Source of the DNA: Candidatus Saccharimonadota bacterium | GTDB taxonomy: Bacteria > Patescibacteriota > Gracilibacteria > BD1-5 > UBA2023 | NCBI GenBank assembly: GCA_963706795.1 | Contig: OY970170.1 | Coordinates: forward strand, 660,001 to 692,000 | Length of the DNA: 32,000 nt | Direction: 5' to 3' | In this document: positions 1-32,000 of the stretch, piece by piece | Position numbering within the stretch: the first letter of the stretch is position 1 | How the letters are laid out: each line of letters opens with the position of its first letter | Made by a program: the position numbers and the translations under genes | The notes under the pieces: generated by a model | What the model was told of the DNA's origin: nothing | The model's database searches: none | The model's input: the letters and a program-made list of their open reading frames with translations, nothing else

Positions 1-540
1 TGCTGCTTGTTCGCCATTACCGACTATGACCTTTGCATGACGAATGACTTCATCATGGTGCTTGTAGCCCTTTTCAAACTCGACGATGATCTTGCCAGAA
101 GGTCCGACTCATTGTGAGAGTGCTTCGTGGAAGTGTGGATCGAGATCGGATCCGACAGATTCGTATGATTTTACACCCATGCTTTCGAGGACTTTTGAGA
201 GTCCAGCTGCTGCCTGCTTTACACCATCATAGACCGCTCCAGTTTGGAACTCTGCTGGAGTACCCGAAACCACACGATCGAGATTATCGAGCGTTGGAAG
301 AAGTTTTTTTGCAAAGTTTTGAGTAAAAAAACTCGACATTTCGACGCGATCTTTTTCGGTGCGACGAAGGAGATTTTGATAGTCAGCATTCGCACGTGCG
401 AGGCTTTCATTTGCCTTTGCGAGTTGTTCTTTGAGAAGTGAAACTCCATCATCTCCAGATTGAGTGGGAGTTTCTTCGGTGATTTCTGAGGTTTGATTTT
501 CGAGATCTTCCATCTCGATTGCTGGATTTTGGTCAGTCAT
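1..540 (-). CDS. grpE: GrpE nucleotide-exchange factor (C-terminal end runs off the window)
   Basis: ORF 109..540 has a GrpE-like core (LLRRTEKDRVE, LLPTLDNLDRV, DPHFHEALSQ). After its TGA at 109..111 the frame continues as GVGPSGKIIVEFEKGYKHHDEVIRHAKVIV, the expected GrpE C-terminal domain. There is no TAA/TAG before position 1. Confidence 0.85.
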
Positions 541-542
541 GA

Positions 543-1043
543 TTATTTAATTTTTTTCTTAAGATTCTTGTAAGTACTTTCGAATTCGCTATTGAGGTCC
601 TTTGCTATTGAGCGAACCTTTTTAGTGAGTTTCTTTGCAATTTCTCCACCTTCTTCGAGTCCTTCTTCGGCGAGTTCGCTCGCTTCTTCGAGGAGCTCGT
701 CGAGGATTTCTTTACGACGAGCGTAGAGATCTGTGAGAGCTTCTTCGATTTCTTCACGCTTGAGCTCTCATTTTTTTGTGAGGTCGGCAATCGTCTTTTC
801 TGCCTCTACGCGGAATGCATCAATTTCTTTAAGAGCTTTGACTTTCATATGAGCAACGCGTTCACGATTTTCTGGGCTAAAGATTTTTTCTTCACCTTCG
901 GTCCAGAGATTTTTGTGGATAGCTTTAATGTCTTCGGCGAGTTCGGGCAGAGTTTTTTTCTTACCGTCATCTGCGAATTTAACTGCCACAAGAAGTCCTG
1001 CGACATACCCGAGACCGAGCAAAAAGAGGTTTCACTTTTTCAT
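543..1043 (-). CDS. Small membrane-anchored coiled-coil protein (YtxH-like architecture)
   Basis: ATG at 1041..1043 gives MKK(G)NLFLLGLGYVAGLLVAVKFADDGKKK, an N-terminal TM helix. In-frame TGAs lie at 1032..1034 and 768..770. The frame continues as ELKREEIEEALTDLYARRKEILDELLEE to a TAA at 543..545, immediately upstream of the grpE ATG. Confidence 0.6.
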
Positions 1044-1118
1044 AGAGTGTAGGATGAGGGATAACGATATATCCTATGGTATCTCTCTCAAAAATCAAGG
1101 TTGTCTCGCTCGTCATGT

Positions 1119-1150
1119 AAAAAGCCGTCTGTTAACAGACGGCTTTATTT
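1119..1150. terminator. Bidirectional rho-independent terminator
   Basis: The hairpin is AAAGCCGTCTG-TTAA-CAGACGGCTTT (1121..1146), flanked by an A-run and a T-run. It sits 8 nt after the MCP stop. Confidence 0.8.
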
Positions 1151-1157
1151 CCTCCTT

Positions 1158-2705
1158 TTAGGAATTGATTTGAAATACACTCATACTCTTGGTAAGTCCT
1201 TGAGCTTGTGAGGTAAGTGATGCGGTTGCAGCGGCTGCTTCTTCGACCAGAGCTGCGTTTTGTTGCGTGACAGTATCCATCTGACCAATCGCTTCGCTGA
1301 TACCAGTGATATCATTGCTTTGTCTGGCAGATGCTGTGCTAATAGACTCCACGATGGCAGTAACACTGGCGATCGCTTTTACGATATCCTGCATACTCTC
1401 ACCGGCTTCGTCCACTAATTTGCTGCCCTGATCAACAGTTCTCATCGACGAGCCAATGAGTTTTTTAATCTCAGCGGCAGCGGCAGCTGATCGTTGAGCA
1501 AGGGTTCGAACTTCGGTCGCGACGACAGCAAAACCACGACCTTGTTCTCCGGCACGTGCAGCTTCTACGGCTGCATTGAGGGCTAGAATATTTGTTTGAA
1601 AGGCGATGCTATCGATAGTGCTGGTAATATCGCCAATCTTTTTGGAGCTTTCTTTGATTAATCCCATAGTTTCAATTACGGAATCAACCACCCTTCCCCC
1701 TTCAACAGCCATATTGGATGCCTGGATGGCGAGCGTGTTTGCTTGCTCGGCATTTTCGGCATTCTTTTTGACGCTGCTCGTGAGAGTTTCCATAGACGCA
1801 GCTGTTTCTTGGAGAGACGAAGCTTGCTCTTCGGTGCGGCTTGAGAGATCAAGATTTCCGTTGGCAATTTCGCTTGCTCCGATAGCAACTGTATTTACAG
1901 ACTGTCGCACTTCTCCCACGGTGTGTGCGAGATTTTCAGACATGTGAGCCACGGCTTCCATAAGTTTGCCGATTTCGTCACGGGTTGTGGCAGTTATTTT
2001 GCCAGTGAGATCATTGTTTGCAACTCGCTCTACGGCTTCCACTGCCAGATTCAGCGGTAAGGTAATACTCTTGCTCATACGAAGTGCGAAAAACATGCCT
2101 ATTCCCAAAGTAAAGACCATACTAACAAGCAGGAGATAACCCAAGAATTCGATACGATTTTTTGCTTCGAGCTCATGCTGGGCATTTGCTGCTTCTATGA
2201 GTGGAATAACCTCTTCAATTGCTTTGCTGTGCGTGCTGTAGGCAGTAGAAGCATTTTTAACCGCAAGCAGCGTGGTGTCGCCATCCATATTTTCGACTGC
2301 TGGAATGAGCTCACTTTTAACAATCTTATAAAACAAAACGGCAGGCTCATGAGCTTTTTTAAGCAAAAGATCCATGATTTTTGGATCTTTTTCGGTTTTT
2401 GTCAAAAAACTGTGGAAATCAAGATAAGATTTTTCGAGTGATTTGAGTTCATTAATGAGCTTTACTTGTTCGTTTTTGTCAGATGTATTTGCAAGCTCAC
2501 GCATTTTTAGCGCTGACCCCATGATATTACCTCTGGGTGCAAGCAATTCGGCAATTTGATCCTTCCCATTTACGATTTTGTTGTAGATGGGCCCATTGAT
2601 ATTGATCTCTTTGAGCATGTTGAATTCACCCCAAGCATACAGGGAAAATGCGACTGCAAAAATACTGATCAGACATATGAGCTTATGAGATATTTTCTTA
2701 AACAT
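1158..2705 (-). CDS. Methyl-accepting chemotaxis protein (helical sensor domain, 2 TM, HAMP, MCP signalling domain)
   Basis: The canonical MCP hairpin core is present: [31 protein letters not shown] and [45 protein letters not shown]-like segment follows the second TM. AAGGAG lies upstream of the ATG at 2703..2705 (an alternative upstream ATG is at 2757..2759). Stop is TAA; there is no internal TGA. Confidence 0.9.
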
Positions 2706-2847
2706 ATTCCTTCTCCTTGGTGTGTGTTTGTATGTTAAGTTGTCAGAGTGGTGAGACATATTTTTTTGTGTCTTCCAGCAGCGCAGTTATTTATAACTAA
2801 ATTCACTAGGGAAGTCAAAGACAAAGCTTTTTACTATGGCTCCATTT

Positions 2848-2876
2848 TTGCCAATTTTTGCGCGAAGTGATACGAT
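2848..2876 (+). promoter_or_regulatory. Sigma70-like promoter for pilT
   Basis: TTGCCA (2848..2853), a 17-nt spacer, then TACGAT (2871..2876). The ATG is 11 nt further on, and no SD is present. Confidence 0.45.
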
Positions 2877-2887
2877 AAAGAAAAACT

Positions 2888-3952
2888 ATGGCTCTCGACC
2901 GATTTCATGCACTTCTTGATGATGTGCTTACGACGAAGATTCCTGATCTGCATCTAACGACAGGGATGTGTCCATATATTCGTGGGCATGATGGTATGAT
3001 GCGCGCTGTGCCAACTTTTGGTGTTATGGAACTCGAAGAAATGAAGGCAATCGCTTCATTTGTCCTTCCTGCTGATCGTCGCGGAACCTGGCCGGACGAA
3101 AAAGAAATGGATGCTTCGTTTGAATACAAAAATGCCAGATTTCGTGTAAATGCCTATTTTGAAACCCGTGGTCCATCGTTCGCATTTCGTCTTGTAGCTC
3201 ACGAAGTGCCTTCGGTACAGGAACTTGGACTCTCACAGGCAACGATTGATCTCATGCACCGAGAGCATGGACTCGTGCTTGTTACAGGGCCTACTGGATC
3301 AGGAAAGTCGACGACACTTGCGTCAATGCTCGACTATATCAATACCAATTTTGAGAAGCATATTATTACGATCGAAGACCCCATAGAATACGTCTTCACT
3401 CCTAAAAAATCCCTCATTCACCAACGAGAAATCTCGGTCCATACTCACTCATTTGCGCGAGCCATCAAATCCTCACTCCGCGAGGATCCTGATGTCATTA
3501 TGGTAGGTGAAATGCGCGATCCAGAAACCATGGCCGCAGCCATTACACTCGCCGAAACGGGTCATTTAGTTCTCGCGACACTTCATACTAATGACACTGT
3601 GCAGTCGATTGATCGTATTATTGATTCTTTTCCTTCAGGGCAGCAGCCACAGATCCGAGTTCAGCTTGCGATGTCGCTCGCTGGAGTGGTGAGTCAGGTG
3701 CTTCTTCCACGTAAAGTCGGTAAGGGTCGCGTCGCGGCTCGAGAAGTGCTTCTCTGAAATGATGCGGTGAGATCGCTCATTATCCACGGTGCGACTCATC
3801 AGATATATTCGATGATCGAACTTGGTGCCCAAGAATGAATGGTCCTCATGGATCGTGCACTCGAGACGCTCTATATCAAAGGCGCGATCAGCAAAGAAGT
3901 CTTTAAAAGTCGAGTACGAGATCAAGATCTCCTCGCACTCCACCTAAATTAG
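2888..3952 (+). CDS. pilT: Type IV pilus retraction ATPase PilT
   Basis: Walker A is GPTGSGKSTT, followed by IITIEDPIEY, REDPDVIMVGEMRD and ATLHTN. In-frame TGAs lie at 3755..3757 and 3836..3838. The frame continues as NDAVRSLIIHGATHQIYSMIELGAQE(G)MVLMDRAL, the conserved PilT C-terminus, ending at TAG 3950..3952. Confidence 0.92.
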
Positions 3953-3956
3953 TCAT

Positions 3957-4904
3957 ATGAGTAACGAAAAGCGCGAAAAAAAGGAGTCGCCAATTAATGA
4001 GCTTAAGGCCTCACTCGACTCTATACGTAGCAATCTCAAGATTGCGCCGGTTATGGCGTTCCTCGACAAGTTCGACACTTTTATCGCCAAAAAGAAAAAA
4101 ATCCTCGCAAAAGACGAAGTCCTCTTTGAACCTGGAGAAAACCCATATTTTTATATTGTCGCGTCTGGTGCAATTGGCATTTTTCGCATCAATCCTACCG
4201 GTGAAAAAAAGGAAGTTGGTAAGGTCTATACCGGATCGTTCCTCTGAGAAGGAGTCATCTCCAACCGTAATCAAAAGGATGTTCAGGCGCTTTCGGCTTC
4301 TGAACGCACGACCGTTATCGCACTCACAAAAGCTGACCTCGAATACCTCGAGTCCATGGACCCTGAGACGCTTGTAGCTCTCTATAAACACATCAATAAT
4401 ATCACGAGTCTTCGTCTTGCTGAGACTGGCCGTGAGCTTGCTGTGCTCTATGAACTCACCGAAAAAATCCAAGAATTTCGTGATCTTGGACAGCGTGGAA
4501 TGCTCGATGCGATCAATCATCTCGCGAGCGTACTCTCGATTAGTGCGATCCTCGTCATCGAAAAACACCCAATCGTCCCAAATCTCTTCATTTATAAATA
4601 TAACTCGAGGTTTCCGACGGTCTGGCCCATGAATCAAAAAGTTGAATCCGAGATTAAGCTCGCCGAAGGAAGCTACGAAGGCCCAGAGATCATGGGTACG
4701 AAAAAGGAGGATTCGATATTTATCTTGCCACTCTTGTCCGGAGAAAAAACAGTCGGATATATCGTGACTTCCAGAGCTCAAAATACTCCACTCGGAGATG
4801 GTGATATGCGTGTACTCAAGCATACTGGACCACTTCTTGCCTCGATGCTTGAACACCACCAAAAACTCGCCGATGATAAAGCTCGCGCTCTCCGAAATGT
4901 TTAG
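3957..4904 (+). CDS. Cyclic-nucleotide-binding domain + GAF domain protein, no recognisable output domain
   Basis: ORFs 3957..4247 and 4356..4904 share a frame and are joined through the TGA at 4245..4247. This creates the cNMP-binding signature YTGSFL(G)EGVI. The C-terminal half looks GAF-like (SIFILPLLSGEKTVGYIVTSRAQNTPLGDGDMRVLKHTGPLLASMLEHH). The gene starts 4 nt after the pilT stop. Confidence 0.75.
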
Positions 4905-4908
4905 TCTC

Positions 4909-4936
4909 TTGCGTAGTCACTCTTTCTCTCTATAAT
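4909..4936 (+). promoter_or_regulatory. Sigma70-like promoter
   Basis: TTGCGT (4909..4914), a 16-nt spacer, then a perfect TATAAT (4931..4936). Confidence 0.5.
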
Positions 4937-4943
4937 CCATCCC

Positions 4944-7409
4944 TTGATCAAAGAAATGCTCGAATCTACGCTCCTCGAAGTTCGTGTCGATCGCCTCAAT
5001 GAAAAGGGGGTTTTTGTCGCGGAGCAGATTTTGAACATTCTTCATAACACGGTGGATGAGCAGCGTCATGGGATTTTTCATAAGCATCAGGCACATTTTG
5101 TGCCCTACAGTTTTGAAATAGCGAATATCGCGGGAGTGATCAGATTTTTCTTTCGAGCACCGACGACCCATGTAAATATCCTGCAAAATCAGATCTACGC
5201 ACATTTTCCAAATGTCGAGCTCAATATTGTACCAGAATACCTTCCGAGTCGTGCTCCATACATCTCTGAGCTCGGACTTGCAAAGGACTATATTCGTCCA
5301 ATCAAGATATATACAGAGTTCAAGGATCGAAGCGAAAAGGAAACCGTTGATCCGCTTTCTTCGCTCTCGAGCGCTCTGTCGAAGGCGCACAAAGACGAGC
5401 CAGTAGTTTTTCAGGTCAATTTTTCGCCGATCCTCGATACCGAATGGAAGGATGAGCATGTTATAGAAATCCTCGCTTCTAAGCGTCCGAAGTGGATCAA
5501 AAGGATCCTGCTTTCGCCCTATGGTTTTGCTCTACAGCTCCTCTTTATGCCATTTTTGGCACTGGGTCGTCTGACAATGCTCGTGGTCCGCGGATCCGCT
5601 TCATCTGATCATGGTGATGAGCACCACGGTCACGAAAAAGAAGACACCAAAAAACTCGAACTCGAAGAAAAACTCAAAGGATTTGGCTATGCGGTCGATA
5701 TGCGCATCGCTTCGTATGCCGAAAACGCAGTCACTGCAAAATCTTCGCTCAAAGAAGTCGCCACCGCCCTCAATATCTTTGCTCGTCCAGGTGGCAATAA
5801 TCTCCGTGCATCTGCTCCAGTAGCTGATGCCAATCAGACTTTTGCAGCACGACTTAATCGTCGCAATATGCTCCTCAATACTGCGGAGCTCGCAGGTATT
5901 GTTCATATGCCGACGATCTATGTCAAAACACCAGGAATCAACTGGGTAATTACCAAAAAGTTTGAGCCGCCACATAACATCCCGACGATTGATCTGCATG
6001 ATGACGCAACTCCAATCGGAATGACTAATTTCCGTGGAAGCGAGGTGCCATTTGGAATTCTGCCAAATGATCGTCGTAGGCATGTGTATGTTATTGGTAA
6101 GACGGGTATGGGTAAGTCGACCCTTCTCGAAAATATGATCTTTGATGACATCCAAAAGGGTCGTGGTGTTGGATTAGTTGATCCGCATGGAGACCTTGCG
6201 GAGACGATCCTCGCATGTATTCCAAAGAGTCGAACGAATGATGTTATCGTGTTTGATCCATCAGACTACAAGCATCCGATTGCATTTAATATGCTCGAGC
6301 AGGTAAAGCCTGAACTTCGTCCGATTGTTGCATCAGGATTGGTGTCGATTTTTAAGAAAATCTTTGGTGATAGTTGGGGGCCACGACTTGAGCACATCAT
6401 GCGAAATACGGTGATGACCCTGCTGGAAATGCCGGATACGACGATCATGTCGATCCCACTCATGCTCACCATGAAGTCGTACCGACTCAAGATTGTTGCC
6501 AAGATTAAGGATCCAAATCTTGCCCGCTTTTGGACGAGTGAATACGAAGTCCTCGAACCACGTCAAATGACCGAAGCGGCTGCGCCCATCCTCAATAAGG
6601 TTGGACAATTCCTCTCGAGTCCGCTGATGCGCAATATTCTTGGGCAGCCAAAAAATCCGTTCTCACTCCGCTGGGCTATGGACAATGGCAAGATTATTAT
6701 TGTGAAGCTTCCAAAGGGAACGATTGGTGAAGACTCTTCGGCTCTGCTTGGTGCGATGATGGTTACAAAATTCCAGATCGATGCGATGAGTCGAGCGGAT
6801 ATTCCAGAATCTGAGCGTCGGGATTTTTATCTCTATGTCGACGAATTCCAAAATTTTGCGACCGATTCCTTTGCGACGATCCTCTCTGAAGCTCGCAAAT
6901 ATAAGCTCAATCTCGTCATGGCTAATCAGTATATTGAGCAGATGACTGAGACAGTTCAGGGTGCAGTTTTTGGAAATGTCGGAACGCTCGTGTCATTTCA
7001 GGTAGGTTTCCATGATGCAACCAAACTCTCTGAGGTGATGGATGAGGAAGTGGTTCTGCCGAATGACCTTATGAATCTTCGAAAATACGATATCTATACG
7101 AAGCTTCTCATTGATGGAATGCCTTCGCCAGTATTCTCTGCAACGACCCTTGCTCCGATCAGAGCACGCCTCGAAATCCCAGAACAAAAGGCGGATGTTG
7201 TACTCAAGGTTTCCCGTGAAAAATACTCAAAACCGGTCGATCTCGTAGAGCGTAAAATCCTCGAATTTAATATGAAGGTCGTCGAGGACGAGAAAAAATT
7301 CCAAAAAGCAGCCGAGGAATACAAAGAAAAGAAAAAGGAAGAGAAAAAAGCCAAAGCTGATGCTGATAAGGTAAAGCTGAGTAATGTGACTCCGAATGAA
7401 AAACAATAG
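4944..7409 (+). CDS. VirD4/TraD-like (FtsK/HerA-superfamily) P-loop ATPase with K/E-rich tail
   Basis: The ORF is 821 aa. Walker A is VIGKTGMGKSTLL and Walker B is FYLYVDEFQNFAT. A membrane-like segment (ILLSPYGFALQLLFMPFLALG) is present. The start is either TTG 4944 or ATG 4956. There is no internal TGA. Confidence 0.8.
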   Translation: MIKEMLESTLLEVRVDRLNEKGVFVAEQILNILHNTVDEQRHGIFHKHQAHFVPYSFEIANIAGVIRFFFRAPTTHVNILQNQIYAHFPNVELNIVPEYLPSRAPYISELGLAKDYIRPIKIYTEFKDRSEKETVDPLSSLSSALSKAHKDEPVVFQVNFSPILDTEWKDEHVIEILASKRPKWIKRILLSPYGFALQLLFMPFLALGRLTMLVVRGSASSDHGDEHHGHEKEDTKKLELEEKLKGFGYAVDMRIASYAENAVTAKSSLKEVATALNIFARPGGNNLRASAPVADANQTFAARLNRRNMLLNTAELAGIVHMPTIYVKTPGINWVITKKFEPPHNIPTIDLHDDATPIGMTNFRGSEVPFGILPNDRRRHVYVIGKTGMGKSTLLENMIFDDIQKGRGVGLVDPHGDLAETILACIPKSRTNDVIVFDPSDYKHPIAFNMLEQVKPELRPIVASGLVSIFKKIFGDSWGPRLEHIMRNTVMTLLEMPDTTIMSIPLMLTMKSYRLKIVAKIKDPNLARFWTSEYEVLEPRQMTEAAAPILNKVGQFLSSPLMRNILGQPKNPFSLRWAMDNGKIIIVKLPKGTIGEDSSALLGAMMVTKFQIDAMSRADIPESERRDFYLYVDEFQNFATDSFATILSEARKYKLNLVMANQYIEQMTETVQGAVFGNVGTLVSFQVGFHDATKLSEVMDEEVVLPNDLMNLRKYDIYTKLLIDGMPSPVFSATTLAPIRARLEIPEQKADVVLKVSREKYSKPVDLVERKILEFNMKVVEDEKKFQKAAEEYKEKKKEEKKAKADADKVKLSNVTPNEKQ

Positions 7410-7426
7410 ATTTTAAAACCGATCTT

Positions 7427-7466
7427 AAAAAAGCCGAGTCATATAACTCGGCTTTTGTTTTTTGAT
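7427..7466 (+). terminator. Rho-independent terminator
   Basis: AGCCGAG (7432..7438) pairs with CTCGGCT (7447..7453), followed by TTTGTTTTTT. Confidence 0.75.
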
Positions 7467-7490
7467 TGCACTTTCGTGCATCTCTATACT
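7462..7490 (+). promoter_or_regulatory. Promoter placed for a leaderless transcript
   Basis: TTGATT (7462..7467), a 17-nt spacer, then TATACT (7485..7490). The ATG at 7499 is only 8 nt downstream and there is no SD. Confidence 0.5.
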
Positions 7491-7498
7491 ATGTTCGC

Positions 7499-8341
7499 AT
7501 GATCGCTCAGATACTCCCGCTCGATACTTCTCATGATAGTGAATGACTTACGTATTTTGTTCCAGAAAATCTGCGAAACATGCGCGTTGGACAGCTTGTT
7601 GAGATCCCATTTCGTGAGGAAATTACTCAAGGGATTGTCGCTTCTCTGCGAGAATATGAGGGCGAAATTCCTGATGAGGTTCGTGCGGTAGTGAGTATTG
7701 TTTTTGCGATTCCAGTGCTTTCTGAGGCACAGGTCCAGACTATTCTCGAGATCGCAAAACTCTCAGTGATTCATACCCACAAAGTCCTTGCTCTTTTTTT
7801 AACGAAGCCAGTTCTCCATCGCATGCTCAAATACGGTATTCCAGCGAACGAAAATAGTGTTTCCTCACCGAGAAATATTCCAGCAAAACCCGTGCTCCAT
7901 TTTTTGCGCGAGAGTTCGGAGTTGGCTTCGTATGCAGCTTCGTTACGAGTGAATCGTACGGCGTACATCGTGCCTTCTGACTGGTATGTTTCTCGATTAA
8001 AAGAAACTCTCTCATGAGAAAATCTGGGAATATTTAGCGGAGAACTCACTGAGACAAAGCGCGCACAACTCTGGCTCGATATTCGTGCTGGCAAATACCA
8101 AACACTCATTTGAACTCGCAGGCTTTGCACCTATAATTTGGACGAATTCGACCGAATCATCTATCTCGAGGATGCTATTATGAAAGAAATGCTCCATTCA
8201 TTTCATAGATATAGTTGTTTGTCACTGACCGAGCGCTTAACAAAGCATGCTCATCAAGAATTTCATATCGTCTCCACCACCCCTGCAATAAGCACACTCG
8301 CTCGTACGCTCGCCACCCATTTTGAACTCCGCAATGCCTAA
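7499..8341 (+). CDS. Truncated, motif-degenerate PriA-like (primosomal protein N') protein
   Basis: The N-terminus resembles PriA (LTYFVPENL...VGQLVEIPFREEITQGIVASL). Later, ELTETKRAQLWLDIRAGKYQTLI(G)TRRL and IVSTTPAIST align with the PriA helicase lobe-1 order. In-frame TGAs lie at 7544, 8015 and 8111. The protein is about 280 aa and ends at TAA 8339..8341. Confidence 0.65.
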
Positions 8342-10652
8342 AATCCTCCTCATCCTCGAACGTCTTTTTGCCCGCTTTATGCGTCTTATGTGATCAATTG
8401 ATCGTATTGGGTACGTGACGGCCGCATTTGTTGCCTTTGGTCTCTTGATCCTCTGGACGACTTTTAAATATACGGTTCTTGAGGTTGATTATTACAAGGG
8501 TCTTGCTGATAAACAGCAGACGATCACTGTCAAAAATCCGGTTTCGCGAGGGACGATTTATTCTTCAAATGATCCGGCTGGCGTATTTGCGACTTCCACT
8601 GACTTGCCCGATCTTGCCATCGATCCAAAAGCTCCAGGCTCAAAAGATAAACTTCTCGTTTTTTTGGTGGATGTTGTCTATCTTGAGCTTTGCGGACGTG
8701 ATAAAATTGCCGACGAAAAATGCACCGAACACGTACTTGAATTTCTCCGTATCAATCGCGATGACAACATAGATTATACGAGTGAACTCCTTCATAATAT
8801 GCTCAAAGATGAGCTCAAACGTCGTATTAACAAAGAATTCATCGACTTCGTCCTCGTCAAAGAAAACCTCCCAACCGATGAGCTCAAAGAAGCCGAAGCC
8901 TTTGTCTATAGCGGGGTAACGCTTATCGCGGGCAATATCTACGTCGATCCTACGACGATCAAGGATCCTGATTTTGTTTCAGCAAAACTCCAGACTATTC
9001 TCAGCATGTCCAAGGCGGATGTGGATTCCAAGATTGTGAAGCGTCCATTACGATATCTCAAGATCCTTCGTCGTATGAGTCTGGGGACCAAGGACTATAT
9101 TGACGCACGCCTCGATGACGAAAAATCTGCAACGAGCAAAGGACTGCTTAAAGAGGTTGATTCGATCACATCATTTTTGATCCTTGAGCCCCATCCAACG
9201 AGATTCTATCCAGAAAAAAACATGGGTGGCCAGATCGCTGGCTTTGTCGATAACGAAAATATCGGACGATATGGAATCGAAGCCTATTTCAATGACTATC
9301 TCCAGGGCCAAGAAGGTGAACGCCAAACCCGAAAAGATGCCGCTGGTCGTACGATCTGAGGCTACGATCTCGGTGAAAAAAAGATCATAAATGGAGCTGA
9401 CATCAAACTCACTATCGATCGCAATATCCAAAAAGAAGTTACTCGACTGCTCGCTGATTCGATTAAAGAATTCCGTGCGAATAAAGGTTCGGTCGTAATT
9501 TTGGATCCTAAAACAGGTGCGGTGATCGCCATGTCTAACTATCCGGATTTCGATCCAAATAATTTTGGAGATGTCTATACTATCGAAAAAGTCAGTTACG
9601 CGCGCTATCCCAATCCTTCGTTTGATCTCCTCGGAATGCCGATATTTGTTGAAGATTCCGAAAATGGCGAAGAACTCAGCTATCTAGGTAAAAAAATAAA
9701 GCTCCGTCTCGCAACAGAGCGTGAACTCGGCAACGTAGCGATAGCAAAATACAAGTACAAGGACAATTTTGGTCCTGCGAATTATCAAAATGATTCGGTC
9801 AGTTCGCTCTATGAGCCATGATCGGTTTTCAAGGCGATTACCGTTTCGATCGGTCTTGATACGGGCGACATTAAGCCGACGGATACCTATGTGGACAAGG
9901 GATTTGTCGAGATCGACAAATATAAAATCAAGAATGTCTCGAGTGAATGTCTTGGTCGCAATACGTACGCCCACGCCCTCGACTGGAGTTGTAATGTTGG
10001 TATGATCGACATCGCCCAAAAAATCGGAAAAGCTCTTTTTTATAAATATGTCCTCGATTTTGGCTTTGGTGAAAAGACCAATATTACCCTTGATGGTGAG
10101 GTTCATGGGAAACTTCCCCCATACGAAAAATGGTCGAGAACCGACCTCTTTACAGCTTCGTTTGGACAGGGATTGATTACTGCAACACCTCTTCAGATGG
10201 CAGCTGCGTACGTAGCGATCGCGAATGGTGGAATATATTATCAGCCATATATCGTGGATTCGATTACCTTTGGTGATGGGCGAGTAGTTAAAAACGCACC
10301 AACACCACTCAGGCGAGTTATCAAAGAAGAGACTTCTAAAAAAGTAGTAGCCATGCTCACGGAAGGTGCTTCGATCGGTTTTGCGAAGAAGGGTTGAGTA
10401 GAATGATATGACACCGCTGGTAAGACGGGTACATCCCAGATCGCCTCAAAAGGAAAATACGAAGAAGGTTCCGCCGGTCATACGATTACGTCATACGGAG
10501 GATTTGCTCCTGCATCCAATCCAAAATATGTCATGATCGTTAAAATTGATCGTCCGCGTTCGGCGCAGTATTCTGAGACTACGTCCTCGGCACTCTTCTC
10601 GCGCATCTCCAAGTACCTCCTCAATTACTACGGAATCCCAAAAAATCAGTAA
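8334..10652 (+). CDS. Class B penicillin-binding protein (FtsI/PBP2-type transpeptidase)
   Basis: The ATG at 8334 overlaps the preceding stop (ATGCCTAA). Five in-frame TGAs (8391, 9357, 9819, 10395, 10404) fuse four ORF-track pieces that share one frame. The transpeptidase motifs are YEP(G)SVFK (SxxK), WSCN (SxN) and AGKTGTS (KTG). An N-terminal TM helix is present. Confidence 0.9.
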
Positions 10653-10665
10653 TTTAGACAAAAAA

Positions 10666-10700
10666 ATAAACCCTCGCAACATGCATGAGGGTTAATTTAA
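10666..10700. terminator. Bidirectional terminator
   Basis: AACCCTC (10669..10675) pairs with GAGGGTT (10687..10693). An A-rich run lies upstream, giving a strong T-run on the minus strand. A weaker T/A run lies downstream. Confidence 0.65.
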
Positions 10701-10726
10701 AATTGGTTGTTTTGCCTGTGCACTTA

Positions 10727-10930
10727 CTACCATACCATCCTTGGCAGATGGTAGTAAGTGTCGTCGCCAGGGAATACACTGAGAGCTTTTGGCTCTGGCA
10801 GTGACAGATTTGTTGATTTCCCTGTTTCTTCGCAAGTTGGCTCAATAACTTGTGCGCTATGAGCCGCGATCAGTGCGTTTGTAATAAATGGAACATTTCC
10901 TGCAGCTTGCAGGCCATATCGACCAATCAT
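10727..10930 (-). CDS. Stand-alone 67-aa hypothetical protein
   Basis: AAGGAG lies exactly 6 nt upstream of the ATG. The gene has its own promoter (11017..11044), a TAG stop and a terminator at 10666..10700. I recognise no family. Confidence 0.6.
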   Translation of the reverse strand: MIGRYGLQAAGNVPFITNALIAAHSAQVIEPTCEETGKSTNLSLPEPKALSVFPGDDTYYHLPRMVW

Positions 10931-11016
10931 GATATTCTCCTTCTTGAAAAACGTGATTGAGACAAGTCTTCAAAAATACCAATGCTTCCTCATTAATTCG
11001 ATGATTCAGCTAACAA

Positions 11017-11091
11017 ACTCTAGGAAATCTTAAAAGAAAGTCAATTTTTTGCACGACTTAATTTGACAAAGCTTCCTTCCTGCCTATTAAT
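11017..11091. promoter_or_regulatory. Back-to-back divergent promoters
   Basis: Minus strand: TTGACT (11039..11044), 16 nt, TAGAGT (11017..11022). Plus strand: TTGACA (11063..11068), 16-17 nt, TATTAAT (11085..11091). Confidence 0.55.
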
Positions 11092-11098
11092 GCTCAGC

Positions 11099-11572
11099 AT
11101 GAGTACATCACGTTTAGAGCAGTTTGCTTCGGCTACTGCGCTCGCGACATCCCTCGCGATGCTTCCACTTGAGTCAACCGCTGCCGACAAGGCCTGCGAT
11201 CGTAATTCCCTCAAAGTCGAATCCATACTAACGAATGAATGGCATAGCTTAGATACCACGTATCGCCTTCCACTAGCACTCTGTGCACGATACGGTCTCG
11301 AGATCCAAACAGTACTCGATACACCAAAACCCGCCAATTTCTGGACGGTGCCAAATAAGATTGCAGGAGCCAATGAAGATGTTTTTGCAAAGCCCTCTGC
11401 TCGTCTCGGTGGATACTACACTGACTGAGGCAATACGTATTCAACAGGACTCGGAAGGGGTGGGCTCGGCATCTCATTCTCAAAAGTGTCACCGAACTCA
11501 GCTCTCTATTTGAGCTGATCAGTAAATCCTCTCAAATGAAGTTTTATTTTCTCAGTTTGAGCAAGATACTAA
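11099..11572 (+). CDS. Hypothetical exported protein with Gly-rich beta-strand-like C-terminus
   Basis: The ATG at 11099 (alternative 11090) lies 8 nt after the -10 box. The N-terminus is signal-peptide-like (FASATALATSLAMLPLESTAA). With four TGAs (11426, 11516, 11537, 11558) read as Gly, the frame runs to TAA 11570..11572, directly abutting a terminator. The C-terminus reads GGYYTDGGNTYSTGLGRGGLGISFSKVSPNSALYLSGSVNPLKGSFIFSVGARY. Confidence 0.55.
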
Positions 11573-11573
11573 A

Positions 11574-11609
11574 ATAAATCCCCAGTCGTTTGACTGGGGA
11601 TTTATTTTG
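11574..11609. terminator. Bidirectional terminator (serves the 11099 gene and rpsA)
   Basis: ATCCCCAGTC-GTTT-GACTGGGGAT (11578..11601), flanked by AAAATAA and TTATTTT. Confidence 0.85.
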
Positions 11610-11619
11610 CCTGAATAGA

Positions 11620-12819
11620 TTATTCAGCAGCTGCTTCTGGAGCTGGAGCTTCAGTTGCTTCTTCTTTCTTTGCCTTTGGAGCCTTCTTTGCTTTTGGTGC
11701 AGCTTCTGCATCAGCAGACTCTGCGGCTGGAGTTTCTGCTCCGGCTTCGAGAGCCTTCATAGAGAGACCAATACGCTTTGCCTGTGCATCGAAAGTAATA
11801 ATCTTTGCCTTTACACTCTCACCAACCTTGATGAATTCTTCGATATTCTTCGAAGCTTCAGTTGAGATTTCAGAGAGGTGGATGAGACCAGAGATTCCAC
11901 CATCGAGGGCGAGGAATACTCCAAACTGAGAAATACGCATTACTGGAGCATCAACGATGTCACCAACCTTGTATTTTGCAGCGAGTTCAGCCCATGGGTT
12001 TGCGCGGAGGCGCTTCATAGAGAGGCTGATCTTGTCTCCTTCGATTCCGATAATCTGAACCTTAACATTGTCTCCAACCTTCGCGAACTTTGAAGGATTA
12101 GATACGTGTCCCCAGTCGATTTCAGAAACGTGAACGAGTCCTTCGATACCGTTGAAAGTAATGAAGAGTCCGTATGTGAGGATTCCTGATACAGAACCTT
12201 CGACGATGTCTCCCGCCTTGAGGTGAGAGAGAGCTGCTGCGCGCTGCTCTTCGAGGGCTGCCTTTTCAGAGAAGATGATCTTCTTTCCATCGTTGTCGAC
12301 GTTGATAACGCGAACCTTGAATGGTTTTCCAACGAGACGCTGAAGGTGCTCGAGAATCTTTTCTGGATCTGCTCCTTCAACACGTGGGTAGTTGACTGGA
12401 GTGAGCTGAGAAACTGGGATGAATCCCTTGATTCCGTCGAGGTCAATGAGGAGACCTCCCTTGTTTGCTTCGTTCGGGATAACCGTGATGATTTCCTTTG
12501 TGTCGAAGTTTGAGTGGAGCTTCTCGATGAGCTTGATCTGTGAAGCCTTGCGGAGTGAGAGGTGAACGATACCAGAGTGTCGGTCTTCACCGATAACAAT
12601 AGAATCAACCTTATCACCACTTGCGAGTCCAGATGCATCCTCAGTAGAAGAATACATGTGAGTTCCGGCAATTACTCCTGTGAACTGTCCTCCGATGTCC
12701 ACGAGGATCATCTTAGGAGATGCAGAAATAACCGTACCAGAAATAATTTCTCCCATTGCAGGAGTAAGAATTGGTGCAGCTGAAGCAATCAGTGCGTCAA
12801 AATCAGACTGTACAGACAT
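11620..12819 (-). CDS. rpsA: 30S ribosomal protein S1 (four S1 domains, A/E/K/P-rich tail)
   Basis: The 399-aa ORF has repeated S1-domain signatures (G.IV.G.V....G.F...GI.G..H.SE). No TGA; stop is TAA. Confidence 0.9.
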   Translation of the reverse strand: MSVQSDFDALIASAAPILTPAMGEIISGTVISASPKMILVDIGGQFTGVIAGTHMYSSTEDASGLASGDKVDSIVIGEDRHSGIVHLSLRKASQIKLIEKLHSNFDTKEIITVIPNEANKGGLLIDLDGIKGFIPVSQLTPVNYPRVEGADPEKILEHLQRLVGKPFKVRVINVDNDGKKIIFSEKAALEEQRAAALSHLKAGDIVEGSVSGILTYGLFITFNGIEGLVHVSEIDWGHVSNPSKFAKVGDNVKVQIIGIEGDKISLSMKRLRANPWAELAAKYKVGDIVDAPVMRISQFGVFLALDGGISGLIHLSEISTEASKNIEEFIKVGESVKAKIITFDAQAKRIGLSMKALEAGAETPAAESADAEAAPKAKKAPKAKKEEATEAPAPEAAAE

Positions 12820-12827
12820 GATTTTAA

Positions 12828-12855
12828 AAATTACGAAATAAACGTTGGATGTAAA
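12828..12855 (-). promoter_or_regulatory. Candidate rpsA promoter giving a leaderless mRNA
   Basis: On the minus strand: TTTACA (12850..12855), 16 nt, TAATTT (12828..12833). The rpsA ATG follows 8 nt later and there is no SD. Confidence 0.4.
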
Positions 12856-12942
12856 AATCTTCGCTTTCGCGAGTTAGTACTGTATTTGGGATTCTTCGTT
12901 TCAGGATAGTCTTGCTCCTTCGCTCTGACGAGCTTCGGAGGG

Positions 12943-12979
12943 CAAGCCCCGTCGTGGGGTTTGAGTGAACTTAAACTTA
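12943..12979 (-). repeat. Copy A of a ~38-nt direct repeat
   Basis: Minus-strand reading is TAAGTTTAAGTTCACTCAAACCCCACGACGGGGCTTG. Compare with copy B at 13068..13105. Confidence 0.8.
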
Positions 12980-13067
12980 TGAAGTGGTGAGGCTTGCCCT
13001 ACGGGCGCCCTCGGCCGAAAGCCAAATCGTTGGCTTTCTAAAACGCATTCGCGTTTTACCTCACGTT

Positions 13068-13105
13068 CAAGTCTCGTCATGGAGGTTTGTGTGAACTTAA
13101 ACTTA
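13068..13105 (-). repeat. Copy B of the direct repeat, abutting the tRNA-His 3' end
   Basis: Minus-strand reading is TAAGTTTAAGTTCACACAAACCTCCATGACGAGACTTG. The first 22 nt differ from copy A at one position. Confidence 0.8.
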
Positions 13106-13183
13106 TGGGGCGATCGACGAGGCTTGAACTCGCAACATCCAGATTCACAGTCTGGCGCTCTAACCAATTGAACTACGACCGCC
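13106..13183 (-). tRNA. tRNA-His (GTG) with encoded G-1 and CCA
   Basis: The cloverleaf was folded by hand. The acceptor is GCGGTCG/CGATCGC, with G-1 opposite C73. The D-arm is GTTCAATTGGTTAGAGC and the anticodon arm is CCAGA-CTGTGAA-TCTGG. The T-arm is GCGAG-TTCAAGC-CTCGT, and the 3' CCA is encoded. Confidence 0.92.
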
Positions 13184-13198
13184 ACAAAAAGCAGGAAA

Positions 13199-13226
13199 AG
13201 TATATGAAAGTGCTATTTTTTTGCAA
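13199..13226 (-). promoter_or_regulatory. Candidate promoter for tRNA-His
   Basis: On the minus strand: TTGCAA (13221..13226), 16 nt, TATACT (13199..13204), about 15 nt upstream of G-1. Confidence 0.45.
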
Positions 13227-13233
13227 AAGAAAA

Positions 13234-13274
13234 TCTCCCGACTTTTGCTTGCCCACAAGCAGGAATTCGGGAGA
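13234..13274 (-). terminator. Terminator hairpin
   Basis: TCTCCCGA (13234..13241) pairs with TCGGGAGA (13267..13274), with an inner TGCTTG/CAAGCA stem. On the minus strand it is followed by TTTTCTTTTG. Confidence 0.6.
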
Positions 13275-13315
13275 TGGGAATGTTGTAGGGAAATGATGTT
13301 GAGTGATAATGCACC

Positions 13316-13549
13316 CTACAACCTGTATGCTTTAGCAGAGAGGCGCACCAATTCCATTGGAGAATATCCTAGAACTTCCAGGTTTTTAACTTCCTGTTCC
13401 CCAGCTTGCCCTACGGTAGGTATAGACTCTAAAAAGTGTGGCTCATACTTCTCCAATTGTCTTAAAAAAGTCACGTCGTATTCTGTTAATATGAGACGAT
13501 TTACTAACCAGATCACAATTATCTTTGTTCTGGCATCGTTTCGTCACTT
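13316..13549 (-). pseudogene. 5'-truncated paralogue of the gene at 13648..14193
   Basis: The fragment reads K(G)RNDARTKIIVIWLVNRLILTEYDVTFLRQLEKYEPHFLESIPTV...LGYSPMELVRLSAKAYRL. It aligns with RGSQDAKILL...LVDRTVLRKYDPTFSTYLDKSEPELLTDIPKI...LGYSTKDISRLSSKIYR. An in-frame TAG lies at 13550..13552 and there is no ATG; only a GTG at 13514..13516. Confidence 0.5.
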
Positions 13550-13597
13550 CTACTGAATACCCAAACATGGATTATGCTTAGATGGAGATACTGTAGC

Positions 13598-13633
13598 ACA
13601 AAAAAACCTAACTTGGACACTCAAAGTTAGGTT
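13598..13633 (-). terminator. Rho-independent terminator
   Basis: A perfect 10-bp stem, AACCTAACTT (13605..13614) with AAGTTAGGTT (13624..13633). On the minus strand it is followed by TTTTTTTG. Confidence 0.8.
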
Positions 13634-13647
13634 TGGTGGTAAAAAAA

Positions 13648-14193
13648 TTACCTGTAAATTTTGCTTGAAAGGCGCGATATGTCTTTAGTTGAATAACCAA
13701 GAAATTTCAATTCTTCCAGTTCATTTTTCACGATATCCTCAATTTTTGGAATGTCGGTAAGCAACTCTGGTTCAGATTTGTCTAAGTATGTAGAGAATGT
13801 TGGATCATATTTTCGTAAGACGGTTCTATCAACTAGTCCTGACCAAATAAAATTTCCCCATTGTTCTCGTAAAAGTATTTTTGCATCTTGACTGCCGCGA
13901 TCTACCCATTTTGTGATGCGATTTTCTTTCATCAATTGATCCATTTCTTCGCGAAGCGCCTCAATATCAGTGTTTGCTCGATCGAGCGCCATCTTAGTGA
14001 GACGGTACATATACGCTTTGCGCTCTTTGGGTGGAATACTCCTGAGTTTTGACTCTAAAATTCACAAAATTTGGTCATCTAAAACTTCCTGTAAGTTACT
14101 TTGTACAGTCCTTTGAAGTCAAATAGATTCTGCTTGCTTGAGGTTATCAGTTTGACCAAGCAGCGGTGCGGCTTTTGGGGAATGTGGTGTCAT
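13648..14193 (-). CDS. Hypothetical protein with C-terminal HTH-like segment
   Basis: ORF 13648..14010 extends in frame through TGAs at 14062 and 14119 to the ATG at 14191..14193. An in-frame TAA lies upstream at 14227. The C-terminus ELKFLGYSTKDISRLSSKIYR resembles a sigma region-4/LuxR-type helix-turn-helix. The start position is uncertain. Confidence 0.5.
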
Positions 14194-14275
14194 GGGATTT
14201 GTAAGATTCGTATACCGTATGCAGTTTTAGCGATTCGTCAATATAGCGAAGTTGAGCTATATTTTAATTCCCAGA

Positions 14276-14791
14276 CTACTTCGCGTATTTTTGATACATT
14301 TTGAGATATTCATTCTCAAATCGGACTGTGTAAATATCCTCGATAATTTGCGAAAATGGAGACTCAAATTGTCCAGTAGATGAGAAAGGTGTAACCATAG
14401 CATTGCCATCAGTAAGCTCATCGAGTCGGACAAAGTGGAGCTCGTATTCGCTGTCTTCGAGCATGATGCATTTGCCAATCAGACCCGTGAGAAATGTTTG
14501 CGCTGAAGAAAAGTCACCGTGGTATTTTTCTTTGCTGTTCAGGCTTTCTTTTTCGAGAATCGACGCAATAAATTTTTCGTCTTCGTCGTGGTGCACAGCT
14601 TCAATGCATTCAAAATTGATGGTCCCGAAGCCATCAAAATGAAAGTCCTCGACTATTTCGAGCATAACACCAAAATCTCCAACATGTGTGATTCTTCCTC
14701 GTGCGTTTTCTCCGCTGGTGAGTTCGACGCGAATGTATGTGTTGTCCTTTGCGAAGGCTTCGAGCGTGCTTCTGAGTTCAGTGTGTGACAT
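14276..14791 (-). CDS. Hypothetical protein (two similar halves)
   Basis: Open frame 14276..14839. The likely start is the ATG encoding MSHTELRSTLEAF at 14789..14791. Stop is TAG. I recognise no family. Confidence 0.55.
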   Translation of the reverse strand: MSHTELRSTLEAFAKDNTYIRVELTSGENARGRITHVGDFGVMLEIVEDFHFDGFGTINFECIEAVHHDEDEKFIASILEKESLNSKEKYHGDFSSAQTFLTGLIGKCIMLEDSEYELHFVRLDELTDGNAMVTPFSSTGQFESPFSQIIEDIYTVRFENEYLKMYQKYAK

Positions 14792-14874
14792 ATGAAGGGG
14801 ATTATGCACGTGAGTGTACGAAATTTGGAATCTATACAAAGAAGTTTTACGTATTTTTTAATCCCTCCAAAGAG

Positions 14875-14903
14875 TTCGCATTTTAGACGAGTCTCTTTAG
14901 AAT
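14875..14903 (+). promoter_or_regulatory. Promoter placed for leaderless recG
   Basis: TTCGCA (14875..14880), a 17-nt spacer, then TAGAAT (14898..14903). The ATG follows 7 nt later. Confidence 0.5.
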
Positions 14904-14910
14904 ACACCGC

Positions 14911-16887
14911 ATGATCCTGACAAAAGCGCTCCTTCATACGACGGACGTCTATATCAAAAAACTCAAAGAAGCCGGCATCGAGACCACCAAGGATTTTCTC
15001 GAGCATTTTCCGCGCGCGCTCGAAAATCGCTCCAACGTCCTCGAGAGCTTCACCTATGTCAATCTCAAAGAAAAAAACACTCTCAAGGCTACGATCGAAT
15101 CCATTGTCACCGAGCGAACCAGGTCCGGCAAGCAGATGACCAAAGTCATTATCAAAGACGCGAATGGATATCTCTCCGAAGCAGTCTATTTCACCAAGCC
15201 GTATTTTTTAGCAAAATTCAAATCCGGCGACCAGATCATGCTTCACGGCAAGCCAAAATATGACTATGGGAAACTTTCTTTTCCTTCGCCAGAAATCGAA
15301 CATCTCTCAGGTGATGTCGCTTCTTTTGTGCCCGTATATAGTGATCTCAACTATATACCTGGTTCGTGGTTTGCTGACAAAATGGTGCATCTCAGGCCAT
15401 ATATTTCTGAGATTGAAGAAGTACTCCCGACAAATGCTCGCAAAAAGAAGGGCTTTCCATTTCGTGGGACGAGTTTTGAACGTATCCATTTCCCATCATC
15501 GACTCAAGAATTCGATCAAGCCCGTGCAGCGCTTGCGTATGAGGAGCTCTTCATGATCCAATACCGCTGAATCGCGCGCAAAAATGCCGAAGCAGCCGCC
15601 ACAGAAGGCAAGGCTCGGGCCATTCCCATGCAGATAGAGCGCGTCAAAGAGATCATCTCAAAGCTTCCATTTGAGCTTACGGGCAAGCAAAAAATCGTAC
15701 TCTTCCAAATCCTCAGAGATATGGAATGAACGCATTCGATGCGTCGGCTTTTGCAAGGAGATGTTGGTACTGGTAAGACTGCCGTAGCCTTCATTGCAGC
15801 GATTCATGGCATCCTTGAGGCAAATATCCAAGTCGCGCTCATGGCGCCCACCGAAATCCTCGCCCGTCAGCATTTTGAGTCCTTCGAAAAGACATTTGGT
15901 GAGTACAACATTCGGACCGATCTCCTCGTCGGATCGCTTACCAAAAAACAAAAAGAAGAAGCAAAACAGCGTCTCAAATCGGGCGAAACGCAGCTCATTA
16001 TTGGGACGCATGCATTGATCGAGGATGATGTTCAATTCGCACGACTCGGCTTTGTAGTGGTAGACGAACAGCACCGATTTGGAGTCAATCAACGAAAAAC
16101 ACTCGAGAGCTATTTTTCACTCTCTGGTGGGATTTTTCCGCATAATCTCAATATGACGGCGACTCCTATTCCACGTACTTTGGCGCTCACGCTTTACGGT
16201 GATCAGGATATCTCCATCCTCAACGAATATCCAGTCGGTCGCAAGCCAATCCATACCGCAGTTATCAAAGAATCCGACCGCGAACAAGTCTATCGCATGA
16301 TCGAAGAAGAACTCCGCTCCGGTCATCAGGCCTACTGGATTTCACCACTCGTCGAAGAATCAGAAACCCTCGATATTGCGAGCGCTGTGAGTACTGCAGA
16401 GACACTTACGGCAATATTCCCACACAGGCGAATCGGACTCATCCACGGCCGGCTCAAAGCCAAAGAAAAAGACGCCATCATGCAAGAGTTCTACGAAGGG
16501 AAAATCGACATTCTTTCATCTACTTCCGTTGTCGAAGTTGGTGTCAACAACCCAAATGCCACGGTTATCTGCATGGAAGCGGCTGAGCGATTTGGGCTTT
16601 CGCAGCTCCATCAATTCCGTGGGCGTGTTGGACGCTGAGATGATCAGTCATATTGTTATCTCTTCACGACCAAATCCTACACTGGCGAGCGACTCCGTGC
16701 CATGGAAAAAACAAATGATGGCTTTGAACTCTCCGAAATTGACCTCGAGCTTCGTGGCCCAGGTGAGGTCTATGGCGTGAGACAGAGCGGCTTACCCGAA
16801 TTTAAGATTGCAGACTTGCGAGATCTTGAGCTCGTAGCCGAAATCCGTGAAGACATCGAAGAGCTCGACGCAAATGGTGGGATATAG
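14911..16887 (+). CDS. recG: ATP-dependent DNA helicase RecG
   Basis: Three ORF-track pieces (14911, 15739 and 16702) share one frame and join through TGAs at 15568, 15727 and 16636. The helicase motifs are GDVGTGKT, VVDEQHRFG, MTATPIPRT and QLHQFRGRVGR(G)DDQSYCYL. Stop is TAG. Confidence 0.92.
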
Positions 16888-16973
16888 GTCGTTTTCTTTG
16901 ACGCAGTGAGCAAAATCGCCTAAAATACTGATGATTTAGAACATATCAGATGACTTTGTCACATGGTTTGTAT

Positions 16974-17000
16974 TGCCTACCCGATACGCTGGTCTATAAT
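16974..17000 (+). promoter_or_regulatory. Candidate pilin promoter
   Basis: A perfect TATAAT at 16995..17000. The -35 is weak: TTGCCT at 16974..16979 with a 15-nt spacer. Confidence 0.35.
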
Positions 17001-17029
17001 CACACTCGTTTATTCATAAAACACACCGC

Positions 17030-17674
17030 ATGCAGTTTACAAAAAACGCAAAAGGTTTCACGCTCATCGAACTCCTCGTCGTTATTACCATTATCGGTAT
17101 TCTCGCAGTAGGAGGTACGACCGTCTACACTTCTCAGATCCAAAAAGCTCGTGATACAACTCGTATCACTGATATCGAAGCTATCAAAAACGGTATCGAA
17201 CAAGTTTATCAGGACAAGGGTTCATATCCAGATGTAACATCTGCAGGAACCGCTGATGCTCCAGGATTTAAAACCGTCAATGACTACAATCCAAAATTTG
17301 GTAAGGATCCAAAATCGGGTCAATCATGTGGTGCTGGTACTTCGATTGCTGGTACTCCATGTGACTACTACTACGGTGTAGCACAGGATACAAACAATAT
17401 CAAAAATCAGGTTTACCGCGTCTCAACTGGTTTTGAAAACAAAGGAAATATCGACTCTAAGGCTCTCGGTGATGGAGGAACCAACAATGCTCGTCTCGAG
17501 CTCGGAATCCTCTCAACTGCCAATAATACGGCACTCGATTCAGCTGCTGGAAATACAGGAAACAATACAACTGCCGGTGCATTTACTGCCGCAGGTGTAA
17601 AATCTGATGTGGCCGTATCTACGTGTGGTACAGAGTTTGGAATGCTCGTTATCAAGGGTGGTGTGTGTCCATAA
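17030..17674 (+). CDS. Type IV pilin / pseudopilin (prepilin-type N-terminal cleavage-methylation domain)
   Basis: The N-terminus MQFTKNAKG/FTLIELLVVITIIGILA is the class III signal, with G at -1 and E at +5. The protein is 214 aa and has paired Cys residues in the C-terminal part. Confidence 0.9.
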   Translation: MQFTKNAKGFTLIELLVVITIIGILAVGGTTVYTSQIQKARDTTRITDIEAIKNGIEQVYQDKGSYPDVTSAGTADAPGFKTVNDYNPKFGKDPKSGQSCGAGTSIAGTPCDYYYGVAQDTNNIKNQVYRVSTGFENKGNIDSKALGDGGTNNARLELGILSTANNTALDSAAGNTGNNTTAGAFTAAGVKSDVAVSTCGTEFGMLVIKGGVCP

Positions 17675-17692
17675 TCACACTTCAATAAACAA

Positions 17693-17730
17693 GTCCTCCG
17701 TAGCTCGGTAGAGCGAAGGAGGATTTTTTA
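17693..17730 (+). terminator. Rho-independent terminator
   Basis: TCCTCC (17694..17699) pairs with GGAGGA (17718..17723), followed by TTTTTT. Confidence 0.65.
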
Positions 17731-17765
17731 TTGCCATTTTTTCCTCTCCGGATAGGCTTTGTACT

Positions 17766-18359
17766 ATGTATGCATATCTCTCTGGAACGGTTCTTTCGCT
17801 CGAGGAAGGACGACTCGTGATCAAGCCCGATGGTATGGGACTTGGTTTTGAAGTGCTTGTCACTTCGATTACTCTCGCACATGTGCGTGTAGGAGACCCC
17901 AAAGAACTCTTTATCCACCACCATATTACAGACGTCTCCGAGGCTCTTTTTGGATTTGAGTCTGTCGAAGAGAAGGCTGTTTTTCGCAAACTTCTCAAGG
18001 TAAATGGTGTGGGTGGGAAGACCGCGCTTTCACTGCTCGCCATTGGTCTCGTTCCACTCGTTCGTGCGATCGAAACAAGTGACGAAAAAGTCCTCGGGTC
18101 CGTCTCTGGTATTGGTAAAAAGACCGCACTCAAGATTATCGTAGAGCTCGCAAAAGAGATTAATTCCGAGTCACTTATGGCCGATGGTTTCGAGCAGCCA
18201 AAGCTTGCCCCGCAATCGCATGCTGAGATTTCTGAAACGCTCATCAATATGGGTTACGATAAACGAGCAGTAGAACAGGTCCTCGCAAAATTGCCAGAAG
18301 AGCTCTCGACACTTGAGGAACGCGTCATCTGGTCGATCCGAACCCTTGCTGCCAAATAA
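17766..18359 (+). CDS. ruvA: Holliday junction branch-migration protein RuvA
   Basis: MYAYLSGTV...FGF...F..LLKVNGVGGKTALSLL...L..VSGIGKKTA is the typical RuvA OB fold plus two HhH motifs. The protein is 197 aa. Confidence 0.9.
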   Translation: MYAYLSGTVLSLEEGRLVIKPDGMGLGFEVLVTSITLAHVRVGDPKELFIHHHITDVSEALFGFESVEEKAVFRKLLKVNGVGGKTALSLLAIGLVPLVRAIETSDEKVLGSVSGIGKKTALKIIVELAKEINSESLMADGFEQPKLAPQSHAEISETLINMGYDKRAVEQVLAKLPEELSTLEERVIWSIRTLAAK

Positions 18360-18360
18360 T

Positions 18361-19488
18361 ATGCAGAGAATCGTCCTCTATACCGCTACCGGTGCAGAAA
18401 ATCTCGGCGATGAATGTATTCTCCTTGCAGAATATCGTTTCCTTAGAGCGCGTTATCCTGATACCGAGATCCGAATTGCGTCATATAATGCGTCATCCCA
18501 AATACTTCCGTCTGATCCGAAGATCACGTTTTTTTCGTATTTTCCGAATGGATTTTGAGCGCATTTTGTGCGAAATATCGGATATTTTTTCCGTAATTGT
18601 TATGAGATTGCTCGGGCAGACCTCGTGATTATCGGATGAGGCGGACTCTTCTATGATAACGAAGCAGATCAGTCATTCTCTAAACAACTTCTCGAATGGC
18701 GAAGCCGCGTTTGGATCGCGAGACTGTTTTGAAAAATCGTATTTTTTTGGGCTATCGGCATAGATGTTCAGCCAGAAAATATCTCAAAATTTGCAAGTCT
18801 CTTTTCTTCAAAAAAGGCAGTTGTGAGCGTCCGCGATGCTGCAAGTGAGCGATTTATGCATGCTATAGGCAAAGAGGTTGCCCGTGTCCGCGATCCAGTC
18901 TTTACACTCGACCATAGCGAATCCATCAGGCACAAAACCCGACCCAAAATCGGTCTCGCACTCAGATCGTGATATTTACCGAATGAGGCTGAAGTAGTCG
19001 AAAAAATCATCCGTTTTTTGCAGTCAGAAGGCTTTGAGCCGGTATTTTTAACACATTCATTCCATCCATCACTCGGTATTACGAATGATGCAGCGAGCTT
19101 TGCAGCTATTGCAGAGAAGCTCTCTGTGCATACGACGGATTCTATGGATGAGACATTTGAGATGTATAAGCATCTGCAGTTTGTGATCTCAATGCGGCTT
19201 CATGCGAGTATTTTGTCGGTGGTTTCTCATGTGCCGTTCTACGCGATCTCATACGCAAAAAAGACAGATGAAATTCTCGCCGATGTTGGCGCTTCCTACG
19301 TGCAACGCGCGAATACTTTTGATTTTGAAATCTTTAAAAAGCAATTCGCAGAACTCATTGCGTCGCGAGAGGCTCAGCAATTTGCTCTGGTAGGCAAATA
19401 TGATACAATCAAAGCAAACACGATTGAATCATATAATCTCCTCTTCGATGGACTTCAAATCCTTCACCGAAAAAATCACCGATTTTAG
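18361..19488 (+). CDS. Polysaccharide pyruvyl transferase family protein (CsaB-like)
   Basis: ATG at 18361. Four in-frame TGAs (18556, 18637, 18730, 18970) link it to ORF 19018..19488 in the same frame. Family-like motifs are ENLGDECIL and DLVIIG(G)GGLFYD. Assignment is by motif recognition only. Confidence 0.65.
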
Positions 19489-19933
19489 CTCAAAAGCGAT
19501 CGATGCCTCGGTGGCTGCGCTCGGTAAAACAACCGACTTCACCTACGAAAATCTCAAAAAGACTCCCGTCATGCTCAAGGTCGCTGCAGACTTTGAAGCA
19601 GTCAGAACTGAAAAAAAGCTCGTCATCTTCGTGCTTGGTAAAGACGATCCGATTAGCAAAAATATTCTCCTCCAGCTCCCGATCCTCTTCTCAAAAGCCT
19701 GGATAGAATCCGCTACTCTCAAAACAATTGCCGCCGAAGACTCCGCCGATCTTGTCAGTCTCCTCGAAGCTGCAACTCCATGAGTGCTCATCTACCGAGA
19801 GGGCGAACTCAAATATAAGCTCAAAGAAGCGCAGGTGACTGAGTTCGTAAGCTCATTCGATATCCGCAAAGACTGGAATGCTCCTGCACCACTTTCGCCA
19901 CAAGAAGATCCCCTCAATACTCCTCAAGCCTAA
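19448..19933 (+). CDS. Thioredoxin-fold-like protein lacking CxxC
   Basis: MDFKSFTEKI... continues in frame through the TGA at 19781 to TAA 19931..19933. The pattern KKLVIFVLGKDD...P(G)VLIYREGEL resembles a thioredoxin-like beta-alpha-beta arrangement without catalytic cysteines. Confidence 0.5.
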
Positions 19934-19936
19934 TAT

Positions 19937-20152
19937 ATGGATATCTTTGAAATTCTCCTCTACGTCCTCGTAGTCAGCTCAATCATCGCAGTTGGATTTG
20001 TGATTACGGTACTCTTTCGAGTAAATCGCATCCTCTCTCGTGTCGAAAAAGTTGCCGCCATTGGTGAACAAATCAGCGATGCAATCATTGCATTTGAGAG
20101 TCTCCCTGCGCTCATTATCAAAAAGATCACGCAGCACTTCTTTGGGAAGTAA
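19937..20152 (+). CDS. Small single-pass membrane protein
   Basis: The protein is 71 aa, with an N-terminal TM helix (ILLYVLVVSSIIAVGFVITVLF). The stop is TAA, and a terminator follows. Confidence 0.6.
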   Translation: MDIFEILLYVLVVSSIIAVGFVITVLFRVNRILSRVEKVAAIGEQISDAIIAFESLPALIIKKITQHFFGK

Positions 20153-20170
20153 GAAAAATTCTCCAAATAT

Positions 20171-20201
20171 AAAAAACGCCCGTAGAAGGGCGTTTTTTAT
20201 T
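20171..20201. terminator. Bidirectional terminator
   Basis: AAAAAACGCCC-GTAGAA-GGGCGTTTTTT. Confidence 0.85.
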
Positions 20202-20218
20202 GTCCAAGATCAACTTGG

Positions 20219-20650
20219 TTATGACGTGCGGGAAGAATTTTGGGCAATGACTGCCGCGGTAATTGCCTCAGGAGTGATGTTTTGTAGACAGGCCTTCACA
20301 GCGGCGTCCACGCTATATATTACGCGTCTCGATTCGATATCCATATTTGTGACCATGACTTCGTTCGTATGAAGAAGCGGGTAGATACCATTCGACCTTG
20401 CGATAATACGCTTGAGTAGTGTGTAAACGGAGCCTGTAGTTATAGTACCCTGTGAACTTCTGACGATCATTGGTGCATGTCATCCTGTATCCATTTGGGC
20501 CAAAATCTGCATAACGCGCAATTCAGAACCTGGAAGATCTATGAGTAGTCCTGCAATTGTGCGAAGGTTTTCCTCTGTAAAAAGATCTGATTGATGCTGC
20601 TTATTCATGAAAACAAGAAAAGATTTCTCATTTGTACGCAAAATCGCCAT
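20219..20650 (-). CDS. Hypothetical protein, possible winged-helix DNA-binding fold
   Basis: ORF 20219..20470 extends through the TGA at 20480..20482 to the ATG at 20648..20650. The product begins MAILRTNEKSF and includes SELRVMQILAQMDTG(G)HAPMIV. The gene lies 38 nt downstream of trxB. Confidence 0.45.
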
Positions 20651-20688
20651 TTTAGCAAACCCTACATCGAAAGTGCTTTTGATTGCGA

Positions 20689-21597
20689 TTAATGTCCTGC
20701 CCGAAGAATATCTTCATGAATAGAATTTGCGGCGAGACATCCCTCGGCGGCGCTCATGATCGTCTGCTTGAATTTATTGGAATTCGTAGTGACGTCACCT
20801 GCAGCATAGATACCAGGAATACTCGTTGCTTGGCGCTTGTCTACAACGATACATCCAGTTGCATCTTTCTCAGGATTAAATGCATCGATGAGTTTGGTGT
20901 CAGGATCAGATCCGACCGCAATAAATACACCATCAAGAGGAAGAACCGTTCCGTCTTTTAAAAGGACATCCTCGACCTTAAATTGTCCACGAATTTCTTC
21001 GATGGATGTGTTGTAGTGAATAGTGATATTCTCGTGTGCAACGGCTTTTTCGACCCAAACATTCTCAGCTCGAAGCTTGTCGCCACGAACGAGAATATGA
21101 ACATGTGAGCAGAGTTCTGCGAGATAGAGGGCTTCAGTAATCGCAGCATCACCACCACCGACCATCGCAACGGTTCGTTTACGGAAGAAATTCCCATCAC
21201 AAGTCGCGCAATATGATGTCCCAGCACCAATGAGACGCTCTTCGCCTGGAACACCGAGACGGCGATATTTATTCCCTGTTCCAAGCAGAATCGTCTTTGA
21301 ATTAAATGTTTTACCTGAGCTCGTTGTGACGGTAAAATTACCCTTTTCGCCCGTGATAGAGGCAACACGATCCTGGAGAATCTCAGATCCTGCAGCGATT
21401 GCGTGCTCTGCAAAACTGTCCATGATTGCCTTACCTGAGGCGCTCTGCGTCCCTGGCCAGTTCTCTACCTGATGCGAAGTCGCAAGTGCGCCACCTGGGA
21501 GTTCACCGATTACGAGATTTGAGAGTTTATAACGTGAAGCATACATGGCTGCCGGCAATCCTGCCGAACCTGCTCCGATAATAATAAGATCGTACAT
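20689..21597 (-). CDS. trxB: Thioredoxin-disulfide reductase
   Basis: The motifs are DLIIIGAGSAG (FAD), the CATCDG redox centre and VGGGDAA (NADPH). The protein is 302 aa. Confidence 0.92.
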   Translation of the reverse strand: MYDLIIIGAGSAGLPAAMYASRYKLSNLVIGELPGGALATSHQVENWPGTQSASGKAIMDSFAEHAIAAGSEILQDRVASITGEKGNFTVTTSSGKTFNSKTILLGTGNKYRRLGVPGEERLIGAGTSYCATCDGNFFRKRTVAMVGGGDAAITEALYLAELCSHVHILVRGDKLRAENVWVEKAVAHENITIHYNTSIEEIRGQFKVEDVLLKDGTVLPLDGVFIAVGSDPDTKLIDAFNPEKDATGCIVVDKRQATSIPGIYAAGDVTTNSNKFKQTIMSAAEGCLAANSIHEDILRAGH

Positions 21598-21680
21598 AAT
21601 TGTATTGTAATTGTCTGAATTAAGAGTGCATTAAGCTGATCATAGTATCTTAATTAAAACATCGGTCAAATGAGAAACCG

Positions 21681-22310
21681 CTACTTTCCATTGTGCATCT
21701 CAAGAGCCTTACGAAGCTCTCGATTCTCCCTCTCAAGTTGGATTCTGTAATCACGTTCTTTTATGAGTAAATTTTCAATCTCCTCGTCGGTATAACGCGG
21801 AGTGATATGTTGTGGACAATTCCAATCGTAAGCTTCGATATGGAGTACTATCATGCGTTCTGGTCGAAAATCATATCCAGTGAGATCGAGTTGCTGCAAG
21901 AGAGCTGGATTTGTACTTAATTCAATGATCTCTGCACGCGCCAGTATCTTGAGTCTCATCTGTGCAGGGTAGTCGACCAAAATCAATGCAACCTCAGGAT
22001 GGGTCAATATATTTCCGGTCGAGATATACTGACGATTCCCACTAAAATCTATAAATCCTATAGTGTTTGCATCGAGAACCTTGAGAAAACCTTTTGGGCC
22101 TCAACGATGTTGAATATATGGATACCCATTTTTACCAATCGATGACATATAAAAACTGTCACGGGATTGTATGAACGCCTGAGTATTTGTATCGAGTCAG
22201 TGGATTTCGAGCATATTTTCCATCCGCGCATAACTTGCACGACTTCCATGTATCTCTTGAAGTTGTTTTGTAGTCTCTCCAAAGGCGATTTGTGCAAAGT
22301 TCTTTGCCAT
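21681..22310 (-). CDS. Pyridoxamine 5'-phosphate oxidase-family (FMN-binding split-barrel) protein
   Basis: The ATG at 22308..22310 is joined through TGAs at 22197 and 22101 to ORF 21681..22007. The joined sequence contains YPYIQHRG(G)PKGFLKVLD, typical of this family. Confidence 0.6.
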
Positions 22311-22318
22311 TTTTGGTA

Positions 22319-22861
22319 TTAAATACTCGTAGGTGATACCACAGGAAAATCGATCTCCGTTCCAGCTACAAGATTGAAATAATTGATGAATGTGATCATA
22401 GAAACATTTGCTACGATCTCGGTAATTTCAGCATCACTATAACCGGCAGTTCGTGCCTTTTCGATGCTTGTAGGATCTATGGAACCACGCTTTTGTACGA
22501 TTTCCTTTGCGAGATTCAGTGCTGCTTGGATCTTCGAGTCGGATGATCCGGCGAGGCGACAGTTATGAAGTGTTTCTGTGTCAGTTCCCGCTCCCGCTCC
22601 GATTGCCGTAAAGGCTGAGAGACAATACGAACATCCATTGAGCTGAGATACCAAAATGGCGATCTGATTACGTGTTTCAAACGGGAGCTCACCTGCTTCA
22701 AGTGCTCCGTTGAGTGAGAGGAAGGCACCAAGTGTTGTTGGTGAAACCGCCATAGTTGCGAATGTATTGGGGATCATTCCAAACTTCGTATTTACTGCAG
22801 TAAGCATGTCTTTTGTTGATCCAGTTGCGGATTCGAGAGTGAGTGTCTTGAAATTTTGCAT
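22319..22861 (-). CDS. Carboxymuconolactone decarboxylase / AhpD-like family protein
   Basis: LNGCSYCLSAF is a CxxC in an AhpD-like context. The likely start is MQNFKTL at 22859..22861. Confidence 0.65.
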   Translation of the reverse strand: MQNFKTLTLESATGSTKDMLTAVNTKFGMIPNTFATMAVSPTTLGAFLSLNGALEAGELPFETRNQIAILVSQLNGCSYCLSAFTAIGAGAGTDTETLHNCRLAGSSDSKIQAALNLAKEIVQKRGSIDPTSIEKARTAGYSDAEITEIVANVSMITFINYFNLVAGTEIDFPVVSPTSI

Positions 22862-22931
22862 GAGCAATTGATAGAAAATAACTGAAAACAAATACTTTGA
22901 TTTGTTTCGTGGGCCAAGAGTAATAGACTGT

Positions 22932-22945
22932 CTTGTAATTACAAG
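22932..22945. promoter_or_regulatory. Perfect 14-nt palindrome, candidate HxlR operator
   Basis: CTTGTAATTACAAG lies in the divergent intergenic region between the AhpD-like gene and the HxlR-type regulator gene. Confidence 0.45.
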
Positions 22946-22986
22946 TAGTCATATTTTCAGTATATAGTTCTCTAAAATAGACCATT

Positions 22987-23340
22987 ATGTTAAATATAGG
23001 AGATTGTACGGTAGAAAAAAGTAAAAAAACTTTCTCGTGTCCGGTTGCTCAGTGTATGGAAGTGATTGGTGGAAAGTGGAAAATCCTCATCCTTAATACG
23101 ATTTCCAAATGAGGAAATCGATTCTCACTGCTTCAGAGAGAGCTTCCTGATATCAGCAAACAAATGCTCACATCGCAACTGCGAGAGCTCGAGGACGATG
23201 GGATTATTTCACGAACTATTTTTCCAGTGATCCCACCAAGAGTGGAGTATGACATTACAGCGTACGGGCATACACTTTTCCCGATTATCCACGCAATGCG
23301 CGAATGGTGAACAATCCAGATGACCCGCACTAAAAAATAG
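22987..23340 (+). CDS. HxlR-family winged-helix transcriptional regulator
   Basis: CPVAQCMEVIGGKWKILIL...(G)GNRFSLLQRELPDISKQMLTSQLRELEDDGIISR...PPRVEYDITAYG is the HxlR signature. TGAs lie at 23110 and 23308. Stop is TAG 23338..23340. Confidence 0.8.
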
Positions 23341-23421
23341 CACCAGACGGTGTTTATTTTTTCTTGTAAAAATAATATAAACACTTATTATATTTCACAT
23401 ATTCACTAAAAACCAATTCGT

Positions 23422-23841
23422 ATGTGGCAAAAATCTCACTCGATCACAACCAAAAAGGCAACCAAAGAACAGATGTGGAAACTCTTTGCTGATGTGAATA
23501 ATTGGCACACTTGGGACGATGGAATCGAGTTTGCGCGTATGGAATGAAGTTTTGAACAAGGCAATCATTTCATTCTTCGGCCGAAGGGTGGACCGAATGT
23601 AAAGATTGAGCTATTTGAAACAATTCCAAATGAAAAATTCGTAGATCTCACACGATTTCCACTCGCGAAAATGTACGGAATACATACCTTTGAAGATACT
23701 CCAAATGGACTCAAGTTGACGACAACGATGCAAGTTGAAGGACTTCTTGCCTGGCTTTGGGTGAGGTTGGTTGCACAGGGGATCGCGGACGGACTTGAGA
23801 AAGAAATGCCCGCACAAGTAGTATTTGCTTCAAAGCTCTAA
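23422..23841 (+). CDS. SRPBCC (START/polyketide cyclase-like) family protein
   Basis: The N-terminus is family-like (TKEQMWKLFADVNNWHTWDDGIE). One TGA lies at 23545. Stop is TAA 23839..23841. This ORF is absent from the standard-code track. Confidence 0.55.
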
Positions 23842-23842
23842 T

Positions 23843-24298
23843 ATGAACAAGATCGACTTTAATTTGGAAGCTCAGGAGAGTAGTGGACTACTCCTCTGGC
23901 AGCTTACCAATCTCTGGCAAACGGGCATCCGAAAGCTGCTCGAAAACTTCGAGCTCACACATCCTCAATTCGTAGTTCTTGCCTCGACGGCGTGGCTTTT
24001 GCGCACAGAATCCGAGGTGAATCAGAAGATGGTGGCAGACTTCACCAAGATCGATCCAATGACCACTTCCGTCGTGGTTCGTGGTCTCGAAAAAAAAGGC
24101 TTTCTGAAACGTGAAACTGATCCAAAGGATTCTCGAGCCTATATACTTTCGGTCACGGACGCAGGCTCAAAGAATCTCAAGCAAGCAATGGATGCGGTTG
24201 ATTTATATGATGCAGAGTTTTTTGGGAAAATCGGTGCAGATAAGAAAGTCTTTAATCATATCACACACAGACTCATTGCAGAAAATCTCTCAAATTAA
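23843..24298 (+). CDS. MarR-family transcriptional regulator
   Basis: LTHPQFVVLASTAWL...QKMVADFTKIDPMTTSVVVRGLEKKGFLKRETDPKDSRAYILSVTDAG is the MarR wHTH and wing. Confidence 0.85.
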   Translation: MNKIDFNLEAQESSGLLLWQLTNLWQTGIRKLLENFELTHPQFVVLASTAWLLRTESEVNQKMVADFTKIDPMTTSVVVRGLEKKGFLKRETDPKDSRAYILSVTDAGSKNLKQAMDAVDLYDAEFFGKIGADKKVFNHITHRLIAENLSN

Positions 24299-24326
24299 AA
24301 AGAAGTCCTTTGGGACTTCTTTTTAA
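24297..24326. terminator. Bidirectional terminator
   Basis: AAAAAGAAGTCC-TTTG-GGACTTCTTTTT. Confidence 0.85.
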
Positions 24327-24569
24327 TTAGTTCTGTCGATGTTTCGACAACGCTACATCGATGATATGGGTTATGTCATAGCTACTGATCTCGGCATCTT
24401 CCAGTAGAAGCTCACGTTCAGTTCTGATATCTCTTTCTATCAAAGCTACTTCTACTACTGTATAGATATTCTTCATCCGAAGGGCTCGCATGGTGAGCAA
24501 GAAATTCGCAAGGATGGCGTATTCTTCTGCCCCTACTTCGATGTTTTTCTGATCCAGAACGATATTCAT
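24327..24569 (-). CDS. 80-aa hypothetical protein downstream of thrS
   Basis: The open frame starts 11 nt after the thrS stop and has no clear SD. Stop is TAA. I recognise no family. Confidence 0.4.
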   Translation of the reverse strand: MNIVLDQKNIEVGAEEYAILANFLLTMRALRMKNIYTVVEVALIERDIRTERELLLEDAEISSYDITHIIDVALSKHRQN

Positions 24570-24580
24570 AGGAAAATAGA

Positions 24581-26353
24581 TTAGAGACTTCGGTTTTCGA
24601 TTTCGTCCTTCGCCATTGAGAGGAATGCCTCGAGGCTCATGTCTGTCTGGTCGCCTGATTTGTGGCTTCGTACTGAGACTCCGCCAGATGTTTGTTCTTT
24701 TTCTCCGACAACGAGGATGTAGTTTACGTACATGCTTTCGGCATTGCGGATCTTCTTTCCGAGTCCTTCTCCAGATCGATCGATCTTTACGCGCATTCCT
24801 GCATCTTTGAGAGACTTTCCAACCATTTCTGCATAATCTTGGAAACTCTCGCCAACAGCAACGACCTGAACCTGTGTAGGAGTCACCCAGAGGGGGAATC
24901 GACCTGCGAAATGTTCAATCATGATCCCCATGAATCGCTCAAGTGATCCTGAGATCGCACGATGGATAACAACGGGACGCTCCTTTTCTCCGAGTTCGTT
25001 CGTAAATGAGAGATCAAATCGCTCAGGGAGATTGAAGTCACACTGAATGGTAGCAAGTTGGCGTTCACGACCGAGTGCATCCTTGAACATGAAGTCGAGC
25101 TTCGGTCCGTAGAATGCAGCCTCTCCTTCTACTCGGCGGAAATTGAGTGCATTTTCGATGGCTGCTTCTTCGAGTGCACCTTCAGCTACTTGCCAAACTT
25201 CGTCTGTTCCGAGGTATTTAGAGCGGTCATCATCGCGAACAGAGAGGCTTACCCAGTAGCCGTCCATCATCCCGAATGTTGTGTAGAATTCCTTGATGAT
25301 CCCGACGATTGTCTTAACTTCGTCCTTGATCTGGCTCACACGACAGAAGAGATGTCCGTCGTCCTGAGTGATCGCGCGAACGCGTGAGAGTCCAGAGAGT
25401 TGTCCTGTTTTTTCATCGCGGTATACGGTTGCTGGCTCGAAATATCGAACAGGGAGATCGCGATAACTGAACTGATTATCCGCGAAAATCTGCATGTGGT
25501 GAGGACAGTTCATCGGCTTCATGATGAACTTGTCTTCCTTTCCTTGTACTCGGAAGAGTTCGTCTCCGAACTTCGCAGCATGACCAGAGGTGATATAGAG
25601 TTCTTCCTTCGCGATGTGTGGCGTCCAAACACGATCGTAGCCCTTGTTCTTGTGGAGTTCCCAGAGATATTCTTCGATCTCGCGACGGATGATCATCCCG
25701 TTCGGTTGCATGAGCGGAAGTCCTGCACCGATAAGCTCAGAGAGTGTGAAGAGTTTGAGCTTCTTCGCAAGGAGTCGGTGATCACGTTTCTTGGCTTCTT
25801 CGATGAGTGCAACGTGTGCATCGAGCTCAGCCTTTGACTCGAATGCGAGTGCGTAGATACGAGTAAGCATCTTTTTTGAGGAATCCCCGCGCCAGTATGC
25901 ACCAGCGAGTTTCTCGATCTTGAAAGAATTCTCGTCGATCTGTGCAGTTTTTTCGACGTGAGGACCACGACACATATCTACAAAGGCAACTTCGCCCTTC
26001 TGATCGATATTTTCGTAAAATCCAATCTCTGTCTCGCCCTTTGCGCTGAGTTCATCGATCATTTCTACTTTATAGTTTTCGTTCTTTGAAGTCATAAATG
26101 CTCGTGCTTCTGCGACTGAGAGCTTCTTTTCGACGAATTGCTGGTTCTGTTTGATGATGTTTTTCATCTTCTTTTCGATCTCCTTGAGGTGTTCCTCCTG
26201 AAGGACGAATGCTCCGAAATCGAAGTCATAGTAAAATCCAGTATCGATATCTGGACCGATCGCCATCTGAACTTCTGCTCCATAGAGCGATTTCACGGCC
26301 TGTGCCATGATGTGAGCGAGCGAGTGTCGCTGAGTTGAAAGTGGGTGTGACAT
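24581..26353 (-). CDS. thrS: Threonine--tRNA ligase (no N-terminal TGS domain)
   Basis: The 590-aa protein begins at the editing-domain HxxxH (RHSLAHIMAQAV). It has class II catalytic motifs (FRDEKTGQLSGLSRVR, GEAAFYGPKLD) and a C-terminal anticodon-binding domain. No TGA. Confidence 0.92.
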   Translation of the reverse strand: MSHPLSTQRHSLAHIMAQAVKSLYGAEVQMAIGPDIDTGFYYDFDFGAFVLQEEHLKEIEKKMKNIIKQNQQFVEKKLSVAEARAFMTSKNENYKVEMIDELSAKGETEIGFYENIDQKGEVAFVDMCRGPHVEKTAQIDENSFKIEKLAGAYWRGDSSKKMLTRIYALAFESKAELDAHVALIEEAKKRDHRLLAKKLKLFTLSELIGAGLPLMQPNGMIIRREIEEYLWELHKNKGYDRVWTPHIAKEELYITSGHAAKFGDELFRVQGKEDKFIMKPMNCPHHMQIFADNQFSYRDLPVRYFEPATVYRDEKTGQLSGLSRVRAITQDDGHLFCRVSQIKDEVKTIVGIIKEFYTTFGMMDGYWVSLSVRDDDRSKYLGTDEVWQVAEGALEEAAIENALNFRRVEGEAAFYGPKLDFMFKDALGRERQLATIQCDFNLPERFDLSFTNELGEKERPVVIHRAISGSLERFMGIMIEHFAGRFPLWVTPTQVQVVAVGESFQDYAEMVGKSLKDAGMRVKIDRSGEGLGKKIRNAESMYVNYILVVGEKEQTSGGVSVRSHKSGDQTDMSLEAFLSMAKDEIENRSL

Positions 26354-26540
26354 ATTTGAGCTGTATAATAAAAGAGAATTTTAAAACCCCTCCGTCATCG
26401 GAGGGGTTCCAACCACATTGAAACGCGCCTTATCCGAGACGGGGAAGTGTCTGGGTGCGGGTTTCAAGTCATGTGACCATGGCAAAGGGTTGGTTAGAAA
26501 ATATGCCCTGCGAGTGTAGCAGGCGTCGCAAAAAAGTCAA
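26354..26540 (-). promoter_or_regulatory. thrS promoter plus ~150-nt leader containing an intrinsic terminator (attenuator)
   Basis: On the minus strand: TTGACT (26535..26540), 16 nt, TACACT (26513..26518). In the leader, CCCCTCCG-ATGA-CGGAGGGG (26387..26406) is followed by TTTTAAAATT, ending about 30 nt before the ATG. The sequence AATGTGGTTGGAACC overlaps the 5' arm of the terminator. Confidence 0.55.
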
Positions 26541-26568
26541 AAAAAAGCCCCAATCGTTTGATTAGGGG
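26539..26568 (-). terminator. Terminator of the 93-aa gene
   Basis: On the minus strand: CCCCTAATC-AAAC-GATTGGGG followed by CTTTTTTTT. Confidence 0.75.
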
Positions 26569-26684
26569 TAAATCTGTGTATCGTGAAAAATCAGTGTTTT
26601 TCTTAGTGATGTTCACGGTTCTTGGTCGCCATAGTGTTCTTCCTGGCCGCCAGAGTGTTTTGGTGACGACGCTCACCTTTTTCT

Positions 26685-26966
26685 TTATCGGTGAGTGTAA
26701 TCGCGTCAGATAATTTTTGCTGTTTTTTTTGCTGCTTCTCGTGCTTTTTTGGCTTGTTGTTGGAGTTTCAACAATTTGCCACCGAGGCGAGATTTTGTAG
26801 CATTTTCGTGGGCTGCTACTATTTTTTTGAGATCCCGCTGAGGTGCGAGAGCACGTTTTCCGGCAATGTCTGCAATTTGCATGACATTCGCACGAGCTGC
26901 GGCTTCACGGTCTATGCGACCGCCGCGAGAGAAATTTTTGCTAAATTCTAATTGAGTACCTGGCAT
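26685..26966 (-). CDS. 93-aa basic hypothetical protein
   Basis: GGAG lies 6 nt upstream of the ATG. The TGA at 26706..26708 is read through to TAA 26685..26687. The C-terminus is Lys/Ala-rich (KLLKLQQQAKKAREAAKKTAKII). Confidence 0.6.
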
Positions 26967-27001
26967 ATTTATCTCCGTTCTATTCCGTTTTACGAGTTTT
27001 T

Positions 27002-27032
27002 AATCCGTGCATTCAGGATGAATGCACGGATT
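27002..27032. promoter_or_regulatory. Perfect 13-bp inverted repeat at or near the 5' end of the 93-aa gene transcript
   Basis: AATCCGTGCATTC-AGGAT-GAATGCACGGATT. It lies between the candidate -10 (27035..27040) and the SD of the gene starting at 26966. It has no adjoining U-run on either strand. Confidence 0.5.
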
Positions 27033-27130
27033 TGAGTCTATTTAAAACAATAAATTGTCAAAGCTTACTAATAACTAAATACATAATTCGTCAATTCTGG
27101 AGTTTTATGTCTTTAGATCGTTGGGCTTCA

Positions 27131-27160
27131 AAAATAAAGAACGCACTTTGAGTGCGTTCT
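27131..27160 (-). terminator. Terminator of the 42-aa peptide gene
   Basis: AGAACGCAC (27139..27147) pairs with GTGCGTTCT (27152..27160). On the minus strand it is followed by TTTATTTTT. Confidence 0.8.
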
Positions 27161-27186
27161 GAAGGGGGATGAACCTGGTTCTAAAA

Positions 27187-27315
27187 TTATTTGAGAGTTT
27201 TGATGGTTCGCCGGAATCCGAGTTGGCGTTGTGGATTTTTTGGCCAGATCGGCCAGGGTGGTTTTGTGTGGCCTGGTTTCAGGGTTGGTGCATTGTTTTG
27301 ATGCATGTGATCCAT
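27187..27315 (-). CDS. 42-aa Pro/Trp-rich cationic peptide
   Basis: The product is MDHMHQNNAPTLKPGHTKPPWPIWPKNPQRQLGFRRTIKTLK. AAGGAG lies exactly 6 nt upstream of the ATG and the stop is TAA. The gene is bracketed by terminators at 27388..27421 and 27131..27160. It is not in the ORF track because it is under 60 aa. Confidence 0.55.
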   Translation of the reverse strand: MDHMHQNNAPTLKPGHTKPPWPIWPKNPQRQLGFRRTIKTLK

Positions 27316-27387
27316 GATTGGCTCCTTTGAAGTATTGTCTTAATTATCAAGACAACGTTCTGTATAATAATCAAATTTGTAAGAGAA

Positions 27388-27421
27388 CAAATAAAAAACG
27401 CATCCTTGTGGGATGCGTTTT
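27388..27421 (-). terminator. Terminator of the 62-aa gene
   Basis: AAACGCATCC (27396..27405) pairs with GGATGCGTTT (27411..27420). On the minus strand it is followed by TTTTTTATTTG. Confidence 0.8.
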
Positions 27422-27509
27422 ATGGTTTGCAGTCACAGAGTGTGACCGAGACGATTCCTCCTTTGGAATCCGCCTCATTGCAAACTATGGGAAGACCGGC
27501 ATGTGCTCA

Positions 27510-27698
27510 TTAGTTCAGTAGTTTGCGCACTTTGACCAGATTTTCCGCTGCTTGTGACAGGGTGTAGCCATGCTCCAGTGCCGCGTGAATCTGATGAGGC
27601 TTGTTGAAGCGATCGATTTCGAGACTGACAATTACAGTGTCCGCAGCTTTTTGTTGCGAAGTGGAATGAGTATTTGTTTGACTTTGAACGCTGTTCAT
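27510..27698 (-). CDS. 62-aa hypothetical protein
   Basis: AAGGAAG lies 6 nt upstream of the ATG. The gene has its own promoter (TTGACA 27799..27804, TACAAT 27778..27783) and terminator. The overlapping 115-aa ORF 27475..27822 lacks these signals. Confidence 0.55.
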   Translation of the reverse strand: MNSVQSQTNTHSTSQQKAADTVIVSLEIDRFNKPHQIHAALEHGYTLSQAAENLVKVRKLLN

Positions 27699-27807
27699 TT
27701 TGAACTTCCTTCAGAGATTTTCCTTGCATTACGTGAGCAAGGCTACACGGTGTACTTCCAATAAAAGACACCCGCCCATTGTAGTAAAATAAATTACTTG
27801 TCAAAGC

Positions 27808-27830
27808 AATATTAATCATCAATTAATATT
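27808..27830. promoter_or_regulatory. 9-5-9 perfect inverted repeat in a divergent promoter region
   Basis: AATATTAAT-CATCA-ATTAATATT lies between the minus-strand -35 (27799..27804) and the plus-strand -35 (27849..27854). Confidence 0.4.
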
Positions 27831-27848
27831 TTCGTCAATATCGCTTCT

Positions 27849-27877
27849 TTGCGTCAAATGCAGGACTCTGGTAGTCT
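27849..27877 (+). promoter_or_regulatory. Promoter placed for a leaderless CBS-protein mRNA
   Basis: TTGCGT (27849..27854), a 17-nt spacer, then TAGTCT (27872..27877). The ATG follows 9 nt later and there is no SD. Confidence 0.45.
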
Positions 27878-27886
27878 GGATTTTAG

Positions 27887-28768
27887 ATGACAGCCAATAT
27901 TCAACCGAACTCGATACAAAATACAGAAGCCCCAATAGATTCTGTAGGGCAGTTTTATGATGCAGTTCAGGATCATATTCCTTTAAGCGCGAGTGCTGCA
28001 GCGCGACTCGAGATCCGAAAATTACTCCTCGAAATGCGTCATCGTAGCGAACGGAATGCGATTATTGCATGAACCTCCGCAAAACTCGAATGGACGATCG
28101 AAAAACAAAAGGCCTTCTATGCTGAGCTTGAGGAGCTCTTTAAGGAGCCAGGAAGATTTGCGAGTCCTCGCGCTCTTGCAGAGTCCGTCTGAGCTATGGC
28201 CACAGAAGTTATTGCGGATGGGCTCACAATCGCACAGATTCGCAAAAATATGTTTTCGGTTGATACATATAGACTCTCCAAAGAAGGTGCATTTAATTTT
28301 CCGATGCTCGATGATACGACCGTGGTAGGATTGGACCTTCATTTGGCCTTTTCACTTGATGATACGGTCGGATATGTGCTCTCAAAATTTCGTCAGTATC
28401 GACAAAAATATGATGCTGCAGCTATTATTGATGACCAAAAACGACCCATCGGACTCATTCGTATTGCCAATCTCCAAAAATTGGATTCACAGGCGAAGCT
28501 CTCAGAATTATCACGAGAAGTATTACCCTATATAACCTGACCATTCCCAACCATCGAGGTTCCACGGGAAGAAGCCGAAAAGCAAATGCGAGAGCTCGAC
28601 GTCAATCTTATGCCAGTAGTTGATTCACAAAAGGAATTCATAACAGGATTCCTTACACTCGAAAGATTTACATTTCAGACGACTCGGTTCTATACCACTA
28701 AGCTCAATACAGAGATTGGCCTCGAAAAACTCCACAATAATATCGAACATCAGAACGATGAAGCATAA
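27887..28768 (+). CDS. CBS-domain pair protein with unassigned N-terminal domain
   Basis: Three same-frame pieces (27887, 28196 and 28586) join through TGAs at 28070, 28190 and 28538. The CBS-like repeats are TVGYVLSKFRQYRQKYDAAAIIDDQKRPIGLIRIANL and EAEKQMRELDVNLMPVVDSQKEFITGFLTLERF. Confidence 0.65.
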
Positions 28769-28797
28769 AAATCCCTCACGAGTGAGGGATTTTTATT
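28767..28797 (+). terminator. Rho-independent terminator
   Basis: ATCCCTCA-CGAG-TGAGGGAT (28771..28790) followed by TTTTTATTG. Confidence 0.85.
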
Positions 28798-29178
28798 GTC
28801 TGCTCAAATTTTTTGGGCAACAAAAAGCCCACGTATGAAGAGGCTTTTCTGTTTAACACATGCCCATACGTGGACCTTTCTTGGTTGCTTGTTCAGCGCC
28901 GAATCCGATCAATGCATGTCAGCTGCATTTCCCCTGTTTTAACAAGACTAGGGTTCTTGTTTCGTTCACCTCCGAAAATGAGGCAAAACGACAATTGGTA
29001 TTTTTTGGAACGTTTTAACGGTTCTTTATTTTTGTTTGGTGCTGTGGGTGATTCGGCTCACCTGTTGTATAGCAGCTGACAAAGTTATTAAAACATAAAG
29101 AATTTATGTCGTCAAATAATCGAGACACTTTTTTGCATATTCTCTTTTTTTATTTTTAATTGAGCTATACTCTCCTCT

Positions 29179-29751
29179 ATGTGATCAACTCTCCTTGGGG
29201 CGAATGCCTTTACTGAACGACAAAAAATCGTGGAACGAACGCATGGGTTACAATGCGCAATCGACGATATATGTGAATATGTAGCTCTTCTTTTAGAAGA
29301 ACCAGAAACTATTCAGCCTGAGGATATGAAATATATCTTCCAGGAACGTGCTATGTTTTGTGTGCCGTCAGTAAAGATTAGCGACCAGTTTTTGAAGGGT
29401 ACGGAGTTCTTTGGAACGATATTTGCCAAGCATCTCGAGGATCCAAAGCCACTCATGATAACGGATATCAAGAATCCGAATAATCCACGACAGCTCCTGT
29501 GGCATGCTACCAACGCCTGGCTTAAATATGTGACAGGTGAAGCGGCGCATCGTAATTCTTTGGACGCACAACGTCTCTATTTCTTTTCGTACAATGCCTA
29601 CGAAAAATGGGTGTGAATGACCGCATCGAAACGCCCTAACAATACGGCTATCTTGCACGCATTTGAATGATCGACATTAGCGGGGATCGACCTATTTTCG
29701 GGTATCAACCTCGCCCACAAAGCTCCGGTTGTCTCACTACGCTGAAATTAA
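29179..29751 (+). CDS. 190-aa hypothetical protein
   Basis: The ATG at 29179 lies 7 nt after TATACT (29166..29171). TGA is the second codon (29182), with further TGAs at 29614, 29668 and 29743. Stop is TAA 29749..29751. The standard-code track shows only 29230..29616. Confidence 0.5.
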
Positions 29752-31848
29752 CTACTTTTCTGTAGCGCGATAGTCGCCCATCCAATCCTCGGAAGGTGCC
29801 TCGGTTATATAGCGATTTGTACGCTCAAGGAAGGTTTTAGATGCACTGTCATTGTATTCGGTAACCAGCTCTTCGAAGAGCTTTTTTGCGAGGACAAAAT
29901 TGCGAGATTGGTATTGAGTGAGCGCAGTCTCAAATTTTTTAATGAGACTGAGAACACTGTCATGTACGAGCCCGCGAACTCCTACAAGCTCATAGATATT
30001 GAGTGGCAGATCCTTTCCTTTTGCCATAATCGAGTCGAGCTTACGGAAGACAAAATGTGCGTGCTCGCTTTCGTAGATCGACTGCCCGACGCAGATCTTT
30101 GTGCCATAAAATTTATTGATTCCTTCAAAGCGTGAAGCGGTATTGACGGTGTCGCCGAGCGCAGTGTATTCAATCTTTTTCCCTTCACTTCCGATATTAC
30201 CAACGACGGCCTGTCATTTGTTGAGACCCATACGGACAGAGATTTCAAAGCCAAATTGGGATTTGAATTTTTCGTTCATTTTCGCGATAGCTTCCTGTTG
30301 CAGAATCGCTGACTTACAGGCGAGATAGGCCTGACGATCCTCGAGCCCGAAGGCTCCCCAGATCGCCATAACGGCATCACCTTCATATTTATTGACGAAT
30401 CCCTGCTCGTGGATGATGATATTTGAGACTTCTTTGAGATATACTGAGAGGAAACTTACGAGCTCTTCTGGCTCCATGCGCTCCGAGATGGTTGTAAAGC
30501 CAGCAATGTCTGAGAAAAAAAGCGTGACTTCTTTGCGGACTCCTCAGAGTTTTACTTCTTGATAATTGGAGAGTACGGCAGTTACGAGCTCTTCGGCTAA
30601 GTATTGCGAGAGCGTATTTTTGAGAAGGCGCTTTCCTTTTTCTTCATAGATATATTTGTAACTCGTCACGGCGATCGCGGTGAGCACGACCACCATAATA
30701 ATCTCAGTCGGGTGGAGGAAAATCTTGGATGACATACTAAACACCACCAGATAGAAAAATCCACCAATTGTCAGTGCAACAAATGAATACGCGAGCTGAT
30801 AGATGCGATTTTCGACGTGCATCAAAAATAGTGTCAGTGCGAGTGCTAAAAAGAGGATGATGATATATTCACTTCCTTGAGAAACATACGAAAGAAAGGC
30901 ACTATTGAGGATAGTATTGACGAGATTGAGATGCACATTTACTCCATATGTAATGCCAATCGGAGTAAAAAACTCGTCATGCAATGCGGTTGCGGTCGCT
31001 CCAATGAAGATAATTTTGTCCTTCACCAAAGCGGGATCAAAGGTGTCATTATAAATATCCACGAATGAGATCGTCGAGAACGAAAGATCTTTTGGGATGT
31101 AGTTTATAAGTACTTCGTTTTTGTTCGATTGAGAGAGGGGAATGTATTCATATTTTCCGGTATGAAATTTGAGATATCACTCATAGTCGAGAGCTCCAGT
31201 ATTGACGTTTGTATTGATCGCATTCGCTGTATCGAGATATGTTCGCATTGTTGCGAGCGAGAATGGCTCATATACTGTTCCACTGTTAGTCTTGATGATC
31301 GGCGCAATGCTATATACCAGACCATTCGTACTATCAAGAAGTGGCTGGAAGTATCCGATCGATTTTGCGGATTCGCGGAGTTTTTCGGTGGGATAGATGA
31401 GCTCTTCTCATTTGGAACTGCGAGCGATGGACATTCCAATGGTGACATTACCAGCTCGCTTGATAGCAGCTGCGAGAACATCATCGCCATCGGCCTTCTC
31501 AGAAAAAAGTACGTCTATTCCAATTGCGATCGCTCCATGCTTCATGAGGTTGTCGATCGCCTGGGCGTAGTACTCTCGTTTAAATTCTTGCCAGCGTCCA
31601 AGACCACCCCTGTCGCCATCAAGAAGCGTTCTATCATCGATCGCCACGAGCGATATACTCTGATTTCGCTCTCTTGGATGCCACGGGATCTCCATTGAGA
31701 AGAGAATATTTCGAATCCCGAGATTCGAATATCGTACGACCGTCGCAAACGGATAAATATTTGAGATGATTCCCACAACGAAGAGTACGAGCGTGGTGAT
31801 GAGTACTGAAAACAGCCACTTATTTCCGATGAGCGAACGATTTTTCAT
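29752..31848 (-). CDS. CHASE2 sensor domain - multi-TM - class III adenylate/guanylate cyclase
   Basis: Same-frame pieces join through TGAs at 31408, 31177, 30544 and 30214. The CHASE2-like N-terminus is VAIDDRTL...WQEFKREYYAQAIDNLMKHGAIAIGIDVLFSE. Four hydrophobic helices lie at 30544..31062. The cyclase motifs are VTLFFSDIAGFT, KYEGDAVMAIWG, GLNK(G)QAVVGNIGS and YTALGDTVNTASRFE. Confidence 0.88.
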
Positions 31849-32000
31849 TATTTCCCAGAGGTAATGGAATCGATCGTACTATTGAAGTTTTTGATGTCCC
31901 GCATGATACTGTCTGTGTCGAGCTTAAAGGTTTTTTGTGCCCATTCGGTATCTGAGAGAATATCAAATCCTGTCATTTTCTTCCATTCGGCGATTTGTGC
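31848..32000 (-). CDS. C-terminal end of an upstream gene (partial), translationally coupled to the cyclase
   Basis: An open frame enters from the window edge (...AQIAEWKKMTGFDILSDTEWAQKTFKLDTDSIMRDIKNFNSTIDSITSGK). It ends at a TAA that overlaps the cyclase ATG (TAATG). Confidence 0.45.
   Translation of the reverse strand, partial: AQIAEWKKMTGFDILSDTEWAQKTFKLDTDSIMRDIKNFNSTIDSITSGK

Follow-up and report, generated by a model that had tools for sequence, protein, structure and literature searches.

Table 25, the code of Candidate Division SR1 and Gracilibacteria, was reportedly described by Campbell et al. and by Rinke et al., both in 2013. The use of UGA as a codon for Gly is now established in Absconditabacteria and Gracilibacteria (PMC8629427; PMC4032931; bioRxiv 10.64898/2026.05.24.727570), and proteomic proof has been presented for a BD1-5/SN-2 bacterium (PMC4032931). 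Reassignment of CGA/CGG to Trp has been reported in Absconditabacteria and in some Gracilibacteria (Shulgina and Eddy, 2021; PMC8629427), as have two 'Gracilibacteria' species, of a different GTDB order, that possess release factor 2 (RF2) and a UGA stop (PMC8629427).

Here we analyze a stretch of DNA of 32,000 nucleotides (hereafter the window), and we consider it nearly certain that it represents chromosomal DNA of a member of the Patescibacteria (candidate phyla radiation) of the Gracilibacteria/BD1-5 type that uses table 25, with UGA encoding Gly and with only UAA and UAG terminating translation. In the window, UGA occupies Gly positions of intact conserved genes, it is exchanged with GGN and never with UGG, and it never serves as a terminator.

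Reading frames and stop codons

The 26 gene models in the window, comprising 8,665 codons, contain 38 TGA, 16 TAA, and 9 TAG codons in frame. The 25 TAA and TAG codons are precisely the terminal stops, and therefore no internal TAA or TAG is present in any of the models. In-frame TGA codons are found in 16 of the 26 (62%), as follows:

1..540, minus strand: grpE, truncated by the window start; TGA at 109-111; one Pfam GrpE match, residues 21-176, across the TGA.
543..1043, minus strand: hypothetical membrane/coiled-coil protein, an ORF delimited by TAA/TAG; TGA at 1032-1034 and 768-770, without homologue support; stop TAA; no Pfam match.
2888..3952, plus strand: PilT-type pilus retraction ATPase; TGA at 3755 and 3836; stop TAG; Pfam T2SSE.
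3957..4904, plus strand: cNMP-binding domain protein; TGA at 4245; stop TAG; Pfam cNMP_binding, residues 50-129, across the TGA.
7499..8341, plus strand: short PriA-like protein; TGA at 7544, 8015, and 8111; stop TAA; Pfam PriA_3primeBD, the 3' DNA-binding domain being the sole domain recognized.
8334..10652, plus strand: class B penicillin-binding protein (PBP; FtsI/SpoVD-like); TGA at 8391, 9357, 9819, 10395, and 10404; stop TAA; a single Pfam Transpeptidase match, residues 399-773.
13648..14193, minus strand: hypothetical protein, ORF only; TGA at 14119-14121 and 14062-14064; stop TAA; neither a Pfam match nor relatives found.
14911..16887, plus strand: RecG helicase; TGA at 15568, 15727, and 16636; stop TAG; Pfam RecG_wedge, DEAD, Helicase_C, and RecG_dom3_C.
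18361..19488, plus strand: polysaccharide pyruvyl transferase; TGA at 18556, 18637, 18730, and 18970; stop TAG; Pfam PS_pyruv_trans, residues 14-298.
19400..19933, plus strand: hypothetical protein; TGA at 19781; stop TAA.
20219..20740, minus strand: hypothetical protein, ORF only; TGA at 20480-20482, and another at 20714-20716 that is in doubt, since the actual start is perhaps downstream of it; stop TAA; no Pfam match.
21681..22310, minus strand: PNPOx-family flavoprotein; TGA at 22197-22199 and 22101-22103; stop TAG; Pfam PNPOx_N.
22987..23340, plus strand: HxlR-family regulator; TGA at 23110 and 23308; stop TAG; Pfam HxlR (E = 1.4e-29).
23422..23841, plus strand: SRPBCC/polyketide-cyclase-like protein; TGA at 23545; stop TAA; Pfam Polyketide_cyc2, residues 5-126, across the TGA.
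27887..28768, plus strand: CBS-domain protein; TGA at 28070, 28190, and 28538; stop TAA; Pfam CBS.
29752..31848, minus strand: CHASE2-adenylate/guanylate cyclase; TGA at 31408-31410, 31177-31179, 30544-30546, and 30214-30216; stop TAG; Pfam CHASE2 and Guanylate_cyc.

One more probable ORF (29092-29751), outside the 26 models, would contribute 3-5 TGA codons, and thus a realistic total is ~38-43, down from the 'about 45' of the initial annotation. Its assertion that every closed gene ends in TAA or TAG is borne out by all 25 closed genes in the window (16 with TAA, 9 with TAG, none with TGA). This check is not circular, as the ten genes that are free of TGA all end with TAA or TAG as well. These include the following:

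1158..2759, minus strand: methyl-accepting chemotaxis protein; no TGA, 27 GGN; stop TAA; Pfam MCPsignal and HAMP.
4956..7409, plus strand: TraD/TrwB-like coupling ATPase; no TGA, 39 GGN; stop TAG; Pfam TrwB_AAD_bind and TraG-D_C.
11620..12819, minus strand: ribosomal protein S1; no TGA; stop TAA; Pfam S1, three domains.
20689..21597, minus strand: thioredoxin reductase (TrxB); no TGA, 32 GGN; stop TAA; annotated with Pyr_redox_2 among the genes of the identical Logan contig.
24581..26353, minus strand: threonyl-tRNA synthetase (ThrRS); no TGA; stop TAA; identical to protein P0121 on an NCBI/ENA contig of 1,267,896 bp.

Under the standard code, ORFs of at least 150 amino acids account for 61% of the window, and for 94% when TGA is read as sense, compared to 72% when TAG and 70% when TAA is so read, while the coverage of control loci of similar GC that use the standard code is almost unchanged by the same recoding. 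Pfam domains and alignments with solved structures continue unbroken across the in-frame TGAs, the alignment of PilT with solved PilT structures extending up to residue 349 of 354. With TGA present in 16 of the 26 genes, the initial claim that a standard-code annotation would break more than half of them holds, and the public table-11 gene call on identical DNA (Logan ERR12037365, loci L081 and L082) indeed fragments them: the pyruvyl transferase is represented only by a fragment of 156 amino acids, the HxlR regulator by one of 48 amino acids, and the cyclase is split into pieces of 146 and 172 amino acids.

In this window, with a GC content of 44.6%, UGA makes up ~6-7% of the Gly codons. Its absence from ten genes, including those for S1, ThrRS, and TrxB, suggests selection against UGA where translation demand is high; the S1 genes of L001, a related locus, and of the high-GC relatives are likewise free of TGA.

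Identity of the encoded amino acid

Codon-level alignments were built between the window genes and those of 16 related genomes. Of 178 in-frame TGAs of the relatives that could be aligned, 142 fall on Gly codons of the window, against a Gly background of 6.3% (binomial p ~4e-134), and none falls on a window Trp or Cys. Window GGN is paired with a relative's TGA 139 times, and 14 TGA:TGA pairs are present, while window TGG yields 109 TGG:TGG pairs and not a single TGG:TGA pair. These counts uphold the original proposal that UGA is a sense codon for Gly, as opposed to Trp or to pseudogenes, and each of the tests able to discriminate Gly from Trp, selenocysteine, or pseudogenization comes out for Gly.

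The TGAs of the window itself were compared with relatives, solved structures, or, in one family, 120 homologues, and in 18 of 28 informative sites Gly or TGA is found, in motifs such as YEPGS(T/V)FK, GRVGRG, HRGGPKG, and GIN(T/K)G. One of the remaining informative sites is ambiguous and the others are variable, and none of the relatives, solved structures, or homologues compared has Trp at a window TGA site. Families whose invariant Gly columns coincide with window TGAs are PBP, RecG, PNPOx, cyclase, PilT, and HxlR.

Gly had been proposed from the window sequence for TGAs in eight of the genes, and the comparisons agree at nearly all of these. One example is site 16636 in motif VI of RecG (GRVGR-X), with Gly in 15 of 16 close relatives and TGA in the other one; among 64 distant sequences, 55 have Gly and one has Cys. 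Another example is the PNPOx-family protein, in which 22101-22103, the site of the HRGGPKG motif (HR(X)GP in the window), corresponds to Gly in 120/120 homologues, and 22197-22199 in 119/120. A third example is the cyclase, where the site at 30214-30216 matches the Gly of GIN(T)G in 3/3 solved structures, L001 having TGA here and L012 having Gly. Likewise, Gly is found at PilT site 3836 in 3/3 solved structures and in L043, at cNMP-binding site 4245 (as GGC) in L043 and L002, and, as Gly or TGA, at pyruvyl transferase site 18637 in 6/6 relatives. At site 8111 of the PriA-like protein, TGA is kept in 4/4 relatives, and a weak alignment with solved PriA structures puts the site on the Gly of IGTRSA. 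In the PBP, the proposal stands for 9819, the Gly of YEPGS(T/V)FK, and for 10404, the Gly preceding KTGT, but not for 10395, which is Ser in relatives and Ala in solved structures.

Further sites with Gly include HxlR site 23308 (the Gly of a conserved W-G in 4/4 solved structures), RecG site 15568 (Gly or TGA in 16/16 close relatives, TGA in five of these), pyruvyl transferase site 18970 (Gly or TGA in 6/6 relatives), PBP site 9357 (Gly or TGA), cyclase site 30544-30546 (Gly in L001 and in two of three solved structures), PriA-like site 7544 (Gly in four relatives), and CBS protein site 28538 (Gly in L001). At 19781, L001 and L004 have Gly, other relatives Ala or Glu, and at 18556 of the pyruvyl transferase L001 has Gly and others have Arg.

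At nine window TGAs, relatives carry Ala, Ser, Asn/Pro, Lys/Arg, Arg, or Gln; these positions fit variable sites and are not in themselves evidence of Gly. Variable residues are seen at PilT site 3755 (Pro or Asn), PriA-like site 8015 (Ala or Pro), PBP sites 8391 (Ala/Ser) and 10395, RecG site 15727, pyruvyl transferase site 18730 (Arg or Gln), and HxlR site 23110 (Glu in two of the HxlR chains, Thr and Gly in one each); in L001, the CBS protein has Arg (CGA) at 28190 and a gap at 28070. Six more window TGAs are in genes without homologues. As to CGG, which is rare in the window (13 codons), and CGA, both align to Arg and never to Trp, RecG residue 287 being Arg in 80/80 sequences, and by these alignments both codons are still read as Arg.

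Lineage and decoding

In a neighbor-joining tree of RecG, the window groups with L001 within a monophyletic clade that includes named Candidatus Gracilibacteria, and all members of this clade have in-frame TGA at Gly positions. The nearest named homologues of ThrRS also belong to Candidatus Gracilibacteria, its neighbors being labeled Gracilibacteria, 'uncultured bacterium (gcode 4),' or Altimarinota. Judged by these two proteins, the window is placed inside the Gracilibacteria/BD1-5 radiation (Absconditabacteria/Gracilibacteria, GTDB JAEDAM01). From the established biology of this lineage, a dedicated tRNA-Gly (anticodon UCA), with G1:C72, C2:G71, G3:C70, and U73 as its probable identity elements, would read UGA, and RF2 would have been lost, so that this tRNA would have no competitor at UGA. 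The sole tRNA in the window is tRNA-His, and no tRNA with anticodon UCA is present in the window, in 16 related loci, or in two Logan contigs.

It is possible, if rather doubtful at present, that the window belongs to an under-recognized branch of table-25 users of moderate to high GC. Among the fetched loci, GC is ~45% for L001, as for the window, and 55-59% for a sister group (L002-L005 and L043). The public labels are 'Candidatus Peribacteria' for L004 and L005, Candidatus Gracilibacteria for L043, and only 'Patescibacteria group bacterium' for L001, L002, and L003. In the NCBI taxonomy, a Peribacteria label probably leads to table 11 as the default in taxonomy-driven annotation. Should such a branch exist, its public records would be systematically mistranslated, and UGA as Gly would outlast the AT pressure to which its origin is usually ascribed, as a seldom-used codon and at particular conserved sites; the I-UGA-TR site of the PriA-like protein, common to five genomes (the window and four relatives), would be an example of such persistence.

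Alternative explanations

The reading of UGA as Trp (table 4), known from Mycoplasmatales and from several endosymbionts of insects, has in its favor that bacterial UGA reassignment has more often been to Trp than to Gly (PMC8629427) and that tables 4 and 25 are indistinguishable by ORF structure alone. However, this reading is rejected by the alignment statistics, with 0/178 TGAs of the relatives on window Trp and with no TGG:TGA versus 109 TGG:TGG pairs, and with Trp absent from window TGA sites in relatives, solved structures, and homologues, it appears extremely improbable. Nor is it credible that the code is standard and that the genes are pseudogenes or carry sequencing errors in the form of nonsense mutations. 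While 16 of the 26 genes are indeed broken under table 11, all 38 interruptions are TGA and none is TAA or TAG, no frameshifts are needed, homology past each TGA continues undiminished over the whole extent of the family, TGA positions are kept between genomes 30-40% apart in protein sequence, and, as to sequencing errors, the DNA is 100% identical in an independent assembly.

UGA is also the codon for selenocysteine, and UGA read-through does occur in bacteria, but 38 sites, spread over 16 gene families that are unrelated, far exceed any selenoproteome, the aligned residues are Gly, with window Cys under 0/178 of the relatives' TGAs, and TGA terminates no gene, making selenocysteine or programmed read-through, under a code that is standard in all else, a vanishingly small prospect. 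A dual role of UGA, predominantly read as Gly while certain genes in other parts of the genome would end on it and RF2 would be maintained, has a precedent in the two RF2-bearing, UGA-stop 'Gracilibacteria,' though these belong to a different GTDB order (PMC8629427), and the gene ends examined number only 25. However, with TGA terminators at 0/25 and with sense TGAs in every relative of the clade, we view such a role as very unlikely.

Comparison with known systems

The code in which UGA encodes Gly and UAA and UAG are the sole terminators is already known and catalogued as NCBI table 25, and thus the value of its recognition in the window lies in correct annotation and not in discovery. The window resembles the described users of table 25 in having sense UGA at Gly columns, exchanging with GGN, in its position in the Gracilibacteria/BD1-5 radiation of Patescibacteria, and in having its genes fragmented by standard-code calling. 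No difference in kind is apparent; the window is of moderate GC (44.6%) and makes low use of UGA (~6-7% of Gly codons), unlike the low-GC relatives L012 and L013, in which UGA is the majority Gly codon. The table 4 systems of Mycoplasma/Spiroplasma and of endosymbionts share the reassignment of UGA to sense and the same recovery of ORF length upon TGA read-through, but the amino acid is different, as the window has neither TGA/TGG exchange nor a Trp column at its TGA sites. The system with CGA/CGG reassigned to Trp is from the same broad lineage, and CGG is rare in the window too, but that reassignment is absent here, CGG and CGA aligning to Arg.

Open Reading Frames and Stop Codons

Coverage of the window (44.6% GC) by ORFs of at least 150 aa rises from 61% under the standard code to 94% once TGA, and only TGA, counts as sense, with no more than 72% reached when TAG and 70% when TAA is so treated, and in standard-code control loci of similar GC coverage hardly moves (for example 0.76 to 0.83 in L046, 0.94 to 0.97 in L076). 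The gene set consists of 26 models that make up 81% of the window, 20 of them with Pfam backing.

Gene models of the window and their basis
Pfam: GrpE, MCP, PilT, cNMP-binding protein, TraD/TrwB-like ATPase, short PriA-like protein, class B PBP, ribosomal protein S1, RecG, type IV pilin-like protein, RuvA, polysaccharide pyruvyl transferase, PNPOx-family protein, CMD/AhpD-like protein, HxlR, SRPBCC protein, MarR, CBS-domain protein, CHASE2-cyclase
Pfam hits precomputed for L081, a Logan contig of identical sequence, as given in its gene table: TrxB
Homologue search (matches with tRNA-synthetase Pfam domains, named threonine--tRNA ligase): ThrRS
Pfam search without a match: the remaining four models, hypothetical ORFs

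The coding frames of these models contain 38 TGA, 16 TAA, and 9 TAG codons; the 25 TAA and TAG codons coincide exactly with the terminal stops, and thus no gene is broken by either, and at least one in-frame TGA is present in 16 of the 26 genes. These counts bear out the initial annotation, according to which TGAs split otherwise contiguous genes that end in TAA or TAG. Its figure of about 45 TGAs is slightly high, a realistic count being about 38-43, a probable extra ORF at 29092-29751 contributing 3-5 additional TGAs. An antisense ORF at 16994-18253 (minus strand), with 7 TGAs, was rejected in favour of two plus-strand genes, the pilin-like gene and ruvA.

Three stretches of about 0.8-1.3 kb each, unusual for a compact CPR genome, are devoid of a convincing ORF under either code:
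10653-11619
12874-13647
26561-27886, with 11 terminator-like hairpins versus 3.2 expected; mostly unconserved in the related locus L001, whose corresponding interval measures about 600 nt versus about 1,250 nt in the window

The Residue Encoded by UGA

A RecG-based scan, limited to a single genome for each species, yielded 16 close relatives (55-87% identity) and 64 standard-code relatives (38-45% identity), and many of the close-relative loci are syntenic with the window. When these loci were codon-aligned with the window, in-frame TGAs of the relatives were found over window Gly in 142 of the 178 cases in which the window codon is not TGA (binomial p about 4e-134, given a Gly background of 6.3% in aligned residues), and 14 further pairs were TGA to TGA. 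Window GGN codons are paired with TGA of the relatives 139 times, and in L013, a related locus of 34% GC, 33 of 41 aligned TGAs lie on window Gly. Under table 4 UGA would be read as Trp, and yet among the same 178 cases none of the relatives' TGAs lies over window Trp, while window TGG is partnered by TGG 109 times and by TGA not once, so that the preference for Gly over Trp in the initial annotation holds.

The TGA sites of the window itself point the same way. Aligning a residue to each TGA, as had been proposed, gave Gly or TGA at 18 of the 28 sites that are informative through relatives, solved structures, or homologues, and Trp at none of the 28.

Window TGA sites aligned with Gly
9819, PBP: Y/FEPGS(T/V)xK motif; Gly in relatives and in solved structures
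10404, PBP: position before KTGT; Gly
16636, RecG: motif VI, GRVGRG; Gly in 55 of 64 distant and 15 of 16 close relatives
3836, PilT: Gly in 3 of 3 solved structures
30214-30216, cyclase: GIN(T)G; Gly in 3 of 3 solved structures
22197-22199, PNPOx: Gly in 119 of the 120 homologues listed
22101-22103, PNPOx: Gly in 120 of the 120 homologues listed
23308, HxlR: W-G; Gly in 4 of 4 solved structures

At two further sites TGA itself is kept, at 8111 in the PriA-like gene (the window and four relatives) and at 15568 in RecG (the window and 5 of 16 close relatives). Two of the originally proposed motifs need amendment: the PNPOx site at 22101, read as HRG(G)P, does fall in a Gly column, but the motif reads HR(X)GP, and of the two PBP sites placed just before KTGT, 10404 is Gly but 10395 is not a Gly column. 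The comparison of the PNPOx protein with solved structures gave a single, distant match, in which Val occupies the TGA position; the alignment of 120 homologues gave Gly. The cNMP-binding protein had no match among solved structures at E up to 0.01, and solved structures leave HxlR 23110 ambiguous, with Glu, Thr, or Gly there. At nine window TGA sites the relatives show Ala, Ser, Asn/Pro, Lys/Arg, Arg, or Gln, and these are ordinary substitutions at variable positions.

Overall, UGA acts as a codon for Gly and does not serve as a terminator. These results rule out a table 4 reading, selenocysteine, and pseudogenisation, and table 25 (UGA=Gly) is assigned to the window with high confidence.

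As to decoding, by analogy with the lineage UGA would be read by a tRNA-Gly(UCA) in a cell devoid of RF2. The sole tRNA within the window is tRNA-His, which was also the only match of Rfam over the whole window at the gathering threshold; the tRNAs that ARAGORN reported on 16 related loci were all for His, Thr, Tyr, Leu, Gln, or Lys, with no tRNA(UCA) among them, and zero tRNAs were found on the two Logan contigs, L081 and L082.

Gene Fragmentation in an Independent Assembly

L081, from an independent public assembly (Logan, run ERR12037365), corresponds to window positions 17858-25370 at 100% identity, and L082 reaches about 7.2 kb beyond the window end. Gene calling with table 11 leaves a piece of 156 aa of the pyruvyl transferase and a piece of 48 aa of HxlR on L081, and the CHASE2-cyclase appears in the Logan calls as pieces of 146 and 172 aa. 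Within the window, 16 of the 26 genes are interrupted under table 11, RecG, the cell-division PBP, PilT, and the cyclase among them, in agreement with the expectation that standard-code annotation would fragment more than half of the genes. Any functional or metabolic reading of the organism requires table 25.

Uneven Use of UGA and the Arg Codons

UGA makes up about 6-7% of window Gly codons (35 TGA versus 509 GGN, counted over the first 24 models). Low-GC relatives use it for most of their Gly, as in RecG of L012, with 24 TGA versus 12 GGN. TGA is absent from ten genes that between them have 250 Gly codons (1158-2759, 4956-7409, 11620-12819, 14276-14791, 17030-17674, 17766-18359, 20689-21597, 22319-22861, 23843-24298, and 24581-26353), for which P is about 6e-8 under uniform use at 6.4%. 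The genes for S1, ThrRS, TrxB, and the pilin-like protein are free of TGA in L001 as well, and the uneven use among genes fits avoidance in highly expressed genes.

Reassignment of CGA/CGG to Trp has been described for Absconditabacteria and some Gracilibacteria (PMC8629427). The window has 13 CGG and 100 CGA codons, whose counterparts in homologues, close or distant, are Arg and never Trp (at RecG residue 287, for example, all 80 sequences have Arg), and this additional Arg-to-Trp reassignment is therefore rejected here.

Other Loci

Four other loci were noted:
26354-26560 (minus strand), thrS leader, about 170-200 nt
28819-29161, 344 nt without a convincing ORF
7499-8341, PriA-like gene, about 280 aa
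21672-24580, block of about 2.9 kb with PNPOx-family, CMD/AhpD-like, HxlR, SRPBCC, and MarR genes

The thrS leader is 95% identical to L001 versus 80% in the coding region, its fold beats shuffles (z = -2.9), and its last part is a strong terminator-like hairpin (26381-26412), some 30 nt upstream of the start codon. A permissive Rfam scan matched it to no family, T-box included, even at E = 1, and the element may represent an attenuator or leader that is still uncharacterised. The 344-nt stretch is 89.5% identical to L001 versus 73-80% for the flanking genes; a permissive Rfam scan gave only sub-threshold, chance-level matches, and an ncRNA or a conserved small gene may lie here.

In the PriA-like gene Pfam sees the 3' DNA-binding domain alone, no Walker A motif was found in the protein by eye, and the alignment with solved PriA structures is weak (E = 0.017); the short form, the TGA of its IGTR motif included, is kept in four relatives.

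The block has zero nucleotide match in the otherwise syntenic L001, and searches of L001 with the PNPOx, CMD/AhpD, and MarR proteins likewise gave zero match. The PNPOx protein is 58-67% identical to the 120 homologues listed, two of the four named ones being from Bacteroidota (Spirosoma, Flavobacterium), and even so, in its gene two invariant Gly positions are encoded by TGA. This suggests acquisition from a donor using the standard code, with GGN-to-TGA change afterwards.

Lineage and Comparison with Known Code 25 Users

Gracilibacteria/BD1-5 are known from work going back to 2013 to read UGA as Gly, and proteomics has confirmed it. In a RecG NJ tree the window pairs with L001 (“Patescibacteria group bacterium,” 46% GC), and the pair is sister to a group of L002-L005 and L043 (55-59% GC in the fetched loci), both being united with named Candidatus Gracilibacteria (GN02-873, HHAS10, oral MAGs) in a monophyletic clade, every member of which has sense TGAs at Gly positions. 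The nearest named neighbours of ThrRS, at 65-72% identity, are Candidatus Gracilibacteria, “uncultured bacterium (gcode 4),” and Candidatus Altimarinota.

Loci L001-L005 and L013, all with in-frame TGA at Gly positions, are deposited as “uncultured Candidatus Peribacteria bacterium” or merely “Patescibacteria group bacterium”; within the sub-clade L004 and L005 are labelled Peribacteria, and L001-L003 only “Patescibacteria group.” Annotation steered by such labels would probably use table 11. The 55-59% GC of L002-L005 and L043 lies above the range of 0.21-0.53 quoted for code 25 lineages (PMC8629427), and this moderate- to high-GC sub-clade may, with modest probability, be a group of code 25 users that has been under-recognised.

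UGA=Gly is established for precisely this radiation, the GTDB class JAEDAM01 with its orders BD1-5 and Absconditabacterales, with a tRNA-Gly(UCA) gene and the loss of RF2 as reported hallmarks (PMC8629427; bioRxiv 10.64898/2026.05.24.727570), and one report describes UGA as recoded to glycine in a BD1-5/SN-2 bacterium (PMC4032931). The code is thus already known for the lineage, and no new principle is added. The modest gain is in the very uneven use of UGA from gene to gene, in the absence of the lineage's extra CGG-to-Trp change, and in the documentation of the code in a genome of 45% GC and in relatives of 55-59% GC.

What the first reader, a model, noticed from the sequence alone, without database searches (positions are those of the whole stretch)
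2888..7409. pilT, a cNMP-binding/GAF protein and a VirD4-like ATPase form a tight cluster, with a CHASE2 cyclase elsewhere in the window
The three co-oriented genes are separated by 4 nt and 39 nt. The middle protein pairs a cyclic-nucleotide-binding domain with a GAF domain and has no HTH or enzymatic output. It could therefore be a nucleotide-sensing adaptor acting on the flanking ATPases rather than a Crp-type regulator. The window also encodes a membrane CHASE2-class III cyclase (29752..31848) and a pilin (17030..17674). cAMP control of type IV pili is known in Pseudomonas (Vfr) and cyanobacteria (SyCRP1), but there it acts through transcription factors. Direct post-translational coupling in a pilus-dependent, DNA-scavenging episymbiont lineage would be new. 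The 821-aa coupling-protein-like ATPase beside pilT suggests a DNA-translocation role.
Basis: inference. Interest (0 to 1): 0.65.

Follow-up and report, generated by a model that had tools for sequence, protein, structure and literature searches.

The report
PilT-coupled cyclic-nucleotide sensor gene pair
A pilus-retraction motor gene (pilT) is followed by a gene for a small sensor protein (cyclic-nucleotide-binding domain plus GAF domain, no output domain) in all 37 related loci checked that have upstream DNA, from tiny symbiotic bacteria to ordinary ones, which suggests an undescribed switch acting directly on pilus retraction; the third gene, a VirD4-like ATPase, is a lineage-specific add-on.

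Summary
Under genetic code 25 (UGA=Gly) the window encodes pilT (2888-3952), a 315-aa cNMP-binding+GAF protein (3957-4904) and an 821-aa DUF8128/VirD4-like ATPase (4944-7409). The gaps are 4 and 39 nt, with a promoter-like site before pilT and a strong terminator after the ATPase. The CHASE2 cyclase and the pilin are also there. No DNA-binding domain exists: the C-terminal half models confidently as a GAF fold. Synteny is conserved, but unevenly. PilT lies directly upstream of the sensor in 37 of 37 loci with upstream DNA. These include AT-rich recoded lineages and standard-code, 47-66% GC non-CPR bacteria; 0 of 77 control loci with a generic cNMP domain have PilT. The ATPase follows only in the window's clade (25 loci) and is absent in eight loci with over 1 kb of downstream DNA. 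In one standard-code relative the pair is followed directly by a CHASE2 cyclase and a PilB-type ATPase. The phosphate-binding cassette keeps Gly-Glu, but its hallmark Arg is Lys in 108 of 125 family representatives, the window included. The 16 Arg-type members are almost all canonical R-[ST]-A. The most likely role is a nucleotide-gated partner of PilT. This is inferred, not shown.

The parts
2848..2876 (+). Promoter-like site (TTGCCA-17-TACGAT, with TG before the -10) 12 nt upstream of the pilT start
   Evidence: Consensus scan. Weak evidence only: the region has fewer such sites than shuffled sequence.
2888..3952 (+). pilT: type IV pilus retraction-type ATPase, 354 aa under code 25. Walker A GPTGSGKST 3287-3313, Walker B region DVIMVGEMRD 3491-3520, His box GHLVLATLHT 3560-3589, in-frame TGA (Gly) at 3755 and 3836
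   Evidence: TIGR01420 410.7 bits (cutoff 319.1); T2SSE 168.9 bits; motifs located; 43-88% identical PilT upstream of the sensor in 37/37 loci
3957..4904 (+). Stand-alone sensor protein, 315 aa: cNMP-binding beta-barrel (aa 50-129, 4104-4343), long linker helix (aa 134-175, 4356-4481), GAF-fold domain (aa 176-315, 4482-4901). No HTH and no enzymatic domain
   Evidence: cNMP_binding 43.9 bits; AlphaFold models; Foldseek CRP/FNR-type barrel; GAF-only hits; no PADLOC or PHROG hit
4239..4289 (+). Phosphate-binding cassette FLGEGVISNRNQKDVQA: Gly97 (encoded by TGA 4245) and Glu98 kept; Lys107 at the canonical Arg position; Asp108 at the Ser/Thr/Ala position
   Evidence: Ungapped HMMER alignment to PKA RII-alpha and 2pqq; Lys in 108 of 125 two-domain family representatives, Arg in 16
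4560..4640 (+). Most conserved GAF-domain segment (EKHP ... YKYNSRFPTVWPMNQK); [KR]-Y-[ND]-[ST]-R is retained in the AT-rich recoded relatives L033-L036
   Evidence: Alignments. The role (ligand pocket or protein interface) is not determined.
4931..4936 (+). Perfect TATAAT hexamer inside the 39-nt spacer, 7 nt before the TTG start of the ATPase: a possible internal promoter
   Evidence: Read from the sequence. Not flagged by the scan (no -35 element). Untested.
4944..7409 (+). DUF8128 / VirD4-like P-loop NTPase, 821 aa (ATG alternative start at 4956). Soluble N-domain, one hydrophobic segment aa 188-215 (5505-5588), Walker A GKTGMGKST 6096-6122, Walker B YLYVDEFQNF 6828-6857, Lys/Glu-rich tail
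   Evidence: Pfam; PF26449 precomputed; TrwB 1e9r E 1.8e-6 and DotL as the only solved relatives; hydropathy and conservation; mad8 66 bits and phrog_5156 252 bits
7429..7456 (+). Intrinsic terminator (11-bp stem, 5 G-C pairs, then a T-run) 20 nt after the ATPase stop; closes the three-gene unit
   Evidence: The two other + strand terminator-like hits (3547 and 5881) lie within coding sequence, have short 5-6 bp stems and lack a strong T-run.
29752..31848 (-). Membrane CHASE2 + class III nucleotide cyclase, 698 aa; predicted active adenylate cyclase; unlinked here (22 kb away) but a plausible signal source
   Evidence: CHASE2 148 bits and Guanylate_cyc 75 bits; best solved relatives are adenylate cyclases (6fht 1.5e-29, CyaB 3r5g 2e-25), with the metal Asp residues, Lys (NKYEGD), Thr (EYTALGD) and Asn/Arg (VNTASR) present; conserved in Gracilibacteria; adjacent to the pair in L037
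17030..17674 (+). Type IV pilin-like protein (N-terminal methylation motif); shows that pilus genes are present in the window; not linked to the trio
   Evidence: N_methyl 36.8 bits

Best explanation
The locus is one transcription unit in a Gracilibacteria-type genome that reads UGA as Gly. It encodes pilT, a stand-alone cNMP-binding+GAF sensor, and a DUF8128/VirD4-like ATPase.

The ancient, conserved unit is pilT plus the sensor. The sensor has two ligand-type domains joined by a long helix, which probably mediates dimerisation. It has no DNA-binding or catalytic output. The most likely mechanism is therefore that it binds the PilT hexamer and gates its ATPase or retraction activity according to a small-molecule signal.

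That signal was ancestrally cAMP, made by a CHASE2 membrane adenylate cyclase that responds to an external cue. In the recoded lineage the phosphate-binding Arg has become Lys. Nucleotide binding there is probably weaker or retuned, and the GAF domain may contribute.

The VirD4-like ATPase is a later, clade-specific third gene. It is co-transcribed and probably serves some pilus-associated translocation task, but it is not the sensor's primary target.

Shown: gene structure, domain architecture, absence of an HTH, synteny statistics, the state of the cassette, and conservation and linkage of the cyclase. Inferred: the physical interaction with PilT, the ligand, the direction of regulation, and the ATPase's role.
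For: - PilT is directly upstream of the two-domain sensor in 37/37 loci with upstream DNA. These span sensor identities from 81% down to about 22% and GC from 21% to 66%, in both recoded and standard-code organisms.
- Control: 0/77 loci with a generic cNMP domain alone have PilT.
- In the genome-collection loci L001-L026, ORF-boundary junctions are -16 to +26 nt in most, with overlaps in several. In the four AT-rich recoded loci L033-L036 the called genes are 4-19 nt apart.
- The outer flanks change while the pair persists.
- Architecture: cNMP 43.9 bits; GAF fold at pLDDT 89 with only GAF hits; no HTH; no defence-system or phage family.
- The cassette segment is under selection: G-E is near-universal and a basic residue is kept at the right spacing.
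- Arg-type relatives have the canonical R-[ST]-A and pass Pfam thresholds for cNMP and GAF.
- L037 order: PilT - sensor - CHASE2 cyclase - DUF3307 - MshEN/T2SSE PilB-type ATPase - GAF-HD.
- The cyclase is predicted active and adenine-specific. It is conserved across Gracilibacteria and co-occurs with the trio in the same contig or MAG. It lies within 7-9 kb of the trio in L021 and L024.
- Operon signals in the window.
- R209K in PKA RI-alpha still binds cAMP analogues, only weakly (PMC8447923).
Against: - No interaction test was possible, because no multimer prediction tool was available.
- The hallmark Arg is Lys, followed by Asp/Glu, in the window's branch. In canonical domains this weakens binding.
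- The cassette loop is the least confident part of the full-length model (pLDDT below 50 at residues 99-103).
- The window protein's GAF Pfam scores are below threshold.
- Only one locus (L037) has the cyclase immediately adjacent. L040-L042 show none in their flanks.
- No gene fusion of PilT with the sensor appeared among the top 150 representatives.
- Tight operon linkage shows a shared function, not a mechanism.
Confidence: 0.55

Rival explanations
1. The Lys-type sensor no longer senses cyclic nucleotides. It is either a constitutive structural accessory of PilT, or it senses a different ligand through the degenerate cNMP pocket or through the GAF domain. In that case the CHASE2 cyclase is unrelated to it in this lineage.
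For: Arg is replaced by Lys in 108/125 representatives, usually followed by an acidic, Gln or Pro residue. The Arg makes the phosphate salt bridge, and R209K binds only with a Kd in the micromolar to sub-millimolar range. Many CRP/FNR-fold domains bind non-nucleotide ligands, as seen among the hits (FNR, CprK, PrfA, NtcA). The cyclase is 22 kb away in the window.
Against: Gly-Glu and a basic residue at the exact canonical spacing are kept under strong selection over very deep divergence. The cyclase is retained in these reduced genomes and co-occurs with the trio. Arg-type ancestors are canonical and in one case cyclase-linked.
Confidence: 0.25
2. The sensor's main target is the VirD4-like ATPase, or both ATPases equally. 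It would act as an adaptor that couples pilus retraction to a DNA or protein translocase.
For: The three genes form one unit with a single terminator in the window. The ATPase follows the sensor in 24 loci and lies 5.4 kb further on in one more. ATPase homologues sit beside pilin genes elsewhere (L027).
Against: The ATPase is absent downstream in L014, L017, L034-L037, L041 and L042, although each has more than 1 kb of downstream DNA. The sensor-ATPase spacer is looser (26-250 nt) and holds a TATAAT. ATPase homologues occur without pilT or the sensor (L027-L029, L031). The ATPase family (at least 5,755 clusters) is vastly larger than the sensor family.
Confidence: 0.1
3. The sensor is a transcription regulator or an anti-sigma-type factor, working like Crp, Vfr or SyCRP1 through a cryptic DNA-binding or partner-switching surface. 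Its position next to pilT would then reflect only co-regulation.
For: The N-terminal barrel is closest in fold to CRP/FNR regulators. Sources name homologues 'CRP-like cAMP-binding protein'. CodY uses a GAF domain in a DNA-binding regulator.
Against: There is no HTH or winged helix: the C-terminal 140 residues are a GAF fold ending in one long helix. No Pfam or NCBIfam DNA-binding hit was found. Strict adjacency to one gene, often with overlap, across phyla is atypical of a global regulator.
Confidence: 0.05
4. The adjacency is inherited gene order with no functional link between the genes.
For: In the window's nearer relatives a longer block (GrpE, g543, the trio, a PriA-like gene, PBP) is collinear.
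Against: The pair persists where every flank differs, in organisms from 21% to 66% GC and with two genetic codes. The 0/77 control argues against chance.
Confidence: 0.05

Closest known systems
cAMP-receptor transcription factors that control type IV pili (Vfr of Pseudomonas aeruginosa, SyCRP1 of Synechocystis; CRP/FNR family)
   Same: N-terminal cNMP-binding beta-barrel followed by a long helix, with the fold closest to CRP/FNR structures including Vfr 2oz6. Functional theme of cAMP and pili. The nearest solved cyclase relatives include CyaB.
   Different: No C-terminal HTH; a GAF domain takes its place. Encoded next to pilT rather than acting as a global regulator. The cassette Arg is Lys in this lineage. 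It cannot act by binding DNA as those proteins do.
c-di-GMP receptors that act directly on pilus motor ATPases (MshEN domain of MshE/PilB-type ATPases; FimX-PilZ-PilB). Named from general knowledge; an MshEN+T2SSE gene is present in L037.
   Same: The concept of post-translational second-messenger control of a T2SSE-family pilus ATPase.
   Different: Different messenger class and receptor fold. Those systems target the extension ATPase; here the partner is the PilT-type retraction ATPase, and the receptor is a separate two-domain protein.
Regulatory subunits of cAMP-dependent protein kinase (PKA R subunits)
   Same: A cNMP-binding protein with no output domain of its own that works by binding and releasing a catalytic partner. 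They are the best sequence matches to the cassette region (3j4q and 2qvs).
   Different: Tandem cNMP domains rather than cNMP+GAF. The partner is a kinase. The canonical Arg is present. This is an analogy for the mechanism only.
cNMP-binding GAF domains (PDE2/5/6, cyanobacterial CyaB1/2, Leptospira Lcd1)
   Same: The C-terminal domain has the GAF fold, with Lcd1-cAMP (5w10) and PDE5/6 among the hits.
   Different: Sequence identity is only 10-18%. The ligand pocket was not assessed. Those domains regulate a covalently attached enzyme.
Type IV coupling proteins (VirD4, TrwB, TraD, DotL) and the orphan T4CP homologues of Patescibacteria (PMC12102498)
   Same: The only solved relatives are TrwB and DotL. 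Walker A and B motifs are present. Pfam T4CP families score just above threshold. Like most of the 5,713 Patescibacteria homologues, it is not near virB4.
   Different: NCBIfam T4CP models score far below their cutoffs. The N-terminus is a 185-aa soluble DUF8128 domain plus one hydrophobic segment, not a two-helix membrane anchor. The NTPase core matches mad8 better than TrwB (66 against 32 bits). No T4SS gene is among the window ORFs scanned. The linkage to pilT is not reported in that paper.

Membership tests
PilT/PilU type IVa pilus retraction ATPase (TIGR01420) | Family HMM score above the curated cutoff | tested here: met
   410.7 bits against 319.1, aligned over residues 7-339
PilT/PilU type IVa pilus retraction ATPase (TIGR01420) | Walker A, Walker B/Asp box and His box of secretion ATPases | tested here: met
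   GPTGSGKST, DVIMVGEMRD and GHLVLATLHT are present
PilT/PilU type IVa pilus retraction ATPase (TIGR01420) | C-terminal AIRNLIRE motif that distinguishes PilT from PilU (recalled from general knowledge) | tested here: inconclusive
   AVRSLIIHG at residues 293-301 is a partial match
PilT/PilU type IVa pilus retraction ATPase (TIGR01420) | Pilus retraction activity | not testable with these tools
   Needs genetics or microscopy
Cyclic-nucleotide-binding domain (PF00027) as a cAMP/cGMP receptor | Domain HMM above the gathering score | tested here: met
   43.9 against 27.5 bits; 30/30 family members hit it
Cyclic-nucleotide-binding domain (PF00027) as a cAMP/cGMP receptor | Gly-Glu of the phosphate-binding cassette at canonical spacing | tested here: met
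   G97-E98; GE (or WE from code-4 miscalls) in 123/125 representatives
Cyclic-nucleotide-binding domain (PF00027) as a cAMP/cGMP receptor | Cassette Arg that salt-bridges the cyclic phosphate, followed by Ser/Thr/Ala | tested here: not met
   Lys107-Asp108 in the window. Lys in 108/125 and Arg in 16/125, the latter mostly R-[ST]-A.
Cyclic-nucleotide-binding domain (PF00027) as a cAMP/cGMP receptor | Measured nucleotide binding | not testable with these tools
   Needs ITC, DRaCALA or similar
CRP/FNR transcription factors | C-terminal helix-turn-helix DNA-binding domain | tested here: not met
   The C-terminal half is a GAF fold. NCBIfam CRP/FNR models score 17-20 bits against cutoffs of 228-274.
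GAF domain | Pfam GAF-family HMM above the gathering score | tested here: not met
   Window protein: GAF_3 17.7 and GAF_2 15.3 bits, below cutoffs of 27-29. Standard-code relatives L041 and L042 do pass: GAF_2 34.0 against 28.6, and GAF 31.7 and 29.0 against 22.4.
GAF domain | GAF three-dimensional fold | tested here: met
   Model pLDDT 89.3 and pTM 0.81. The top 50 Foldseek PDB hits are GAF-domain entries (plus one GAF-containing fusion construct and a radial-spoke entry); E as low as 6e-5; target-normalised TM up to 0.69.
Type IV coupling protein (VirD4/TrwB/TraD) | T4CP family HMMs above threshold | tested here: inconclusive
   Pfam TrwB_AAD_bind 31.8/20.5, T4SS-DNA_transf 28.1/20.1 and TraG-D_C 23.1/22 pass narrowly. 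NCBIfam TraD and CD1115 models score 25-39 bits against cutoffs of 250-650.
Type IV coupling protein (VirD4/TrwB/TraD) | Walker A and B NTPase core related to TrwB | tested here: met
   1e9r E 1.8e-6, aligned at 373-420 and 558-669. A family profile hits only TrwB and DotL.
Type IV coupling protein (VirD4/TrwB/TraD) | N-terminal two-helix membrane anchor | tested here: not met
   One hydrophobic segment at 188-215, after a 185-aa soluble DUF8128 domain. This is a hydropathy estimate only.
Type IV coupling protein (VirD4/TrwB/TraD) | Genomic association with VirB4, a relaxase or other T4SS genes | tested here: not met
   None among the window ORFs scanned. None in the called neighbours of L027-L032. 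The literature reports 148 of 5,713 near virB4.
DUF8128-containing ATPase family of Patescibacteria | PF26449 N-terminal domain plus full-length homology | tested here: met
   PF26449 is precomputed on the window protein P0052 and most homologues. At least 5,755 clusters at E<=1e-10.
Anti-phage defence systems with cNMP effectors or HerA-type ATPases (Pycsar, MADS, etc.) | Match of the components to defence-system models, and a defence-island context | tested here: not met
   The sensor has no PADLOC hit. The ATPase core hits only mad8 (one of many MADS genes). The context is housekeeping genes (GrpE, PBP, PriA-like).

The most novel reading that the evidence does not exclude
A membrane CHASE2 adenylate cyclase senses host or surface contact. 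Its product is read by the cNMP-GAF protein, which docks on the PilT hexamer to trigger or brake retraction. In Gracilibacteria the same adaptor recruits the DUF8128/VirD4-like ATPase to the pilus platform. Retraction would then be coupled to ATP-driven import of host DNA, or export of a substrate: a new uptake motor built from an exapted conjugation coupling protein. More broadly, the PilT-sensor pair would be a general, previously overlooked post-translational switch for pilus retraction in many phyla.
Probability: 0.1. Interest if true: 0.85.

Novelty: new variant of a known kind. Interest (0 to 1): 0.62.

Why it matters
How cells decide when to retract a type IV pilus is an old open question. 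Known second-messenger inputs act mostly on transcription (cAMP-Vfr) or on the extension ATPase (c-di-GMP).

A dedicated, output-less cNMP+GAF protein is encoded next to PilT in every one of the 37 loci checked here that have upstream DNA, in both CPR and non-CPR bacteria. That gives a concrete and testable candidate for direct control of the retraction motor.

The Arg-type versions in ordinary bacteria offer tractable systems. The Lys-type version in Gracilibacteria and related recoded lineages bears on how pilus-dependent episymbionts regulate host contact. The clade-specific attachment of an orphan VirD4-like ATPase gives the first genomic hint of what the thousands of 'exapted' coupling-protein homologues in Patescibacteria might be doing.

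Tried and rejected
I used homologue P0001 for the full-length model, and the window's own table-11 fragment P0002 (residues 134-315) for the C-terminal half.
2. Foldseek on the full-length model returned only CRP/FNR hits through the N-domain and said nothing about the C-terminal half. A separate C-terminal model solved this.
3. I first read the cassette as three residues too short, with R104 as the Arg. HMMER's ungapped alignment showed that K107 occupies the Arg position.
4. My first census of that column was shifted by hmmalign trimming. It was redone with motif anchoring.
5. The 12-sequence Arg-type alignment was too divergent for a pattern scan. The 5-sequence version mostly pulled generic cNMP proteins. 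Only 3 of 80 were two-domain relatives, but the other 77 served as a control.
6. Defence-system reading: PADLOC found nothing for the sensor and only a mad8/HerA-type core for the ATPase. Rejected on context.
7. Phage relatives of the ATPase (phrog_5156, Bacillus phage G gp156 and others) are unannotated and 21-26% identical, so they give no functional clue.
8. Literature searches found no description of the pairing. The searches were DUF8128; Gracilibacteria+pili+PilT; cAMP+PilT+cNMP domain; cNMP+GAF+pilus; Gracilibacteria+adenylate cyclase; and pilT+cNMP+GAF.
9. Rfam found only one tRNA in the window.
10. I looked for PilT-sensor fusions by protein length among the top 150 representatives and saw none.

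Full report
**Observation.** Read with the standard bacterial code the region is fragmented: pilT stops at 289 aa and the middle gene is split in two. With code 25 (UGA=Gly) the window yields long, coherent ORFs. The gaps are 4 nt and 39 nt. The three in-frame TGAs fall on Gly positions, one of them the Gly of the cNMP cassette. Homologues that databases translated with code 4 carry W at conserved G columns. A promoter-like site with an extended -10 lies at 2848-2876. A strong intrinsic terminator (11-bp stem plus T-run, 7429-7456) follows the ATPase stop by 20 nt, and no convincing + strand terminator separates the genes.

**What the three proteins are.** Gene 1 is a bona fide PilT/PilU-family ATPase: TIGR01420 scores 410.7 bits against a cutoff of 319.1, and the Walker A, Walker B and His boxes are present.

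Gene 2 has a cNMP-binding domain above threshold (43.9 against 27.5 bits, residues 50-129). Its GAF hits are below threshold (15-18 bits). All 30 aligned family members hit cNMP_binding and 20 of 30 hit GAF_3. A full-length model of a homologue (pLDDT 72.7) shows a beta-barrel, a roughly 40-residue helix and an alpha/beta module. Its PDB matches are all CRP/FNR-type and come through the barrel. A separate model of the window's own residues 134-315 is confident (pLDDT 89.3, pTM 0.81). It matches essentially only GAF domains (PtsP, CodY, Lcd1-cAMP, PDE5/6, NifA, phytochromes), with E down to 6e-5 and target-normalised TM up to 0.69. There is no helix-turn-helix and no enzymatic domain, and nothing matches in the defence-system or phage libraries.

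Gene 3 has an N-terminal DUF8128 domain (PF26449, precomputed), a single hydrophobic segment at residues 188-215, and a highly conserved P-loop core. Its only solved relatives are the coupling proteins TrwB (E 1.8e-6) and DotL, and the match is limited to the Walker A and B segments. Pfam T4CP families pass narrowly, whereas NCBIfam T4CP models score far below their cutoffs. The core matches the MADS protein mad8 better (66 bits), and the whole protein matches phrog_5156, a phage family of unknown function. The family is very large, with at least 5,755 clusters. It corresponds to the VirD4-like homologues reported in 2,918 Patescibacteria genomes. Only 148 of those 5,713 genes are near virB4, and the authors say exaptation 'cannot be ruled out' (PMC12102498).

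**Synteny: the central result.** A scan of species-representative genomes with the middle-protein alignment gave 26 loci, labelled Gracilibacteria, 'Peribacteria' or Patescibacteria MAGs. Context look-ups and a profile search of 1.8 billion representatives added more distant relatives. One metagenome scan added three more.

Across the 38 loci that carry a two-domain sensor, 37 have upstream DNA, and all 37 have a PilT-type gene directly upstream. In L001-L026 the ORF-boundary junction is mostly -16 to +26 nt, with overlaps in several. In L033-L036 the called genes are 4-19 nt apart. This holds in three groups:
- the window's clade;
- very AT-rich recoded lineages, where the sensor is only 22-26% identical to the window's and each gene has 7-20 in-frame TGAs;
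- standard-code bacteria of 30-66% GC (L037, L038, L040-L042). One of these is a diderm with LpxK and an SLH protein nearby.

As a control, none of the 77 metagenome loci that carry only a generic cNMP domain has PilT nearby.

The VirD4-like ATPase behaves differently. It follows the sensor in 24 loci and lies 5.4 kb further on in one (L011), separated by a block that includes what look by eye like transposase-type ORFs. It is absent downstream in L014, L017, L034-L037, L041 and L042, all of which have more than 1 kb of downstream DNA. Its homologues also occur without pilT or the sensor, once next to four pilin-like genes (L027-L029, L031). The sensor-ATPase spacer is looser (26-250 nt), and in the window it contains a perfect TATAAT. 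So the ancient unit is the pilT-sensor pair, and the trio is a clade-specific elaboration.

**The cassette.** HMMER aligns the cassette without gaps to PKA RII-alpha and 2pqq. Gly97-Glu98 are kept. The canonical phosphate-binding Arg position is Lys107, and the next residue is Asp. Across 125 two-domain representatives, Gly-Glu is essentially universal, and the Arg position is Lys in 108, Arg in 16 and Asn in 1. The Arg-type members are nearly all canonical R-[ST]-A, show no W-for-G artefacts and sit at the family's periphery. The cassette is clearly under selection, but its hallmark residue is changed. Experimental work on PKA RI-alpha shows that this Arg salt-bridges the cAMP phosphate. It also shows that R209K still binds, only weakly, with Rp-cAMPS Kd of 396 uM for the isolated domain and 17 uM with the lid domain (PMC8447923). 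Ligand identity in the Lys-type branch therefore cannot be predicted.

**The cyclase link.** The window's CHASE2 protein (29752-31848, minus strand) has a class III catalytic domain. Its best solved relatives are adenylate cyclases, including P. aeruginosa CyaB, and the metal-binding, adenine-specifying and transition-state residues are all present. Homologues at 35-80% identity are common in Gracilibacteria. They co-occur with the trio in the same contig or MAG in at least three cases and lie 7-9 kb from the trio in L021 and L024. Most tellingly, in the standard-code locus L037 the gene order is PilT - sensor (canonical RTA cassette) - CHASE2 cyclase (E 2e-57 to the window's) - DUF3307 - MshEN/T2SSE PilB-type ATPase - GAF-HD protein. 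This is a single locus. L040-L042 have no cyclase in their fetched flanks.

**Interpretation.** The evidence supports a dedicated functional partnership between PilT and the cNMP-GAF protein. The sensor has two ligand-type domains and no output, so action by protein-protein contact on the PilT hexamer is the most economical mechanism, and cAMP from a CHASE2 cyclase is the most likely ancestral signal. These steps are inferences from gene linkage and architecture. No interaction or binding test could be run.

The rivals are: a Lys-type protein that has lost or changed its ligand (0.25); the ATPase as the main target (0.1); a cryptic transcription factor (0.05); and inert synteny (0.05). The ATPase is best described as a DUF8128-family member of the TrwB/HerA-type NTPase superfamily. 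It is related to coupling proteins but fails several of their defining features, and a DNA-translocation role is only a hypothesis.

**Comparison and novelty.** cAMP control of pili through Vfr or SyCRP1 is transcriptional. Direct messenger control of pilus motors is known for c-di-GMP acting on extension ATPases (general knowledge). A stand-alone cNMP+GAF partner of the retraction ATPase was not found in six full-text searches. I classify it as a new variant of a known kind, namely second-messenger receptors that act on pilus motors.

Noticed in passing
window 1158-2759 (-): A 533-aa methyl-accepting chemotaxis protein (MCPsignal 175 bits, HAMP 47 bits) is transcribed divergently from pilT. 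Among the related loci it is found only in the closest relative, L001 (50% identity). No CheA or CheW was seen among the window ORFs scanned. An MCP beside pilT in a reduced CPR-type genome recalls the Pil-Chp arrangement, but it is not conserved.
   Followed up: partly
L037 3909-10924: A standard-code, 30% GC metagenome contig carries a compact pilus-signalling cluster: PilT, cNMP/GAF sensor (canonical RTA cassette), CHASE2 cyclase, DUF3307, MshEN+T2SSE (PilB-type) and a GAF-HD protein. This may be the best natural 'complete' version of the module. The organism was not identified.
   Followed up: partly
L027 6001-14068: In a 971-kb Gracilibacteria contig the DUF8128 ATPase homologue (55% identical) is not next to pilT. 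It is followed by four genes with N-terminal methylation (pilin) motifs, two of them with LRR domains. This is an independent hint that the ATPase family is tied to pilus biology.
   Followed up: no
window 4944-7409; phage records such as Bacillus phage G gp156 (JN638751.1 91564-93105): The ATPase matches phrog_5156 (unknown function) nearly end to end at 252 bits, and its core matches the MADS defence protein mad8 at 66 bits. Relatives in large Bacillus, Lysinibacillus, Geobacillus and Microcystis phages are 21-26% identical and unannotated.
   Followed up: partly
L017 4495-10047: In this locus the sensor is followed by different genes. By eye these are a SpoIIE/PP2C-like phosphatase, a 647-aa VirB4/DUF87-like ATPase and a 631-aa pilin-like protein with a large C-terminal domain. 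This looks like replacement of the usual third gene by another ATPase-pilin set.
   Followed up: no
L011 10963-16220: A 5.2-kb block on the opposite strand separates the sensor from the ATPase. By eye it includes broken transposase-like ORFs and a 594-aa protein. It is probably a mobile-element insertion into the operon.
   Followed up: no
L041 3483-5544: Two PilT paralogues in tandem (45% and 43% identical to the window's PilT) precede the sensor in a 66% GC standard-code contig. This suggests that the sensor-linked PilT can be a specialised paralogue.
   Followed up: no
representatives P0347, P0367, P0370-P0375, P0380, P0381, P0391, P0399, P0425: A subgroup of about 14 sensors of roughly 282 aa has the cassette GEG[VA]LSG..KPASA (Lys-Pro-Ala) and no W-for-G artefacts. 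It may be a standard-code lineage that also carries the Lys-type cassette. If so, the Arg-to-Lys change would be uncoupled from the genetic-code change.
   Followed up: no
window 7466-8341 (+): A 291-aa ORF carries only the PriA 3'-DNA-binding domain (37.6 bits) and no helicase domains. Its end overlaps the start of the following 776-aa penicillin-binding-protein-like gene (8322-10652). The arrangement is conserved in the nearer relatives (28-68% identity).
   Followed up: partly
window 10700-14900: The long + strand ORFs here are Cys/Phe-rich and look spurious. The real genes appear to be on the - strand, for example 11620-12819, which by eye is a ribosomal protein S1-like repeat protein. Rfam finds one tRNA at 13109-13182 (-).
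   Followed up: partly
L021 537-2672; L024 23-982: Homologues of the CHASE2 cyclase (45% and 62% identical) lie 7-9 kb upstream of the trio in two other genomes, against 22 kb downstream in the window. This is a loose but recurrent neighbourhood.
   Followed up: partly

Follow-up and report, generated by a model that had tools for sequence, protein, structure and literature searches.

The tRNA-His gene and rpsA of a Gracilibacteria genome are separated by a segment in which a repeated motif flanks a predicted fold. We studied it within a 32,000-nt stretch of DNA, hereafter called the window. Does this segment serve rpsA, does it belong to the tRNA, or is it the relic of something else? Gracilibacteria are CPR bacteria with tiny genomes in which UGA is recoded. 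We compared the locus with about 50 tRNA-His-rpsA loci of related Gracilibacteria and Peribacteria, covering +/-3-10 kb around rpsA in each genome (L and P numbers below). At a probability of roughly 0.55, the segment consists of two tandem, partly decayed copies of a new family of small non-coding modules anchored at tRNA genes. On our best reading these modules (~100-150 nt) are lodged in tRNA 3' trailers of Gracilibacteria and were previously undescribed; in the window, the first copy would be complete apart from its decayed duplicate of the tRNA 3' end, and the second would be short and degraded.

Anatomy of the segment downstream of tRNA-His

All the features named in the original prediction were recovered on the minus strand. 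In the order of transcription, the locus reads as follows.

13199..13226, minus strand: promoter-like site of the tRNA-His unit, TTGCAA-16-TATACT (consensus scan)
13106..13183, minus strand: tRNA-His(GUG) with encoded G-1 and CCA (ARAGORN, 13182..13106; Rfam RF00005, 63.5 bits)
13068..13105, minus strand: linker T1, copy 1 of the 38-nt motif, its 3' end being the antisense segment IR1
13065..13078, minus strand: IR1, GACGAGACTTGAAC, antisense at 13/14 positions to GTTCAAGCCTCGTC, the T-loop and 3' T-stem strand of the tRNA
12997..13067, minus strand: core of module 1, with junction AACGTGA, P2 (GGT/GCC), hp1, hp2 and a small hp3
13057..13040 (hp1), 13038..13017 (hp2) and 13009..12997 (hp3), minus strand: core hairpins of module 1
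12980..12996, minus strand: X', CAAGCCTCACCACTTCA, decayed duplicate of the tRNA-His 3' end; closing helix P1 takes its 3' strand from the first 8 nt
12943..12979, minus strand: linker T2, copy 2 of the motif, holding IR2 (12953..12940, GACGGGGCTTGCCC)
12915..12941, minus strand: short core of module 2, hairpin CCTCCGAAG-CTC-GTCA-GAG-CGAAGGAG (from the fold)
12903..12914, minus strand: X'', CAAGACTATCCT, tentatively a further decayed T-loop/T-stem fragment (by position and its CAAG start)
12853..12873, minus strand: small GNRA hairpin with T-run, likely terminator of the tRNA-His unit (conserved in relatives)
12828..12855, minus strand: promoter-like TTTACA-N16-TAATTT before a nearly leaderless rpsA, tentative (read from the sequence)
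11620..12819, minus strand: rpsA (ribosomal protein S1, 399 aa), context outside the module

The 38-nt motif that directly follows tRNA-His recurs 126 nt later (copies at 13105..13068 and 12979..12943), as had been claimed, and two matches to its first 22 nt were found in the window, where 0.00 were expected. The 88 nt between the copies are indeed structured: they fold at -39.3 kcal/mol (z = -4.5) and hold a 7-bp hairpin (AAAACGC/GCGTTTT), a 9-bp hairpin (GAAAGCCAA/TTGGCTTTC) and the helix GTGAGGT/GCCTCAC. This last helix had been proposed to close the structure. It does form in the window fold, but of the loci compared just the window and L001 allow this pairing. Comparative data instead give GAGACTTG/CAAGCCTC (13075..13068 with 12996..12989) as the conserved closing helix, in which the end of motif copy 1 pairs with the decayed copy of the T-loop and T-stem. 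The 5' strand of this helix comes from IR1, which, the tRNA itself aside, is the sole match in the window at one mismatch or fewer. Farther downstream, IR2 pairs with the upstream sequence AGGGCAAGCCTC; this is the 9-bp alternative helix of the original prediction (GGGCAAGCC/GGCTTGCCC), which is present, as is a hairpin holding AAGGAG. The chain of mutually exclusive helices had been read as switch logic. It is accounted for by the tandem layout, since copies of the 3' end alternate there with antisense copies.

On the minus strand, promoter (13226..13199), tRNA, module, and hairpin with T-run (12873..12853) follow one another, which places the module in the position of a tRNA trailer. Upstream of tRNA-His, an equivalent TTTTGC..CATATAAT is kept in L196, L203, and L206. 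The suggestion that the GNRA hairpin and T-run end the transcript gained support from relatives: this mini-terminator (CGCGGGAATCCGC plus T-run) is conserved in L001, L196, and L201, and analogous mini-hairpins stand in L203 and L206. A consensus terminator scan missed the hairpin because its stem is too short. The promoter-like site before rpsA was not called by the promoter scan; a TTTATTTCGTAATTTTT block at this site is conserved in relatives. For the rpsA protein itself, an exact-sequence look-up gave no record.

Distribution of the module among relatives

Across the ~50 loci, the spacer between tRNA-His and rpsA ranges from 16 to 286 nt and mostly measures 16-70 nt. Most genomes have such a short spacer, which shows the segment to be an insertion between the two genes. 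It is absent from the close relatives L201, L202, L203, L206, and L010, and the more distant rpsA relatives P0005, P0006, P0007, P0010, P0013, and P0017 have only empty sites or other types of spacer. Homologous modules lie behind tRNA-His in about nine lineages and behind tRNA-Leu(GAG) in two. CM matches of 63-123 bits were obtained for the window, L001/L215, L005, L055, L040, L196-199, L200, and L021 (94-104 bits for the core of module 1 in the window), with weaker matches in L026, L031, and L045; in a control of 643 kb of unrelated DNA, a single match reached 17 bits.

In L021 and L031, the module follows tRNA-Leu(GAG), carries duplicates of the tRNA-Leu type and is itself followed by a terminator; the L021 core is homologous to that of L040. 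In both cases a terminator-like hairpin also lies between the tRNA and the module, which argues against efficient cotranscription there. Among 91 tRNAs scanned, tRNA-His and tRNA-Leu(GAG) were the only targets found, and they have a common T-arm, GTGGGTTCAAGTCCCATC.

From 5' to 3', a module comprises a variable AT-rich linker, a 9-16-nt segment that is antisense to the neighboring tRNA's T-loop and 3' T-stem strand, a 60-100-nt core and a duplicate of the tRNA 3' end. The core has a conserved three-way junction, with P2 carrying hp1 and hp2, and a variable hp3. In relatives, the antisense segment forms perfect runs of 9-16 nt, and it follows the local T-arm in L005, L040, L031, L196, and L001.

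The displaced copy of the tRNA 3' end

Exact duplicates of the local tRNA 3' end, 20-23 nt from T-loop to CCA, are found in L005, L055, L040, L026, L196, L200, L021, and L031. Over these eight genomes and seven different sequences, duplicate and resident tRNA agree at 166 of 166 nt; the 30 nt that follow the two CCA ends are mostly 43-67% alike. Between the repeats lie 126-191 bp in all ~12 instances, none of which contains a gene.

In the window, X' aligns with the exact 20-21-nt duplicates ..AAGTCCCATCATTCGCCCCA of L005, L055, and L040, and at the position of its CACCA the relatives read ...CATCATTCGCCCCA. The "CCA-like CACCA" of the original prediction is therefore real as a sequence, and its identity is corrected to a decayed duplicate of the tRNA-His 3' end; 8 nt of X' match the resident tRNA, and the remainder has decayed. 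The duplicate is decayed in L001 as well, so the need for an exact duplicate seen elsewhere does not apply to these two.

Conservation of the fold

Conservation and covariation of the helices in related genomes had been named as a check, and both were found. In the consensus structure of the relatives, 90% of cells are paired, compared with 32-49% in slid controls, and double changes occur at 9 pairs versus 3.7 +/- 1.3 in shuffles (0 of 500 reached the observed value), this covariation being based on ~5-6 independent lineages. Hairpin hp2 is paired throughout (100%) and contains four covarying pairs. Between the window and L001, 67 of 71 core positions are identical and all four changes fall in hairpin loops; X' is identical at 15 of 15 positions. 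Elsewhere, the two are 80% identical at rpsA synonymous third positions, 76% in the linker and 80% in the upstream region. Likewise, the cores of L005 and L055 are 95% identical, compared with 70% for synonymous positions. As judged from these alignments, the fold of the module is shown to be under purifying selection, and the module would thus be more than a scar. In the window lineage, too, the core hairpins are by the same measure still conserved despite the decay of the 3'-end duplicate.

Eight G.U against four A.C cells, several of them from one lineage, point only faintly to one strand as the one that folds, and the MFE says nothing on this since it is the same for sense and antisense. 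With the strand signal weak and the MFE equal, the fold may therefore have a role at the DNA level.

Searches for known families and enzymes

With Rfam 15, at gathering and at permissive thresholds, the window and 20+8 loci returned tRNAs only. Over the segment itself, all that appeared were sub-threshold matches of the chance kind: UptR at 20.9 bits (gathering threshold, 100), Plastid-ycf2 at 19.3 (65.7), and SNORD123 at 17.6 (45). A second tRNA was found neither by ARAGORN in the window, nor by cmscan at E <= 10 over 12700..13350, nor at E <= 0.1 in eight relatives; the earlier statement that conserved tRNA features are missing between the motif copies thus stands. Among the window ORFs, read by eye, and the precomputed Pfam families of the called genes at the relatives' loci, there was no integrase, nor any recombinase near the module. 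Four patterns searched against viral contigs gave nothing or chance matches only, BLASTN against phages and plasmids gave no match, and a metagenome scan with the 15-nt core GAACGTGAGGYAAAA gave at least 120 chance matches, with no real element among the matches listed. Our literature search found no described equivalent of the module.

Several candidates were rejected on anatomy, judged against their consensus features: SRP RNA, a group II intron fragment, hammerhead, twister, and HDV ribozymes, a bulge-helix-bulge intron, a TIGR or CRISPR array, and an internal promoter with TTGAAC as its -10 box. An RNase P-like GGAAAGUCC in L005 was also rejected, as it consists of hp3 and the T-loop.

Alternative explanations

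Three rival readings are refuted in large part or in full. The functional idea first favored was a leader, riboswitch or attenuator of rpsA acting through exclusive helices, one of them sequestering AAGGAG. The segment does lie upstream of rpsA, alternative pairings do exist in the window, and in E. coli a structured leader mediates the autoregulation of rpsA. Against this, the module is missing from most tRNA-His-rpsA spacers, which go down to 16 nt; tRNA-Leu(GAG), too, is followed by it and then by a terminator; the conserved mini-terminator (hairpin with T-run) and a conserved AT-rich block intervene between module and ATG; L001, whose rpsA shows 94% identity, lacks the AAGGAG hairpin through a deletion; and no Rfam family matches. 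We regard a role in rpsA control as hardly credible. A small Arg-rich protein has even less to recommend it and comes close to negligible: the 68-codon frame from 13080 is open and starts with ATG in the window, but L001 has ACG at that place, indels of 1+1 nt and of 13 nt and swaps of whole hairpins break the frame (L005, L196, L200), and substitutions in stems are compensatory rather than synonymous. Because the frame is not conserved, the protein reading is refuted, in line with the check set out at the start. A tandem duplicate of tRNA-His that decayed into a pseudogene, with its 3' end kept alike by gene conversion, is very improbable, if better founded. The last part of the segment is a tRNA-His 3' end, the closing helix has a 5' strand similar to that of a T-stem (ATGGG in L005), and the linker of the L005 clade holds TGTGAAT, the sequence of the tRNA-His anticodon loop. 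However, ARAGORN and Rfam see no tRNA signal at E <= 10, the core sits inside the would-be T-loop and not where the D and anticodon arms belong, the L005-clade linker ends at its 3' side in a copy of the rpsA leader including the ATG instead of a tRNA 5' part, and the identical type of core occurs behind tRNA-Leu. What survives of the earlier "decayed tRNA" is thus the decayed 3' end; the core is an insert in a T-loop context and no degenerate cloverleaf.

Two further readings invoke DNA mobility. An island could have been integrated by an integrase into tRNA-His at the T-loop and later lost its interior, leaving an inert scar composed of a trailer brought in by the element, a short stretch of att arm and the displaced fragment of tDNA. 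The arrangement of intact tDNA, interval and same-orientation 3' fragment starting at the T-loop is the Islander signature, and decay of the fragment, as seen in the window, is what one expects of a copy without function. Yet the ~12 instances all measure 126-191 bp between repeats and are geneless, none of the ~50 species has a large insertion at the site, the helices show covariation, conservation of the core exceeds that of synonymous sites, the fragment is 100% identical in eight genomes while neighboring sequence diverges, and an antisense copy of the T-arm is no feature of attP arms. Such a scar is distinctly unlikely. Somewhat less so, though still on the doubtful side, is an active non-autonomous mobile element whose folded single strand, DNA or RNA, serves as recombination substrate or guide: the antisense segment would pick the T-arm target, a recombinase or reverse transcriptase (RT) encoded elsewhere would move the ~150-nt unit, and the fold would be conserved because it is selected for mobility and not for a function in the host. 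Consistent with mobility are the occurrence at two different tRNA genes with duplicates that match locally, precise empty sites in relatives, tandem copies in the window and L200, and an antisense segment that spans the T-loop junction point and tracks the local tRNA. In addition, L040 is a mosaic whose right half resembles the tRNA-Leu-linked copy of L021, while its rpsA is 96-98% identical to those of L005 and L055, and the linker terminator of L031 differs from the native one at the empty site of L037. On the other hand, none of the copies has a recombinase, RT or transposase nearby (by eye and from precomputed Pfam lists), the element's own ends have no terminal inverted repeats, the targets are only two among 91 tRNAs scanned, and viral contigs, phages, and plasmids have no copy. 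Moreover, a clade whose rpsA genes are 70-94% identical has kept the module at a single locus, and the window and L001 still conserve the core although they have lost, by decay, the direct repeat that exchange requires.

Proposed origin and role of the module

For the preferred reading, a family of tRNA-anchored trailer modules, the anatomy suggests an origin by insertion or duplication anchored in the T-loop, an event that would leave an intact tDNA plus a displaced 3' fragment, as integrative islands do. The module may have passed between tRNA-His and tRNA-Leu(GAG) by way of their shared T-arm, and exchange between the direct repeats could cause its precise loss or tandem duplication. From its position between promoter and mini-terminator, we infer that the tRNA-His promoter drives transcription of the module within the tRNA precursor and that the module is processed with the tRNA. 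The transcript would fold into a compact multihelix domain closed by the antisense segment and the displaced T-arm copy, and the tRNA's own T-arm could be an alternative partner of the antisense segment. Our best guess at the role is a tRNA-trailer RNA, cis-acting or processed, and the tRNA-linked processed sRNA of the original prediction is accordingly still a live option. Such an RNA would offer both a mimic of the tRNA 3' half and an antisense to it, and the recipient might be the machinery of tRNA processing or else the tRNA.

A long shot is that the module is an RNA-guided homing unit for tRNA genes, akin to bridge RNAs. The antisense segment would then read the T-arm of the target, the 3' tRNA-end copy and the core would recruit a recombinase or RT supplied in trans, and insertion would restore the tRNA while duplicating its 3' end. 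A sibling of this long shot, by analogy with archaeal split tRNAs, is that the module may act as a structured "spare 3' half" and pair with the 5' part of the tRNA.

Comparison with known systems

One close parallel is with islands and prophages that tyrosine integrases insert into tRNA genes (Williams 2002). Islander recognizes islands by an intact tDNA and a displaced 3' fragment in the same orientation, and it discards intervals of <2 kb (PMC4383910). Our modules show the former: an intact tRNA gene is followed by a same-orientation duplicate that ends at the tRNA 3' end, running from T-loop to CCA over 20-23 nt, which corresponds to one known crossover sublocation of islands. The native downstream sequence resumes after the fragment, and tandem arrays occur. 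Unlike islands, the modules span 126-191 bp instead of at least 2 kb, without an integrase or any other gene; their interval is a covarying multihairpin core with an antisense T-arm copy, and even across long divergence their fragment matches the tRNA exactly.

Like MITEs and other cis-mobilizable elements, the modules are small, non-coding and patchily distributed, with precise empty sites, strong secondary structure and an inverted pair at their borders (antisense versus displaced T-arm, 9-16 bp). That pair, however, consists of copies of the target and not of an element-specific terminal repeat, the duplication covers at least 20 nt (20-23 or longer) instead of the 2-10 bp of a target-site duplication, only two target sites are seen, and no parent element is known. 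High copy number per genome also marks MITEs; our comparison covered the rpsA neighborhoods.

Trailer-derived RNAs offer another comparison. The 3'ETS-leuZ RNA of E. coli is short and works as an sRNA sponge through its sequence. The module likewise lies between a tRNA and the terminator of its unit and would be freed by tRNA 3' processing, but it is a ~100-nt multihelix domain whose last part duplicates the 3' end of that tRNA, and its processing and any trans-acting target are putative.

When folded, the two inverted copies on one strand pair into a duplex resembling a recombination site, with a variable branched structure between them, as in attC or the CTX-phi attP(+). The attC boxes R''/R' (RYYYAAC/GTTRRRY) stand at the outer ends of an imperfect palindrome, which adjoins cassettes and an integron integrase. 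In the module, GAAC/GTTC occupies the helix's inner end, and GTT is usually missing from the displaced copy; boxes in the right geometry were not found, nor were an integron integrase or a Xer context among the window ORFs and the relatives' Pfam families.

Finally, archaeal T-loop introns and split tRNA genes also place extra structured sequence at the T-loop (position 56/57), with an intervening sequence complementary to the adjacent part of the tRNA. The module differs in having no bulge-helix-bulge motif at its junctions. Bacteria are not known to have the splicing endonuclease; splicing is not required here, since an intact tRNA copy precedes the module.

Implications for tRNA genes and annotation

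Provided that the family is real, Gracilibacteria keep a conserved module of structured RNA or DNA that is assembled from tRNA parts, an antisense T-arm and a duplicated 3' end, a combination that no curated RNA family resembles. The module has the characteristic mark of islands that integrate into tDNA, but its size is one-tenth of what island finders accept, and miniature tDNA insertions of this kind would thus escape current pipelines. The module could reveal how tRNA genes serve as landing pads, how a displaced fragment stays identical to its parent, whether by selection or by concerted evolution, and whether the tRNA trailers of CPR bacteria carry functional RNAs. Should the homing reading be true, CPR bacteria would possess a ~150-nt programmable element that targets tDNA.

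For the annotation of this locus, a false lead on rpsA regulation and a false small ORF are removed. The AAGGAG hairpin, read earlier as a helix that sequesters AAGGAG, turns out to be no Shine-Dalgarno trap but a recurrent structural motif. This stretch of module 2 is deleted in L001; hp1 of L196 (TCTCCGAAGGCCGAATGGCGAAGGAGA) is the same hairpin with an inner stem that covaries, and the motif is present in L026 as well.

A structured insert between tRNA-His and rpsA

The tRNA-His locus of the window carries the following features, all on the minus strand.

Upstream of tRNA-His, −: predicted promoter-like site, TTGCAA-16-TATACT
13183/13182..13106, −: tRNA-His(GUG) with G-1 and encoded CCA (ARAGORN, Rfam)
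13105..13068, −: first copy of the 38-nt motif, TAAGTTTAAGTTCACACAAACCTCCATGACGAGACTTG, directly 3' of the tRNA-His CCA
12979..12943, −: second copy, a 37-nt version, identified as a sequence repeat
12873..12853, −: mini-terminator (GNRA-type hairpin plus T-run), kept in the related loci L001, L196, and L201, with variants in L203 and L206

The promoter-like site 5' of the tRNA and the conserved mini-terminator 3' of the insert give the order promoter, tRNA-His, insert, mini-terminator, rpsA. Both copies of the motif that the original prediction placed right after the tRNA-His CCA were recovered; its first 22 nt have two matches in the window where 0.00 are expected. The 88 nt separating the copies have a predicted fold of -39.3 kcal/mol (z = -4.5), in which three of the helices described earlier are present, GTGAGGT/GCCTCAC and both perfect hairpins. 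The full 256-nt stretch has a fold z of -4.1.

In the relatives compared, an AT-rich block 3' of the mini-terminator is conserved as far as the rpsA ATG. In the window (12819..12873) and orthologous spacers, the block conserved up to this ATG reads TTTATTTC(G/T)TAATTTTT, and rpsA looks nearly leaderless. The gap from CCA to ATG is just 16 nt in some species; thus, rpsA would be either cotranscribed with tRNA-His or driven by a promoter overlapping the tRNA 3' end.

Distribution of the insert

We retrieved 69 loci by rpsA product, nearly all from Gracilibacteria, Peribacteria, or other Patescibacteria metagenome-assembled genomes. In about 50 of them, tRNA-His lies immediately 5' of rpsA. The intervening spacer spans 16 to 286 nt; since most spacers measure 16-70 nt, the structured segment is an insertion that a minority of lineages carry. 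Homologous inserts occupy the same site in the following loci.

L001/L215: rpsA 94% identical to that of the window
L196-199: 90%
L200: 85%
L045 (contig-truncated): 84%
L005, L055, L040: 77-79%
L026 (divergent form): 70%

In L005, L055, L040, L026, L196, and L200, the insert is closed by an exact 20-21-nt duplicate of the 3' end of the resident tRNA-His, running from the T-loop interior through CCA, after which the short native leader resumes. In a systematic scan of 91 tRNAs from Gracilibacteria loci and 24 from unrelated contigs, such displaced duplicates occur in Gracilibacteria only, with none among the latter 24 tRNAs. Two cases are linked to tRNA-Leu(GAG): L021 (21 nt) and L031 (23 nt, plus an antisense segment that is perfect over 16 nt). 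The L021 core and the tRNA-His-linked core of L040 are clear homologs: the former scores 63.5 bits with R2, a covariance model built from the family, and both contain GCCGTCTCTGGC and GAAGAACAAGTCCCAT. In module-bearing genomes, tRNA-His and tRNA-Leu(GAG) have the T-arm GTGGGTTCAAGTCCCATC in common. Element-free relatives have empty sites, e.g., L037 (for L031) and L201, L202, L203, L206, and L004 (for tRNA-His). The module has no match in viral contigs, phage genomes, or plasmids.

Several identities were considered for the insert. A tRNA is ruled out, as ARAGORN and Rfam call tRNA-His only; the Rfam scan proposed with the original prediction returned no family other than tRNA above threshold. 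A protein gene fares no better: the 68-codon frame, whose conservation as protein would have spoken against a structured RNA, is not conserved, its ATG being ACG in L001 and the frame being broken by indels. The original prediction also raised a leader controlling rpsA and riboswitch-type logic. This reading is rejected because the insert is missing from most orthologous spacers yet occurs behind tRNA-Leu, the mini-terminator stands between insert and rpsA, and the AAGGAG hairpin is dispensable in L001.

An antisense segment and a constrained fold

Just 5' of the core lies an antisense segment, the reverse complement of the tRNA T-loop and T-stem 3' strand. The pairs are ATGGGACTTGAAC versus GTTCAAGTCCCAT in L005, GTTTTGAAC versus GTTCAAAAC in L196, and GACGAGACTTGAAC versus GTTCAAGCCTCGTC in the window (13/14; the sole site across 32 kb that matches with one mismatch or none). 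Its complementarity to the upstream tRNA always equals or exceeds that to the downstream fragment. In eight genomes with seven different sequences, displaced fragment and resident tRNA are identical at 166/166 nt; over the 30 nt that follow the two CCAs, similarity is mostly 43-67%. Selection and concerted evolution are candidate explanations for this identity.

In the consensus fold, the antisense segment pairs with the displaced T-arm copy to make the closing helix, P1. The other elements are a three-way junction, P2, which bears hp2 and the variable hp1, and a variable hairpin, hp3. In hp2, the stem varies while the loop and closing pairs (CAA-NNNN-TTG) are conserved. Across an alignment of eight sequences, 90% of cells are paired. 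Both partners have changed in 9/23 pairs; column shuffles yield 3.7 ± 1.3 such pairs (0/500 shuffles reach the observed value). When partners are slid by 1-3 columns, pairing falls to 32-49%. In hp2, all cells pair (100%), and four of its pairs covary. The covariance model discriminates well: members score 63-117 bits, and the best match across 643 kb of unrelated sequence scores 17 bits. Compared with L001, the window core is identical at 67/71 positions, all four differences falling in hairpin loops; identity is 80% at rpsA synonymous third positions, 76% in the linker, and 80% in the region upstream of the tRNA. Between L005 and L055, the core is 95% identical and synonymous positions 70%. 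Together, covariation, core conservation, and fragment identity argue that the fold, and usually also the fragment, is constrained; judged from these sequences, the module is not a neutral scar.

Tandem modules in the window

The window holds two copies, both on the minus strand.

Module 1, −: linker T1 with antisense segment IR1; core 13067..12997; decayed fragment X' 12996..12980 (CAAGCCTCACCACTTCA)
Module 2, −: linker T2 with antisense segment IR2 (GACGGGGCTTGCCC); single hairpin CCTCCGAAG...CGAAGGAG; a doubtful further fragment

X' can be aligned to the ..AAGTCCCATCATTCGCCCCA fragments found in relatives and has decayed chiefly by transitions; only CAAGCCTC still equals the resident tRNA sequence, and this same stretch pairs with IR1. 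The GTGAGGT/GCCTCAC helix joins the conserved junction and P2 strand to the decayed fragment and is possible only in the window and L001. The module 2 hairpin motif corresponds to hp1 of L196 with a covarying inner stem and also occurs in L026; T2 and this hairpin are deleted from L001. L200 has the same tandem layout (fragment, linker, core, fragment, linker). The predicted 9-bp alternative helix is present, as IR2 paired with the end of module 1. In IR2, AAC has become CCC, which matches the GGG located just before X'. The chain of mutually exclusive helices, earlier taken for regulatory logic, arises because fragment and antisense copies alternate in a tandem array.

An exact 13-mer, CCGTAGGGCAAGC, at the hp3/fragment junction (12992..13004, −) recurs at 13404..13416 (−) (~0.01 chance matches expected). 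Similarity does not reach beyond the 13-mer on either side, and the upstream copy is absent from L001; the pair may be a recombination footprint or chance. That copy lies inside a short open reading frame (ORF), 13316..13555 (−), just upstream of the tRNA-His promoter, which is a truncated paralog (C-terminal ~77 amino acids, ending ...LGYSPMELVRLSAKAYRL) of the neighboring 181-amino-acid ORF 13648..14193 (−). Together they represent a partial tandem duplication of a gene beside the tRNA locus.

A proposed family of tRNA-anchored insertion modules

Integrase-mediated islands are recognized by an intact tRNA gene plus a displaced 3' fragment that begins in the T-loop (PMC4383910). The module shares this layout but differs in its interval of 126-191 bp, the lack of any gene, the selected fold, and the antisense T-arm. 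On this basis, we read the window insert as a member of a new family of tRNA-anchored structured insertion modules. These would originate by T-loop-anchored insertion or duplication, could transfer between two tRNAs having a common T-arm, and may undergo precise loss and tandem duplication through exchange between repeats. The right half of L040 resembles the tRNA-Leu-linked copy even though its rpsA is 96-98% identical to those of L005 and L055, which points to exchange among paralogous copies.

From its position and orientation, the module is probably transcribed together with the tRNA. Its RNA could act as a processed trailer, could mimic the tRNA 3' half or be antisense to it, or could serve the module's own propagation as substrate or guide. 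Support for one folding strand over the other is weak (8 G.U versus 4 A.C cells, with equal minimum free energy on both strands); a DNA-level role of the fold is possible.

Other inserts and genomic context

The tRNA-His-rpsA spacer appears to be an insertion hot spot for structured elements. Different conserved noncoding elements occupy it in L030 (2734..3000), L042 (1401..1572), and L002/L003/L006/L208/L210/L212. L030 and L042 have in common a ~70-nt GC-rich core (GTACC..GAGT.GTA.CGG.AGCTAC..GAGGA) within a long inverted repeat, the L003 group has a common hairpin, AAAGTTCTC.AAACCC...GGGAC.GATAACTTT, and several other spacers carry long AT-rich palindromes. In L196, a further ~140-nt GC-rich multihairpin stretch (2823..2960; …GACGCAAATGCGAGCGCGTCCAGGCGGACACATTTG…GGCAGCGAGCAACGCTC…) follows the displaced tRNA fragment and precedes the mini-terminator; it may be a second module of a different kind. 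L050 (~4400..4550) offers a mirror image at the 5' end: the intact tRNA-Leu(GAG) is preceded by a duplicate of its first 22 nt and then by a structured insert of ~113 nt that is GC-rich and GAGAGC-rich.

Elsewhere in the window, an 821-amino-acid ORF (4944..7409, +) adjoins PilT-like and cNMP-binding genes and is syntenic with L208, L210, and L212 genes matching DUF8128, DUF87, and TraG/TrwB-like (type IV secretion coupling-ATPase-like) families; this neighborhood is conserved and bears no relation to the module. The coding fraction of the window is 93% with genetic code 25 (UGA = Gly) versus 71% with code 11, and ORF lists under table 11 are fragmented. The preference for code 25 fits the Gracilibacteria/Peribacteria origin of all close relatives. 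In L053, ARAGORN calls a "tRNA-SeC (tca)" at 2622..2700, ~180 nt 5' of tRNA-His; where code 25 is in use, a UGA-decoding tRNA-Gly(UCA) is the likelier identity.
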